NCBI GenBank assembly: GCA_025594325.1
Contig: JANHCV010000013.1
Span: forward strand, 558,001-622,000
DNA: 64,000 bases
Direction of reading: 5' to 3'
From: Blastocladiella emersonii ATCC 22665
Taxonomy: Eukaryota > Fungi > Blastocladiomycota
Shown here: positions 1-64,000 of the stretch, piece by piece
Position numbering within the stretch: position 1 is the first letter of the stretch
Layout: each line of letters starts with the position of its first letter
Program-made: the position numbers and the translations under genes
The notes under the pieces: model-generated
What the model was told of the DNA's origin: nothing
Database searches by the model: none
Seen by the model: the letters and a program-made list of their open reading frames with translations, nothing else

Positions 1-363
1 ACCGCGGCAGCTACCACTCGTGCAGCTGCGGCGCTGCTGTGCGCGCTTGCCCATCTCGGCCCGCTATTGCCAGCCGCTGCCACGCGCGTCCGCCCTGCTT
101 AGGCCGCTGTCGCTGGCCGTCGACCACATCCATATCTACCACACCAACAACATCAAAACATCTACATCATCCGCCACCTCACGGCGCCACACCCGGCCGC
201 CGGGTCGCCTGCTCGCGCGCCTGCGGCGGTTGGTCGCTGCCGCTGCCCCCGCCGTCTGTCACGCGCCTTCGCGTCGACCTCCAGCTGTGCGCATCCAGCC
301 CGCCCTCAAGCTCCATGGCCGCCGGCACTCTGTCACGCTCGCGCGCCTGCTCAAGTTCCAGCC

Positions 364-2010
364 GTGTACCTCCCCCGCCACCCCGTGGTCAGCCGCGCAC
401 CGTCGCCGTCACTGCCACCTGGCCTGCGCCGTCACTGGCTGCCCACGTTCTTCTCGCTCAAGTTCCTCTCGTTTCGCCCGCCGGCCTCCCGCTCCCCGTC
501 CTCCACGTTCTCAGCCTCGACTCTCCTGGTCCCCAGCGCGTCTCTGCTACCTTGCCAACCGCCAGCCGCCATCGGCTGCGCGCACCCTGCGCACCTCACG
601 CACCCGCCCCACGTCCAGCTCGCCACCCTCATGAGCCCAAGTGATCCCCGTACCCGCGCCTCGCAGCGCCACGACGTCCTCGTTGTCCATCCACGGCGCT
701 CCAGGTCCTGCGCGGCTCGTGGTCCCCACTCGCGCTTGTGCGGTGGCGCTGCGACCTCCGCTGCGGCCTCAACGTCGGCGCTGTACCGCCCTGCACACAC
801 ACACACACGCGATAGCGTACAACATAATAATGATACCTCCATCACCAACAACATCTCGCAGGGGCTGACGTCATCATTGCAGCCCGATAGGGCCGACGTC
901 GTCCTTGCGCGCTCCTCCGGCTTCATCTTTGTCGCGCGATAGCGCCTGAGGTCCTTGCGCTCCTTTGGTCAGGCCCGCCGCTGCCGGGCGCGTCGCCACG
1001 CCTGCCGCCGCCCACGATCCATCCTCAACATCTTTGGCGACGTCTTCTGCTTCAGCACCCCCAGCAACGTCTTCCACGGCACCTCATGCAGCTTCTCCCA
1101 CACCATGCTCTGCAATTCCCCCTGCATCGGCCGAGCTTGACGGCTCCGCGCCACCAGAGCGCCCCAGCTCGCCCATTGTCTTTCTGCCTTGGCCGTCAGG
1201 CACCCGCTTGGCAGGCTGCGCGACTGCAAGCGCGTCAACTCCAACATCTGCGGCACCGTGGACAGGCGAGTACTAGCAGTTCCTCGCCATCAAGGCCGTC
1301 GTCAGCGCCGCACTGCGCCTCGCCTGCTCAACAACACTACTCCAAGCTGTTCTTCGTTTGCCACCAACGCCTCGTACGTCGGCATTGGCGCCGCCCTCCT
1401 CCAGGGTATCCGCAACTCCCCGCGCCGCTTCAACTCTGCATCCCGCTCTCTGCGGTCAGCCGAGCGCACACTCTCGGTCTCCAAGCTCAAGCTCATCTGC
1501 ATTGTCTCTGCGCGCAACCGCTGCGGCACCAACCTCCGCGGCCGGCACCGCCGCCTCAACGCGTGCCACGTCTGGTGCCACTACCTCCACGCCCAAGCTC
1601 ACGCTGCGCTGGCCAACGCTGTGCTCGCCTGCGCCGCGCCACGTTTGCCTACGCTGCCTTCGCCTGCGCCGCGCTCATGCCGCGCCCGCGCTGTGCCTCA
1701 ATCGCCTGCGCTGCGCTCACCTGCTCCGCGTCACAATCGCCTACAACGCGTTTGCCCGCGTCTTGCGCGCCTGCGTCACGCTCACGTCGCGCTTGCCTGC
1801 GTCACGCTCACGTCGCGCTCGCTTGCGCCACGCTCACGTTGCGCTCGCCTGCACTACGCTCAAGCCGCGCTCGCCTGCACTACGCTCAAGCCGCGCTCGC
1901 CCACATGTTCTCGCAAAAGCGACTCTTGCCCATCCTCGCCAACTGGCTCGACACGCTCCTGTCGCCCACCTGCCCAGTGTCCTCAACGTCCCAACATCCT
2001 GTTGCGCCTC
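364..2010 (+). pseudogene. Frameshifted gag / protease / RNase H-tail remnants of the Gypsy element
   Basis: Decayed zinc-knuckle-like FFVCHQRLVRRH (~1350), a protease-like remnant and an RNase H tail are spread over different frames. No RT YxDD motif is visible. Confidence 0.55.
1620..1900 (+). repeat. Degenerate GC-rich tandem repeat (gcgctcgcctgcactacgctcaagcc-like units) occupying the expected RT position
   Basis: Repeated cgctcacgtcgcgct and gcgctcgcctgcactacgctcaagcc units are read directly. Confidence 0.7.
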
Positions 2011-2223
2011 TACAACACCAACGCACGCACACGCCTCATCAATATTGACCGTGTGGCCCATCAACCAGTATTGCGTCCTCCCCGTGGGTGCCCGCTGGTG
2101 GGGGGGGGTCCTTGCAGATCCTCTCCCGCGCCGTCGCAGCTCAACCCGCTTGACAACGGCGAGCTCAAGGAGCTCATGGCGCGCGATCTCTCCCTCGCAG
2201 ACAATCGCGCCCGCCACTTCTTC

Positions 2224-2441
2224 CTTGCGCCAGCCTCCCTCACGCCCGCCGAGCGAACCTTCGCCTTCACGGCTGCGCCATCCAACAGGGTGGCTGTCGC
2301 CCAGTTTTCTTGCCAATAGGCACCATTCCCCTTGCGCCAGCCTCCCTCATGCCCGCCAAGCGAACCTTTGCCTTCACGGCCGCGCCATCTGACAGGGTGG
2401 TTGTGGTTCGCCCAGTTTTCTTGCCAATAGGCACCATTCCC
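2224..2441 (+). repeat. ~107-bp tandem duplication inside pol
   Basis: cttgcgccagcctccctca...gccaataggcaccattccc starts at 2224 and again at 2331. Confidence 0.9.
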
Positions 2442-3896
2442 CTCACCCAGCGCCTCAACACGGCGCTCATGCCCCGCGACCAGCGCGAGCAGCTCATCCG
2501 CGACGTGCACAACTGGGGTCACTCGGGTCCCGCAGCCACACAGCAGCAGCTCATTGTCCTCGGCCACAAATGGTCCGGCATGCTTGCCAACTGCCAGCGC
2601 GTCATTGCCGGCTGCATCCTGTGCACCCGCTTCTTGACAACGCGCCAGGGCTTCCACTTGATGCGCTTGATTGAGGCCGAGCTCCCGCTGGACCACCTGT
2701 CCATGGACTGCCTGCAGCTGCTGATCTCGCCCAACAGATACACGCATGTGCTCGTGATCATCAACATCTGCACCCGGTTCGCGTGGCTCCACCCGATCCG
2801 CTCCACATCAGCCGCCAAGGTCGCCTGCGGTTTCCTCACGACCTGCTTCCAGTTCGGCTTCCTGCGCATCATCCAGTCCAACAACGGCCCCGAGTTCGCC
2901 AACCAGATCATTGCCTCGCTCGCCTACATGGCCGGCATCGACCGCCGCCTCGTCTCGCCGTACCACCCGCAGGCCAACGGCGCCTCGGAGCGTCTTGTCC
3001 GCTTGATCAAGCAGATGCTGCTCCCCTCGCTCAACGGGCAGCTCGACCCCTGGCCTTCCATGGTCCCGGCCATCCAGTACGCCTACAACATGCGCATGCA
3101 CGCGCGTCACGGCTCAACACCCTTCTCGCTCATTTTCGCGCGCCCATCCAACGCGCTCCGCAACTACTGCGCGCAGCCGGCCCTGCGCAACATGACCAAG
3201 CAGGAGCAGCTCGCCCGCCTCAAGCTCATGACTGAGGCCGTGTTCCCCGCCATCGCGCAGCGCACCGCCAACTGCAACGCTGTCATGCAGGCGCGCATCA
3301 ATCAGCACCACAAGATCATTGCCACCGACATCCCCGCAGGCGCCATCGTCATGCGCATCACCACCAACTGCGCCTCCCGCGTCAACCCGCGCTACGAGGG
3401 CCCGTACACAGTGATCCGCCGTAACCAGGGCGGCGCGTACGTGATCAACGACTACCACAAGAAGATCTCGGCCAACACCCAGCTCGAGCGCCAGCGACAG
3501 CTGCTGCGGCTCGCTTCCAAGGTTGCCAAGCCCGCCTGCGCCATCTTCAACTACCACCAGAAGATCTCGGCCTACACCCGGCTCAAGCGCCAGCGATTGC
3601 TGCTGCAGCTCGCCTCCAAGGTCGCCGAGCCCCTCCATCTTCCACATCTTCCTTCAAGATCCAGCTCCCCGCCAAGCCTCGGCCAAGTAGTCGCAGGTTT
3701 CGCCCAAGAAGTCGCCGGCTGGCTCATTGCCCGCCTGCGCCGTGCACCGCCTGCCAACGCAGTGCACCACCAAGCTTGTCAGCCACTGCGCCTTCGGCTG
3801 GTGCCACTCTCCATTCCGCCGCTACGCCCATGCACGGTCTGGGAGGGGGTGATGTTAACCGACGCGTGTGGCAACCAGCCACCTGGTTGCATGTGA
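2310..3896 (+). pseudogene. Retroviral-type integrase (Gypsy), probably inactive
   Basis: HHCC finger (HNWGH...CILC), LPLDHLSMD, IIQSNNGPEF (second catalytic D reads N), YHPQANGASERL and GPY module (RYEGPYTV). Confidence 0.93.
3445..3631 (+). repeat. ~100-bp tandem duplication in the integrase C-terminus
   Basis: ctaccac(a/c)agaagatctcggcc...ctccaaggt(t/c)gcc occurs twice (DYHKKISANTQLERQRQLL / NYHQKISAYTRLKRQRLLL). Confidence 0.88.
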
Positions 3897-4097
3897 CCGA
3901 CCGTGCACCTGTTCCTGCGCCGCCTGCTGCCCGCAGCGGCGCTCCCGGCATTTGCATCCACGCTCCCCTCACCCCGCCTTGGGTTCGGGGCCGGAGGCAG
4001 GAATACACATCCCTGACTAGCTGTATCGTGGTCTCCTCGTGTCCCCCTCCTCGCCACGCTACAAACGTCATCCCAGAGCAACTCGGAAGGTACAACG
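3841..4097 (+). repeat. Polypurine tract (3841-3849) and 3' LTR (~3853-4097)
   Basis: gggaggggg is followed by TGTTAAC. The segment ends ...GTACAACG (imperfect TG...CA inverted ends) exactly where homology to a host gene family resumes. Confidence 0.7.
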
Positions 4098-5274
4098 TTT
4101 GAGCGAATCGCGTCGACTAGAGCCTCGCGATCATTGTGGAGAGCGTCCTTGAGGAGGGTAACAAAGTAAAACCGCCCGAGCAGCCCCACGGAATGCAGGG
4201 GAAGGGCGCGATCAAGCGGAAGCAACGTGTGTGCATTTTCAAGCTTGCCTGCGTAGAATTTAGTGACATTGTTGACAAAGCCAGCTTGGGCTTGGATGTC
4301 GCGATCAATTTTTCCTCGATGCTGAGCGAGCAGTACCACACGAGCTTGCGGATACAACTTGGCAATGGTATACAACGGGGTCAGGTCCCCGCCGCCATTG
4401 GGGTTGTATCAGCCGTGCGAGTAGAGCCACCCCATAACATCCGCCATGGTCTGGCAGGTCGGCGGGTACGGGTGCGCTTCTTTACAGAAGATGAAAGTTC
4501 CAGCATACTTGGTTGCCAGGTCAACTGAAAGCTGGTCCTGCTTGACATCAATTCGAGGCTAGGCATAGCTGGTCGAGTAGCTGTAAACTTCGGGAATCGA
4601 TCATATGCGCAGCCAATCTTGCCAATCGAGACAAACCGTGAGCAGCTGCGGCCAAGCACGTTCGATGTCAGCGAGAACCAAGTCAAGGAAGCTGACCGGG
4701 CTCGTTATGACCGCGCAAGCCGCAATAAGAAAGTAGACGGCAAGCGGATGCTCATAGAGCCGGCTCGGGCGGGCCGATTTCGCCCTGTCGACAACCGCAC
4801 GAAGATCGAAGAGCGGTAGGGTGTCGTCCTCCCAAAGGGATGCGTTGGTGACGGGTGAGCAACAACGCGCGCCGAGACGCAGCGGATTAGAGCGCGAAGA
4901 AAGGAGTCTGCGCTGAGGCGGCGAGCAGCGAGCCGCTCAATATCGTGCTCATCCGAGGGAGTAGGAACTTTCTAGCGCGAGCGGACCGAAGCACTAACCG
5001 CTGACCAGACGCTGGCGAGTCGCTCAGGCTTTGGGCTGTCATGGTTGACCTGGAATCGCTCGGAAGCTGGGTCGGAAGGAAAGTGTGAGATCTCAGCAAT
5101 CAACCAGCAAGAGAGGACGTGGATATCCGCGGACATGAGGTAGGTCGACCGCGAGGCAAGCAGGACCACCAAGCGCGGCTGAGCGAGCTGCCCAACCATG
5201 ATGGCGACTTTGGCCGGAAGGGCGGAGAAATCCATGTTTGGTGGTCGCCGGCTCGATTTCATAGAGTGATTCAT
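4098..5274 (-). pseudogene. F-box-like repeat-family gene, copy A, interrupted by the LTR
   Basis: N-terminus MNHSMKSS...DFSALPAKVAIMVGQLA and HTLLPLDRALPLHSVGLLGRFYF align to copies B/C. There is a stop at 4972 and frame breaks, and the frame runs into the LTR at ~4097. Confidence 0.8.
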
Positions 5275-5435
5275 GAAATTGACGAAGTGTGCTTCATGGG
5301 GTGCCGCGAGACCTCGAGCGAGAGCGAACAGCGGCCGAAACGCGTCGCGTCACTCAAATCAGTGTGAGTCGCCCGCGTCCCTACTCTCGAGAGCCCTTGA
5401 CCCCCTCAATGAAAACCATGTCAACTTCATGCAAC

Positions 5436-7105
5436 ATGCTCAGGACTACCCATGTACCCCAAGTCCTTGAGCGGATTCTTGTTTATGCGATCCAGCAACA
5501 CAGCGACGCGGCTGACACGGCGGGACTGCTCGAATACTCGCGTGTCTTGCCGAGGCCTCTAGCTCCACGAATCGATTGTGCTCTTCTAGAGTGCGCTTCA
5601 AGTCTTTCAGTTGATGGCGCGACACAACACGGCAATGTCGCGGCCCTCAGAAAACGAGCTGCTCTCAAATTTGGGCTCACCAGCTGCTCCCTTGAAGCTT
5701 TGGATGTCGCCATTCGCGGCGGGCACCTTGGAGCGCTTGAATGGTGGCGCGCTTCGGGCCTTCTTGACCTTACCCAAGTCAAATCGCACTTGGATCGCGC
5801 TCGGTACTCCTCGAGTCCATACGCCGCCCTAGGAGTTGAGTTGGACCAAGTTCGCGCCCTTGACCACGGCATTGTTGAAGGCCTCGAGGACGGTGATCCC
5901 ATCAAGCTCTTTGCTGTGGATGAAGGCATCGACGAAATATGCGCAGAAGTCGCTTCCGGCTATTACACGACCCTCACGCTCCAAACGAGACCAATCACAA
6001 TGACTGGAATCGAGGCTCTTAACGCTGCAATGGCGAACCCGCTGCAGTTGATTGGGTCGTTTGTTGCACACAGCAGCACTCTCGATCTCCCCCGCTTTCT
6101 CGCGCTTCGATTCCCTCCGTCGTTGCACACAATCCAGTACGTTGACGAGTGGCTTGGTACAGTGCCGCAGTCTCACTCTGTGGAGTTGACTCCGATGCGC
6201 TGGCCCCCGGGTCTTGAAAATCTGCACCTTGTTTCACCAAGGCTTTCGACTACATCTCGGTATCTCTTTCAAGGCCTTCCTAGGTCTCTCCGATCCATCA
6301 TTGTTGTGGATTCTGCGCTTGATCAGAACGCAGCGTCCCAGCTGGCTCGAGTTCTTCCACCGTTCCTCCAAAAGTTCAAGCTTGAGTCGCAGGGCCTGTC
6401 TAATGACTGGTTTGCGTCAGCAGTGCCGCTGCTTCCAGCCGCTCTTCAAGAGTTGTCGATGGGAAAGCTCAACGCTGGCGGCTCCCACGGATCGGCCGAG
6501 GAGACACTCCACGCGAGCCCAGCCGCGCTTCCCCAGTTTCTCAATTCGCTGACTCTCGCAGGTGAGCTATTGACCTCGCAACTGGTCCATACCCTCGGCA
6601 CCGAGGCTCGCTATTCTATGCGATCGCTGAAGCTTCGCTTCGACACAGCCACGGACGAAGCCCTTGCTGAAATTGCTCACGTATTACCCCCGAGGATCAG
6701 TGACTTGGAGGTCCGCATGCAGACCTCGCGCATTGGCGCCTTGACGCTCATCCCGCGGCTTCCGCGGTCGCTTTTTACACTCTACCTGTCGGACGTTGAC
6801 CTTGGGCTTGAAGGTGCTCAACTACTTGCGCAGCACACGCCGCCTAGGCTCCACAAAATTGCTCTTTGTGCGGCCAATCTCGACGATGCAGCTGCCGCGG
6901 CTCTCATTCCAGTTCTCTCTCACGGCTTGAGTGAGATCAACTTGAGTCCAACGCGATCACGGATGTCGGGGCGCTACCCCTTGCCGCGCGGTTCCTGGGT
7001 TATGGCGTCAGGTTCAACATGTGGGGGAACAGTGTTTCGGACGATGGCCACGCGGCGCTCAACGCTCCCTTTCCTCCCTGGGACTGGGAAATTGACGATG
7101 TGTGA
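5436..7105 (+). CDS. LRR (RNI-like) protein with F-box-like/ankyrin-like N-terminus, copy 1; apparent 1-nt frameshift at ~6948
   Basis: MLRTTHVPQVLERILVYAI, GHLGALEWWRASG and LPRSLFTLYLSDVDLGLEGAQLLAQHTP repeats. Paralog-like NAITDVGA...GNSVSDDG continues in another frame to TGA at 7103-7105. Confidence 0.8.
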
Positions 7106-7478
7106 TGAGACCCGTTTGGGGCAAGAATATATGTTACGTTTGAAGCGCTGAAAAGACTCAGTACTTTGATGATACCGTCAGGGATTAATTTACGGGGCCA
7201 GCCGCGACCAGCCTCAGTGCATCTCGAACTCAGCGATTTCTGCGCTGTCATGCCGCACTCAGCAAAAAATGACTTCCAAATCCTCGCAACAACAGCCACG
7301 GACTGGCGGGAACGAACGCTTCCGGCTCACGCCGGACGCGTCAATTTATCATGTGATGCCCGCGTGAGGCTGGTGCGACGTTTGGGATGTGGCGCAAGTC
7401 TCGCGCCGCCGCTCGCTTCGCTTCGACCGCATGTAGCACCTTACCACTTTGACTAGGACCACGTAAACTTCATGCAAA

Positions 7479-9125
7479 ATGCTCAGGGCTATTCATGTGC
7501 CCGAAGTCCTCGAGCGGATTCTTGTTTATGCCATCAAACAGCACGGCGACCCGGCCGACGCGGCGGGGCTCCTCGAGTACGCGCGCGCTCTGCCGCGGGC
7601 CCTGGCCCCGCGCCTTGAACGAGCGCTCTTAGATTTTACGTCGAGTCTTTCAATCGACGGGGCGACGGAGCGCGGCAATGTTGTGGCCCTGAAGAAGCGG
7701 TCCGCACTTGGGCTCTCGCTCACCAGCTGCTCCATGGTCGCACTGAGAGCCGCCATTGCCGAAGGCCATCTCGAAACACTAGAATGGTGGCGCGCTTCGG
7801 GTTTGCTTCATGCCGACGAAGTCCAAGATCTTGTCGATTACTACGAAGACCACACCACGAGTCCGCACGCGGCGCTGGGAATGCCTTATCGCGACGACGA
7901 TGACAACTTCTGCCCAGCGGCTGAGGTCGACGAAGGTATCGATGAGCTCTGCCTCGATATCGCGGCAGGTAGACGTGCAGACCTCTACCTTGACACTTGG
8001 TCCATCTCCATGGCGGGAATCAATGCGCTCAGTGCCGCCATGGCGAACCCTCTGCAGGCGGTCCGAACGGTTGTTTTTCGTAACTGCACCATCGATCTTC
8101 CTCGTTTACTCGCTCTTCGACTTCCGTGAACGGTGCGCAAGGCCGAATTCAATGCGCACTGGATCAGACAGCCGCCACCATCGTCTCTCGCGGAATCGAC
8201 ACCAATGTGCTGGCCACCGGGTCTCGAATCGCTCGTGATTGGGACACGGCGGATGTCAACTGCCATCCCCTACCTCTTCCACTCTTTTCCCGCGACGCTT
8301 CGCTCACTCCATATCGAAGGCGTCGATTGTGACGACCCAATGATCCTTGAAATTGTTGACAAGCTTCCCCCATTCCTCAAAGAGCTCGATCTACTATCCA
8401 GCTCGACTCGAGCTGGGTTCATGGCTGTCATCGCTCGACTTCCAGCAACGCTCGAAAGCCTTTCAATCGGATCGGATCCCATGGTTTGCACCGGGGACGC
8501 ACGTGCTTCATTATCGCTGCACAACACTCAAGGCAGAGTTCCCGTGCTTCCGCAGCTGCTTACATCGCTGGAGTTCGCAGGTGATGAGCTCGACGTTGAG
8601 TTGATCCACACTCTTGGCATTATTCCGCGCTACTCGCTTCGGAAACTTTCACTGCGCTTCAAAGAAGTCAACCACGAGGCAATGTTGGAGCTTGCCCGCG
8701 TCCTTCCGCCGAACCTCGAGGAATTCGTCGCCCGCTGTTGTTATACGTCCCGCGCTGGCATTATGTCGCTCATTCCAAGCCTTCCTCGAACGCTTACCGT
8801 GCTCGATCTCATTGACTCGGACATCGGATGCGAGGGCGCTCAGCTCCTTGCTCAACATCTGCCGCCCCGCCTCAAAGAGTTGCTGCTTCGCTCAACGAAC
8901 CTCGACGACGAGGCCATAGAGTTCTTGGCACTCGCGCTTCCGCAGACTCTCGCTGTTCTCAACCTATCCCTGAACACAATCACGGATGCCGGTGCATACT
9001 TACTCGCCACTTGCTTGCCGCCGGGCATCACCCAGCTCGGAATGTCGGGCAACGTCATTTCTGACAAGGCCGAGGCCACACTCCTCGCCGCCGTACCGCG
9101 GGTTTCGAACATCCGACACTGTTGA
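7479..9125 (+). pseudogene. LRR (RNI-like) protein, copy 2, with in-frame TGA at 8127-8129
   Basis: ORFs 7479-8129 and 8133-9125 share one frame and align colinearly with copy 1 across the stop. LPRTLTVLDLIDSDIGCEGAQLLAQHLP-type repeats are present. Confidence 0.85.
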
Positions 9126-9488
9126 CCAGGACGGCCGCGTAACATGTACTTTGATCCGTCGACTCCCACCTGTTCGTCTGGTTCAAAAGCGAGCCATTCA
9201 TTCATCATCAGTTCATGACGAGCAGCGAAAGTCGTTCAAAATTCAAGCAGCGAAAGTCGTTCTTCACCAAAATTCAATATATATTCCGCTCCCAATTCCA
9301 ACAAGCGCTCAGGGAAAGCAAGTGGCAAAGCCGAAAGACATCGTGACTGGCTGCTTGCGCGCATGAGCTGAGCGAGAGGCCCCGCTGACTGGGGCGTTTG
9401 TCGCGATCCAGGTCTTGCACACCCATGAGCTTCGTTCATGTCCTAACAGAGGCAGTCAAGTGATTTACACAGGGATCAAGGACGCCAA

Positions 9489-9513
9489 CTAGGTGTGTGT
9501 GCTGCGCACACAC
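9489..9513 (-). other. Candidate Helitron 3' terminus (8-bp hairpin, then CTAG followed by T)
   Basis: gtgtgtgc-tgc-gcacacac (9495-9513), CTAG at 9489-9492, 70-90 bp downstream of the PIF1 stop. The hairpin-to-CTAG spacing (2 nt) is shorter than usual. Confidence 0.45.
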
Positions 9514-9581
9514 TTGGGTCTCAGCTGTAGCTTTACTTGGCTTCTTGAGACTGTTTCAGTTGGTGAAAGTGAAGTAGTTTA

Positions 9582-10600
9582 TCAATTCTCAATCCTGCTC
9601 AGCAGGGACAGTCGCTCCATGTCCTTCGCCACGTGCTGTAATGCCTTCTGCACGAGAACCCAACTGTTGAACCGGATGATGAGGATGTCCTCGGTCCTGC
9701 GCGCTCGAGTGAGGACCATGTACGGGTACCGGGCAGGAAAACGATGCGGGAGCTTGGGGTCGCCGAAGTCGGCAATGACCTTGTTCAGGGTCATCCCCTG
9801 CGCCTTGTGCGCCGTGATCGCGTAGCTCAGCTCAATGGGGAACTGCGATCGCCAAAAGGTCCACCGCTTGCCGTCAATGGTGACCATCTTGCTAATTGTC
9901 TCGCGCTTGATGGGGATGTCACCCAACTCGTCGATTCCGTCGAGTTTCAGGATTTGCTGAAGGTCGCGGTCGGGTCGTACAATGACAGCCTTGATCTGGC
10001 CGTCTTCATGGACAGCAAAGCCGACGACCTTACCCATCATCCCGTTGACGATTCCGATGCTGTTATCATGAATCGTTAGCTGGTGAGCGGCGCGGATTTA
10101 CCTGTGTGCGATGAAACGTACCTTGTCGCGACGTTCCTTGTAACAATGACTCGCGCACCGGGAAAGAGTGTAATCGCGTGTGGCATGTGATCAAGTTGCT
10201 TTGGGGGAAGCTCTTTGATGCGCGCGAACAACGATTGCATCAATGCATCGCTAATGGCCGGTTCGTGTTGCTTCTCGGACCCGCTCGCAGTTCGCTTCGC
10301 TGGTCGAAGCGAATCTGGGTTGGAGAAATCCACGCTGGCCTGCACCGTCACAATCTGGTCGTCGCGAATGCCCAAGTCGCGCATATGTGTGGCTGCCGCA
10401 CAATCATTCCATGCGTCACAAAGCTCGTTTGTCGAGGTAATGAAAGTCGCGTCGCGCCAGTCGTTGTTGTCAATGCCCATGCCTGGAATAACCTTGGCAA
10501 TGTCGCGCTCCGCGATGAACGCATTGACCGCGTCTGTAACCTTGCTGTCTCGGAGGTCTCAGAGCACCGTTGTAAGCTTGGCGTCGTTTGCCGACAAGCA
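9582..10600 (-). pseudogene. 5'-truncated PIF1-family (Helitron-type) helicase C-terminal half, with intron 10060-10121
   Basis: LFPGARVIVTRNVAT|SIGIVNGMMG after splicing a 62-nt GTACGT...CTAAC...AG intron. RSQFPIELSYAITAHKAQGMTL and YMVLTRAR are present, with an in-frame TGA at 10559-10561. Confidence 0.88.
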
Positions 10601-11575
10601 GGCTGCCGCGGTACGCGACGGCCGTGGCCTGCAGCAAGCCGAGCGGATTGGTCGAGGCGTTGGCGTTGATGAGGGGAACACCAGGCGAGTAGCGGACGGG
10701 GATCTCGATGTTGAAGAAGAGGAAGGGGCTCGACGGTGGAGACGGAAGCTCGGAGAGAACCGTGAAGCGCGACAAGCAGCGCAGCGAGAACGTGGGAGAG
10801 AAGTTCAGGGTGTTGCGAGTGGTGGAGGAGAGCAAGGACTGTCAGCGGCGGCCCGCGCGCCTTTATATGTGGCCGCATGGCGGCCAGGCAGACGCCGGAT
10901 CGCGAAGTATTAAGCGCTGCATGGGGTAGGAGTGGCGGGTAAAGAGCTGGTCAGCACAGGAGGTCTCAAAGAGCGTCGACGAGCAGCGGCAAGCGCGAGC
11001 GAGCGGGCGTGGAGTGGGAGAGCTTCCGAGGGCGCGAAAATGCAGCCAGACAGGATTGATGTCAGGTCACGTGATGCTGAACAGTCAGTTTTGAGCGAGG
11101 TCCGTCTCGTCGCGCCTGCGCACGGGAACCGCTGCACAGGACCTCGCTCCCCTCGAAGTGAACAGCCTCGAACTGTTGGGGACTAGGCAAAGCACAGTCC
11201 AGATTTACGTTGCAGGGGTCGGAATGAAGTGAAAGCGAAAAACAACGGAACTCGTCGCGCGACGAAAATCGAAAACGGTCACTGAGCCACTCATGTGACC
11301 ACAAGAGCAAGGTTGATGTGCCTGATACGTTTCAATTGCTCCCACAGAAACTCAGCTTCGCTAAAGCTACAGCTGAGAATATGTTAAGGCGACGAACTCG
11401 GGCCAGTCATCAAGTTCAACCCAAGTTCGCCCACCAATCGTGCTACTTGTTCATCGCTTTCGCTTCCACGAGCTGGTACACACGACTATCGAGAACTGGG
11501 CTTCACGCAACTGAACGCCAAGGCGCGTAATTGACAAAATAACACAAATGTACTGAATCCTAAGCTGTGAGCGCA

Positions 11576-12560
11576 TTAGGAAACGGGAGATCGCGAGGTC
11601 GGTCTAGAACGAGCCTGATGCGACTCAGTCCGCTGGCAAAAACTAGCACGGACCTGCCCGCCACCCAAACTGCTCACGCATGTCGCTCTCCTGCTCCGCG
11701 AGATCGTACAATCCACAGGAGCGGCCCGAATCCGGCGCACTTTGTCGAGCTGCTCGAGTTGCATTTTGGGCATGCTTGTGATGAGCGCTTCTACTCAATG
11801 ATTGCGCGGCATCCCGAGAAACACGCTGTCAGGAAGCATGCGGGTGAGCATGGGTGAAACTGGCCAGAGCGCGACAAAGAGATCCATGGCGAGGCCAAAC
11901 GACTTGACCCGCATCGCGTTGACAATGAAACCCGAGGTACCGCCGCTATAGCTGGTCGCGCAGCATGAGTTGCTGGACTCGTGGCGGAGAGCCGACTCAT
12001 GAGAGTGCTTGACGGCTGCGAGAAAAGCAACGAGAAACTTGGTCGTGGCCGCGTCCATCTCGACGTCCTCCAGTAGCAGGGGGAACGCGTTGCGCCACAC
12101 GGACTGGCACGAGAGTGGGCAGTTCGGGCACACAGTGAATCCGGGCGCGGGCGGGATGACAAGGTCGGCGTGTGACGAGAAATAGGACGCGAGCAGCGCG
12201 CCAAGCAGCGGCGCTGCGAGCTTTGCATTCTGAACGATCGCGAGCGCCCGATCCCGATCTGTTGTGAGAACCGTCGTTGTGAGCCACAAAAGCGCGTGCG
12301 AGACGGTTGATGACGGCGTGCCGAGTTGGTCGGGACTGGTCAGGAGCAAGGCGCGATATGACAGAGAACGCATTGGTTCGAAACGCGAGCGGCTCGGCCG
12401 GCGAAAGCAGCGCGGTGATGCAATCAAAGCGCTTGGTTCCGCAATCATCGTTGGTCATGTCAAAGACATTGAGCCCGATGCGGTCAAATGTATCGGGCGT
12501 TTCAGCAACACCATGGCCGGGGAGAGCCGCGCAAGCTGACTCACGGTGGCGGCCAGCTTG
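11576..12560 (-). pseudogene. Exon-2 (C-terminal) fragment of the F-box-like repeat family
   Basis: DRIGLNVF...SYFSSHADLVIPPAPGFTVCPNCPLSCQSVWRNAF...LRHESSNSCC matches copies B/C. There is a frameshift near 12370 and a stop at 11795. Confidence 0.85.
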
Positions 12561-13943
12561 GGAAGAAGCTATGATTGCAGCCACAACGAACGCCACTTGG
12601 CTCGGTCAGCCGGGCCACGTGCGTCTGTTTGGCGCGTCGGCGAAATCATGATTCCTAGGACGATGTCGGGCATGAAATGGGCTTCTGCGGCATTCAAACA
12701 TGCTAAGTGGCGGCGTTCCACATGACATAGATGAGCTCCTGGCGGTGTACGCAACCATCATCATGTCCTCGTTGGTCGAGAGTGAACCATATGAGCGAGC
12801 AAGACGGAAATCAATTTTCCACCTGTCTCCCCGCGGTGATTATTGAGTGTCTCGCACTGGTCACGCGAAAGTCACCCGACCCAAGCGCGACGCGTCGCGT
12901 GTCTCCCAGAATCAATCTTCGCGCCACGCGGCTCGCTATTTGCTTCCCGCGCGTTTGCTCTCCCGCTAACACGCGCACGTTTTTTGATGCTCTTGTATCG
13001 CACCTGATTTACTCGCACCTGCTGCAAGTTCACGGAGGCTTGCTGCAGCGACAGAAGGCGTCTGCCCTCGCGCACGCACCCTCCCACCCGCGCTCCTTCC
13101 CCTTCTCCGCACGCCCTGCGCCGCCGTGCAGTCTCTCTCCACCACCACCACATGCAATGCAACATGACAACCATCCAAAACCCCGCGCTCGGCCGCCTAC
13201 CGCGGCGCGGCGCGCGACTGCGCGTCACTCGACAACCGCAGCCCGATCCGCTCGTTCTCAAGGGGCCGTGAGGTATCCTGGTACGCTGCCGCGTGGCGCG
13301 ACCGCCCCTCGCTCTCCCTCGTGTAGATGCCCCCTGGTGCGGGCCTAGTACCCTCCTGACCTAGTTCTCTCCCTCGGCACGCCCTTTGCGGCACGAGCCC
13401 TCGCCGTAAGGAAGCGTAAGCACCGCCCACACCTCCCCCATCATACGCTCGTTCGCCCCAACGTATGCTGCGGCGGGCCCGTGTGTGGCGCGGCTGGCGG
13501 GGGTCTCGGCCGTTGCGGAGGGGCTAATGAAGGGAGGCAAACGGTGTGGCGGCCGAGTAGGTGGCGGGTAGTGGCCCATGGTCCTTTGCGTCTGTTGGGC
13601 GGAGCGGCTGGACCCGATCCGAAATACTACCCGTCGTACAGAAACGCTGCCCGCGCTGCACCGGGGGCACCCCCGTACGCCGGTTACCCCACCCGACCCA
13701 CCACCAAGTTCAGTTCAAGCGCAACGCGAGGCTCTCGATCGCGGGAAGCAGCCGGTACGGCTCGCCGATGCTCGTCTTTGTGATGATCGCCTACTGACGA
13801 ACGATTCTCGCCCGTCGTGTGTGTAGATCGCCTTCATCCCCATCCACTACTCTACTACTCTACTACGACGCGCGCAACCGGTCCGGCCGCGCGGCATTTT
13901 CGCGTCGTGCGGCGGCGGCCGCCGCCAGGTCAACTCCAGCCCC

Positions 13944-14430
13944 ATGGTCGCGTTCAAGTTCAAGGCGTGTTTGAGGTACCGCATCTCTGACCTGCATCCG
14001 CCGCCGCGATCAGGACAACTCACGCTCTCCCTCTCACCCCCGTAGATCCATTCCCTCCAAGGTACCGCGAACGCGTGCTGCTACCAGACCGCGCTACCAG
14101 ATCGTGGCGTGGCACCGAGCCAAGTTGGGCCCTCACCGTCCCGCTCGCCGTGACCGACCGACGCCCTCAAGAAGCTCAAGCGCCTGTACGTGCCGATCGA
14201 GCGGATCATCGAGCCCAAGAACGGCGGCGACACAAGCTCCTCGGGACCAACTTCCACCGCCGCCAGTACATGTGCAGATCGCCGGCATTCCGCATCACGT
14301 TTCTCGCCGCCGACATGAACCTGCTGTCGCGGTCTGTCACGCTCAAGACGGGCGGCCGCCGCACCGCGCCCAAGTCGATCCGCTGCTACCGGCCTCGATT
14401 CATGCAAGCTCGAGAAGAGCCCAAGTTCCA
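13944..14430 (+). pseudogene. Possible short-exon gene remnant of unknown function
   Basis: ATG (MVAFKFK), intron-like segments ending in TAG/CAG, and Lys-rich coding-looking pieces (ALKKLKRLYVPIERIIEPKNGG; KLLGTNFHRRQY) in shifting frames. Confidence 0.3.
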
Positions 14431-14670
14431 GCCGGCCTGTGACTGGCAGCAGTCGATCGTGCCTCGTAGAAATACATCCCACACCCGTCTCGTGACACCG
14501 TTCTTATCCCACGACAATCGATGCAGGGCAAAAGGGCCTCGGCACTCTTCGCGCGAGCTCAAGGAAGCCAGAAAAGTCAGGGGGATGCGTGGAAGAGCAA
14601 GTACCGGTAAGACTGAGTTGAACAAGACATGACTAGAGAAACATGTATTCATAACACATCAACCATCGGA

Positions 14671-17600
14671 TCAGATTGACTCGTCCGCGCTGCGAGGACA
14701 TGCGGGAAACAACGGCAGCATGAGGGCGCGCTTGAGGTCCGACTTGAGGGCGTACATGGCCACTCTCATTCCCGAATTGTATCGCGGGCCCTCAGGCAGT
14801 GAGCGGTCCGGTGCGGCCGCGTGGCAAAAGTCGAGGTACTCGCCAATCGCGGCTCTGCATTCGGGAGCGCACATGATGGGGAACTGCCACACGCGCTCGC
14901 GTTCGCACGCATCGTTGGCGTCCTGAACACGCTTGCGCGACTGCGTGAGTCGCGGGCGAAGCGGACTTGGGCTGGAGCGGGTGCGCGAACACGAAGCCGA
15001 TGTCAAGCGCAGGCGGGATGCCGGCGGCCTTGCCCTGCGCGGAAATTACGATGGGGCGGTGGACGAAGAGCACAACAATGGTATCATCCGGGTTACCTGA
15101 ATCCACAAACTTGACGGCACACGCGCGGCCGTCGTTTGCGGCGGCAAAATTAAAGACAGAGTGAAGCGTGTCCTTGAGCATCACCGCGTTCCACGCGCCA
15201 AAGGCGCTGCCGCGATTGGACTGCTCGCCCATGCGTGCCGCGCCGGCTGGCCACTCTGTCGCCGTGTACAAGCCCCAGAGCGAAGCGAACGCGGCGGCAT
15301 GCAAAAGCTCAGATACGATTGGCCCAGTCGCGGGAAGTGGGAACGGAGCAAAGCGCGGGACAAGTGGACCGAGTCCAAGCATCGGCGACACGGCGGCTGC
15401 AAGTTTCTGCACCGTGACGGTCACAATGCGCTTGCGGCGGTCGATGTCCCGTCAACAAGCAAGGCAACGTCGCCGCGAAACTGCGCAAGATCGACGTTGG
15501 GCACGGGCTTGACCTCGGCCTTGTCGCGGCCGCGCGGGATGCTCAAGACGAGCCGCCCAAAATTGTCCAATTCGTAAAGACCCATGCCGTTTCCTTCGTG
15601 AACAAGCCGAAGAATGGGAATGAACCAAGGCAGGTGGCGAAAGGGTTCAACGGCAGCCGCAGTGTAGTCGAAAACTCCCTGGATGCCAAGACGAACGCTG
15701 GCCATGGACACGGAGTGAGTTGTGACCGCATCCAAAGAAAATGGCGCAGCGCCTTTGTCAAACGGCAGCTTGTTGCTGATAAGCTCGAACTCATCGCAAG
15801 GTTGCGCGTCCAAAGCGTAGGTCCCATGAAGCGAGAACTCCGACCTGGTAAAAGACTTGGGGACCGCGCTTCCAAGCTCCCAGCAGACCCGCACCGTCCC
15901 ACGCTCCGAGTCGTAGTCGACGTTGAGACACTGGCTGTAAACGACCCCGCCGCCGTCGTCCGAGCTCGGCTTCATGGCCACCCGAATCGCGCACGCCACG
16001 TAATTGCAGTAATACGACTCGAGAAGCGTGAAGGTTGCGCTCGCGCGGTAGAGGCGACGGCTCGACGACGGGCTATCTTGTTTCAAGCCAAGGTATCCAG
16101 CAAGAAGTCGTTGCTCCGTGACAAAGTCGTTTGGCGACGGGCCGAAAAAGTGTTGAGACCACATTCCACCCATGTCGCGCGGTGAGAAGGGAAGCGAAGT
16201 GTAAGGCGTCGTTCCAGCCCAAACAAGTCGACGAGCGGCCATGGCGTAAGCCAATGCCTTGACGCCAAAGGCAGGGGTCTGCATCGGCCCGACTACAAAG
16301 ACGAGAAAGCAGTCACATGTCAGTCAAAACTGGCGCGCGGGGAGAGCAGTAGTGAAAAAAGAACCTACAGCGATCGTACTGCTCCTTGGGCGTCAAGGGA
16401 GACCCAGCGTCTCCAAATAAGAGCTCGTGCAGGCTCTGAAGCTCCTCCGACGCGCGAATCGAGACGGGCACGTTGGGAACGGGCAGCTTGCAAAAGGTGA
16501 GTTTGTGGAAGCTTTGAGTATTCGAAGCGTTGCGCTTGTTTGGAGCGAAAGGCTGGACGCGCGAGAGCCAGTGCCCCAACTCCCCGCCGTCCTCTTCAAG
16601 CACAGAGACGCCAAAGACGAGAGGGATGATGGAGACGGGAAGTCCAAACAACAGCTCGATGTACTCAGCAACGGACTCGGTACATGCGCGGAATGTACCG
16701 CTCGGGTAGAAGCAAAGCATCGAGCGGTCGCCTGCGGTGGGATGGTTGTACCTGAGCACGTGGGAGCCGTGAAGCAAGATGTTTCGCGCTCCGCAGCGGT
16801 CCACGAGCTTCGACGAGTCGACGACATCGAAACGGAGCCAGGTGTCGGCGAGGAACTGCTCCATGACAAGGACGGCGTCGCTGAGGACAAAGCTAAGCTT
16901 GTGAGCCGCCGGCGAATCAAGCGAGAACGCGTCGGACAGCGCGCGAAGCCAGGTGCGCACATGGTCGAACATGGCGCTCTGAATCCGGCCACAGCTCACG
17001 TCAAGAAAGAACCCGTCGAGCGGAGCCGTGTGAGAGAAATCCGCGAATGTCGGGTTCACGACCGTGCTCGATGTGACGTGAGGACCGTCGGCTGGATGTG
17101 CAAAGGGGGAGCTTGGGCGACTCGAGGTGCAATCGGCCAAGAAATACGAACCGCTCTCAACGACCGACTGGATCTCGCACCGCGTGCGAGCAACAATCGA
17201 AGGCTTAAGCTTCTCCGCCGAGCTCATGAAGCACGGCGATTCCAAAGTCTACATCTTCATGTCAACGAAGCGGGTGTGGCGCAACCGCAATCGCATTCGT
17301 ATCGACAAGGCCGGAAAGCCAAATCTGACGCGTTTTCAAGAGCTCGGAGGCCGAAAGGGCCAAGTCTGCATTGTCCAGCCAGCGCAGCCAGCAGTCGTGG
17401 GCCGCACGAAGCGTGGCGACATCCATGACGCGCACCCGGGTCGAGTCGGACAGCCAGTCAAACTCGATACACGCGCGCATTTGGTCGCACCAGAATGTGA
17501 GCGCCTGCTGCTCGAGAAGCTCCGAGAACCAGAGCTGGCCGACGAAGCGGTCGAGAATGTCGCGGTCAAGGTCCGAGTGCATGAGAGCGTGAAGGATGAG

Positions 17601-17882
17601 CAGCGAGCGAGCAATCGGCTCGACGTGCAGGTTGTTGAGCGTGAAGGTCATGGTCGAGCAGGAACCCTTGCGCATGGCCTCGGCCAGCGAGTGCGCAACC
17701 GAGCGCATGTCGACGAAGCCGCATAGAAGCGCGCTCAACTCGCGGTCTACGATGCTGGCATCGTGGTACAGAAAGACGTCGGAAGCGCAAGAGGTGCTGA
17801 ACGGTTTAAAAGTTTTGGCGGGGTTGGTGTAGATGACCGTCGAGCTGGTCTGCATCGGCATAAAATCGGATGCCTGAACCAT
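14671..17882 (-). pseudogene. DUF4470-like domain protein with degenerate C-terminal MYND-like finger; multiple lesions
   Basis: YTNPA...LLCGFVDMRSV...FTLNNLHVEPIARSLLIL and RFDVVDSSKLVDRCGARNIL resemble fungal DUF4470 proteins. Near 14850-14880 the frameshifted pieces read CAPEC / SRDWRV. The gene is split over four ORFs. Confidence 0.65.
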
Positions 17883-18549
17883 TGCGGCAAGTTATTTCAT
17901 CAGCTTAACATCAGGCATGCGTCAGGGGCAGGGGATGAGGAGAACGAATGTAGGGCTTTGCCCTGAAATATTGGGTGGCCCCTTCGAAAGTCTCGGTCTG
18001 TGTCACGTGATATATGGAGACTTGTCACTTCTGTCACGTCACGTGAGTGGCTGAACGCGTGGTCGCGCTAACACCTCCTCTCTTGCGGTTCTGTGCGGAA
18101 GGTGAACCCTCCACAAATATGCTTATTGTTGCTACTACACGTTATGCAAGTGTCTTTTCATTCACTGACTGCCGTCCGGCTTCAGTCGCCCCCACATCGC
18201 GTCTGCGACCGCACCATGGCTTGCGCGTTCCTGTCTGCAAATGAGAAGCAAAATGGAGCTGCTGTTACTGTGAAATATAAATCATTCTTGATTACTTTAT
18301 TGTCGTGCTGCACGACATGATACGTAGCAACAATCGCCTGGAGAACGATGGCGTCGCGCGGCGAAGATGGGTCGCGACATATGATCTTCCACTCGATCAC
18401 GGAGCTGCTGAGTAGCATGACATATTGTATCTGGTAGTAGCGCGGCAGAAACGTTGCCTTACTTGGCTGACGCAGACTAACCACGCGGCTAACGTGAACG
18501 ACGTTCATTACGTTCGTCTTCGCGCGTCGTCCTAGTCCACGATCATGAG

Positions 18550-20063
18550 CTCAACAAGGCGACGCTGATCTTCGGCACAACGGGACAACGCTGTTCATCA
18601 AAAAAACGAGGCGACGCTGGTCATCAACACAACGAGGCGACGCTGGTGACCAACTCGACAAGGCGGCTCTGGTGACCAACTCGACAAGGCGGCTCTGATC
18701 GTCAACTTAACAAGACGACGCTGAACATCAACTCAACAAGGCCACGCTGATCATCAACGCAACAGGGCGACGCTGATTGCTAGCGCAACGATGCGACGCT
18801 GGTCATCAACGCAAAGAGGCGACGCTGAACATCAGCTTCACGAGGCGACGCTGTTCACGACCCAACAAGGCGATGCTGGTCGCCAGCACAACAAGGCAAC
18901 GCTGATCACCAACTCGCAAGGCGACGCTGGCCATCAACTCGACAAGGCGACGCTGGCATGTCTTGCTTAACGGAGCTCGGACCTAATTAATTGCTCATAC
19001 AACGGGTATCACAGTGCATTGCAGTGAGCGGCCAGCCAGGAAAAAACTCCGCCTTTTCCCCGCCCGTGCGTTCAAGCCACGCGGCTCATCTGGGGCCCGC
19101 GCGCCGGTCATTCCACGTGCGCAAGGCGGCCCGCACTCGCCTCGAGCGACCCGCTTGAAGTCCGTCGTCCCTCGCCGTCGCCCTCACTCTCTCCCAGAAC
19201 CGGTCGAACCTTGACGGGCTCTCATGTAACTCTTAGAAACGACGGTGGAAGTTGCTGCACTGCACGCCGTGACCGCGGCCGCCCGATGCGGGTCAGGGCG
19301 GGAAGACCGCGTCAGTCCTCGCCGATCCCGCGCCCCGTCACCGTTTGCGGACCCGCTGCTTGGCTACACGGAGTTCGTCAACCCAGGCGTGCGCGCAAAT
19401 CTCAGCTGCCGCGTGCGACCGGACCACGAATTGTCCCGCGCGCTCACGATCCCGTTTGGCGCTCGCGCAGCTCACGATTCCGTTTGGCGCTTGCGCAGCT
19501 CACGATGGTGTAGCATTCGATGCCGCGCAGCGACAGGGGAGGGGGGTCCAGGGGGGAGGGAGACCCTCCCCCCGGCTCTCAAAGAAACACCTGTTTGCCT
19601 TCCTGTGAGAAGTGCGGCGAGTCGAATATGAGGTTGCAGACACGGCACGTCGCGGTAGTTCATTCGCGAGCACCTCCCCACGTTTAAGTTGTCGGACGCT
19701 GCCACGGGCGACGCGAATGAGTGAGAGACACGTTCGCCGACGGACGAAGAAGCAACACCTGATTATTGCTGATTTCGTGCGGTACTGTTGAAGAAACCTG
19801 CTCAAGACGACGGTGTGCGACGTGAAGAAGATGTGTTCTGCAAGGCCGAATCCGCCGTCTGACAGCGCGCGCGGTGAGTAACACACGGTGTATGATTCCT
19901 GCCTCGCGAAGAGTTTTTACAGGCGGCCTGTGACCGGCCACCGAGTTGCTAGTCAATTCGACAAGGCGATGTATAATCAACGCAACGAGGCGACGCTGGT
20001 CACCAACTCAATACAGCGACGCGGATGATCAATCGAACAAGGCAACGCTGGCTGTCAACAGCA
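18550..20063 (+). repeat. 26-bp minisatellite (consensus about caactcgacaaggcgacgctggtcat), 16 copies at 18550-18958 plus about 4 copies at 19953-20063
   Basis: Core (a/g)aggcgacgctg recurs every ~26 nt; the array is interrupted by a 994-bp insert. Confidence 0.92.
18959..19952 (+). mobile_element. Non-autonomous Helitron-like insertion
   Basis: Sits between A (18958) and T (19953) with no TSD. It ends in CTAG (19949-19952) preceded by an imperfect ggcggcc/ggccacc hairpin (19922-19942). Removing it restores a near-complete repeat unit. The 5' end reads TG rather than canonical TC. Confidence 0.62.
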
Positions 20064-20999
20064 ACACTTCATCGACCTCGCCATTACGCGCAACTTGAGC
20101 TTCAGCGTGCTCATTGGCGCTAAGCGCAGGATCAGTACTACTTAGTAAGCGTTCGCTTGCATATCGGGAGGTGGGCGCGTTGTACGATTTAGTTTGGGAG
20201 TGCGAGAGCGTGCACGGCGCGAGGCTGGGCAAGGGTGAAAGGGCAAAGCCCTGCGCCGGTGCCAGCCGAAGGCTGTGTGACGGCAAATTCGCTCCGTTGC
20301 GACGTCCGCTGATGTCACCCGCATCACATGATTTCGAGGCGCGTCTCGCACTTTCTTTTCGCGTCCGCAGCGCTGCGCAAAGCTGCTCACTGGACCTTCC
20401 CCAATACGTTGAGACCGCTAATATCGATCTGCACGACGCTGACCGCTAACTGAGGCGCTAACAAGTGTCGCCATCCTGGTCGCCATCCTGCTCCCGGAAG
20501 TTGGCGCGAGCGGCAACGCTGCGCAGATCCCGCGGCTGCCCGCCATCCAGCGCGCGGGAGTGATACAGATCTTGACTTTGGAATCGGCCCTATTGTGCAC
20601 CACTGCCGAGCGTGTGGTGATCGACGTCCGTGAGGACAGGGCGACTTCGAGGCAGCGTTGACGGCGGCGGGCATTTCGTTCGCCGCGGCGGGAGGCCGAT
20701 AGCTGAGTACTGCATTGGGTCCGACTCCTTTGAAATCGATGTCGTGGGCAACACGCCGCGCCGGGTCTACGGCGCGCGCACATGCTCGGTATGACCCGCT
20801 TTTTCCAAAAAATTGTCGGAGTGGCGTCCAAAACAATCCCACTGCTCAATGCCCCTGTCGCGTTCTCAGCGGCACGCAGTGAGATTCGCGCGTTCGTCCT
20901 CGCTGTGTCCCGGGCCCCCGGCAAGGACCGCTTGCACACTGACTCGGACTCGCAATCTGCCATCGAGGGCGCGCTCACATGGCTCTGGTCGAAGTATCT

Positions 21000-21330
21000 C
21001 AACGAGCACGTTACGAAGGATTGCGCGGGTGAGCGCGGGTGAGCGGACCAGACCGCAACAATGAGGTCGATTGCAAGGAATGGCATGGCGACTTGGCCAA
21101 CATCACCTCGATGAGGAATGTGGAGGCGCTCCCTCACTCGCTGGACGCGCAACATACGTTAATGGATTCGTTACGCAGCAAACTGTTATGAGAGTACTGC
21201 TGACGCGGTCGGCCACGCTCAAGCCGGGCGACCGCCTCCGCGCCCAAGTCGATCTGCTCTTGACCTCGACTCGTGGAAGCTCAAGGAGGTCAAGGTTTGC
21301 GCAGATGGGCACCGGTCGGTCGTGTCCTCA
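21000..21330 (-). pseudogene. Short C-terminal fragment of the F-box-like repeat family
   Basis: LRNESINVCCASSE*GSASTFLIEVMLAKSP, then (frameshift) LAIDLIVAVWSAHP, aligns to copy B LRHESINECCASSENGSTTAFLVEAMLAKSPSLTIDLVVALWPASP. Confidence 0.75.
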
Positions 21331-21441
21331 CGAAAAAAAAAATGTAATACTTTTACGCGGGTTCATCCGCGACGCCTTTTATGAACTTCTACGGTCGATG
21401 CACTTTGTAATGGCCTCGGTGTCCAATTACGAGGTCGGGGC

Positions 21442-23702
21442 TCAGCGCCGGCCAAACTGCTCGCGCATCTGATACTCACAATCCAAGGCTTCGTAATCAC
21501 GGCGATGAACGCTCGCGGCCCCAATCCGGTCCAGCTCCATGAGATGCTCGTGCTGGATTCCCGGCGTGTTCTCAATCAGCGCGTCCAGCCGGTCATCATA
21601 AGCGATCACCGCGAGCGCATCACGAGGGATTACAGGGGTGAGCCCAGGGGAGGCGGGCCAGAGTGCAACGACAAGGTCAATAGTAAGGGACGGCGACTTG
21701 GCCAGCATTGCCTCAACAAGAAATGCAGTGGTACTGCCGTTTTCGCTTGACGCACAACACTCGTTGATGGATTCGTGGCGCAGCGAAGTGTTTTGAGTGC
21801 GCTTGACGAACGCGAAGTAAGCGTCGAAGACCGAGGACGCGTCAAAGTCTGTGTCAAGGGCGTCAAGGAGCAGCATAAACGCGTCGCGCCACATGGCTTG
21901 GAACGACAGCGGGCAGTTGGGACACGGCGTGAACCCAGGTACGGTCGGAAAGACGAGGTCGGCGTGCGATGAAAAGTGCGCCGCGAGCATGGCGCCAAGC
22001 AGCGACGCGGCAATCTCGGACCGGTTGACGATCGCAAGCGCTTGATCGCGGTCCGTAGTGACAACCGTGGTCGTAAGCCACGAAAGCGCGTGCGAGACGG
22101 CTGCTGAAGGAGTGCCAAGGGAGTCGGGATTGGTCGGGAGTAGGCGCACAGCAATGGCAAAGGCATCAAGTCGAGTAGCGGCTAGCCCGGGCGGAGAGAG
22201 AAGTGCAGTAATACACTCAAAGCGAACGGCTCCACCGTGATACCCGAATACGTCGAGCCCAATGCGGTCAACAGTTCCAGGCGAGCCAGTCGTCCGCGCG
22301 AGGTGGACTAGGCCATCCAGGAGCGACGGCCGGGGCAAAAAGTACCTTCCGCCTCGCCTCAAACACGCGCGCCGAAATACTAAACGCGGCGAAATCGAGT
22401 ATGAGGGCTGTACGGCATGCGAGTACCGCGAATAGGCAGCGTACCATCAACAAGAATGTTGTCCCACAGTGCGGTGTACGGCGCGAGCCCACTGCAAAGC
22501 ATGGTCACATCATCTCTGAGGTCGTCAGCAAGAGCGCGTGCAAGGGCGCACTTGAAGTAGAACGAACCGACCAGGTCGAAAGAACGGAGCGGAAGGACTT
22601 GATCGACTGAATGCTCGTCGATCAACTCGATATAGTGAGCCGTTTTTTCCTCTACAAAGCGATTGCGGTCGAGCTTGGCCAGATCTGCCTCGACTTGCTC
22701 GGGGAACCGCGCAGCGAGAAGCGCGAGCGCGGCCGGGTAATGAATGGCTACCAAGTCCAATGCAGTGGTACGTTCAGCGCCCCGCTGAATGTTGGACCAG
22801 CCGCGCTCGTACAGCCATCCAACGATGCCGGCAACGCTTTCGCTCGATGGGGGGCGCGATGGCAATGTAAGCATGAATACACACTTGTTGCCAGATTTCG
22901 CTGCCAAGTCCGCGACAAGCGCGGCCTGATCGAGTCCAAACTCGGGGCGCGAGAGCAGTCGAAGCGGTTTAAATTGCCAAAACACAGTCGCGGTAAAAGC
23001 AAGCACGTCCGCGAAACGCGGCATCCAATTGGGCCGCCGGAGCATGTCTGTCGCGACTTCCACGGTGACTTCCACATGCGCGAAGCGACATGGGTTCAAC
23101 ATGGGGACAAGTTTCAACCACTCGGACCAGCTGAGAGTCATGAAAAGTAGCTGCGGCCACCTCGTCTTGATGTATCCGAGAAGCTCCTCCAAGAACGCCG
23201 CGGAGCCGGTCTCGGCTGAATGCACCGCGAGGAGGACGGTGACCGCGAGCGGGTGCCGGTGGATCTGGCGTGGTTCTGCGGCTTCCGCACGAGCAACAGC
23301 CGCCACCAAGTCGAATTCCGTGCTGCCGTCCACAACAGCGGTCCAAGTACACGCGTGCAGCACGCGCATCATGGACTCGGTACGGACGCGGCCCTGCTCA
23401 TAAACAGCAGGACAAGGCCAGTCCGTGAAAGCATTGATCTTGTCGAGTGCGCGTGATGTCGTGGACCAAGCGCTGCGGCCGAGTTCAGGTCTGTAGTCAA
23501 AGCGAGCGATCGCGGCGATAACCCAGCGAGAGAGAAAATGCGGGTCGGAAGCCATCATGTACGTTGTGCGGGAAGCGAGGATCAACGACGGGCGGAGCTC
23601 CGCAAGCAGGCCCACGGCGACGGCGAGCTCGCGTGGAAGGTCGGCGAGGCTCAGCGGCCGCATCTTTGAAGTGCCTAGGTTGGATTGCATGGAGTGATTC
23701 AT
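21442..23702 (-). CDS. F-box-like repeat-family protein, copy B (intact, ~731 aa; intron 22380-22444)
   Basis: SLADLPRELAVAVGLL motif. A 65-nt GTACGC...TAG phase-1 intron joins LVD|VFRRACLRR in frame, with no stops. Confidence 0.85.
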
Positions 23703-24582
23703 TGTAGCAAGGTCGCTTTCACGGTGTGCTTCATGGTAGCGGGGAGCTCAAGTGGTCGGCGCCGACTTTGGCGTTGTTGATCAAACAGCTGACCGCCGCT
23801 GCCGGCTTCTCCTCCGCACTTGGTTGCCGAGCGGCATTTACAATGATGAATAACGCCATGTAACTTGACGCAACATACTTGAGCAGTATCCGTCGTTCCG
23901 TGCCAGTACAGCCTGGCCGACTCGCGAATACGACACTCTGGCGAGCGCCGCAATTGCCTCGATCGGTGTGCCACGCGTGCATGAGCATCATCATGCCACC
24001 TCGCCATGGCCTTGTGAGCCGAGCACCGCATTGAGTCTCGTCCGCCTTGATCGGGCCCGCTTCCGCGACGGCTGCCGCCCGCCTGCCTCGGCTCGCAGCG
24101 CGGTGACCGCTTTCGGACTGGACCGAGCTCGGACACCTGCTCGGACACGCTGTGTCGCTTCCGGTTCCCAATCCGCGCCCGCACAGGTGCTAGCGGCTCT
24201 TGTCGACCTTCAACCCGCTCACTTTGCGATTCTTCCACGTGCATGCGCCCCGACTGCTTCGTCGCTTCCCAACCTTCTTTGCTGTCACGGCTTTGCGCCA
24301 GGAGACCCTCCTGCGCGTCCGCTCGCCAAGTTTTCCCCACGTTTGCTCTGCGACCCTGGTGCGTCTTTGCTCACCGACCTTCTTCAATGTCCGCTCATCC
24401 GCCGCTCGTCCGCATCGTTGCCCATGCGGCCGCGGACCTGCAGTGGTAGTGGTGCGACGGCCGTGCCCACTCCCATACAGCTCAGGTGGGTGAAAGACCT
24501 TCAGGCACGAAAGAGCGTAGCAGTTGTGCTAGAATACAATTAAGAGTATGTTGCGCGAAAGAGCGCCGACAATTCAGTTCGG

Positions 24583-26872
24583 TCACGAGGTCTCGCTCGC
24601 GTCCGCACGCTTGCGGCCAAACTTCTCGCGCATCTCGCTCTCCATGTCCACGGCCTCGCACGCTTGGCGGTCAGGAAACGTGGCCTGAATCCGGACCATT
24701 TCCTTGAGGTGCTCGCGCCGGATTCCCGTTGGAATATCGGCGAGCGCATCCAATCGAATGTCGCGCGGGACGCCAGCAAATGCAGCATCGGGAATCATGC
24801 GGCTGAGCATAGGCGAGACGGGCCAGAGCGCGACGAAAAGGTCGAAAACAAACAGGGGCGATTTCGTCCGCATCGCCTCCATAATGAAAGCCGAGGTGCA
24901 GCCGCTGCTATCCGCAGCACAGCGCGCGTTGCTCGACTCGTGGAGCAGCGCCGATTCGTGGGAATGCTCAAAGTTGTTGAAGAAAACGGAAAAGCATTCG
25001 GACGGATCAGAGTCCGCGTCAATCGCGCTCAGGAGCAGAGTAAACGCGTCACGCCACGCGGGCTGGTACGATAGCGGGCAGTTGGGGCACACGGCGAACC
25101 CAGGCGCGGGCGGGAAGGCAAGGTCGGCGTGCGACGAGAAGTGAGCCGCGAGCATCGCGCCAAGCAGCAGCGCAGCAATCTTGGAGCCCTTAACGGCTTT
25201 CAGCGCCTGATCGCGGTCCGTGGTAAGGACACTGGTCGTAAGCCACGACAAGGCGTGCGAAACGGTCAAAGAAGGGGCAGTAATTTGGTTGAGATCGGTG
25301 GGAAGCAGGCGCGCTGCAACAGCGAAGGCATCGAGTCGAGTGGCAGTCGGCTCGGGCAGAGCAAGCAGCGCGGTGATGCACTCGAAGCGGGCGGCTCCGT
25401 ACCTGTCATTGGTATTGTTAAAAACGTTGAGCCCGATGCGGTCGACAGTTCCGGGCGAGCCAGTCGTGCGAGCGAGATGAACCAGACCGTCCATGAGTGA
25501 CGGCCGCGGTGAGAAGTGTCTCTCGCCGCGCCTCAGACAGGCTCTCCGGAATACTATAGCCGCGGCGAGCTCATGCGTTAGGGCACTACGGCTTGAAGAA
25601 ACGGTGGAGAGCAGACGTACCATCAAGGAGAATGTCGTCCCACAGTGCGCCATATGGAGCGAAACCACTGCAAAGCAAAGCCACGTCATCCTTGTCGCCA
25701 AATTCAAACGCACGCGCAAGGGTGGCCTTGAAGTAGGACGTGCCGACCAAGCCGAATGGAAAGAGCGGAAGGATTTGATCGACAGGGTTGTGAAAATCGG
25801 TATAGGATGCCGTATTGTCCTCCACGAAGGCCTTGCGGTTGAGCTTGGCCAAGTCCGCCTCGACCTGCTCTGGGAAGCGCGCAGCGAGAAGCGCAAGGGC
25901 AACCGGATGATGAAAGGCGATGTTTCCCAACGCAGTAGTATCTTCTCGCCGAATGTTCGACCAACCGCGCGCGTAAAGCCATCCAACGACGCCGGCAACG
26001 CTCTCACTCAAAGACGGATGCATTTGCAAGGCGAGCATGAAGATACACTCGAAGCCAAGTTCCGTTGACGCGACCGCGACAAGCGCGGCCTGATCGATGC
26101 TGTACTCGGGGCGGCGCGAGAGCAGCAGAAGCGAGACGGATTGCCAGTACACGGTCGCGATGAAGGCAAGCACGTCCGTGAAGCGCGGTGTCCAGTCAGG
26201 TTGCTTAAAGACGTCCACGAGGTTTTCCGCGTTGATCTTTTTGAACGTGAGCTCCGAGAGGTCCATGAACGGAACCAGTTTCAGCCACTCGGGCCAGCTG
26301 AGAGTTAGAGTAAGAAGCTGCGGCCACGCCGTCTTGATGTGATCGAGAAGCTCCTCCAAAAATGCCGCGGAGCCAGTCGCCGATGCATGCGTTGCGAGGA
26401 GTACGGTGACCGCAAGCGGGTGCCGGTGAAACTGGCGCAGGTTGGCGGCATCCGCGCGAGCAACGGCCTCGACCAAGTCAAAGTCCTCATTGCCCTCTGA
26501 GGCGTGGGTTCGGGTGCACGTGTGCAGCACGCGCATCACGGACTCGACAAGGATGCGGGCCCGCTCAAGAAAACGAGGTGGGGGCCGGTATCTGCAGGAG
26601 GCGCCGAGCCTATCAAGCGCGCGCGAAGTCGCGGACCAAACGCTGCGGGTGGGATTGGGACTGTTGTCCAGACTAGCGATCAAGCCGACTGCCCAGGACG
26701 AGAGAAAGTGTGGGTTGGCTATCATCGTGTAAGTCGTGCGAGAAGCGAGGACCAAGTCGAGGCGAAGCTGTGCGAGTTGGCCCACCGTGGCGGCGATCTC
26801 GCGCGGGAGGTCGGCGAGGCTTAGCGGCGGCATCTTGGAAGTGTCTAGGCTGGATTGCATGGAGTTTTTCAT
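24583..26872 (-). CDS. F-box-like repeat-family protein, copy C (intact, ~740 aa; intron 25554-25620)
   Basis: MKNSMQSSLDTSKMPPLSLADLPREIA. A 67-nt GTACGT...CTAAC...TAG intron joins LLD|VFRRACLRR. Tandem paralog of copy B. Confidence 0.85.
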
Positions 26873-28288
26873 AGTAGCAAGGTCGTTTTCATGGTGCGGT
26901 TCATGGCGGAGGGGAGCTCGAGTTGCCGGCGCCGACTTTGCGGCCGTTGATCCAACAGCTGACCGCCGCTGCCGACCTCGCCTCGCTCTCCCTCCCGCTT
27001 CCCCGGCAGGAACAACTGCCATGTAACTAGCCGCACACACATGATTGTATCTTAACTGTCGCGCGCCAGAGCGCCCGCCCTCGCTGGAAGATGCTCGTCG
27101 TAGTTTCACGCGCGGGTGTTGTTGGGCCGCCTTGTCATGAACTCGTCCCTCGAGAATCATGTTGAGAGCTTTGTCCCCTCCTACTGATCCCGCCTTGGCG
27201 CTGGCTGTCGCGTTTCTGCTTCGGCTCGCTGGGTGGCGACTGCTCACGGGTCAGCTTCAAGGTCAGTCACGCCGTGTCCCTTACGCTTCCCGATCCGTGC
27301 CCACATCCATGGCCACGGCTCCGTCATAACGATTGGCGAGACCTCTCCATGCTCGGGGCCCCGGCACTGCGCCAGCAATCACGGCTCACGTCGACTTTCG
27401 ACCTGCTCACTCGCGACTCGCCCGCGTTCATGGCGGCCATTCTGCGTCCTTGTTCCCCGAGCCTTCTTGCCGCTCTCCCAGCGAAACAGCCTCGCACCCC
27501 GCGGCTGCTGCGTCTCCTCCCGCCAAGCTTTCTTCACGCTTGCTTTGCGACTCAGGCTGGTCTTCGCTCTCCGATCTTTCCCACTGCTCGCTCAGTCACT
27601 TGTCCGCGCATCGTTAACCATGCGACCATGAACCTGATGCACGCGCCTGGTGTCCCGCAATCCGGATCGCCGCGCTCTCACTCCGCGGACGCGCACACTG
27701 GCGAGTAGGCCAGCAGCTGACTGCCTTCTTCGCGCTCGATGGCGACATTTGAAGCGCACGAACCGGTGTACTCCGCATCGCGCGCTTTACTTCCTTCACC
27801 AGCACCGCTTGAGCGCGAGCGTGTGCTTGGTCGCCGTCCGTCACACTTGCAGTGGCGCAACGCGTCGCGGAATGGCTCGAACGCGAACTTAACCGCCGCC
27901 TGCGTACCGTTCGGCACATGAACCGTGGACGCAACCAGAACTTTGGTCGCCGCGGCGACGACAGTGCTTGCGAACTTAGTTGCGCGGGCAGCGGCAGATC
28001 GTTGTGGCCGCGGAACGGGCGACTACCACTTGTCAAGCTTTACGCTCGCGGCTGGTGAGCTGGGTTCGCTCTGCAACAACCATTCGATCCTCAACTAGTT
28101 TAAGCGAGCACGCGCAACGATGAAAAAGGGTTTCGATGTGTCCTAAAACTTGGAGGTTGCGTGAGAAGAGCCATGGCCAAGGCCGCGGCCAGAGTCGTTT
28201 TCTTGCAGCTCAAGTCTTCTGGGCACGCAGGAATGAAGCGGGATGCATTCGCAGATGTGCTAAGATACAATGAAAGAAAATATGGCGC

Positions 28289-30414
28289 TCACTTGTACAC
28301 GCGCTGGTTTACGCAGAGGTACATCGGCACAATCTGGAACCCGTTCTCGCGCGAGATACGAAGGATCCCGGGGGCGGCGTTACCCGACTTGTCCTGGATA
28401 TCGTGCTCGAGGACGACCCAGCTGCGCTGCGACGGGTTGCGGATCCACGTGCGGTAGTACGACTCGATACCCTCGACCGACGCCGACGCCTCCCAGTCGC
28501 TCGTGTCCGAGTTCCAGATGGCCACGTTGTACCCGAGCTCGCCCGCGATCAGCTGGTAGATGGCCGCGTTGATGTTGCCGTACGGCGGGCGCATGAACCG
28601 CGGCTTGACGCCGACGATCCCGTACATGATGTCCTCGGTCTTGAGCATCTCGGTGCGCACCTCGGCGAGGGTGAGGGTCAAAAGGTCAGGGTGGGAGTAG
28701 GAATGCGAGGCGAGGTGATGGGCCTCCTGGAACGCGCGCACGACGAGCGCGGGCAGCGTCTGCATGTTGGACCCGAGCCAGTACAGCGTGGCCTTGGCGC
28801 CGGCCGCGCGGAACGCGTCGAGCACGCGCGCCGTGGCGATCCCCGGCCCGTCGTCGTACGTGATAGCGACCATTCCGGGCCACCCGCAGCTGAGCGTCTC
28901 GCCGTTAGGCCCGAGCTCGAAGTTGGGCGCCGGCAGGTTGGTCGCGGGCGTGAAGGTGCGCGGGTCGGCGACGGGCGTCGGCAGGTACGCGGGCGCGGCG
29001 CCGGCGACGGTCGTGAGCCCGCACCCGGGGATGTTGACGTAGACCTCGCCGTCGCACTGCGACAGGCAGCCCCGGGACTTGGCGCAGTTGGACGGGCCCG
29101 ACCCGCAGTACCCGTCGGGACCGCAGCACACGCCGCCGGGACATGCCTCGGTTGCCGAGCACGTGCCGAGGTTGCTGTTGAGCAGGCACACGCCCGCGGG
29201 GGTCACGGTGCGGATCGCGCCCGACGGCGTGGTCGAGGTCGGCGTCGGCGTGCGCGTCGAGGTCGAGGTGGCGGTCACGGACGAGGAGCCGCACGTTGGG
29301 AGACCGGCGACGGCCTTCTTGTCGCACTGGCCCTGGCACCCGGTCCCGCAGTGGTCGGCGGTCGTGCCGCACCACCCGTACTGCGAGCAGCACTGGCCGC
29401 CGGGACACAGCTGCGTCGCCGAGCACTGGTCCGAGCCTGCGGGCAGGATGCACCGGCCGCCGGGGACGAGTGTGCCCGTCGGTGACGGCGAGACGGCGGT
29501 GCCAGTGGCGGTGGCGGTCGAGGTCGGCGACGGCGAGGTGCCGCCGCACACGGGCAGGTTCGGGATCGCGACCTTGTCACACTGGCTCGAGCAGCCTAGG
29601 AGATCGTTTGTCGCGTGTCAGTGATTGTTTGTGCGCGATGGACGTGCGCGACGGACGTGCGCGGGAAGAAGCGACGTACCGGTGCCACAGTACGCCGAGG
29701 TGGTCCCACACCAGCCGTACTGCGAGCAGCACTGGCCGCCGGGGCACACGTTGAGCGCCGAGCACTGCAGTGTCGACGACGAGAGGACGCAGCGGCCGCC
29801 AGGCGTGCCAGTCGACGTCGGGACCGCGCTCGTCGTCGTGCCCGTGGAGGACCCACCCGTGGCGATACGGATGTTTTTGACCTTGAACCCAGCGCTGTCG
29901 GCCCAGACGATAGCGTGGCCGCGGGCGGCGATGGCGCCGGGGAACGCGGTGACGGGGACGGTGGCGGTGCCCGACTTGGCGGCGGCCGTGTACGTGTAGT
30001 AGGCGGACGAGGCGTAGCTGCCCGTGCACGCGGCGGCGCGCATCTGGAACTCGAGGCTCACCTTGGCGCCCGCGGCGGGCGCCTCGTAGTCGAAGGTCAC
30101 GGACTGCAGCGTCGTGCACTTGGTGGCGGGCGCGATCACCTCGGCCCACCACGACGAGGCCTACGCGATCGCGGGGTTCGGGTGGCGGCGTCAGTCGAGC
30201 GCGAGCGGACTGGGCGAGCGGAGCATCGAGATCGTACCGAGAGGGTGACGCCGACGCCCGCGGTGACGGTCACGGCCGACCCGCCGCGCCAGTACGAGAG
30301 ACTGTTGAGATCGGGGTTGGTGCTGGAAAAGTTGTCGACGACGACGGTCTGGGCGGACGCGCCGCGGGCCGCGAGGCCGAGGACGGCCGCGGCGGCGACG
30401 AGCAGGTGCCGCAT
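28289..30414 (-). CDS. Secreted CE4 polysaccharide (chitin) deacetylase with three CBM18/hevein-like modules (~654 aa; introns 30161-30237, 29596-29679)
   Basis: Signal peptide [21 protein letters not shown]; CCSQYGWCG twice plus CCGPDGYCG; CE4 motifs [31 protein letters not shown]. Exon phases are consistent. Confidence 0.93.
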
Positions 30415-31107
30415 TCTGAGAGGTGTATCACGATCTAGCCGAGCGAGGGCGCGAAGAAGAAGAGAGCAGAGCAGATCCAACCCCCCACGGGCGCTATTTA
30501 TCGGCCGCGCGCCCGCCAGCGTGAGGCCGACCAGAATCCGCCAAAATCGGCCTCGCTGTGCATGCGCATAGAGTTGCGCGCGCTCGGTTTGCGTGCGTGT
30601 GCGAGGAGCCCGCCGGCACGCCGAAGCGGGATCAACCTTGCTCACCGTTCCAGGAAGGCGCGCGCACGCGCTCGCACAGAGTTGGGCGGCGCGCGATGGG
30701 AACCTTGTGCGCCATCGCGCTGTGGCGCAAGCGTGGGTCCATGATTGGATCGGTCGCTGCGGCACCGAAAACCCCTATTCCGGGCAGGTCCGCGTGACGG
30801 GCGCAACGCGTCGCGTCGAGCGCGGTCGGCGCGTAGAGGGAGCATGGGCATGGTGATCGGGTTACATTGCAGGAGGTGGTCGGGCGGGGAGCTCGAGGAT
30901 CAGTGGAGTGGCGACCAAAAGGTGGCGCAGTCGCGAGCGCGATCGCGGGGAGGCATAGGGTCGGCAGTCAGGTGACTGATCACTGGATTTTGCGACGCGT
31001 CTCCCACGGCTCTTGCGCTAGCTCGCGCGCTATCCCTCCGACCAAATGTTGCTCGAGTGGATCTGGATGTCTCGTTCCGTTTGCTCCAGTGACTAAAGCA
31101 TTCCATA

Positions 31108-31363
31108 CAGTCGTTTTCACTGGGAACTGAACACGCGATTGTTTGCGAGCTCTGAAACACACTCTTTCGCGGCTTCTTTTCGCGTTCCATTCCACGTTCT
31201 CGCTGTGCCAGCTTGCCGCCGCGGGCGTCCCGCCAGCGTCTCGTGCACCCCGCTCGCCCCGCAACGCATCAAGTGAGGTCACGCGATGGCGCTGCGCCAC
31301 TCACCTACGCTGCGCGCCGTCGCCGCGGCCGCCGTCGCGGCCAGCGAGAGGGGAAGCACTGAG
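31108..31363 (+). repeat. Left TIR (256 bp)
   Basis: Reverse complement of 32160-32415 with one noticed mismatch (tgtg vs tgcg). Confidence 0.95.
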
Positions 31364-31397
31364 AACGGTGAGATCACCCTGATGAATGTAAGCGCTA

Positions 31398-31909
31398 GTG
31401 GAAGTCTCCACGACCATGACATGCAGCAAAGACCTCAAGCGCGCCGCTGTTCGCATGCACAGAGTGAAAGGACTTCCGGTCCGCCGTGTCTCGAACCGCC
31501 TCGAGGTCTCGCAGGGCAGCGTTTCTGAGTGGAGCCAACTCGTTGACGTGCTGGGCGAGGACGCCTTCGTGCCGCGCCGCCACGCGCGACAGTCCAAACT
31601 TGGTCCCGACGATGTGGACATACGCCGATCCTGCGACTGCATACCCATGATCCGCGCCTCACGCAGCGGATGCTCTAGTACAACATCGTCGCAGGCATCT
31701 CGATTGACGGCATTGTTCTCAGCTATCCCGTTGTGAGCAGCGTTCAACCGCAAGAAGTTCTGGGAAATCATCTACGATCACCTAGTACGGTTCGCTTCGC
31801 GCCACGCGTCAGGCGCTCGGATGGACGCTAACCGCTTCTCACTCTGCCCGCGTACTTGCCCAACCTCAACCCGATTGAGAACACGTTTGGTATTTTCAAA
31901 CGCTCGCTT
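31398..31909 (+). pseudogene. Tc1/IS630 transposase remnants
   Basis: HTH-like SKDLKRAAVRMHRVKGLPVRRVSNRLEVSQGSVSEW, and LPAYLPNLNPIENTFGIFK (31838-31909), equivalent to the LPxYSPDLNPIE motif. The middle of the catalytic domain is missing. Confidence 0.85.
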
Positions 31910-32159
31910 GACGCGGCTGCGACGCGGACGACATGTGGTTGACGGCGGCGAGGACGTGCCCGCTCGCGACCTCCGCCGGCGACGGCTGCGGCTGCGCCGA
32001 GCCCTGGGACGACTTGCGGCTGCCGCGGTTGCGGCCAACGGCCAGGTCGGTCGGCAGCCGCGGCGGCAGCGAGGACCGCCTAGTCACGATTTACAAGGGT
32101 GTTTCGTAGCAAGTTCATATGTATTGTTCATCAAGACGTCGTTGCATCAACAATGTCTC

Positions 32160-32415
32160 CTCAGTGCTTCCCCTCTCGCTGGCCGCGACGGCGGCCGCGG
32201 CGACGGCGCGCAGCGTAGGTGAGTGGCGCAGCGCCATCGCGTGACCTCACTTGATGCGTTGCGGGGCGAGCGGGGTGCACGAGACGCTGGCGGGACGCCC
32301 GCGGCGGCAAGCTGGCGCAGCGAGAACGTGGAATGGAACGCGAAAAGAAGCCGCGAAAGAGTGTGTTTCAGAGCTCGCAAACAATCGCGTGTTCAGTTCC
32401 CAGTGAAAACGACTG
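32160..32415 (-). repeat. Right TIR (256 bp)
   Basis: Reverse complement of 31108-31363. Confidence 0.95.
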
Positions 32416-32458
32416 TATATATTCAGCAGGGCGACACAACCATCCCTGTTCAACTCAT

Positions 32459-34796
32459 TTACTCGTCGTCGGAATCAGCTGTAGTTTCATCCCAGGGGGG
32501 TTTGGCCAAGGCTTTTATCGTTTTCTTGTGCAGCTCAACAAGGCACGCGTACTCGGAACTTGATGTTGTCACGGGTGCGAGGTGCTGAAGCGCGCTCAAC
32601 AAGTCACCGTGTTCGTGGGAGGCCGATGCAATCCGAGCAAGCTCGTACACCGTTGCCACGCCATCCAGCATGCCCGAGGGCACGGCAGCAAACGCCTTGG
32701 CATTGAAAGGGTTGAACATCGCAAGGAAGTGGAGCAGCCAACGCGAGTCAACGCGCGCAAGCGCCGCAACCAAGTGCTGCGTTGGGCCGTCGTTGGGTGA
32801 CCCACGAGTGCAGCATGGGTTCGCTTCTTCTTGCGAAAAAGAAGCCTTCATGCTGTGCAAGAGCTCCTTGCGATTGTAATCTGCGCCGCGGAATCGAATT
32901 TCTTGCAGTGCGTGCGGGAACGTGGAAAGCATGACGTGAAGCGCGTCGCGCCACGCGGCCTGGTACGGAAGCGGGCACTATTGGCAAAGAGTGAGACCTG
33001 GAGCACAGTACGGAACGGCTGGCTCCCCGCAAAGTCTGTTGGTAAGCATTGCTTCGATCAGCATCGGAGCGATTCCAAGCTCGACCACAAGTTTGAGAGC
33101 AGAAGCGCGCGATTCCGTGGACACGAGTACAACTGTCAAGATCCACGTCAGCTGGCGAGAAAGCTGATGGGTGCCAAGAACGGCCGTCGCTTTGGAAGCG
33201 ATGCGAAAGACGTCCATCGGATCGGCAATCAAGTCATAGTGAACGAGTTGGCTGAGCACAAGTACGGGCTTCTTGGACAGGACGATCATCTTGCAGAATT
33301 GGTCGGTGAGGTCGCCCAAGTTCCACTCGCGTGCAAGCTGCACGATCGACTGCGCCAAAGTTGGCGGAGGGGCTTCCCCCTTGAGAGTCACGAAGTTGAA
33401 CCTGAAATTGTCATCAGAGAACATGGCCCGCAAAGCTTCGTGGTCGTGCGCGAGTTAGTAGTGCTGACGATATCAGAGTCGAACGGCTGAACGTACCTTC
33501 GACCACAACTGCAGACTGCTGATCACGGTCAACATGAGCACGGATCATTTCGACAATGTGAGGGCAGTGCTTCAATGCCTTGGCGAGACCGTAGCCCCAC
33601 TCCCGATTGCCGATGCTGAGTACACCGGAATTGAGCACAATGGAAAACTGTTCCGACGTGACGTAAGGCTCGCCACCGAACCATCCAAAGATACGTTTCC
33701 AAATGGGGACAAGCGGCTCCGCTGGCTTGCCCTCAAGCACAATGCTTGCATGCTTGGAGAGCGCGTGTGAGCACGCAGCCGGCCCACAGCGGACTAAGGC
33801 ATGCACAAGCCAGCCGGTCCGTGTGTGGGCTGTGTTGGTCCAGCCGTTGTTCGCGAGAAAATCAAGAACTGGCATTTTGTCTGTGTCCGAGTCCGCGGTG
33901 AGACGCTTGGCAAGAACTCCAGCAATCGTCTCCAAACGAAGAAACGAAATAAGGGCAGCTACGTCGATGCCAACACTAGACGAAAGCAAGAATTCCAGCA
34001 TCGGATAGTTCCAGTCCGAAACTGCGACATAACCGAGGAGCTCGACCAACCGAAGTGGGCGCGTTGGCAAGTTGTCCGAATCGGCCAAGTTGTTGGGCCG
34101 GAAAGCTCTCTGGTTGGTGAAGCGATTTTGAGCGTGGAAAGCGCTTACCATCCATTCATCCCATGTAAGTGTGGTGCGTAACAGCACCGGGCAGTGTTCG
34201 ACAAGATCTGAAAAGAGTTGCTGGAAGAATGCTGCGCGACAGCCCATGGCCGCCCAAAGCAAGATCAGAATGTACATGGCCAGCGGTGGTCGAGCAAGCG
34301 TTGAATTTGACGGCTGCGTAGTGCTGGCGCGAATAATGTCTGAAATCTGCATTGCGTCCATTCCCCGCACACGGCCGGCAAGGACATCGCCCCCAACTGC
34401 GTGAGTAAAAGAGCGCAACAATTCAAAACCGGCCGGAAAAGAGTCGATGCAACCCCGTGGTAGAAAACCTGTTTGGGTACGATATTCCGAGCGCTGCAAA
34501 GCGTCAAGGCTCTGCTTAATCGTGATCAAAACCGAGTCGCAGTTTTCCGCCTTGCTGCGTCGATTTGCGAGTCGATTATCGGCACCATGCAGCTTCATTT
34601 TTGGAATCGACCAGGTTCCAAGCACGGGTCGCTCACTCGCACCCAAGAAGAGCTGCTTGGAAGCGGCTGGAATGGCGACGTGCGGTGCAGCAAGTTGCAG
34701 CACGCGGATCGCGATCTCCGTCGAGACGTCGCCCAGGCTCGCAGCCTGAGCTTCGGAATTCATTGAGTCTAACATGGATATTTTGCTTTCATACAT
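32459..34796 (-). pseudogene. F-box-like repeat-family gene, copy D (intron 33436-33496; in-frame TAG at 32978-32980)
   Basis: SLGDVSTEIAIRVLQLA, the conserved phase-1 intron, and PGLTLCQ*CPLPYQAAWRDAL with the stop inside the CxxC motif. Confidence 0.8.
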
Positions 34797-35123
34797 GTGA
34801 ACTGTTTGATCAGAGAGAACAAGTGCGGCTAGGGTGCAGGTTGACTGCCGCAAACGTTTCCTTTTGATCGAACAAATGCATTCCAGGGGCAAGGATGCGC
34901 TACAGACCACAAAGGCTGTGAGAGACGGAGGTGGTGAGACGCGGAGGCGACAATACACGGTGGGTGCGAGACGCGGCGGGTGCGAGACACGGGGGGTGCG
35001 AGACGCGTTCCGATATCACGTTCCGTCACCTGACGTTCGGGGACCTCGCCGATCGCTCTTTCGCCGTCGTCCGTCCCTCCATCCATCTTCCCCGACCCCA
35101 CCTCCCTGCAACGGATCAACACC

Positions 35124-36004
35124 ATGACACTCCATGCAGTCACCTCGTCGGATGCGCCCGCATCGTCCAAGCGCGTGCGCGACCCGTCCGACGTCACGGA
35201 CCACCTGACGCACGCGGCGCCCGTGTCCGCGTCGACCCCAGCCGAGCCCGCGACCGTCCTGCGCTCGCTGCCCTCCTTCATTGACGCCAAAACCCACGTC
35301 GTCGACTCGTCGGTCGACCCGGCGTCCGTGTCGGTCGCGCAGTGGACAGGCGCGTGCCGGCTGTCCGTCTCGCCGCGCATCGCGCACCTGCCCGAGCGCG
35401 GCATGCTGGTCGTCGCCAACCCGCGCGTCTACTGGTGGAGCGAGTCGGCCGAGGTCGGTGTCGCCATCGAGTACCGCTCGATCATCATGCACGCCGTGCA
35501 GCGCGGGAGCGCCGACGGCGAGCCGCCCGCCGTTTACTGCCAGCTTGGAGTGCAGCTCGGCGACGAGGTTGGCCCGGGGCTTGCGGCGGTTGCTGGCGGC
35601 AAGCCTGAGGCGGCGTCGCGCGAAGAGGACGAGGACGGCATGGATCAGGACGACGAGGAGTTTTCCGAGATGTGGATCTACCCCGACGACGTCAACCAGG
35701 GTACGCTCACACTGCTTTTTTTTCGCTGCTCCGCCGTAAACTGACTAATTATATCACCGTAGTCGACGATCTCTTCACCTGCATGTCCATGTGCGCGTCG
35801 ATGCACCCGGACCCCATGGACGAGGACGACAGCGACGACGGCGATAGCGAGGCCGACCGGGCTGCCGCCGAGCTCATGATGGCGGCCATGAGCGGCGATG
35901 GTGCCGCCGTGTCGGCCAGCGCGGCCGCCAACCTCTCCGCGGCGGGTGCCGCGAACCTCGCGCGGTTCGAGGCCATGTTCGAGGACGCTGCCGGCGACGA
36001 GTAG
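35124..36004 (+). CDS. Methylosome subunit pICln / Lot5-like (Voldacs domain), ~272 aa; intron 35701-35762
   Basis: GVAIEYRSIIMHAVQR, PAVYCQL, EMWIYPDD..|VDDLFTCMSMCASMHPDP and acidic tracts. The 62-nt intron keeps frame. Confidence 0.88.
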
Positions 36005-36088
36005 CGCACTGGAATACACGCTCACACTTCTTGCTCACACTCTCACGACTCGAGTTATAGGAAGCGCGAATATACCAACGATTAGAAC

Positions 36089-37216
36089 TCAGCGCTGCAT
36101 GTCCTCGGCCTTCTTCACCTCCTGGATCAGACTCTTGTACTGCGCAAGTCTCTCGGCCGCGTCCTTCCGCTGGCGCTCTGTGTCCACGAGCTTCTCCTTG
36201 AGGTGCTTGACCTCGTGGTCGATCTGCGTGAGCCGCTCGTTGCTGTTCTTGATGACAACTGCCATGGCGACCCCCGCAATCTGGCCCGCGAGCGGGATCA
36301 GCGCCGTTGACGCGGTGGCAATACTCAGGTTCTGGATCCGCTGCGAGTGCCACGCCTTGTCGCGGTGGAGCTCCTCGATCATGGCCAGCGACGTTTCGCG
36401 GTCGTTGGTCAGGCTCTCAAGGTTGCCCTCAGCCGTGGCCATGAGCTCGCTGTACGTCTCGCGCACGATGAGCGGGCGCAGGTCGCACACGGCGGCGCGG
36501 ATGCACTCGATGGTCACGTACCGCATCTCGTCGCGGTCGCCGAGATCGATGCACGCGACGTTGCGCCCGACCTCAAAGAAGTTGACGCCATGTTTCGCGA
36601 GCTGCGCCAGGTACTCGGTCGGGTCGTACTCGGCCGCCTGCTGCGGCTTCTGCCGCGTGCGCGGGTTGCCGCTGCGCCCGGCCTTGGTCAGGACGAGAAA
36701 GCAGTTGCGCTCGTTGATGTCCGAGACGATCTTGAGCAGCTGCAGCTGGTTGATGAGTGCGACGGGCCCGCGCAGCGCGCTCGCGACGACCAGGAGCACG
36801 GCCGGCGTCGCCTTGATGTCGCGCAGGTTTTCCTCGGTCACGTCCTCGATCTTCTTGCCAAGCCCGCCGAACCCGTCGCCGTCTTGGATGTACATGGTCA
36901 CGTTCGGCGGTAAGACCAGCGGGTTGACGGGCGACGTCTTGCCGCCTGATACGACGCTCTCGACGCCGTCGCTCGTCTCAAACACCTCGGCAAAGTTGCC
37001 GTCCTTGTCGTAGAACTCGACAAAATCGTTGCAGAAGGTCGACTTGCCTGGAGGAGGCGGCGGTCATCAGTTACTCATGTAACGCCAAAGGGAACCAGCA
37101 CCCTCGCACGTACCATCGCCGACTTGGCCAAGAGCCTTGACGCGGACAGTGATGTTCTCGCCCTTGCGGGCAATGTTGGCCCAGATCTCCTCCGTAGGCC
37201 CGTTAATGTTGGTCAT
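36089..37216 (-). CDS. P-loop GTPase (TRAFAC-like) with C-terminal hydrophobic segment and coiled coil, ~353 aa; intron 37048-37113
   Basis: Splicing creates Walker A GQVGD|GKST. QDGDG is DxxG and LTKAG is a degenerate G4. IATASTALIPLAGQIAGVAMAVVI is followed by heptad-like helices. Confidence 0.8.
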
Positions 37217-37555
37217 GGTATTTACTTAATGATGCAAGAGCGTGCGTACGAACAGCTCGGATTTCGTGTACTTGTGCGAAATGCAACGCACCAACCCCTG
37301 ATGGACAGATGGTGGACAATCGCGATACAGCTCGAATCACGTGCAGTTGAGCTGCGCGTCGCCGCTCGCTCCCAGCGAAGCTGCCCAAAAAAACAGCGTC
37401 ATGACACAGAGGCACCAATCAAATATATGAAAAACAACGATTCAAGGGTGAACAGGCTCAGGGGGCAACAAGTCGGGACCGACACAGAGCTGAGAGGTCG
37501 CTTCGTGGTCGAAGCCCAGCTCAGAGAGACACGAGAAAACAGCTCTAGTGGCAAA

Positions 37556-39845
37556 CTACTGAGTCGCGTCAAAAGCAGACGGTGCGAGCCGTTTGAGCTC
37601 AGCCAACTCGACCTTTCCAGCGAAAGTTGGGTCCAATTCTAGCTCTCGCGAGAGCTGAACAAGTTCAGGCGTGTCGGCTGTGCCATCAAGCGCGCCATCG
37701 TGGAGCAACTCGCTGAATACGCCGGGAATCGGCCTGTAGCTCTCAATAAAGAGCAACGTTGAGAGCGGATCGACGCGTGCGAGCGTCCGAAATAGGAATC
37801 GCAACAGCCCTCCTTCGACAGCACACGTGTTGCACCGAAGCCGAGCCTTGCGACGCAATGCCTGAGCCGTACGATGCTCAAGGCACTCGAGCTCTTCGGG
37901 GTCGCCGTCAATCCCGTTGAACCACCGTTCGTCGACCTCGCGCAAAGCCGTCGGGAAGTGCTCGACCAGGGCCGTGAACGCGCCGCGCCACGGCTTCTGG
38001 TCGATGAGCAGACACCGCCTGCATAATACTAGCCCAGGAGCACGAGGCGTATCGCGGTACCGATCGTCATCCGTGCTTGCCCAGAGCATCGCGCCGACAA
38101 AAAAGGGCGCCGTGCGCGTTTCCGCAACAACCGCGAGCGCGCGGTCACGAATTTTGGGATTGGAGACCGCGAATGCGAGCACAGACGCGATCGAGTAAGT
38201 GTAAGGCGCGAGATCGGTCCGGTCGCGGCCACGCGCGTCAATCGCGTAGCAGAGAATGGTAAGCAGGTCGGCAGGGTCCGCCGTGATCTCCCCACCGATC
38301 AGCGCATCTATGGTATGGTTCAGGCAAGTTTCCTGCGCAAAGACTTTGCCAAAGAGCGGGAGGTGGTCGCGGACACCAGTGTCTCGCGCAAGCAACACGA
38401 TCATTTCGGGGATCTCGCGGATCGTTTGGGGGTGCAGGGACAGTTCAAAAGCTACACGAGTAGGTGAGTGATTAATTAGTGAACCGCCCAAGGGACAAGC
38501 GGGTCAGTGGGGCGTAGTCGTATCGTACCTTGGACGAGAACGTTTCGCCAGGCATCGCGCTGGCCCTCGAAATGAGAGCGAATAAAGTCAACAATCGCAG
38601 AGCTGTAAGAACCCAGCGCGTTTACAAGGATTTCGCCCCAGCCTTCCGAGCTCGTACTCACGATGCCGTGGTCGATCAGACCCTGGAGTTGGTCTGGCGA
38701 GATCATCCTGCGCTGGACCCTGGTGTAGACGACTTGCCAAATCTTTTTCTTGTCTGAACGCGAGAACGACTCGAGCGCAACCGCAGTATGATGAGCAAGG
38801 AGATGCTCTAAGACCCGAGGCCCACACCACGTCGCAGCGCAGATAAAGGACGTGCGATCCTCATCAGCATGAGACCAGCCGTTGGAAATGAGCCAGTCGA
38901 GCACCCAGTTCACACTCGAGTTCGAGACATCGTTGCGAAGGTTCTTGAGACAGTCAACAAGCTGGCATGAAACGGGTTCGAGGCGGAGGATGTCGATGAG
39001 AGAGCTCGTGTCAAGTCCCACGGTTTGCGCCGTGAGCGGTCCAAGCAGGGCGCGTTGCCAAGTGAGGACGGCCATGCCACCAAGAAGCTCAGCGAGGCGA
39101 ATAGGCTGGTCACACAAGGAGGGAAGATTGAGGCCCGGCTGAGGGTTGGAGCTGCTGCCAAAAAAAAAAGTCTGCGCACTGGAAGGTCAAGTCGCACCCA
39201 GTCATCCGACTGCAACACGAGGTCGAAGATACTCGGAAACTTGGTCAATGCCTCGTCGAGAAGGATCGAAAAGAGCGAGAGACGGCATTGGGTGACTGAA
39301 TCAAAAAGTAGACGGAGGTACGCGCCAAGCGGGGTCTGCAGAAGAGCTGAGACTTGAAGTGCGGGAGTACTGCTTTGCTGGGCACGAACGCGGGCTTCCA
39401 AAAGGCTGGGCAGTCGATCTCCAGCAGCAATGGATCGGGCAAGCTGGTGCAACATGGAATCATGCATAGGGAAGGCGTCCAACGGCGCGCCGTCGCTAAC
39501 CCAACGATCCGGAAGCTTCTCGCGGCGCGGTGAAAGCAGTCGACGCCGATTTCGGACGTTTAGCTCCACCTTGCGAAATGCGAGCAAAGCATTTGAAACT
39601 ACGCGCGTAGCGGGACTTTCCGCCTTGGTCACAGATCGGATCCAGGAGTCAAGCGGCGGAAGCTTGGCGGAAATCCAACCATTGACGGTAAGGGAGTCAA
39701 GTGAGGCAGAATACAGGACACTCGAGGAGGCAGGAACGCGCAAGGTCGGTAAGGCGAGTTGGGCAACCCTGGCAAGGAGATCCGAGGGCAAGTCGGCCAG
39801 CGTGGTCCGCGGAGCTCGCTCTTCAATATACATGGAGTTATTCAT
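37556..39845 (-). pseudogene. F-box-like repeat-family gene, copy E (intron 38452-38528; frameshift at or near the A10 run 39160-39169)
   Basis: MNNSM...TLADLPSDLLARVAQLA; QPIRLAELL and VLDWLISNGW in the next frame; the conserved intron; PGLVLCRRCLLIDQKPWRGAF. Confidence 0.8.
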
Positions 39846-40290
39846 GGTTCAAGTGATTGCATTGCAGGGTGCGAGCTGGCGTCAGGGAGAGCGGGCGAGG
39901 GGTGAGCGAACAGCGACGCAAAAGCGGTTTGCTCAAAGTGCGGCGAGTATCACGTGAGATCTCACATGATATCTCGACGCGTCCTTCCCGGTGCGTCCCC
40001 AGTGACCGGGCATTCTCGCGTCTTGGCACGAAGGAGCACGATACCACCCCCGCGCGCGATGCAGCCTCACAACGGTGATTCATGTAGGAGCTGGCGTGCT
40101 GTAGCTAGGCTTCAGACACGGCATGTACACCTTTGCTGGGGCGAGCTGAGAGTGTCGCGGCGGGTGACAGTTGGGAACGATGGTCAGGGAATAAAGCTTT
40201 TGTATTAAAGAATATTGACTACGTTGCTCGCGGCGATCCGAAATTCCGCCTCAAAAAGGGAACACGATACCTCGCACGCCGATCGACCTC

Positions 40291-41364
40291 CTAGGATTCG
40301 CTGTACGCCTGGTCGAAATCGGCCGCCACGCGTCCAGTACGGTCGCGCTCGAGCACAAGGTCGCAACCCTCGGGACATTTTCGATCGAACATGTCTAGGG
40401 CCCATCCGTCGTTAAACTCGACATTCAGCCAGCCGTGCGCGTAGAGCCACTCGATGACCGCGGCCACGTCGCGGTACGCCTTGGCGCGAACCCACAAGTT
40501 GGTATCAAACGCCCAATAGGCGGGCCCGCGCGCCCGGAAGGTGGTGGCGAGCGCTTTTTGGTTCACGGCGTACTGCGGACGCAGGAGCACCTGCAGCGAC
40601 TCGATCTGCCAGTTGCCGATCGCGAGGAAGGCGAGAACTTCGACAAAGCGAGGCTGACGGTTGCCGCCAAACTTGGTCGGGAATTTGAGTTTTTCGGGGA
40701 AACTGCAGGAGCCGGTCAGGATTTGGGTCCAGGAAGCCCACGATTCTGAAGTGGTAAGCAGCTGCGGCCAGCACGCCTGAATATCGGCAAGCACCTGCTC
40801 CAGGATGCCAGTGAGGCCCGAATCAGCTGCGCGAATCGCGACGAGGAGGTAAATCGCAACCGGGTGATGAAAGAGAGCGCGAAGGCCGGCTTCCTTGGCG
40901 CGTTTGACAAGGGTGCCGAGGTGAGAGGCCGTTTGCCCCAAGTTGAGCTGCCCGCCGTGGCGCAACGCAGTCACTCGGCGCTTGGTAACCAAGAGGAGCA
41001 TGCGGGTGAAGGACTCGATTGGGACGCGCAGGTGACGCGCCGAAAACTTGCCGTCGGTATATAGGGCTCGGTCGCCAAAGTACAAACTGCCGTCATAGTA
41101 GCCTGCGAGGCCATCCCAGAGGGTGTAGCACCACGCCTGAGAGTGGAGTTCGTCAAGTAGCCAAGTGGATTGCACGGACAAGTCGCAAGAAAGACGGTGG
41201 GTGACGCTCGAGCAGGCGGCGACGGCGGGGTAGGGCCGCGCGAGCTTGACTACCGCAAGGGCAAGTTCGGTCGGGAGGTCGTTGAAGTGAAGGTCTCGCG
41301 ATCCCGCCGCGGCCAACGTGTTTTGAGTCGATTGCATGGAGTGTTGCATCGAGTCTTGTTGCAT
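40291..41364 (-). CDS. F-box-like repeat-family gene, copy F, C-terminally truncated (no exon 2 seen)
   Basis: HFNDLPTELALAVVKLA, HHPVAIYLL, QPRFVEVLAFLA and IEWLYAHGW align to exon 1 of copies B/C. The ORF stops before the shared intron position. Confidence 0.75.
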   Translation of the reverse strand: MQQDSMQHSMQSTQNTLAAAGSRDLHFNDLPTELALAVVKLARPYPAVAACSSVTHRLSCDLSVQSTWLLDELHSQAWCYTLWDGLAGYYDGSLYFGDRALYTDGKFSARHLRVPIESFTRMLLLVTKRRVTALRHGGQLNLGQTASHLGTLVKRAKEAGLRALFHHPVAIYLLVAIRAADSGLTGILEQVLADIQACWPQLLTTSESWASWTQILTGSCSFPEKLKFPTKFGGNRQPRFVEVLAFLAIGNWQIESLQVLLRPQYAVNQKALATTFRARGPAYWAFDTNLWVRAKAYRDVAAVIEWLYAHGWLNVEFNDGWALDMFDRKCPEGCDLVLERDRTGRVAADFDQAYSES

Positions 41365-41915
41365 GGTACGCCGAACGACGAGAGAGTCAGGGAGAAGGAG
41401 ATGCGCGCGAGTCGAGCAGAGCTCCCCTTCACTGCTGCTGACCGTTCGCTGACCAATTGCGTTCGCTGACCGTTTCGCCTTAACGCGCCTTCCAAGAAGC
41501 TCACCGATGGTTCCAAGTTCCAAAGAAAGGCTTGTCTTAGCATTGTTTTTATCGGGTACGTGATGGCTCGGGAGGGGAAAAGTGAAACGAGCCGCGTCTG
41601 TTCCAAGCCCGCGGACGCGGTCAGGTGCACATGTTCATCGCGTCGAAGTCGCGTCGGACCCACGCATCACCTGGAACGGAGAGCCGACGGAGAACCGTAA
41701 AAAACTTGAAGATTCAAGCAGGAGCTCTCGACCGAGCGACGAACGAAAAGAGAATGTATGGGCGCAAACGAAAAGAGAATGTATGAGCGCGAGTGGAGCG
41801 ACAATCGAGGGTGGGTGGAACCGTGTTACGGGCAGCGCGAGACACAATCCACGCGCACGAGATCACGTAAGCCGTGTGTCTCGGCAAACGTACGCATCCA
41901 CTGTGGGTCAGCGCG

Positions 41916-44130
41916 CTAAAACTCGTGGAGGAGATATCGCGTAGGCCCACCATTCGGCGCGCTCGCCGCGCAGCAGGCGTTTTTAGCCTCGCGCTTAAGC
42001 CCAGAAACCAGTCCGCGGGCGAGTTTCCCATTGGCAGCCGAGTCGCGGAAGTAGCGGTATGTCTCGATTTCGCGCATGGCAGTTGGGAACCAGGCAAGCG
42101 TCGCTTTGAGCGCATTTCGCCATGCGCGCTGGTAGGTGACAGGGCATTGAGAACATAGTGCAAGGCCGGTGGCGGCGAACGTGCACTGCGGGCAGTCCCC
42201 GCAAGCTGAGGTCCAGAGCATCGCTCCAAGCAGGTACGAGGCGGTGCATGTCCCGGCAATAACCTTGAGTGCACGGGCGCGCGCGTTTGGGGAGCCGAGG
42301 GCAACAGGCGCGATCCACGCTACTGGCCGCGTCGCGTTTTGAAGATACGGACTCTCTGGGCCAAGAAAGCAAACGACCTTGAGTGCGATTGCCAGAAGAT
42401 CCACTGGGTCCGCGATCACGTCGCACTCGAGCAAAACACGAAAAAGCGATTCGGGTTCGTCGTTCATGAGCACGGCCTCGCTGAAGCGGTCCGTCATGTC
42501 GCCAAGTCCAAGTCCCGAGTCGCGGGCAAACTTGACGACAGCCTGCGGTGACGTGGCAGACAAAGCTTGTGCGTTAAGATTTGAACGCGACGCGCTGTAG
42601 ACCACGAGGCTATGACAAAGGGCTACACTTGCCTTGAGTGCGTTTAGTGCGATTTGAGAGCACTGTCAGTTTACTAGCGACGCGTACCAGCCACGACTGC
42701 GTTGAGCCACGCATTGGGGCCGAGATAACCTTGGAACAGCATGATGATGTCAGGACAGGGCGTAATTGAAAAGGCAACGGCTTTTCCCCACTCGCGGGGG
42801 TCCAAACAAAGGAGGTCGTGCTCAAGGATGAGCGCCATTTGATCAGGTTTGATCTATGGGGCTGTCTGAAGTCGAGTAAAAATTGTATAACTAAGTCCGT
42901 GGTAATCTTGATTGACATCCCTAGCTCGGCCCACAGTAGCGACATGAGCATGGTGCTCGAGGCCCACAGTAGCGACATGAGCATGGTGCTCGAGGCCCAC
43001 AGTAGCGACATGAGCATGGTGCTCGAGGCCCACAGTAGCGACATGAGCATGGTGCTCGAGGCCCACAGTAGCGACATGAGCATGGTGCTCGAGGCCTACA
43101 GTAGCGACATGAGCATGGTGCTCGAGAACATGTAAAATTGCGTCAATCCCGCCCTTTTGCACAAAAACTACAAGGCTCATTGGCCGCCCCGCGGTTGTGG
43201 CGAACCAGCCGTTTGAAATGAGCCAATCGAGTACTTGCATATGCGATTGGCGGCCAAGGTTTCGGCGAAGCATGTAGAAGACAGGTTCAAGCTGAAGGAA
43301 AGAGACCAGCGCGGATACGTCAAGTCCAACATTGAGCGCGAGCATGGGATTTAGCATGTCAATGCACCAGTGCCGCACGGCGAGAAAAGTAACAAACTCG
43401 ACCAGACGAAGGGGATGGGTCAGCAGAGACGGGGTTCCATCGACGGTTCTGCAATCTCGGAAAACATGAAGAGGGCCCGTATTCCACTCTTCCCACGTCA
43501 TCTCGATCTCGAAGAGCGCCGGGCTGTGTTGGGCAATGCCTGATATAATGTAATGTGTGCAAGAAGCGGAGCAAACTTTCTCTCGATGACCATGGAGAGG
43601 ATTAGCACGCAGGTGGCGAGCGGGGGATTGGACAGTGGCGACATCGAGGCGGTCGTAATGCTCCAACGAATCGAGTCAGCAAGCTGCTCAGCGCGCCTGC
43701 CGCGCACAAGGTTCGCGAGCCGCCTGCCTCCAATGAGGGTCCAGAGAGCGCGGAGTAACGAGTTAGTTTCCTTGTTCGCAAGCTCAGTGTGAATACGCGA
43801 GCAATCCATGAGAAACTCGCTATTCCGAAGCACACAATGCGCTTGCGAGATTGTGCGCAAAGAAGAATCACACAAGTGTGGGTTGCCCCGAAAGTTCCAG
43901 GTTAAGCAATGAACACTCAATCGCTTGATTTCGGGAGGAAGCCAAACCGCGAGAGTAGGACGCTCACGCGCAAGCACAGTGAGGTTCTGAGAGGCGGCTG
44001 GGACGGCCGAGCGAGGCCGCGTGAGCTGGAACAGAAGAAGCAAGATTTCGGCGGGCAGCTCGGCCAGAGTCAAAGGCGGTGACCCCTCGTCCGGCGGAGA
44101 TCGGGCTCGCGAATGCATGTAGTTTCCCAT
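41916..44130 (-). pseudogene. F-box-like repeat-family gene, copy G (intron 42623-42687; several frameshifts and stops)
   Basis: TLAELPAEILLLLFQL, HPLRLVEF, VLDWLISNGW, the conserved intron, and GLALCSQCPVTYQRAWRNAL...NACCA. Confidence 0.8.
42928..43125. repeat. 33-bp tandem repeat x6 (ggcccacagtagcgacatgagcatggtgctcga), in frame as LEHHAHVATVG
   Basis: Five identical units and one with a single substitution are read directly. Confidence 0.97.
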
Positions 44131-44447
44131 GGTTTCGGTGAGTGTGGAGTCGGGTCGAGCGTTGCGAAGCGGAGCGCTGGCGACGGGCGGTCCGCGTCCG
44201 CCCGCGAAGCTGAAACGCGGCGTGTCCAGCGCGCATCAGCTGACCCGCCGCGAAATGACCTTCGCGCTCCTTTCGCTTTCGCTTTCGCGGCTGCCTCCGT
44301 TCGCCGTTTCAGCGACGCAACCGCTAAAACAAGGCCGCGGATTTCGTCATGTCGCAAAAGTCCCCCTGTTCGCGGCCAGCTTCTCGCCTGCACGGGTAGA
44401 CTAAGCGAGTGGTATATTCTAGCGATATGTGGAGCGGTTTGAACGTG

Positions 44448-46224
44448 CTACGCGACCTCGACCGATCCCCGCGGCTGCGCCAGCCGGCGCTTCTTGCTGT
44501 CGAGGCTGGCGGGGAGGTACCGCGAGTGGACGAGCTGGACCGCCGTGAGCGCCGCGAGGACGATCCACACGAGGACATGGTTGATCGGGAACGGCCGCGG
44601 CGCGCTGGTCGACCACGCGTACATCATGGTCCCGACGGCCGGCCCGATCCCACGCACCGCGGCCGCCGCCGTCTGGCCGAGCCCGTTTACCCTCCCGAGG
44701 TGTTCGGGATGAGCCGAATTGTTGATCATGGTCATGACGGGCGTGAACACGAACACGCTGCACGCGAGCCGCGCCGATTGGGCCACCAGCAGCGCCGCCC
44801 ACCGTGCCGCGTCCATGGCGCCGCCGCCCACGAGCCACGCGACGACCGGGAACGCTAGGTACGCCGCCGGGTACGCGACGAGCCCGCGACGGTACAGCTT
44901 GCGCAGCGAGGCGACGTGCGCGGCGAAGCGAGGGTATGCGCCGAGCTGCAGGAGGAGCTCGAGGCCGCCCATGACCGCGAGCGACGCGCCGACTTGCGCT
45001 GACGTGAGGACCAGGCCGCCGCGCGAGTAGGGCTGCACGGCGAAGAGGGCAAAGACTTCGTCGAACAGCGTCGTGTGCAGCGCGACGAGCGCGTAGCCGG
45101 CGACGGCGTGGTACGAGGCCCACCCGAGGCCCGCCTCGTGCTCGGCGGCAACGTTGGGCGCGGGGTCATAGGTCGCGGAGACGGGGACCTCGTCGTCGGT
45201 CGAGGGTGGTGAGTCCATGAGAGCTTTTGGGCAGCCGTGATCGGCAGTGCGAGTCTCAGTGACCATGGTCGACTGGCTGCTACGGAGAAGTGGGGAAGTC
45301 TCGTCCTCGGCACCTGCGTGGGACAGCGACGGCGCATCGACCCGAGCAGGAACAGCAGCCCGCGGGCGCCGCCCCGGCCCCGTCTCCTCGAGGAACGCGA
45401 ACCCGGCGATACACCCGGCCATGGACACGATCGCCGAGACAGCGCACGGGAAGAAGTAGGGGAACCGGGTGAGAAACGCGTTCCCGGCGAACAGCTCGGG
45501 GAACGTGGTGACGGGGTTGGCCAGGAGCCCGCCGATCATGGGCCCAATGATCCCGCCGACGCCCCAGGCGAGGCCGAACACGGAAAAGCCCAGGTCCTGG
45601 TTCGACTCGTCGCAGATCTCGCCGAGCACGCACTTGACGACGCCGATGTTGGCGTTGAGGATCCCGCACAGCGCACGGCAGATGAGCGCGGCGCGGAACG
45701 AGGTCGAGGTGCCGAACGCGAGCATCGTCGCCGTGTTGCCGAGCAGGCCGATCAGTAGAACGGGTTTCCGGCCGACGCGGTCCGACGCCCAGCCCCAGAA
45801 GACCGAGGTGCAGAACTGCGCGAGCGAGAAGACGGACGCCAGCAGGCCGACGTAGTACCCGAGCTGCGCCTCGTCGTCGACCACGCCAAAGTCGCGGACC
45901 TGTCGTGATCGCCGCGTGAGTGGGTTGCATCAGGTGTCCGAGTTGAGAGCGACGCACCATGAAGTAGACGAACGGGAAGAGGATTGACAGGCTGACGGGC
46001 TCCGAGAGGATGCATATCGAGAGCACGACCATGGGCCGGAGCGGGAGCGGCGTCGCCGTGTGCCGCTTGGCTGGCTCATGCCCGAGCGGATCATCCGCTG
46101 TCGCAGGTAACCGCTGATCCACTACGCTGCCATAGTTGATGCAATGAAGAGAGTCGGACGAGTCGATGCATGGTGCTGATGCAGAGTGCGCGACCGCGGC
46201 GTGATGCGGCGAGCTAGGCTCCAT
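44448..46224 (-). CDS. MFS transporter (DHA1/ZIFL-like), ~572 aa; intron 45900-45957
   Basis: EPVSLSILFPFVYFM|VRDFG, WGWASDRVGRKPVLLIG (motif A), GGIIGPMIGG and about 12 hydrophobic segments. Confidence 0.92.
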
Positions 46225-46907
46225 GGCCGTGTGAGTGCAATGAGTGGCGAGTGATCTAGCTAGAGAGCGAGAGCGCCGACCTCAAGCGCGCACCGAGCGG
46301 GCGGACGGCGGCGGCGGTGGGGGAGGGCCGTCGGCGCAGCGCGCGGTGAGTCGCGCGGAGCGCACGCGTCTCGCACTCCCCACGTGATTTCGAAACGCGT
46401 CTCCCGTCTCCCACTTGCCGCGAACGATGGATCGCACGGCCGAACAATTGCGCGGGGCTCCCTGGCAATGTTCTAGAACCGACCACGACCGAGTTTGACG
46501 TCAACACTCACGATGGCCACGATCGTGACCTTTCAAGTTTCGCGAGAGGAAGGTGAGCTATATATATATCGGCTGTTACACACAACACACCGAATCGACT
46601 CGGAACAGTAAGCCCAGCGATCCCGAAGCAGAATCAGGGCGGTCCACGACCACGCGCACGCGTCCGATGGCGCCGTACCCACGCAACCCCCACGACCGTC
46701 GGCAGCCCGCGGAGCCGCTTGCCCGCTCTCCTAGGCAGCTCGCGGCGCCCGTCGATCCCGACCGGGTTATCAGGGCACGCGATATGCGCAAACGGGCGAG
46801 AACAATGGGCGGGCGCGGAGAGTGCCAGTGCGAGCGGTCGGACGCGCTGCACCGCGAGCGTGAAGCGAGAGTTGTCGGTTGTCGGCGGGGGAGGAGCGAC
46901 GGGTGGG

Positions 46908-47260
46908 ACGCCGACGCGTGCGCGCGGTCGCGGACCGGGTCTGAGAATGATTCGAGCGACGTCTAGGCGCAGGGCGAGAGTCAGTCAGGTCGCGAGCTTC
47001 GAAGTTGGGCTCAGGGCGACGAACCTGAGCTCGGCTGTAGCGAACAGCGGAAGTACAAGCGATCGGACGCGCGGCGCTGCAGGAGTGAAGCGATGGGCTG
47101 CCAAGAAGAGAAGTGTAACGCGAAGGGCGCCGACGTGTGCGGGTGGTCGCGGGCCGGGCCCGCTAATGATTCGAACTTGGTCTACACGCGGGGCGAGAGT
47201 CAGTTGGGTGGCGAACTTCGAGGTTCGGTGCGGGGCGAAGAAACCTGATCTTAGCCTGGT
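46908..47260 (+). repeat. Diverged ~135-bp direct repeat (about 46908-47040 and 47127-47260)
   Basis: Shared blocks gccgacg..tgcg, ggtcgcgg.ccggg, aatgattcga, ggcgagagtcagt, cttcga.gtt and aacctga.ct occur in the same order. Confidence 0.65.
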
Positions 47261-48552
47261 TGAGTGAGTGTCGAGTTCCAAAATTTGAGCCGAGGAGCTA
47301 GCAGGATTTCGAGTAGGTTGAATTGTCCGCGTGCACACCGGCCGTTTGACAGTCTCACCAGCGCCTAGCGTATGACGTCGGTGAGCCACCGTTACGGCGC
47401 GTTCTCGCTAATCACCAGGCATGCGAAGAGCCCACGGTCCAGTCGACCCCAATTGACCCGTACCCGTGCAGGCCTTGCAGCGTGGGAACTGCGAGAAGGA
47501 ACAACCAAACTCGAGGAGACTACTCACGCTCCGCTGGTGCGTCGGCCGGACGTCGGGACTGATGCGGCCCAAACCGCCAGAACACGATCGTCCCGGCGCG
47601 GGCAGTGCGCTGGCGGGAAGTTATCCCACATGCGCTTGGACGGAGCTTGTGCGCGTCGCCCGAGTCAGGTATTCATGCGAAGGAAATAGTGCGAGTGTGC
47701 GATGGAGAGCGAGAGCACGGCGCGGCGGTGAGCGAGCGAACAAGGTCCAGCACCGCGTGGGAATCGCGGCCGCGTGATTGGGACCGCGTGCACGTCAATA
47801 ATTCGTGAGCGTCTGCCTCGCGAGCGTTCTGCGGGTCATCGGCGACGAGCCTGCTACGCGGACGAGTTAGACCGCAATTTCGAGCATCAAAGGGAAAAGA
47901 ACATGAGAGCAGTCGTCGAGATCCGAGAAGTAGGGACACGTCATCCGAGCCGCTTGCGAACTTGGTCCCGAAATCGCGAAAAGGTCAACGAGCACCACGG
48001 AACGAGCTGTCAGGACAATTTGTATGATGAAGGACGCGAGCGGGTGAAGCCGTGCGGCTCGGCTCGTCCCGTCAACCAGCACGTTGCTCAGGATCGACGA
48101 GCTGGGGCGAGATGCGTAGGCCTCGAGAGCGAACCCGCGGGCGGCTCTCAGCGACTATTACACAAGCGTCGGTCCAGTAGAACCAACCATCACGACCTGG
48201 ACCGCTCGCGCATGCGGAACGGCTGTGGAGGCGCCACGAGGAGCGGGACCGCCACAACGGCACGACCGGCAGCGGTACACCGAGCCCGAAAGCACCCCGC
48301 GGAAAGCCGAGACATAGAATATCTTTCCCCGAACCCGTTGCATCAAGTTTCCATCGCGCTCGAAGCGGTCGTCGTCGCGCTTCGTCGCAGAACAGTGAGC
48401 CACGTGCGCCGCAGCCGGCGCTCATCGGCGCAGCGCGCGTCGGGTCGGCTCCGTTCCGCCGTCGACTCCCTTCTCTCTCTCTCTCCCCGCCGCCGGTCTC
48501 ACCCGCCGCATATCATCTGAGACATCCTGCAACGCACCAACCCGCACCCGCC

Positions 48553-51105
48553 ATGGACTCGCCCGACTGGGTCCAGCAGTTTGCCGCTGCGCTGGTCGCC
48601 GCCGGCATGACGTTCCCGCACGACCACGACCGCGACGACCACGACCACCACCATCACCACCACCCCCACATCGAGGAGGAGGACGAGGAGGAGGAGGACA
48701 GCGACGGCTACTACACCGAGGAGAGCGACGGCGACGGGCACGACCACGATGATGATGATGATGACGATGAAGACGATGAGGAAGAGGACTCGGACGACTA
48801 CGAGACCGACGACGACGACGACGACTACGGGCACGCGTGCACGGGCGCGTGCCAGGGGTGCGGCAAGCTGTCGGCCGAGTCCTTCGCGGCGCTGATGATG
48901 GAGGTGGCGAACGTGATCCAGTTCCAGCGCAAGGTGGAGCCGGTGGACGCGCTGCGCCGCATGCCGCGGTACCGCGAGATCTTCGAGTCGTCGCAGATCG
49001 TGCGTATGTCGATCCAGGTCGGCGCCGAGGACGTTGCCATCAGCCTGCTCGACGAGCCCCGCATGCGCGCCGACATTGACGAGAACGGGCTCGACCTGCT
49101 CGACCTCGCCGAGGAGCGCGGCATGGACGACCTCGCCGCGCACCTGCGCGCGCGCCCCGGCATCGCCGCCCAGCTGCCCGGCGCCGTCAAGGACACAGTG
49201 CACTCGCGCGACCTCGCCAAGCGCATCGCGCGCCAGGGGAAAAAGTACGTACCGCGCGTCTCGGACGTGGTCACGGCGCTCGAGGCGGGCCGCGCCGACC
49301 TGGTCCGCACCATCATGACGACGCCCGGGTTCGACATTGACGACGAGGACTGCCGCGCGTTCATGGACGTGCTGTCCGACACGATGCGCGCGTACCCCGA
49401 GTGCCTCCGGGCGCTGCTGCTGCACCCGGACTTCTCGCCCACCGCCAACGACGACCACGAGCGCATGCCGTTCGTCATGTGCATGGCGCAGCGCGACGAG
49501 GCCCTCGCCGTCTACCTCGCCGACGACCGGTGCCCCGTCCTCCCGATCCTCAGCTCGGCGCTCCTCACCGCCCACCCGACCACCCTGCTCCGCTACCTCC
49601 GCGAGAACCTCACGCCCAAGCCGCGCGTACTCCCCGTCGCCGAGCGCCCGAAGCCGCTCAAGGACGTGCGCGCCAAGAAGCCCTCGCCCGCGTCCGCGTC
49701 CGCGAAACGCGCGGCCCGCAAGCTGCCCGGCGGGCCGCCGCCGTACGCGATGCTCGCCAACGCGCCGCTCGAGGTGCTCGACCGGTTGCAGCGGTTCCTG
49801 GACCTGCCGTCGATCGCGCGCGTCCGCCGCACGTGCCGGCTGCTCGCCGACTTCGCCGCCAACTACACGGCGCAGGACCACCTCGAGGCCCTGCTGCACG
49901 CCGAGACCCTCAAGCACCCGGCGACGGACCTGCCCAAGCTGCGCGCGCTGCTCGAGCACCCGTGGACGACCGGCGGCTGCACCATGCAGTACAAGGCGCT
50001 CGTGACGGCGGCCAAGCACCACGACGCGGACCTCGTCGCGCAGTTTGTCGGGTCCACCGACGTCGAGCCGCAGTGGCCGCTGCCGTCGACCGACACGCGG
50101 CGCGGTCGCCACCTGCGGTACGTGCTCCTGTGGGCGCTCGTCGAGGCCGTGTGGGCGATCAAGGTGCCCGTCGGGCAGGGCGCGCGGTACCAGATCACCA
50201 AGGCGTGCAAGGCGACCATCAAGCTGCTCGTCGAGCACCCGGCGTGCGAGTGGTGGCAGGCCGTGCACCTGGCGCCGCTCGGGTCGCTCCTCATCCTGCT
50301 CGACTGCATCGCGCCCACGGTCCCCGCCACGCCCTCGCCCATGACGCTCGCCCTCGCGCCCGGCCCGCGGTTCATCCTCGACACGATCCAGCGCCGCACC
50401 GACGCCATCGAGGCGGCGATCGCTGAGAAGCGCGCCGACGCGTACCACGTCACGTGGGCGATCGACGTCGCCCTGCGCATGCGCCGCCCCGAAACCGTCA
50501 CGCTGCTGCTCGACAAGGCGCGCAAGGTGCCGCGGCTCGGCGTCAAGTTCGTGGCGGGCTCGACGCCGTTCCTCAACGACAGCGTCGGCTCGTCCGGCAG
50601 CGTCGCGGCGCTCGACGCGCTGGTCGCGGGCCGGTCGCCGTTCAAGACGTGGATCCACGCCGCGACGTCGTTCAAGTCCCCGCTCGCGGCCGCGCTGCGC
50701 GACGGGAACACGGACCTGGTGCGCGTCCTGTTCCGGCGCACGCCCGAGGCCGAGCGCCACGAGCTGTTCCACTCGGCGCTGTCGCTGCTCCTGCACGAGC
50801 GCGTCGAGCAGGACGACCTGCGGATCCCGCTCGCCGAGTTCGAGCGCAAGTCGCTCGCCATGGTCGAGACGCTCGACGCGCTGCACGCCGAGTTCTTCAA
50901 CGGCGCCTCGCTCGCCGACAAGAACGCCAGCGACCACTGCGCCGATCTGGGCAACGAGCTCCTCTCGTACGCGGGCAAGACGGGCCGCCGCGATATCGCC
51001 GCGTGGTACCGCAACAAGTGCCCGCCCGAGACGCTGGATTTCGGGCTCGGGTACAAGATCCCGATCATCTCCCGCGCCGAGGCTGGGGCCGGGTTCTTCT
51101 TCTGA
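48553..51105 (+). CDS. Intronless 850-aa F-box protein with His/acidic N-terminal tract and ankyrin-like helical repeats
   Basis: Long ORF with strong GC3 bias; internal F-box-like LANAPLEVLDRLQRFLDLPSIARVRRTCRLL; ankyrin-like SPLAAALRDGNTDLVRVLF and ALEAGRADLVRTIM. Confidence 0.8.
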   Translation: MDSPDWVQQFAAALVAAGMTFPHDHDRDDHDHHHHHHPHIEEEDEEEEDSDGYYTEESDGDGHDHDDDDDDDEDDEEEDSDDYETDDDDDDYGHACTGACQGCGKLSAESFAALMMEVANVIQFQRKVEPVDALRRMPRYREIFESSQIVRMSIQVGAEDVAISLLDEPRMRADIDENGLDLLDLAEERGMDDLAAHLRARPGIAAQLPGAVKDTVHSRDLAKRIARQGKKYVPRVSDVVTALEAGRADLVRTIMTTPGFDIDDEDCRAFMDVLSDTMRAYPECLRALLLHPDFSPTANDDHERMPFVMCMAQRDEALAVYLADDRCPVLPILSSALLTAHPTTLLRYLRENLTPKPRVLPVAERPKPLKDVRAKKPSPASASAKRAARKLPGGPPPYAMLANAPLEVLDRLQRFLDLPSIARVRRTCRLLADFAANYTAQDHLEALLHAETLKHPATDLPKLRALLEHPWTTGGCTMQYKALVTAAKHHDADLVAQFVGSTDVEPQWPLPSTDTRRGRHLRYVLLWALVEAVWAIKVPVGQGARYQITKACKATIKLLVEHPACEWWQAVHLAPLGSLLILLDCIAPTVPATPSPMTLALAPGPRFILDTIQRRTDAIEAAIAEKRADAYHVTWAIDVALRMRRPETVTLLLDKARKVPRLGVKFVAGSTPFLNDSVGSSGSVAALDALVAGRSPFKTWIHAATSFKSPLAAALRDGNTDLVRVLFRRTPEAERHELFHSALSLLLHERVEQDDLRIPLAEFERKSLAMVETLDALHAEFFNGASLADKNASDHCADLGNELLSYAGKTGRRDIAAWYRNKCPPETLDFGLGYKIPIISRAEAGAGFFF

Positions 51106-51298
51106 GCTGTCGGTGAGTGGTTGTTTGTGGAGTGCCCGATTGGAGGCTGGGTATCGAATAATATTCAGTCGTTTTGTCATCTCAAACTGTTCGCATCTCA
51201 CTTTCTGAAGACTCGGTTGACATATTCGAAGTTGGCGTGAATCGCCGTGCTTGGCGCGCCGAGGAGTCGGAGCGCGGGACACGACTGTCTCTCATGCC

Positions 51299-52502
51299 TC
51301 ACGTGATTGATTGACGCGTCTCGAAGGGGCCGATATCAGCACGAGGCGCAAGTTCAAGGCCGAAATGGATGTATTGAGTGTCGGATGTGTAATCAAGCGT
51401 AATGCTCGCGAGAAGCCATAAGCGGATCCGAATCGCCAGTTCCGTGGTGTTCCCCCGCTTTTTCAGCATCTTGGCGCGCTTGAGGAGACTCGCGTACGAG
51501 TTACCGTGAGCAAGGATCACTGCGCTACCGTTGACGATGTGAGTGGCTGAGTAGGGCAGTTGCGGCGTATCATCCATGACGGGAACGGGGCGGATCGAGC
51601 GAGAGGGCAGGCTGGTCGGGTGCTGGATGAGCGCCATGGTCGTCTGTTGGAAGAAGTCGAGCTCGTCAGGCGCGTCGCTTGCGTCCAGATGCGGCTCTAC
51701 GCCGTCCGACTCGGGCTGGAATGCGAACTCGTACATGCTCGACAGCACCGCGCTCTGCATGTCGCCCCAGCCAAGCACGGCGAAGAGGAGGACGAGGATC
51801 AACAATGCAACGGAGACCAGAAGCTCCCACACTTCCACGGCGACGACGGTCAAGATGTACAGCTGCGGCCCTTTGCGATACGCATACGTCGGGACGTTGG
51901 ACTTGCCGCGGAGCCACCCGCCCGTTTGAGCGGAAGAAGTCGAGAACATGGCCCACCCGTCGTTGAAATCGGGCGCAGCTTCCGAATCCGACGACCCAGA
52001 GTAGCTCGCCAGCCGCTGTTGCGCGCGCGACAGCGCTGTCGACCACAGCCAAGGATGCGCTCCATCGCCGACGTAGCTCTGATCCAAGCACCGGAGCGAG
52101 ACGGGCCATGGTTGCGGCGCGTCCTGGACCATGCCAACGAGGTCAACGACCTGGTCGGAATACTTGAGAGTGTCCGAAATCTTGGCCGTGTCGATGTTCT
52201 TGATGTCGGTCTCGCCGAACGACTTGACCATGGTGCGGCAGACCTTGGCGCCGCTCAAGTAAGTCAGCAATGGATATGACGTATTCGTCAAGCGGAAGCG
52301 GGAAGTAGGCACGTCGTTGGGTCGGATCGCGTCGTAGTAACTCATTGCTCGGCCTGGACTCCTAGTCCCGTCCACCGTCAAAGTGCACGCACAGGGAGAC
52401 TCGCCGATGCCCGAGGACAAGGCGACCTTGACAAAGTCGGGGGTCGGAGGCTGGGAAGTAAAATTGAAGGCAACGGCTTAGGTGCTGTTGAGAGGAACGG
52501 TG
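51299..52502 (-). pseudogene. 3' part of a membrane-protein gene interrupted by the TIR element
   Basis: 373-aa ORF with a TM segment (VWELLVSVALLILVLLFAVLGW). The frame extends to the element edge through one TAA at 52478-52480. Confidence 0.7.
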
Positions 52503-52744
52503 CATCACCAAACCGCGCCTGCTGAGGCCCCATGGATCCAGGGTGGATCCACCTCGAGCCTTCCAGCGCTGGATCCAGCATTAATCTAGCGCTGGATCCA
52601 GATTTCGCAGACTGGACCCACCATCATGAAAGGTGGATCCAGCCTTGACTGAGATGAGCTGGAATGAGCTTCGCGGCGACCTGGATCGAGACGTTGATCC
52701 ATTTTCTTGAAAGTCGACCCACACCTTGATCCACGCGCCCTGGA

Positions 52745-53305
52745 TCAACTTGTTGTAAATGTAGTTCTAGGCGTCGATCTACGTCTATATCCAACTCTTG
52801 CGCAGGCAGAACCAGGAGCTGATCGACGGTGAACATGGTGGTGAAGGAACTCGTGCGAAAATGCATCGAAATGGTCGCAACGACCCAGAAAAGCATTTGA
52901 GGGAGCCGAACGCAACTCGACGTGTTCGTGCTGCTGCAGGATGAGCTTGAGCCCGTCACCAAACGTCGTGTTCGCGGAAGGATCGCGGTGGTCCACAAAA
53001 TCGAGCGAGTTGGCGATCTGCGGCATCATGAGCAGCGTGAGGCTCGCAGCGTCGTCGTACACGTTGATCAGGTACTCGGTGTACCCGCCCTGGTGCGCCG
53101 ACGATGGCCGGTTCCCGTTCGGCGCGACGTGAAGGAAGGCCGAGATGGCCGACAGCGGCACGATGTGGAATTCGCACGTGGCGGGTTGCGTGGGACGGAG
53201 AGCAACCGTCTGCCCGGCGTTAAGGCCCGGCGGAACGACGTGCGGCACCGACTGGTAGAGGTGGAACCGCTCGACGAGCGTGAGCTCAAGTTCAATGTCG
53301 TCCAA
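52745..53305 (-). CDS. Hypothetical protein inside the TIR element
   Basis: 186-codon ORF with coding-like composition (EFHIVPLSAISAFLHV...YTEYLINVYDDAASLTLL). No family recognised. Confidence 0.4.
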   Translation of the reverse strand: MDDIELELTLVERFHLYQSVPHVVPPGLNAGQTVALRPTQPATCEFHIVPLSAISAFLHVAPNGNRPSSAHQGGYTEYLINVYDDAASLTLLMMPQIANSLDFVDHRDPSANTTFGDGLKLILQQHEHVELRSAPSNAFLGRCDHFDAFSHEFLHHHVHRRSAPGSACARVGYRRRSTPRTTFTTS

Positions 53306-53837
53306 CTTAGGTCAGAGGGCCAGGTGCGCGGATACCGCTTGGCGACGCGCACCCGAGGCCATCAGCAAGCTCGAAGTCTTAACTGAGACTCATAAAGCTT
53401 CAAGATGCGAAAGCTCTCACGACCGCCGTTACGACTCTTCACGCGAGGGGAGCGCTGCGGCGCGGCTTGCTCGCCGACCAGGTCCGTCTCGGTCCACTTC
53501 CAAAGCTCACGGCACGGCCACACGCTTGCAGCGAGTGATTCATGGATCATTCATAGAGTGCGACGTCGCGGTACCGTCGCCGGGAGGAGAGAGCGCGGCG
53601 CTGCAGCGAAGCGCGAGCCGCAAAACGCGTCGAAGCCAACGCCACGTGAGCGCGTCGATCGTTTCAGCCGCGTTCGCTTTTCGCGGACTTCGCGCCGCGG
53701 CGGCTCGCACTCTCTCGCCCCACCACCAACAGCGCATCCGCCCAGCGCCGCCACGCGTCCGCGGCACGGTGACCCCACGGTACGCGTCTCTCCCCTTCTC
53801 CGAGGTCTCTCGCTCCTCGCGACGTGCATCCACAGCC

Positions 53838-55716
53838 ATGCCTCGAGACCCGCGATACGCCCTGCACGCTTCGGCGGGTCTTGCGCCTGCTGCGCTTGAT
53901 GCTCGCGCCGCGTTCCCACGCCCTCCGCGCCGGCTGTCCGTTCGCTCGCTCGCTGACGCGTCACACGGTCACCTTGCTCTCTTTCGTAGCCTTCGAGATG
54001 TACATCAAGCTGCAGCAGCGCTCGTGGGGGCCGTCGTGACGCACCCGCGTCGATCCTGACCATGGTCGCGACAAGGTGCGCCGTGTGCGGCTCGGTCTCC
54101 TGCTCCCACGGGCCGAGACTCACATGTTCGCGAACTCCATCGGTAGGACGCCAAGTACGCCAAGCGGCTACGACACGCGCCGCGCCTTCGCCCGCCAGGC
54201 CAACTCGTGTGCGACGCGCTCAAGGCTACACGGTACGGGCCTTCTCCTTCGCGTTCTCGGCGTGATTTGCGCTGATCGTGGGCACGGACAGGCTCCGAGC
54301 TCCCGAGCGACATCGCTCGTGTCGTCGGCCCAGATCCTGGCGACGCGGCCCGTCCGTTCGCGCCATGTGTATACTTCGCCCGATCCCTTGCTCACTTGTC
54401 TCCGCCACGTCACCCATAGCCTCGGTCAACCACGACAAGCCTCAACGGTGCCCCAGAACACGCGGCGAGGTCTCGCTGCTCGGGTCGTCGCTGGTCTCAA
54501 GCACGCGCCTGGCTGCACGTGCGAGTCCGAGTTCGAGGTACGCGACTCGGTCGGCGTGCTCGCGGACCGAGACTGACACGGTCGACTCGAGTAGGTTATC
54601 CAATACGTCAAGCTGCAGCGGTAAGGGTCGCCTCGTCGTCCGCCCTTGTGGCGCGCGCGAGGTCATGCGGCGTCGATCTCATACACCCGCATCAAGGACT
54701 GGAACCTCAAGTACAAGCTCGGGATCAAGGATATCGAGGCGTTTGGGAAGGAGGTACGCGGACGCGGTGTGGGTCGCCGCGGTGGCAGTTGCTGATGCCG
54801 CTTCCGTGTCGCTCACCAAGGCCCTGCAGACGATCCGCAAGCCGTTCAAGGAGAAGACGGAGTGGTTCGACCTCGTGCATCCTCACCAACAAGGTCGGCG
54901 AAAAGGAGTCGCTCACCAAGCAGTGGCTGGTTGGCGAGGCGCCCGAGGAGCTCCACCGCGCCACGCTGGCCATGGTCGATGAATACGACGACGCCGAGCT
55001 CGACATGGATTTCGCCGACGCCGACGTCGATGCGGCGATGTCGGTCCGCGCGTGCCGTGGTGCTCACCCGCTGTACCTGTCCTTCCTCGACCGACTCCTC
55101 TTTGGGCAGGCGAACGACATGGCCAACGCTCGAGGCTCGAACCAGTCGTCGCACGGTACGGCTTTGCTCACCAAGTCGCACTCGATCCCGTCGCTCACGT
55201 TCCGCACTGTAGCCAAGCGCATGGCCGGCTACGCGATTGTCAACGACCTCAAGCTGCTCGACATCAACAAGCCCTTCCCAATCGACGGGTCAAGTCCGGT
55301 GTGGCGCGTCATGGCCGCGGTCGCTGTCCTTGTACGTTTTGCTCTTGCAATCTGCCGGGTTCCTCCGTTCGCCTTCGCCCTCTCTGACTTCACCGCGATG
55401 CACGCTCGCCGCTTTCTACTGTGCATGGCGCATCACTGGGAGCGCGTACCAACAAGGTATCATTGTCGGCCTGACCAAGGAGGACGCCAAGGTGACGCTC
55501 GCCGACTACTACGACGCCTTCCTCGTCTCGCGTACGGGTTCGGTTTCCGTCGCCAAGCGCATCTACCTGGCCTCGCGGCTCCGCGCGCTGTTCAAGCGTG
55601 GGATCCTCAACATCAGCCTCGCCAAGATCGCCCAGCAGAACACGGGCGTCGAGACGACCAAGACCCAGGCGGCTATGACCGTCGACATTGCGAACGACAT
55701 CTGCCCCGACAAGTAG
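53838..55716 (+). pseudogene. Intron-rich gene of unknown function inside the TIR element, apparently frameshifted
   Basis: Many GT(A/G)CG...AG segments separate coding-like exons (FEMYIKLQQRSW; DWNLKYKLGIKDIEAFGKE; NDLKLLDINKPFPID; GIIVGLTKEDAKVTLADYYDAFL...DICPDK*). No DDE motif recognised. Confidence 0.55.
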
Positions 55717-56254
55717 CTGCGCCATACCACATCTCGGGTGGCGGGGTGTGCAGCGGGCGGTGCGAGCGCATCAAGGGCTGGTTCCCTTCCTTCACCTCGA
55801 CCTCTCTGCGCACTCCATGGTCATCGTTGTGGGGCGTACGCGTGTGTATATATTGAACCGTTCGACCCTTGATTCGCTCGTGGATCTTGAGTGCGCTTGT
55901 GTGGATTGCGACGTGGATCAGCGCCTCGACTCGGGCTATAACCAAATGGATCCACGCCAAGGTCGAGTTGATCGTCAAACTGATCGACGCAAGGATCCAT
56001 GTTTATCGTGGCCTAGTTCCGTGCCTGGATTGCGATATTACTTTCCTGGATCCAGCTCGCGATCCACCTTGACCAAAAGCTGGATCCATCTGAGAGGTCC
56101 GCACGGTTTGCGGGTGGATCCAGCTCGCCCAAGCTTGATCCACGTTTGATCCAGAAAAGTAATATCGGGATCCACATTCCCCCGAGGTCCATCCAGTCCA
56201 CGGCTGGATCCAGGGTGGATCCACTTCAAATGGCTGGGGCACGGTTTGGTGATG

Positions 56255-56800
56255 TGGCAGACGACTGAGATGTTTGGGTGCAGCAGTTACTGACCTTCCC
56301 GCTGAGCGACAGTCCCATGCCAGGAAACGTCACGTCGGGGAACGCACGAAAGTAAATTCCTGTGCCGGCCGCAAACTGGTCCGCTTTAGAGTCGGCGTCC
56401 CGCTGCTCTCTGAGGCAAAAGTGAGGAACTGGGAGCCAGCCTTTCTGTAGGACGTCCTGGACTTACCACAACGTGTTCGCCATTCGGACCCCGCGCGCGT
56501 TCATCGCTCGCTGCTCTGAGACCGGGTGCGCGATGCGGGCCACCACGGTGCCCGCGGAGCAGAACATCGTAGTCGGCGGCCCGGAGCCCGCTGACGCCGT
56601 CGTCGATGGTGTGGACTTGTGGGCGACGTCGCTTGCGCTCCACGATGGGACCAAGCCGCCCGCGCGCGAGACGTTGCGGGCGCTGATCGGCATAAGGGGC
56701 GTCGCGCTCAAGGCGGCCGCGGGCCCGCTCCCCCCATCGCGCGAGGGCTTGCCCGTGCAGTACCCAGCACGGTTCCTGAGGGGCGGCAAGTCCACATGCG
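56255..56800 (-). pseudogene. 5' part of the gene interrupted by the TIR element (true start uncertain, possibly up to ~57300)
   Basis: Frame ADQFAAGTGIYFRAFPDVTFPGMGLSLSGKVSNCCTQTSQSSA runs up to the right TIR and joins the 52502-side frame after excision. Confidence 0.55.
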
Positions 56801-57429
56801 GCGCCGTCGACTCGCAATCGCGCTGCGCGTGGTGTCCTGGATCATGTGAGCGCTGGTTAGCGAGCTGGGCGGCGGGATCTGCGTGTAGATCGTCAGCGAC
56901 ATGCGATCCTGTTGCTCCTCGCCGTGCTGCCCGCGCTGGACCTGATCTGCAGACTCATTGCGGGCGGACCAGCTCATTGTGGCTGGCGCGACGACGCGGT
57001 TCGCCGAGCAGCTCGTGCGTCTCGCGACGCTGAACTGGATCACGTCTCGCGTCGTGCTCAAGGACGACCTGGAGCAGCACAAGAAACGCGTTTGCGCCGA
57101 GGTGTCCGCGGCCGTGCCCAAGTTGCCCGGGTTGTAATAGCAGTGCCGCGCCGCGTCGCGCTGCTGAGGCCGACCGCCATCAAGACCGAGATCCCGCGCC
57201 GCGTGCCGCGCTTTCGTGGCGCGGACCGAGGCGGGTGCGCACCGCCGAGCCCCGCGAGCGGCTCAGAGTGCGCGCTATCCGTCGCGGGGCCGCGTCGCGA
57301 GCCGCCGTCGCTGCGCAGTGTACCGTAGTCGCTTCTTTGCATGTTCTCGCCCAATGGCGCACCGTGGCAGCGCTGCTGCTCGATAGATTCACACAAAACC
57401 AAGTCGGTCTATTATCCTGCCAGTCTCAC

Positions 57430-59229
57430 CTACCACTCGTACACCTCAGTCTGCAACCACCACGCGCGCTCGAGCTTCCTCACTGCGTTGACCAGCGACT
57501 CAGGCCCAACGACCAACCCCATGGTCGGCGGGTACGCGACCGGCACGACCGCCTCCAACTCGGGCCGCCCGCTCACCTCCGTGACATACACGTTGACCTT
57601 GAGCTCGGGCAACCACGCCTCGATCGCGCGCCAGTCCACGACGCTCGTATCCTGCACCCTTCTTGTCACCCAGACCACCTGCACGACGTCCGGGAACAGC
57701 GGCCCGCCGGCCTCGTCCCCATCCCGATCCAGCGTCGACGACGTCGTGGAATGCCGCGGGGTCGCGCGCCGGACGGCCGCCAGGTACTCGATCCACGCGA
57801 GGACGGCGGTGATCCCGACGCCGCCCGCGACGAAGACGAGCTGGCGGAAGTCGAGGACGAAGTGGACCGACGGCGCGAACGGGACGAAGGCGAGCAGCGA
57901 CGAGTCGGGCGTGAGCGCGGAGGTGAACTTGCCGACGCGTTTCGCGTTGATCACGGCGCGCGGCGCGAGGTCCAGCGGCGCCGCCGGCGGGACGGGCGCG
58001 CCCGTGGTGGAGTCGATACTCGACGCCGTCGAGCCCGTATACCGATGCACCGCCGCGCGACGCGCGCGAGACGACGCGCCGGACGTCGTCCGCTCGAGCG
58101 ACCGCCGCTCGCGCATGCGCTGCTGGGCGGGCGGCGGGACGAGGCGCGGTGAGAACGGGTGGAACGTCGATGCCGGGCGGGCGGCGAGGTAGACGAGGTG
58201 GTTGGGCTGGAGTTTGGCGAGGAATGGCGCCGCGGTGATCTCGATGCGGACGAGGTCGGGCGGGATTTGCGGGATCGAGTCGGAGCTCGCGCCGCGGGCG
58301 AGCGGTTTGGACAGGTCGGCGAGCTCCATGGCGGACGCGGTCGCGGTGGAGGTTTCGAGCGACGCGGTGTCGGCGGCGGTGTTGGCGCCCGACGAGAGCG
58401 AGCGCGCGAGCGGATGTGGCGGTTTAGCAACCGGGTCGACGGGCGACGCGAGGACCGTGACGGTGGCGGGCATGACGAGCTGCCACGCGATGACGAACTT
58501 GTTGGCGAGGAAGACGACGACCATGGGGAGCACAAACACGATCGCGTCGCGCTGGTGCATGACGATGAACGCCGACACCACGAGGAACAAGAAATTGTGC
58601 GACACGGCAAACGTCGCGTAGCTCCACCGGCGGACGACGCGCACCGACAGGACGGCGACGAGGGCGAGCGCGATCCAGGCGACGAGGCCGAACTGGGCCA
58701 TGGGCCGCTCGAGCTGTTCCGCGACAAAATCCGCCGAAATCCAGTTGTTGAGGTGGACCGCCATGTGCGTGGCGACGAGGACGACGCCCGCGCGCGCGAG
58801 GAACTTGTGCCAGAGCAGCAGGCGCGCGCGGTCGACGACGAGCGCGAAGGGGGAGAAGTGGACCCCAAAAACGGTGGCGGCGAGGAACTGGCCGAGGCCG
58901 ACCCACGCGAACCGGTTGACGGTCGAGTCCGAGATGTAGCTGTCGGAGAGCGTCAGGACGAGCGTGGCCGGGAGGTAGACGAGGAGGGCGACGGCGGCGT
59001 CCACGGCCCACGGGTGGTTGCTCGCTAGGCGGATAAAGTGGATGGGACCCGCGGTGGGCGTGAAGCAGGTGGGCGCGATGCGGGTGACGGCGAGGCGCGC
59101 GAGGCCCGCGGCGACGGCGAGGGCGAGGGCGACGCCGATGGCGATGGCGGCGGCCTCGACGTTGCCGACGGGCACCAGCGCAAAGTTTTGCACCGCAAAG
59201 GGCGACGACGGGTCGACGGGGCCGTGCAT
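57430..59229 (-). CDS. Ferric/cupric reductase-like transmembrane flavoprotein (FRE family), 599 aa
   Basis: TM region with heme-type His (WHKFLAR...THM; VSHNFL...VMHQ), FAD-binding FHPFS, NAD-binding FVAGGVGIT and C-terminal VGPESL. Confidence 0.9.
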   Translation of the reverse strand: MHGPVDPSSPFAVQNFALVPVGNVEAAAIAIGVALALAVAAGLARLAVTRIAPTCFTPTAGPIHFIRLASNHPWAVDAAVALLVYLPATLVLTLSDSYISDSTVNRFAWVGLGQFLAATVFGVHFSPFALVVDRARLLLWHKFLARAGVVLVATHMAVHLNNWISADFVAEQLERPMAQFGLVAWIALALVAVLSVRVVRRWSYATFAVSHNFLFLVVSAFIVMHQRDAIVFVLPMVVVFLANKFVIAWQLVMPATVTVLASPVDPVAKPPHPLARSLSSGANTAADTASLETSTATASAMELADLSKPLARGASSDSIPQIPPDLVRIEITAAPFLAKLQPNHLVYLAARPASTFHPFSPRLVPPPAQQRMRERRSLERTTSGASSRARRAAVHRYTGSTASSIDSTTGAPVPPAAPLDLAPRAVINAKRVGKFTSALTPDSSLLAFVPFAPSVHFVLDFRQLVFVAGGVGITAVLAWIEYLAAVRRATPRHSTTSSTLDRDGDEAGGPLFPDVVQVVWVTRRVQDTSVVDWRAIEAWLPELKVNVYVTEVSGRPELEAVVPVAYPPTMGLVVGPESLVNAVRKLERAWWLQTEVYEW

Positions 59230-59636
59230 GGTGTCTAGCTAGCTAAGTGCGCTGCATGGAGAGTGTGGTCCCTGTTATGCGGGGGAGAGGGAGAGCGGGG
59301 GCGGGCGCCTCCTTTTCAAAGTGGGAAGCAAAACCAATCGGCGCCACTCGGGAACGGCGTGGGTACCCCCGGGGCGGGTGGCGCCACGCGTGATTGTTCG
59401 GAAACCCGGGGACCCCCGCCCGCCGCCCGTGCGCTCCTTGCGGAGTCTTGACGGAGTCTCATCCCCGCTCTCGCCCTCGACCAGCTAACGGAATCACACC
59501 CACTGCAATGTAACGCCTGCTGCCTTGCGCCTTATGCCGTCCCTGCCGGGTGCCGCCGCCAACTCACGCCCACGCCCTTCCTCCCTTCCCCTCCCCTCTT
59601 TCCCTCGATCCGCCCGCCGTGTATCTGTTCCCGAAC

Positions 59637-61003
59637 ATGTCGCCCACGCCAATCGACCCTGTGACGCCGCGGTCCGCCACCGCCAGCCTGACCGGCTGCG
59701 ACGCGCCGCGCAAGCTGCCCGGTACTTTCCCTCGAAATGCCCAAGACCCCGCGCATCCCGTCGTACCTGCCCGCGCGCCACCCGCCGCCGCCGCCTCCAC
59801 CGTCAGCTGCTTCGGGTGCTGACTCCCCCGACGCCTACTGCCCGCCGCTTCCAGCTACCGACGCGTCGCAGGATGAGGTACGTCCGCTGCCGCGGTGACA
59901 GTCGAGCTGTGCGCTGACCCGCGTCTCCCCAAAACCAGATCCTCCTCGCGCCGTACCAGTACCTGCTGAGCAAGCCGGGCAAGGGCGTGCGGTCGCGCAT
60001 CTTCGCCGCCTTCAACCACTGGCTGCACGTGCCGCCCGAGAAGCTCGAGATCATCAGCAACGTCGTCGAGATGCTGCACGGCGGCAGCTTGCTGTACTAC
60101 CATCACTCTCCCGCCCACTCCGCCCACCACATCTAACCATTTTGGGGGATTGTAGCATCGACGACATCGAGGACGGCTCGTCGCTGCGCCGCGGGCGGCC
60201 CGTCGCGCACCGCGTGTTCGGCGTCGCGTCCACCATCAACTGCGCCAACTACGTCTACTTTCTCGCCCTGCGCCAGGTCCAGAAGCTCAAGCACGACTCG
60301 GGCGAGCCCGGCCGCGCCGTCGAGCTCTTCACGGGTACGCTTCGTGCTTCGTGCTTCGCGCTTCGCGCTTCGCACGCCGTCGCGGCGCACGCTAACAACC
60401 CTGCGCGCCGCAACAGAGGAACTCGTCAACGCGCACGAGGGCCAGGGCATCGAGATCTTCTGGCGCGAGAACGCCATCTGCCCGACCGAGCAAGAGTACC
60501 TGACCATGGTCGGCAACAAGACGTCCGCGCTGCTCCGCCTCGGCGTCGGGCTCATGGTCGAGTACCGCGGCAACCCCTCCCCCTCTTCCCCCACCTCTAC
60601 CGACCCCGCCGCCTTCTCGACCCTCGCCACCTCGCTCGGCAACCTGTTCCAGATCCGCGACGACTACATCAACCTGGTGTCCGCCGACTTTGCCGTCACC
60701 AAGGGGTACTGCGAGGACATCGAGGAGGGCAAGTTCTCGTACCCGATGATCCACGCGATCCGCGCCACCCCGCACGACCGCAAGCTGCTCAACATCCTGA
60801 AGCAGCGGCCGACGGACCGCGCGCTCAAGGAGTACGCGCTCGAGCTCCTGCGCGAGACCGGGTCGCTCGAGTTCACGCGGCGCGCGTTGTGCGAGATGGA
60901 CAGCGAGGTGAGCGGGCAGGTCAAGCGGCTCGGCGGGAATCCAATGATCGAGGCGATTCTGGGCTTTTTGCGCAAGGAGTACGCGGACGCGACAAAGGAG
61001 TAG
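59637..61003 (+). CDS. BTS1: Geranylgeranyl diphosphate synthase (type III, BTS1/GGPS1-like), 3-4 introns
   Basis: [28 protein letters not shown]|[13 protein letters not shown] (FARM), [25 protein letters not shown] (SARM) and [11 protein letters not shown]. The 5' exon structure is least certain. Confidence 0.93.
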
Positions 61004-61038
61004 CTACTACGAATGAATGAATATATCTCTCGTGACAA

Positions 61039-64000
61039 TCAACGCTTGAGCGTGCGCTGCTTCTCGCCATCCTCGACAATCTTCTCATCCACCATCATCC
61101 CCTTGCGCTTCCGCACGCCATCGACATACCGCTTGGCCACATTCTCGCGATCCGCGACGGCCCCCAGATCCTCGAGCTCGACCTCGGTCGCGGGCACCCA
61201 GAACGGGTCGACGTCCAGCACGTCCCAGCCCGCAAACACGAGCTGCGGCGACGCCCCGCCGCTCGTCCGCTTACGCGCCTCCTCGGCGAACCCAAACGAC
61301 TCGACGACGGGGACGCGCGCCTGGACGAGGAAGTACGGCGTCCCCTCGCGCATTTCTTCCGCGAGAATCCGCCCGCGGCGCCGCGCGACCAAGCCGTACA
61401 CGGTGCCGAGCGAGTCGTCGAGACACTGGATCGTGCACGCGTACGTCGCGAGGAGCAGGCGCGGGGACCGCGCGAGGAACGCGAGCCGGCACGCGTCGCG
61501 GACCGTCGTGAGCAGCTGGCCGAGCGTCGCGGCCGGGTCGGCGGGCGGCCACTCGGGGGAAATCGACTCGACGATGAGCGCGACGCCGTGCATCGGCTCG
61601 CCGCACAACGGGCCCGCGGCGGCCGCGAGCTGGAACCCCGTGACGACGGGGTTATCGAACTCGGCGAGGTCGCCGGGCGCGACCCACGTCGGGCGGGAAG
61701 CGTACGACGGGATCGCGTTGATGAGCAGGTTGGGCCCGCACCGTTTCGGCCCGAGCGACCAGACCGTGCGCGCGTCGAACCCGCGCCACGCCGCGGCGTA
61801 GTCGTCGGCGTCGTTCTCGCGCGCGGCCGTGTCGAAAGCGGCCTGGATCTTGGCGATGACGGCGTCGCGCGCCGCGGTCCCCGAATCGGCGTCGAGCGCG
61901 CCGCGAATCTCGTCCTCCATCTCGACGAGCGCAGCGGTGACGCGCGCGGGGAGCGGGACCGCGCGGACGCGCACGGTGCACTGCTTTTTGGCCGTGGCCA
62001 CCTCGGCCGTGCCCGGCGGCAATTCCCCCGAAACAAACTGCGCCTGCGGGGGCGCGAGCGTGACGGTCTCGCGGAACGGGACGATCGGCGGGGACACGGA
62101 GATCGCGCAGCGCGCGAACCGCTCGCGCAGGTCGACGAGACACCGCTCGAGGTGGAGCTCGCCGGACGTCGAGATGACGTGCTCGCCCGTATTCTGGAGC
62201 ACGACCTCGACCGCGGGGTCCGACTGGTTGAGCAGCTTGAGCCCGTCGACGAGTTTGGGGAGGTCCGCCGGGTTGCGCGGCTCGACGGCGACGCGGACGA
62301 TCGGCGCCGCGTGCGACTCGAGCGCCGCGAGGGACGGGCAGGCGAGGGTGGAGGATAAGGTAGCGGATTTCAGGACCGCGCGCTCGAGGTCGGCGCCGCC
62401 GATCCCGAACAGGTTCCCCGCGCCGACCTCGCCGAGCTCCTCGACGTCGCGGCCCATCAGGATGTACAGCGCGTCGACGGCGATCCGCGTCACGTGCGGC
62501 TGGTCGAGGCCGAGCGACGGGTCGTATTTCGGGCCGAGCACGTACAGCGTGTCGCCGCGGCGGAGGCGGCCAGAGTACAGCCGCGCCATGCCGATCATCA
62601 CCTCGCCCGATGGCGGCGCCGACTCGGGTTCGGAGGCGGCAGCAGCGGCGTCGGACGCGTCGGCGAGCTGCTCGGGCGTCACGGCGCGGTGATCACCCTC
62701 CGAAGCACCGTCGAGCGACGCGGCCGCGAGCCGTTTCGCGAGGATCGCGGCGCGGCGCGCGCGGAGCTCGTCGGCGGACAGCGACTTGGGGCGGTACCGC
62801 GGGAGCGAGGCGGCGGGGACCGAAACGAGTTTGCTCAAGAACGCGACGACGGGGGCGTCGTCGTCGGCGGCGCACGCGAACACGGCGTTGCGCAGCGACT
62901 CGTCGGCCTCGGCCAACATCGGCAGGGCTTTCGGGAGACGCACGGGCTGGCTGTCGCGCGGCGAGGGGATCTGGTGGATGACGGTGACGAGGAGGGTAGC
63001 GGAGAGCGGGAGCCACTGGTTGAGGAGCGACGCGGCGATGGAGACGGGGGAGGCGGATTTCTTGAGCTCGCGCGGGTTGAGTTTGAGCTTGAGCGCGGCC
63101 GCGATCTTCTCGAGCTGTGCGAGGTCCGGGTCGGGCGAGGGCGAGGTGACGGCGAGCCCGCACGCCTCGTAGATGCGCCACACGTTGTCGAGCATGAACT
63201 GCACGGCGAGCGGTTTCAGGTCGCGGCCCTTGAGCTGCGACGGCTGCAGGATGCGTTTGGTCTTGGGTTCCAGGTAGTACTCGCCCCACATGAAGCGCAG
63301 CAGGGTGGCCTCGTTGAGCTTGAGCTTGGCCGCGTACAGCTTGGCAAAGTACTGGATGCGGAACGCCCACCCGTGGATCGCCGACGCGAAGACGACGTTG
63401 CCGGCCTGCGGCGAGAAGTAGAGGTGCTCGTCGTCGTCGTCCTCCTCCTCGGCTTCTTCTTGCGGGATATCGGGCGAGTCGTCGGTGGTGGCGCGGCGCT
63501 CGTGGGCACGCGTGTCGCGCTCGGCGAGCTCGGACTGGTAAAACGAGCCGATGACGGCGTTGGCGTTCTGGATGATCTTGGCCATGTGGTTGTAGGCCTC
63601 GGTCGGGGTCATCTTGAGCTCGGCGACGAGGCGGTCGACCTTGTTGATGACGAGCACGGGCTTGATGCGCTCGGCCCACGCCTGGTGCAGCACCGTGTGG
63701 GTCTGGGTGCACACGCCCTCGACGGCGTCGACGAGGACCAGGGCGCCGTCGCACAGCCGCGACGCCGTCGACACCTCGGAGGTGAAATCGACGTGGCCGG
63801 GGCAGTCGATCAGGTTGACGAGGTACTCGGTTGGGGGAGCGTCGGCGGCGGACCGCACCGCGAAGTGCAGCGCGATGGCCGACGACTTCATGGTGATGCC
63901 GCGGGCCTGCTCGTCGGGGCGCGAGTCGAGGTAGCGGATCTGGCCCGACTGCTTGGTCGAGATGATGCCATTCGTCGCCAGCAGGCTGTCGGACAGCGTG
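61039..64000 (-). CDS. RIA1: Elongation factor-like GTPase EFL1/RIA1, 5' end off-window
   Basis: DSLLATNGIIS, RYLDSRPDEQARGITMKSSAI, NLIDCPGHVDFTSEVSTASRLCDG, INKVDRL, GELHLERCLVDL and TSGGASPQL. Confidence 0.95.
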   Translation of the reverse strand, partial: TLSDSLLATNGIISTKQSGQIRYLDSRPDEQARGITMKSSAIALHFAVRSAADAPPTEYLVNLIDCPGHVDFTSEVSTASRLCDGALVLVDAVEGVCTQTHTVLHQAWAERIKPVLVINKVDRLVAELKMTPTEAYNHMAKIIQNANAVIGSFYQSELAERDTRAHERRATTDDSPDIPQEEAEEEDDDDEHLYFSPQAGNVVFASAIHGWAFRIQYFAKLYAAKLKLNEATLLRFMWGEYYLEPKTKRILQPSQLKGRDLKPLAVQFMLDNVWRIYEACGLAVTSPSPDPDLAQLEKIAAALKLKLNPRELKKSASPVSIAASLLNQWLPLSATLLVTVIHQIPSPRDSQPVRLPKALPMLAEADESLRNAVFACAADDDAPVVAFLSKLVSVPAASLPRYRPKSLSADELRARRAAILAKRLAAASLDGASEGDHRAVTPEQLADASDAAAAASEPESAPPSGEVMIGMARLYSGRLRRGDTLYVLGPKYDPSLGLDQPHVTRIAVDALYILMGRDVEELGEVGAGNLFGIGGADLERAVLKSATLSSTLACPSLAALESHAAPIVRVAVEPRNPADLPKLVDGLKLLNQSDPAVEVVLQNTGEHVISTSGELHLERCLVDLRERFARCAISVSPPIVPFRETVTLAPPQAQFVSGELPPGTAEVATAKKQCTVRVRAVPLPARVTAALVEMEDEIRGALDADSGTAARDAVIAKIQAAFDTAARENDADDYAAAWRGFDARTVWSLGPKRCGPNLLINAIPSYASRPTWVAPGDLAEFDNPVVTGFQLAAAAGPLCGEPMHGVALIVESISPEWPPADPAATLGQLLTTVRDACRLAFLARSPRLLLATYACTIQCLDDSLGTVYGLVARRRGRILAEEMREGTPYFLVQARVPVVESFGFAEEARKRTSGGASPQLVFAGWDVLDVDPFWVPATEVELEDLGAVADRENVAKRYVDGVRKRKGMMVDEKIVEDGEKQRTLKR

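Follow-up and report, generated by a model that had tools for sequence, protein, structure and literature searches.

A tandem, co-oriented gene family of Blastocladiomycota in Blastocladiella emersonii with an F-box-like N-terminal motif and predicted helical solenoids

We analysed a stretch of 64,000 nucleotides, referred to here as the window, from the genome of Blastocladiella emersonii ATCC 22665 (21 contigs, 34.27 Mb; PMC9730499). It belongs to contig JANHCV010000013.1 of assembly GCA_025594325.1, and its EFL1 ORF matched this genome at 100%. Within about 40 kb of this window lie nine copies or fragments of a tandem, co-oriented, Blastocladiomycota-specific gene family, two of which are intact and seven broken or partial (Table 1). 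An original prediction had described an uncharacterised co-oriented family at this location, and this was borne out when the window was translated in six frames and searched with tblastn and iterated HMMs: every family match was on the minus strand (9 of 9 copies; two-sided binomial p ~0.004). The positions and orientation predicted for the nine copies also held, with offsets of up to ~100-200 nt at weak ends, and LRR genes and transposable element (TE) remnants were indeed interspersed in the array.

Table 1. Positions in the window of the family copies, their parts and neighbouring features.
Feature	Position	Strand	Description
Retrotransposon integrase ORF adjoining copy A	2310-3893	+	Pfam rve/Integrase_H2C2
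Copy A	5274-4022	-	N-terminal half alone; at least 3 frame/stop breaks (HMM scan, tblastn)
Copy A, four pieces separated by frame changes/stops	5274-5044, 4813-4604, 4558-4412, 4390-4022	-	
uORF of A	5271-5297	-	8 codons; TGA overlaps main ATG (ATGA)
12-kb piece	12506-11801	-	C-half only, no N-half; ~54% identity to B
21-kb piece	21274-21020	-	Small C-half fragment with internal stop, just downstream of B
Copy B	23702-21442	-	Intact, two exons, 731 aa
B exon 1	22445-23702	-	F-box-like motif (residues ~19-60) and ankyrin-like solenoid
B intron	22380-22444	-	65 nt, GTACG...TAG, phase 1
B exon 2, stop included	21442-22379	-	Armadillo/HEAT-like C-half, CxxC ... CC cysteines
uORF of B	23699-23734	-	11 codons; TGA overlaps main ATG
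Copy C	26872-24583	-	Intact, two exons, 740 aa
C exon 1	25621-26872	-	
C intron	25554-25620	-	67 nt
C exon 2, stop included	24583-25553	-	
uORF of C	26869-26904	-	11 codons; TGA overlaps main ATG
Copy D	34796-32636	-	Full-length, intron position retained; one nonsense codon
Copy E	39845-37652	-	Full-length, intron retained; frame change
uORF of E	39842-39862	-	
Copy F	41364-40294	-	Open N-half, 356 codons, then stop; no C-half
Copy G	44130-41925	-	Frame change near 43570; C-half recognisable at 42503-41925

Copies B and C, which had been singled out as the only full-length intact members, have open reading frames once one GT-AG intron is removed, and the position of this intron is conserved across the family, including in paralogs on four other contigs. 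The predicted birth-and-death turnover is evident from the nonsense, frameshift, truncation, minisatellite and fragment states of the remaining copies. The only lesion seen in copy D was a TAG codon (32980-32978) inside the conserved CxxC motif, the frame change of copy E sits at a run of ten T (39170-39161), and copy G contains an in-frame minisatellite of five 33-nt units (~43090-42930) that is followed by stops. The 12-kb piece has a single frame change near 12340, and the 21-kb piece has a DNA match also to 21612-21797. Assembly error as the source of the frameshifts in E and G was unsupported, as two deep sets of contigs, independent but of the same sample, match the window at both lesions; one low-depth run has one T fewer at the E lesion, yet the parts of E are still in different frames. 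Copy F may be an N-terminal short form and not dead, because N-half-only paralogs of 327-448 aa (possibly truncated gene models instead) are present in the public annotation; otherwise, it is a truncated copy.

The intact copies B and C share 61% identity at the protein level and 71.6% at the DNA level over 2.4 kb. Their comparison gave a dN/dS of 0.37 (bootstrap 0.31-0.47) at a dS of 0.74, and dN/dS never exceeded 0.71 in any sliding 80-codon segment, which indicates that this pair is under purifying and not diversifying selection. These values do not support the suggestion that the family encodes diversifying sensors, and the dN/dS comparison that had been proposed as a check gave no sign of positive selection between these two intact copies.

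Copies B, C, E, F and G were checked against the public protein set and annotation, where the reference annotation holds 10,031 genes, and none was present; the stretches of E, F and G carry no gene call. Searching 1.84 billion representative proteins with a family profile returned only 24 relatives at E<1e-3. Because no close relative of B or C was among these 24 matches, and a word-indexed protein search with exon 1 of B found nothing, we conclude that B and C are absent from the annotation. Of the 20 relatives looked up, one was from Catenaria anguillulae and the other 19 were "hypothetical proteins" encoded on different contigs of B. emersonii. Proteins of Catenaria are the sole relatives found outside Blastocladiella and are very divergent (~15% identity); the C. 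anguillulae protein A0A1Y2GYF0 (P0021) shares the N-terminal motif and the N-half (E 6e-4), and its gene model includes a fused class C GPCR, possibly through a merge of two gene models.

Four other loci contain the same kind of co-oriented array, with at least nine further unannotated copies, and annotated copies make up only 4-5 of the ~14 found there. This suggests a large, multi-array family that is mostly missing from the annotation; B. emersonii is an emerging model zoosporic fungus, and the family gives its re-annotation a concrete target. The GC3 of the family is 0.6-0.7 versus a genome norm of >0.9, which probably explains why gene predictors missed these copies. RIP-like mutation was rejected as the source of the low GC, with TA/AT ~0.5 and (CA+TG)/(AC+GT) of 1.1-1.3 across the array. 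In a tree of the family, the window copies formed the clades {A,B,C,F} (support 100) and {D,E,G} (support 90), and paralogs from one contig paired with each other.

The family protein is predicted to be ~730 aa long, cytosolic and composed of alpha-helical repeats throughout. The AlphaFold model of the N-terminal half of B (pLDDT 82.9, pTM 0.84) contained helices only, and with that of the C-half (pLDDT 74, pTM 0.75) it describes an irregular ankyrin-like solenoid of ~350 aa that is followed by an armadillo/HEAT-like solenoid of ~300 aa. The nearest shapes to the N-half were ankyrin repeats (TM 0.42-0.43, Z 6-7.4), with TRPA1, FEM1B and NOMPC among them, and the nearest to the C-half were ARM/HEAT clusters (TM 0.50), designed armadillo proteins (E 0.07-0.2) and importin-alpha. 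Because all fold matches but one (E 7e-4) fell below usual significance (E>0.01, TM<=0.56, Z<=7.5), the two terms describe the probable shape of each half and not family membership. The exception, which was the best match in AlphaFold DB (TM 0.56), is an uncharacterised protein of 783 aa, the size of the blastoclad family, and the top five there included two fungal "F-box domain-containing proteins" with weak scores. The AlphaFold DB entries A0A1Y2I444 and A0A1Y2I842 are probably from Catenaria, an assignment made from their accession series only.

For both halves, Foldseek (PDB and AlphaFold DB clusters), VIA-align wide and ESM Atlas shape searches gave generic helical-repeat matches only, with no significant PDB fold match to the models. 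No member matched the Pfam Ank models (PF00023/PF12796), no family piece matched the Pfam ARM/HEAT models, and no named family emerged when all pieces, 35 members and the family consensus were scanned with Pfam. A whole-protein match to a characterised family or a TE-encoded protein was sought by Pfam, PDB and fold searches, and none was significant; the statement that the C-terminal body belongs to no named family was therefore upheld in Pfam, PDB sequence and fold comparisons. The C-half carries a conserved cysteine set, CxxC...Cx(0-3)C, of which the second pair is variable and which could possibly form a structural zinc site. A membrane anchor at the N-terminus was rejected, since E, R and P occur within the most hydrophobic 19-residue segment (26-44, KD 1.65), which is modelled as a helix-loop-helix.

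The canonical F-box pattern consists of L-P-x-E-[ILV], spaced hydrophobic residues and a terminal Trp ~36-40 residues on, at the usual end of the box. The N-terminal motif of the family starts with LxxLPxE[LI] and closes with an invariant Trp ~37 residues on, and the F-box pattern was found in our 24-sequence alignment (A6), where L22 is near-invariant, P and E are common, the V/L/A hydrophobic spacing is kept, and AS[RK] and an invariant W60 follow. The LxxLPxE motif that had been said to be shared by the copies was present 17-25 residues into copies B, C, E, F and G, but was degenerate in A (ALPAKV) and D (GDVSTE). The N-terminus of the Catenaria homolog is more canonical (LPVEIILDILSL). Helices were modelled at residues 24-33, 38-41 and 45-51, which would fit a three-helix box, and then at 54-67 (pLDDT 73-83). 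A language-model search with residues 14-72 of B gave a top score of 0.94, with ~98 of 100 named neighbours being F-box sets, and a search with residues 6-64 of a 27%-identical paralog (P0004) gave a top score of 0.92 with the same families; these scores are leads and not tests, as a score of 0.9 is also reached by 4-10% of shuffled sequences.

At E<=10, the Pfam F-box and F-box-like models matched none of the seven N-termini of the window, and the family consensus did not match the F-box models. Among ~35 members scanned with these models, none reached the threshold and only 1 of 35 matched, which places no member in the F-box superfamily by curated threshold (PF00646, PF12937). Two members had sub-threshold matches to the Pfam F-box-like model at the position of the motif (E 0.037 and 0.073, 13-14 bits versus a cut-off of 24.3). 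Two profiles of the N-terminus and two individual N-termini, searched against PDB sequences, gave chance matches only and no F-box chain, and a word-indexed search of 5.8 billion proteins with the N-terminal profile returned nothing at E<=10. An F-box at the N-terminus is suggested by motif pattern, helix layout and the two language-model searches, and was not recognised by the Pfam and PDB profile searches.

We propose that this tandem blastoclad family of helical solenoids with F-box-like docking and birth-and-death evolution supplies receptors for SCF ligases, an explanation that, as a whole, we consider somewhat more probable than not. The most likely mode of action would be that the proteins are substrate receptors of SCF-type cullin-RING ubiquitin ligases, in which the N-terminal motif would provide the contact to Skp1 and the target protein would sit on the long solenoid. 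The pairing of same-contig paralogs in the tree and the four other co-oriented arrays suggest that copies are born by local tandem duplication, with each array as its own clade. Nonsense and frameshift mutations, truncation, expansion of repeats and insertion of TEs would remove copies again, with the survivors kept under purifying selection. The low GC3 and the short uORF overlapping the start codon would fit low, regulated expression.

Lineage-specific F-box expansions in tandem arrays include the nematode F-box/FBA and the plant FBA/FBK/FBL genes. The blastoclad family resembles these in having a short N-terminal LPxE-type motif ahead of what would be a variable protein-binding domain, and in its dozens of co-oriented tandem copies, many pseudogenes and array-specific clades, which point to local birth and death. 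It differs from them in that Pfam F-box models miss its N-terminal motif, its body is a predicted two-part alpha-solenoid with no sequence relative found outside Blastocladiomycota, and its intact pair B and C has no sign of positive selection. The cullin-RING ligase receptors FEM1 (ankyrin), ZYG11/ZER1 (armadillo-like) and APPBP2 bind their targets through a long solenoid of ankyrin- or armadillo-like shape, a plan to which the proposed receptors would correspond; however, these dock through BC/Cul2 boxes and not through an F-box, and they have no sequence similarity to the blastoclad family. FEM1B/C, APPBP2 and Zyg-11B were among the weak, non-significant fold matches (E 0.2-0.4, TM <0.3, Z 6.3).

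If the N-terminus does bind Skp1, an early-diverging fungus would have undergone a major expansion, specific to its lineage, of ubiquitin-ligase receptors whose target-binding domain is without known relatives. Should it not bind, the family would still offer a solenoid architecture that is new, well-folding, built of two parts and found only in Blastocladiomycota, and in either case birth-and-death evolution is cleanly exemplified here. The innate-immunity or effector locus that had been suggested is supported by nothing beyond analogy. We regard as improbable the more specific idea that these are fast-turnover blastoclad SCF receptors for recognition of non-self or parasites (viruses, mobile elements, mycoparasites), silenced by uORF reinitiation until challenge and forming a fungal counterpart of the proposed nematode and plant F-box immune repertoires.

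The proteins might instead be helical-repeat scaffolds or adaptors unconnected to SCF, with the LPxE helices serving as a solenoid cap and the F-box likeness being convergent. Such a role would agree with the failure of every HMM-based F-box test, including that of the consensus, with a motif that is short and built of common residues, and with the modelling of the first helices as part of one continuous helical domain (pTM 0.84). However, two divergent members independently fell among F-box clusters in the language-model searches, two members had weak Pfam F-box-like matches at the right place, F-box-named fungal proteins were among the nearest predicted structures, and the spacing of the conserved Trp is that of the usual end of the box, and we regard a scaffold role as doubtful.

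We judge it very unlikely that the family consists largely of selfish or junk DNA, carried or dispersed by mobile elements such as Helitrons. TE remnants such as the integrase ORF beside copy A are interleaved in the array, on another contig paralog P0006 has Helitron_like_N/PIF1 genes at a distance of 4-10 kb, and low GC3, many dead copies and neglect by gene predictors would suit such an origin, but the protein has no transposase, integrase, reverse transcriptase, Rep or helicase domain, and the duplicated unit of B and C is only the gene and ~110 nt upstream, with no shared termini and no inverted or long direct repeats found around the two. Neither the domains of the family proteins nor the element ends sought around B and C mark them as transposon-encoded. 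In addition, the nearest relatives lie within the same array, as unequal crossing-over predicts, and the dN/dS of 0.37 implies selection on the protein. Even less credible is the view that every copy, B and C not excepted, is a relic with no function whose frame is open by chance: the genes are unannotated and low in GC3, and seven of the nine copies in the array are broken or partial, but at a dS of 0.74 two neutral 2.2-kb frames with their splice sites would not both survive, and the bootstrap interval of dN/dS excludes 1.

We searched all six frames of the window by tblastn, with the two longest copies as queries, and by an iterated HMM run over every stop-to-stop segment. These scans placed matches to the family on the minus strand only, in nine places, confirming the number, positions and orientation of the copies in the original prediction, which was right in every detail of its observation that was checked. 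The sequence is eukaryotic in character (window GC 0.55-0.69, short GT-AG introns), and copies B and C each contain one phase-1 intron, of 65 and 67 nt, respectively, at the identical codon position. Their proteins are 61% identical, and their DNA is 71.6% identical across 2.4 kb, including approximately 110 nt 5' of the ATG.

Features of the family array and its surroundings (window coordinates unless a locus is named)
Feature	Position	Strand	Description
Copy A		minus	N-half, split into four pieces; adjoins retrotransposon integrase
12-kb and 21-kb pieces		minus	Fragments of C-half
Copy B	23702-22445 + 22379-21445	minus	731 aa, intact once intron removed
Copy C	26872-25621 + 25553-24586	minus	740 aa, intact once intron removed
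Copy D	32980-32978	minus	TAG within conserved CxxC motif, single lesion; intron retained
Copy E	39161-39170	minus	Frame change at T10 run; intron retained
Copy F		minus	N-half only, open, 356 codons
Copy G	near 43570	minus	Frame change; 33-nt unit x5 in frame, then stops
Minisatellite of G	~42930-43090	minus	33-nt unit x5, peptide unit VGLEHHAHVAT
uORFs (short upstream ORFs that overlap the main ATG)	A 5271-5297; B 23699-23734; C 26869-26904; E 39842-39862	minus	6-11 codons
Retrotransposon integrase ORF	2310-3893	plus	Pfam rve, Integrase_H2C2; directly beside truncated end of A
Two paralogous ORFs	5289-7151; 7479-9125	plus	Common N-terminal ankyrin-like region, RNI-type LRRs (Pfam LRR_6)
Two annotated Helitron_like_N/PIF1 genes	1-6240 of L004, a family locus on contig JANHCV010000010.1		4-10 kb from annotated family relative P0006

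Comparison of B with C gave dN 0.27, dS 0.74 and dN/dS 0.37 (bootstrap interval 0.31-0.47), and both copies are therefore under purifying selection. In sliding 80-codon windows the ratio ranged from 0.14 to 0.71, with the strongest constraint running from the exon junction through the CxxC region and the weakest in the N-half solenoid. No positive selection was seen between these copies, and the family's description as diversifying was not borne out. As for the broken copies, the lesions of E and G in the window recurred in contigs assembled from this sample in four separate runs. The E homopolymer was T10 in two deep contig sets and T9 only in the shallowest run, and the T9 length also leaves the two parts of E in different frames; the minisatellite of G was unbridged by short-read contigs. 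Insertion of the integrase element may have removed the C-half of copy A.

The B. emersonii ATCC 22665 assembly spans 34.27 Mb on 21 contigs, in which funannotate predicted 10,031 genes (PMC9730499). Neither B nor C was found in two protein libraries that both contain the proteins of this assembly (GCA_025594325.1), and these copies are therefore unannotated. No gene was found among the public calls for E, F or G, the sole call in that stretch being an ORF of 63 aa that runs the other way within the G minisatellite (42944-43135). Family genes had a GC3 of 0.59-0.74 versus 0.90-0.97 in five conserved neighbours, and the array (4000-44200) forms a lower-GC island (0.55-0.62, versus 0.65-0.69 in the flanks), across which no RIP-like dinucleotide signature was seen. 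The low GC3 would fit weakly selected codon usage and a low level of expression, and is the likely reason for the family having been passed over by ab initio prediction.

An N-half profile scored against 1.84 billion representative proteins (E<1e-3) yielded 24 matches (best E 1e-37). All but one of the 20 looked up were B. emersonii "hypothetical protein H9P43_..." entries on other contigs, the other being from Catenaria anguillulae; the identity of these relatives to the window copies was no more than 23-35%, and many also carried the C-half core. In one relative (KAI9173056.1, 1425 aa) two tandem family copies lie within a single gene model, and in the Catenaria protein (ORZ26834.1) the family N-terminal motif and N-half are joined to a class C GPCR (ANF_receptor and 7tm_3); both are probably gene-model merges. 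Four annotated paralogs were examined, each with 22 kb of surrounding sequence, and every locus contained further family copies, nearly all co-oriented and unannotated. Counting fragments, these additional copies numbered at least nine, several of them close to full length, and the intron was at an identical profile position in all copies. In a maximum-likelihood tree of N-halves, A, B, C and F formed one clade (SH-aLRT 100) and D, E and G another (SH-aLRT 90), and same-contig paralogs grouped as pairs, the pattern expected of in-place tandem duplication. The claim that this is a real, uncharacterised family turning over by birth and death was upheld.

AlphaFold2 models, built from alignments of 35 and 16 sequences, were confident and all-helical for both the N-half (pLDDT 82.9, pTM 0.84) and the C-half (pLDDT 74.2, pTM 0.75, poor over the first 54 residues past the exon junction). 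The N-half was closest in shape to ankyrin-repeat clusters (TM 0.42-0.43) and the C-half to ARM/HEAT clusters and designed armadillo proteins (TM 0.50). Since the family proteins were matched by none of the Pfam models for ankyrin, ARM or HEAT repeats, "ankyrin-like" and "ARM/HEAT-like" are descriptions of shape only. There was no significant structural match in the PDB (Foldseek E>=0.04; Z<=7.5 in a wide VIA search, the noise level for helical repeats), in agreement with the prediction of a body without a named family. The best AlphaFold DB cluster match of the N-half was an uncharacterised 783-aa protein (E 7e-4, TM 0.56), and two fungal "F-box domain-containing" proteins were among the top five. 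A conserved CxxC in the C-half is followed approximately 50-70 residues on by a second, more variable cysteine pair, a possible zinc site on the basis of sequence.

The original prediction also assigned an F-box to the N-terminus, for which the evidence was divided. Pfam F-box and F-box-like models stayed below threshold in every family member tested, two of which scored 13-14 bits (versus the Pfam cut-off of 24.3) exactly at the expected F-box position, and gave no match above it with the family consensus; profiles of 7 and of 24 N-termini found no F-box protein among PDB sequences, and the 24-sequence profile found nothing in a library of 5.8 billion proteins. However, the 24-sequence alignment showed L-x-x-L-P-x-E-[LI], hydrophobics each 3-4 residues, an A-S-[RK] site and, 37 residues past the Pro, an invariant Trp. 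This arrangement of motif and Trp is the classical F-box layout. The AlphaFold2 model placed three short helices at the motif (24-33, 38-41 and 45-51), and a language-model feature search with B residues 14-72 returned F-box clusters nearly exclusively (top score 0.94), and did so again with a 27%-identical paralog (top score 0.92). The identity is unproven, and on balance we lean towards homology of the family N-terminus to F-boxes, with Skp1 binding somewhat less likely. The family is plausibly F-box-like in character and is best described as blastoclad-specific and largely unannotated, its members being putative substrate receptors of ubiquitin ligases whose two-part solenoid body is new; the idea of an innate-immunity or effector locus was unsupported.

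We rejected the idea that the family encodes a transposon protein, as the copies contained no TE domains and were not surrounded by shared termini, although TE remnants and Helitron-type genes are situated near family arrays. That arrays and Helitrons lie close together at two loci may be due to chance.

In A, B, C and E the TGA of the uORF overlaps the main ATG (ATGA), and the uORF start resembles that of the main ORF (ATGAAnCACnCCnTGnAA), as if from a duplicated start region. On a different contig, an unannotated family copy (locus L001, ~16040-16060) shows the same overlap, and the copy next to it carries no more than a minimal ATG-TAA before its start. Such an arrangement suggests possible termination-reinitiation control. 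The paralogous ankyrin/LRR ORFs, in which no F-box signal was seen, are arranged head-to-head with copy A, and their GC3 is as low as in the family (0.58-0.74 for family genes and the ORF at 5289-7148 together). Further along the plus strand, 48553-51105 encodes an annotated 850-aa protein that fell into no Pfam family, its one match being a weak one to Ank_2; with a very high GC3 of 0.97, this is an uncharacterised gene that is probably well expressed.

Follow-up and report, generated by a model that had tools for sequence, protein, structure and literature searches.

A multi-copy terminal-inverted-repeat element family with two orphan genes and a 2-bp target duplication in Blastocladiella emersonii

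The 64,000-nucleotide stretch of Blastocladiella emersonii ATCC 22665 DNA analyzed here (the window) contains, at positions 52503–56254, a 3.75-kb element of 3752 bases that is one decayed copy of a repeated family, both of its internal genes being damaged. We are confident that this is a real mobile family of B. emersonii, bounded by terminal inverted repeats (TIRs) and generating a 2-bp target site duplication (TSD). The explanation we favor overall, and hold to be somewhat probable, is that a partner of the CMC kind mobilizes in trans the multi-copy class II (cut-and-paste) family of which this element is a decayed copy. A preliminary description had read it as a new family or a gene-carrying non-autonomous TIR element, and this reading is supported by the multiple copies, their identical ends and a 2-bp empty site. 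The features of the element, with the observations on which they are placed, are as follows.

52501–52502, no strand: left TSD copy TG, its 2-bp length backed by the empty site paralogous to the L003 insertion
52503–52519, plus strand: left TIR CATCACCAAACCGCGCC, the same terminus in all copies having a left end
52520–52760, no strand: left arm with nine GATC-core 8-bp palindromes
52745–53351, minus strand: small orphan gene, from the alignment of copies (intact form, L003:3859–4296)
53352–53837, no strand: spacer, from its position between the two divergent frames
53838–55716, plus strand: intron-rich orphan gene, from paralogues P0001–P0010, exon mapping and the alignment of copies
54622–54624, plus strand: TAA where most other copies have CAA, common to the L006 and L002 copies
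54871–54872, plus strand: junction where 23 bp are missing between two CTCGTGCA repeats, with a shift of frame, from the alignment of copies
55870–56237, no strand: right arm with 15 GATC-core motifs, including six exact TGGATCCA
56238–56254, minus strand: right TIR, reading CATCACCAAACCGTGCC on that strand; 56254 is the last base before the contigs of other copies diverge
56255–56256, no strand: right TSD copy TG, seen directly next to the right end

The claimed 17-bp TIRs with TG on both flanks are both present, far above chance. The two 17-nt repeats (52503–52519 against 56238–56254) are complementary at 16 of 17 positions (94%), TG lies directly outside each of them, and the end pattern occurs at two places in the 64-kb window, which are the two element ends, against 0.02 expected. 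As previously recognized, the terminus is not CACT(A/G), since the element starts with CATCA. With their TIRs, the arms extend over ~52503–52760 and ~55870–56254, or ~250–390 bp each. The palindromes of the left arm comprise five exact TGGATCCA together with the variants TGGATCGA, TTGATCCA and TGGATCAA, and a 20-bp module, TGGATCCAGGGTGGATCCAC, located at 52533–52552, is found again at 56205–56224 in the right arm, in direct rather than inverted orientation. The 64-kb window contains 12 TGGATCCA sites where 0.49 would be expected, all but one of them inside the two arms. Of the 14 GGATCC sites in the element, the left arm has five and the right arm eight, and the other one is interior, at 55601 within the last exon; the remaining 60 kb of the window contain only nine. 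The GGATCC arrays of the preliminary description therefore stand, with 13 arm sites, but their confinement to the arms is not strict.

Twelve further B. emersonii loci hold the unit carried by the window element, and every readable end is base-exact at CATCACCAA(A/G)CCG. The copies share the layout CATCACCAA(A/G)CCG...CGGTTTGGTGATG, with CATCACC...GGTGATG termini in all of them. The outcomes that had been named as damaging to the earlier reading, namely other copies with different ends or arms found only as solo repeats, were not encountered: at the other loci the ends agree, and the arms are found in pairs that bound whole units. The copies at L001, L003, L004, L005 and L009 match the element from base 1 to base 3752 with 83–99% identity and have unrelated flanks. 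Depth within the element is ~5–30 times that of the flanks, one contig links 52532 with 56205, and loose ends start exactly at 56254. Deletion derivatives also exist, including a mini-element of ~80 bp, and both the internally deleted and the mini forms keep both termini. A second subfamily, B (L011 8981–12313), is 77–80% identical and has kept the termini, and the arms of this older subfamily contain TCGATCGA-type palindromes in place of TGGATCCA; the terminal 13–17 bp have thus been frozen while the putative subterminal binding-site motif changed between subfamilies. In subfamily B the small gene has been retained, and of the large one the 5′ portion, but not the 270 C-terminal aa that are confidently coding.

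For the L003 copy, L008 provides a paralogous empty site, in which the L003 flanks match positions 727–1123 and 1122–1521. The filled and empty sites differ only by the element plus 2 bp, and in this comparison the ungapped fit is best when 2 bp are removed, indicating a 2-bp target duplication. A perfect 2-bp flank repeat is present in two of seven full copies (TG/TG in the window, GA/GA in L003), and one full copy, L004, has a 3-bp repeat, TCG/TCG, for which the comparison with its paralogue fits a 2-bp and a 3-bp duplication alike. The flanks of the other four are imperfect, two matching at one base and two nowhere. The 2-bp TSD noted earlier is therefore proven for one copy by the empty site, but it is not uniform among the full copies. 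No direct repeat was found in flanks of 8–40 bp, which speaks against a duplication of 8 bp or more; none of the flank pairs is TA, the target duplication of Tc1/mariner/IS630 elements; and a 7–10-bp duplication, characteristic of hAT, P, Mutator and Merlin, is absent, the overlap at the empty site being 2 bp only. We also considered true ends of CACC..GGTG with duplication of AT in a CATG target, and rejected them because the empty site reads ...aacGGAGccc... and contains no CATG.

The same data bear on the proposal that this is not a transposon at all, and that a two-gene family was dispersed by segmental duplication and is bracketed by arrays by chance. The several copies without matching flank dinucleotides would suit it. 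However, homology ends at the same base on both sides in every copy, between unrelated flanks, an empty site equal to the filled site minus the element and 2 bp contradicts it, and the internally deleted and mini derivatives retain both termini; we regard this proposal as extremely improbable.

Restoration of a host frame by excision was not supported: with the element and 0–4 bp removed, the 373-aa minus-strand frame (51299–52420) is in no case extended, and simulated excision yields only a 138-aa R-rich plus-strand frame. The flanking frames in the window have no Pfam match.

The minus-strand open frame described at 52745–53305 exists, and the alignment of copies places it within a damaged gene. 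The ancestral form is a single exon of 146 codons, equivalent here to 52919–53351. Near 53308 one base that other copies carry is missing from the window copy, and its stop near 52917 is lost (TAG to GAG), so that the frame runs on to 52745. The L006 copy has the same 1-bp deletion and lost stop in different flanks. Because the two copies share these lesions but differ in their flanks, a copy with a damaged small gene was still moved. The composition of the small gene is coding-like (GC1/2/3 of 0.67/0.41/0.85), and its six paralogues are all in B. emersonii. Structure prediction for the small protein gave a pLDDT of 36, a fold that is not usable. The spacer at 53352–53837 is highly variable between copies, with 0.32 substitutions per site, and is presumed to be a promoter region common to both genes.

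The plus-strand intron-rich gene reported at 53838–55716 matches P0002, a model in the annotation with several exons and 325 aa; the models of this gene are ab initio and mutually discordant, and its intron structure is a predicted one. The confidently coding part is 54691–55716, ~270 aa, and a GC3 of 0.83–1.0 is confined to exons D–H. The 5′ third (53838–54540) has a composition that is not coding-like and no frame conserved between sub-lineages. The TAA at 54622–54624 would be an in-frame stop if this segment is exon, or would make a GT donor site if it is intron. The 23-bp deletion at 54871–54872, where the frame changes, is private to the window copy, all other copies carrying the 23 bases. 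The large gene yielded ten paralogues, every one of them from B. emersonii, and the paralogues of the two genes together occupy eight or more contigs. In secondary structure, the large protein (~330–400 aa) is predicted to be nearly all helical with no RNase H-like pattern, in an unreliable model (pLDDT 29). DUF6532 (Pfam PF20149) proteins of Basidiomycota are language-model look-alikes of its C-terminal ~280 aa (score 0.96, 160–172 shared features). No HMM match to this domain appeared up to E 10, and no such match was returned by phmmer among 1.84 billion proteins, so we treat the likeness as a lead and not as a relationship. In Ganoderma genomes, DUF6532 is listed alongside the KDZ, Plavaka and CxC2 transposon-related domains (PMC8955403). 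The large protein also hits a protein of 6589 aa; this match consists of a short W-x-L...G-I-x-D-I-E motif in fibronectin-like repeats and was taken as chance.

Neither protein has a Pfam, PDB or NCBIfam match or a homologue outside B. emersonii. Pfam scans to E 10 were blank for both, with no DDE_Tnp_4-type transposase and no Myb/SANT domain; the best hits of the PDB profile search had only E >0.09, NCBIfam gave nothing meaningful and Rfam nothing. Judged by sequence, both genes are orphans, unlike any known protein. The coding composition of both is host-like. Pairwise dN/dS is below 1 in most pairs (0.36–0.98, mostly 0.5–0.7), a modest signal only, and the synonymous fraction of substitutions (25–38%) and the codon-position counts are near neutral expectation. 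Nearly all copies keep both genes. Such retention, together with host-like coding and these dN/dS values, is not what one usually expects of a derivative that is simply non-autonomous, and it speaks against mobilization in trans; the pattern would fit element-encoded mobility proteins.

Profile and database searches revealed no transposase signature in either internal protein; that no DDE transposase is recognizable, as stated in the preliminary description, is borne out by the profile searches. No autonomous partner with the same ends was found at the 12 loci, and no longer version of the element either. The unannotated parts of these loci contain one PIF1-helicase frame, one copia reverse transcriptase and one tnp2-type transposase, none of them inside, or demonstrably tied to, the GATC-array family. 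The tnp2-type frame is a PF02992 relic at L011 18798–20297; it belongs to another element, whose repeats differ, and no common terminus was seen, and the two internal proteins showed no similarity to this relic or to twelve PF02992 proteins.

Since neither internal gene looks like a transposase gene and the structural hallmarks agree with CMC, we propose a partner of the CMC kind acting in trans. Mobilization in trans is, on balance, slightly favored; that the partner supplying the transposase is CMC-type is a tentative suggestion, a little short of an even chance. The transposase would bind the arrays of GATC-core palindromes in the 250–390-bp arms (TGGATCCA in the main subfamily, the TCGATCGA type in the older one), pair both ends, cut at the CA/TG termini and integrate through a 2-bp staggered cut, and would most likely come from a longer CACTA/Mirage/Plavaka (CMC) element. 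On this view, the orphan genes would either encode accessory proteins specific to the family, such as array binders, or be captured genes.

The element may instead be autonomous, one or both orphan proteins being a new type of transposase and the other binding the palindrome arrays. Retention of both genes in almost every copy, and of the small one also in subfamily B, would be expected of such an element, as would the host-like coding composition (GC3 0.83–1.0), dN/dS below 1 in most pairs and the lack of a longer version among the 12 loci. We nevertheless consider autonomy unlikely, given the helical prediction for the large protein (itself unreliable), the near-neutral synonymous fraction, the spread of copies with a frameshifted small gene and the missing C-terminal 270 aa in subfamily B. 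A bolder form of this idea, to which we assign a rather low probability, is that the helical protein of ~350 aa and the 146-aa protein are a machinery of their own that recognizes GATC-core arrays and cuts CATCACC termini, a new eukaryotic cut-and-paste superfamily so far seen in Blastocladiomycota only. Adenine methylation is reported in early-diverging fungi, and Dam sites tie IS10 transposition to replication. By speculative analogy, if adenine methylation occurs in this species, array binding could be methylation-sensitive, with ApT at the center of each site, and so tie transposition to replication.

Blastocladiomycota are an early fungal branch whose mobile elements are essentially uncatalogued, and the genome paper for strain ATCC 22665 nowhere mentions transposons. 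The family is undescribed and well defined: its ends are exact, one insertion has an empty counterpart, and subfamilies as well as derivatives are recognized. It explains at least 16 gene models annotated as "hypothetical protein". If the orphan proteins are mobility proteins, they would constitute a new class of transposase; the discovery of a CMC/Plavaka-type partner would widen the range and terminal-sequence diversity of that group and give array sites a natural pairing with candidate binding proteins.

Among known systems, the accessory protein TnpA of En/Spm binds subterminal repeat arrays, and CMC/CMCT elements (CACTA/EnSpm, Mirage, Chapaev, Plavaka) resemble the family in their short TIRs, short subterminal repeat arrays in both arms and deletion derivatives, with a PF02992 relic in the same genome. 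CMCT lineages have 5′-CA..TG-3′ termini and 2–5-bp duplications (PMC12730594); the element has CA..TG termini, and its 2-bp empty site falls within this range (Mirage 2, CACTA 3). It differs in lacking a DDE transposase of the PF02992/PF18759 type, with its C(2)C and H(3–4)H motifs, and in a repeat unit that is an 8-bp palindrome with a GATC core, and from CACTA proper in having CATCA in place of terminal CACTA/CACTG. The likeness to CACTA/Mirage/Chapaev drawn earlier thus holds for the structural hallmarks, and assignment to the group is based on these hallmarks alone. A non-autonomous member of the PIF/Harbinger, ISL2EU and Spy relatives (PHIS), which make duplications of 0, 2 or 3 bp (PMC12730594), would share the 2-bp, possibly 2–3-bp, duplication and the two-gene layout of autonomous PHIS members; such membership is improbable, as no DDE_Tnp_4-type or Myb/SANT domain appeared at E up to 10, the duplicated bases are TG, GA and TCG, not the TA/TWA usual in PHIS, and CA..TG termini are a CMCT hallmark. 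The family can also be set beside non-autonomous dSpm/Ds-like derivatives. These keep the termini and subterminal binding sites, are mobilized in trans and occur alongside internally deleted and miniature forms. Our family is like them in its kept termini and its internally deleted and miniature forms, and unlike them in that the same two orphan genes are carried by nearly all copies, partly even across a 20%-diverged subfamily.

The element at window 52503-56254 starts with CATCACCAAACCGCGCC and finishes with the reverse complement of CATCACCAAACCGTGCC, which form an inverted repeat of 17 nt with one mismatch, directly flanked on the outside by TG at both ends. The 17-bp terminal inverted repeats (TIRs; 16/17) and duplicated TG of the preliminary description are thereby confirmed. 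A search of the 64-kb window for this end pattern gave no further match (0.02 expected by chance). The window has 12 copies of the palindrome TGGATCCA (0.49 expected); 11 of them are close to an end of the element, no further than ~250 bp from the left one or ~390 bp from the right one. GGATCC sites had been described as confined to the arms; five in the left arm and eight in the right fit that account, and one, at 55601, lies in the interior. GATC-core motifs, including the degenerate forms TGGATCGA, TTGATCCA, TGGATCAA and others, number 9 in the left arm and 15 in the right. A 20-bp module, TGGATCCAGGGTGGATCCAC, is present ~30 bp inside each end (52533-52552 and 56205-56224), in direct rather than inverted orientation.

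A 445-codon open frame over the large exons of the plus-strand gene retrieved 10 paralogous proteins (68–99% identity) from 5.8 billion clustered proteins, all annotated 'hypothetical protein' of B. emersonii ATCC 22665 and distributed over at least eight contigs; the same search returned no homologue from any other organism. The DNA around these paralogues, together with some further relatives, was used for copy comparison (loci L001-L012 of the same assembly). The element aligned from first to last base, at 83–99% identity, in L001, L003, L004 (there with an internal deletion), L005 and L009, and partially in L002, L006, L007, L008, L010 and L012. Full or partial, all copies share the ends originally proposed: homology stops exactly at the CATCACC terminus in every one, and the flanks are unrelated. 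Four DNA runs of a single sample gave contigs in which depth within the element was ~5–30 times that of its flanks and loose ends began exactly past 56254; none of these contigs showed the window insertion site empty. In runs X1 and X2, one contig of single-copy depth connects 52532 with 56205 at the TGGATCCAGGGTGGATCCAC module; it represents a mini-element of ~80 bp made of the two tips. The loose ends at 53313, 54932 and 54944 of run X4 bear loxP-like linker letters (ATAACTTCGTATA...), an artefact of a mate-pair library and not a genome feature. We conclude that the TGGATCCA element represents a genuine transposon family not described before; transposons are not mentioned in the genome paper of this strain.

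Flank pairs were tabulated for seven full copies.

Flank pairs of seven full copies
Window element: TG/TG
L003: GA/GA
L004: TCG/TCG
L001: TC/GC
L011: AG/CG
L005: GC/TG
L009: GA/CG

Taken alone, these pairs are ambiguous as to duplication length, and are also compatible with an AT duplication in a CATG target. The L003 copy sits in another repeat, of which L008 carries an uninterrupted paralogue. In L008, the match to the left flank of the L003 copy runs to base 1123 and that to its right flank starts at base 1122; the sequence of the empty site is ...aacGGAGccc..., and the best, ungapped fit is obtained by removing exactly 2 bp. Because the empty site fits in this way, integration duplicates 2 bp, as the preliminary description had claimed and as is now settled for the L003 copy, and CATCACC/GGTGATG are the true termini; an AT duplication in CATG is ruled out by the same site. 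The L004 paralogue is diverged and compatible with both 2-bp and 3-bp duplication. L009 is a chimera whose left arm comes from the other subfamily, and its unmatched flanks may therefore be explained by inter-copy exchange. Flank mismatches are also present in L001, L005 and L011.

The repeat hosting the L003 copy (3043-3442 and 7212-7611; L008 paralogue 727-1521) also occurs at L001 2355-2543 and L007 11090-11416. Beside it, L003 1-2844 (plus strand) contains a frame of 948 codons that is missing from the annotation and has a PIF1-helicase domain; it may be a Helitron-like element. A MITE-like element of ~430 bp, with imperfect AGTTGAAG.../...CTTGAACT ends and internal tandem units of ~25 bp, is found at L002 8314-8738, L008 7239-7614 and L011 12557-12938; in L002 it is inserted within the right TIR of a transposon copy, with a 5-bp duplication, GTTTG. 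L008 further contains unannotated copia-type retrotransposon frames (7645-10572 and 10061-11773, minus strand) with RVT_2, retroviral SH3-like and Pol beta-barrel domains. Immediately left of the window insertion, in a lower-GC stretch, lies a 373-codon open frame (51299-52420, minus strand) with no Pfam match; in-silico excision of the element does not lengthen it.

An older subfamily is represented by a 3.3-kb relative at L011 8981-12313 (77–80% identity), which has the same termini (CATCACCAAGCCGCGCC and CATCACCAAACCGCGCC). Its arms lack TGGATCCA and hold TCGATCGA, TCGATCCA and TGGATCGA in its place. The outer 13–17 bp are thus conserved between subfamilies, and the 8-bp palindrome is changed at its second and seventh positions. 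This is the pattern expected if the tips were the cleavage substrate and the arrays were binding sites, which would co-evolve with a binding protein.

The minus-strand small gene is in most copies a single-exon frame of 146 codons (e.g. L003:3859-4296), with GC by codon position of 0.67/0.41/0.85, like host genes, and six paralogues, all from B. emersonii, among the 5.8 billion clustered proteins. In the window copy and in L006 it has the same two defects, loss of 1 bp near its start and a TAG-to-GAG change that removes its stop. Since the flanks of these two copies differ, damage to the small gene did not prevent a copy from being mobilised. Annotated models of the large gene are mutually inconsistent. 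Its last ~270 codons (window 54691-55716; GC3 0.83–1.0, GC2 0.2–0.45) are clearly coding; the 5' third shows no coding-like GC composition, and its frame is not common to the sub-lineages, which differ there by a 1-nt indel. In the window copy this gene also has a TAA at 54622-54624 and, at 54871/54872, a frameshifting deletion of 23 bp found in no other copy, so that both genes of the window copy are damaged and the copy is defective. Divergence among copies is 2–3 times lower from ~54690 onwards (the 3' half) than in the 5' half, both in exons and in introns, and the 5' halves split into two sub-lineages, a pattern that suggests a mosaic or recombinant history. Substitutions are near neutral (synonymous fraction 25–38%), with pairwise dN/dS of 0.36–0.98, mostly 0.5–0.7, as expected for genes constrained while active and then decaying copy by copy.

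Neither protein matched Pfam (E up to 10), NCBIfam, sequences of solved structures, or anything beyond B. emersonii paralogues among the 5.8 billion clustered proteins. A phmmer scan of 1.84 billion representatives with the large protein returned, as its sole foreign match, a short motif in fibronectin-like repeats. AlphaFold models from the shallow paralogue alignments were unusable (pLDDT 29 and 36). When the C-terminal 280 residues of the large protein were used in a language-model search, DUF6532 proteins of Basidiomycota ranked first (score 0.96; 160–172 shared features). A comparison of Ganoderma genomes lists DUF6532 alongside the transposon-related domains KDZ, Plavaka and CxC2 (PMC8955403). 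The link to DUF6532 has no support from alignment-based methods and is only a lead.

The defining transposase of the CACTA/Mirage/Plavaka-type (CMC) group is missing from the element. Scanning the unannotated parts of L001-L012 revealed a 500-codon frame at L011 18798-20297 (minus strand) with PF02992 Transposase_21 (tnp2/CACTA type; E 7.6e-12). Homologues of this frame (~30% identity) have the PF02992 domain too, one of them together with PF18759 Plavaka. CMC-type transposases are thus present in the genome. The frame lies in a different element with other repeats, whose ends were not found; no terminus common to it and the TGGATCCA family was found, and neither orphan protein resembles it. 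An array of TTGCGCGAACC units occurs at L011 14670-14870. A real probability attaches to the alternative in which the two orphan proteins form a transposition machinery of a new kind: both genes are retained from copy to copy and, in part, between subfamilies, and L001-L012 showed no partner with a transposase. Most likely, the family is mobilised in trans: a CMC/Plavaka-like transposase would recognise the conserved tips, and the GATC-core arrays would be bound by protein. Subterminal repeat arrays, a short duplication and the presence of deletion derivatives mark the family as a classical cut-and-paste TIR element in structure. Repbase groups non-autonomous elements by structural features of this kind (PMC4455052), and that rule places the family closest to the Mirage-like section of CMC.
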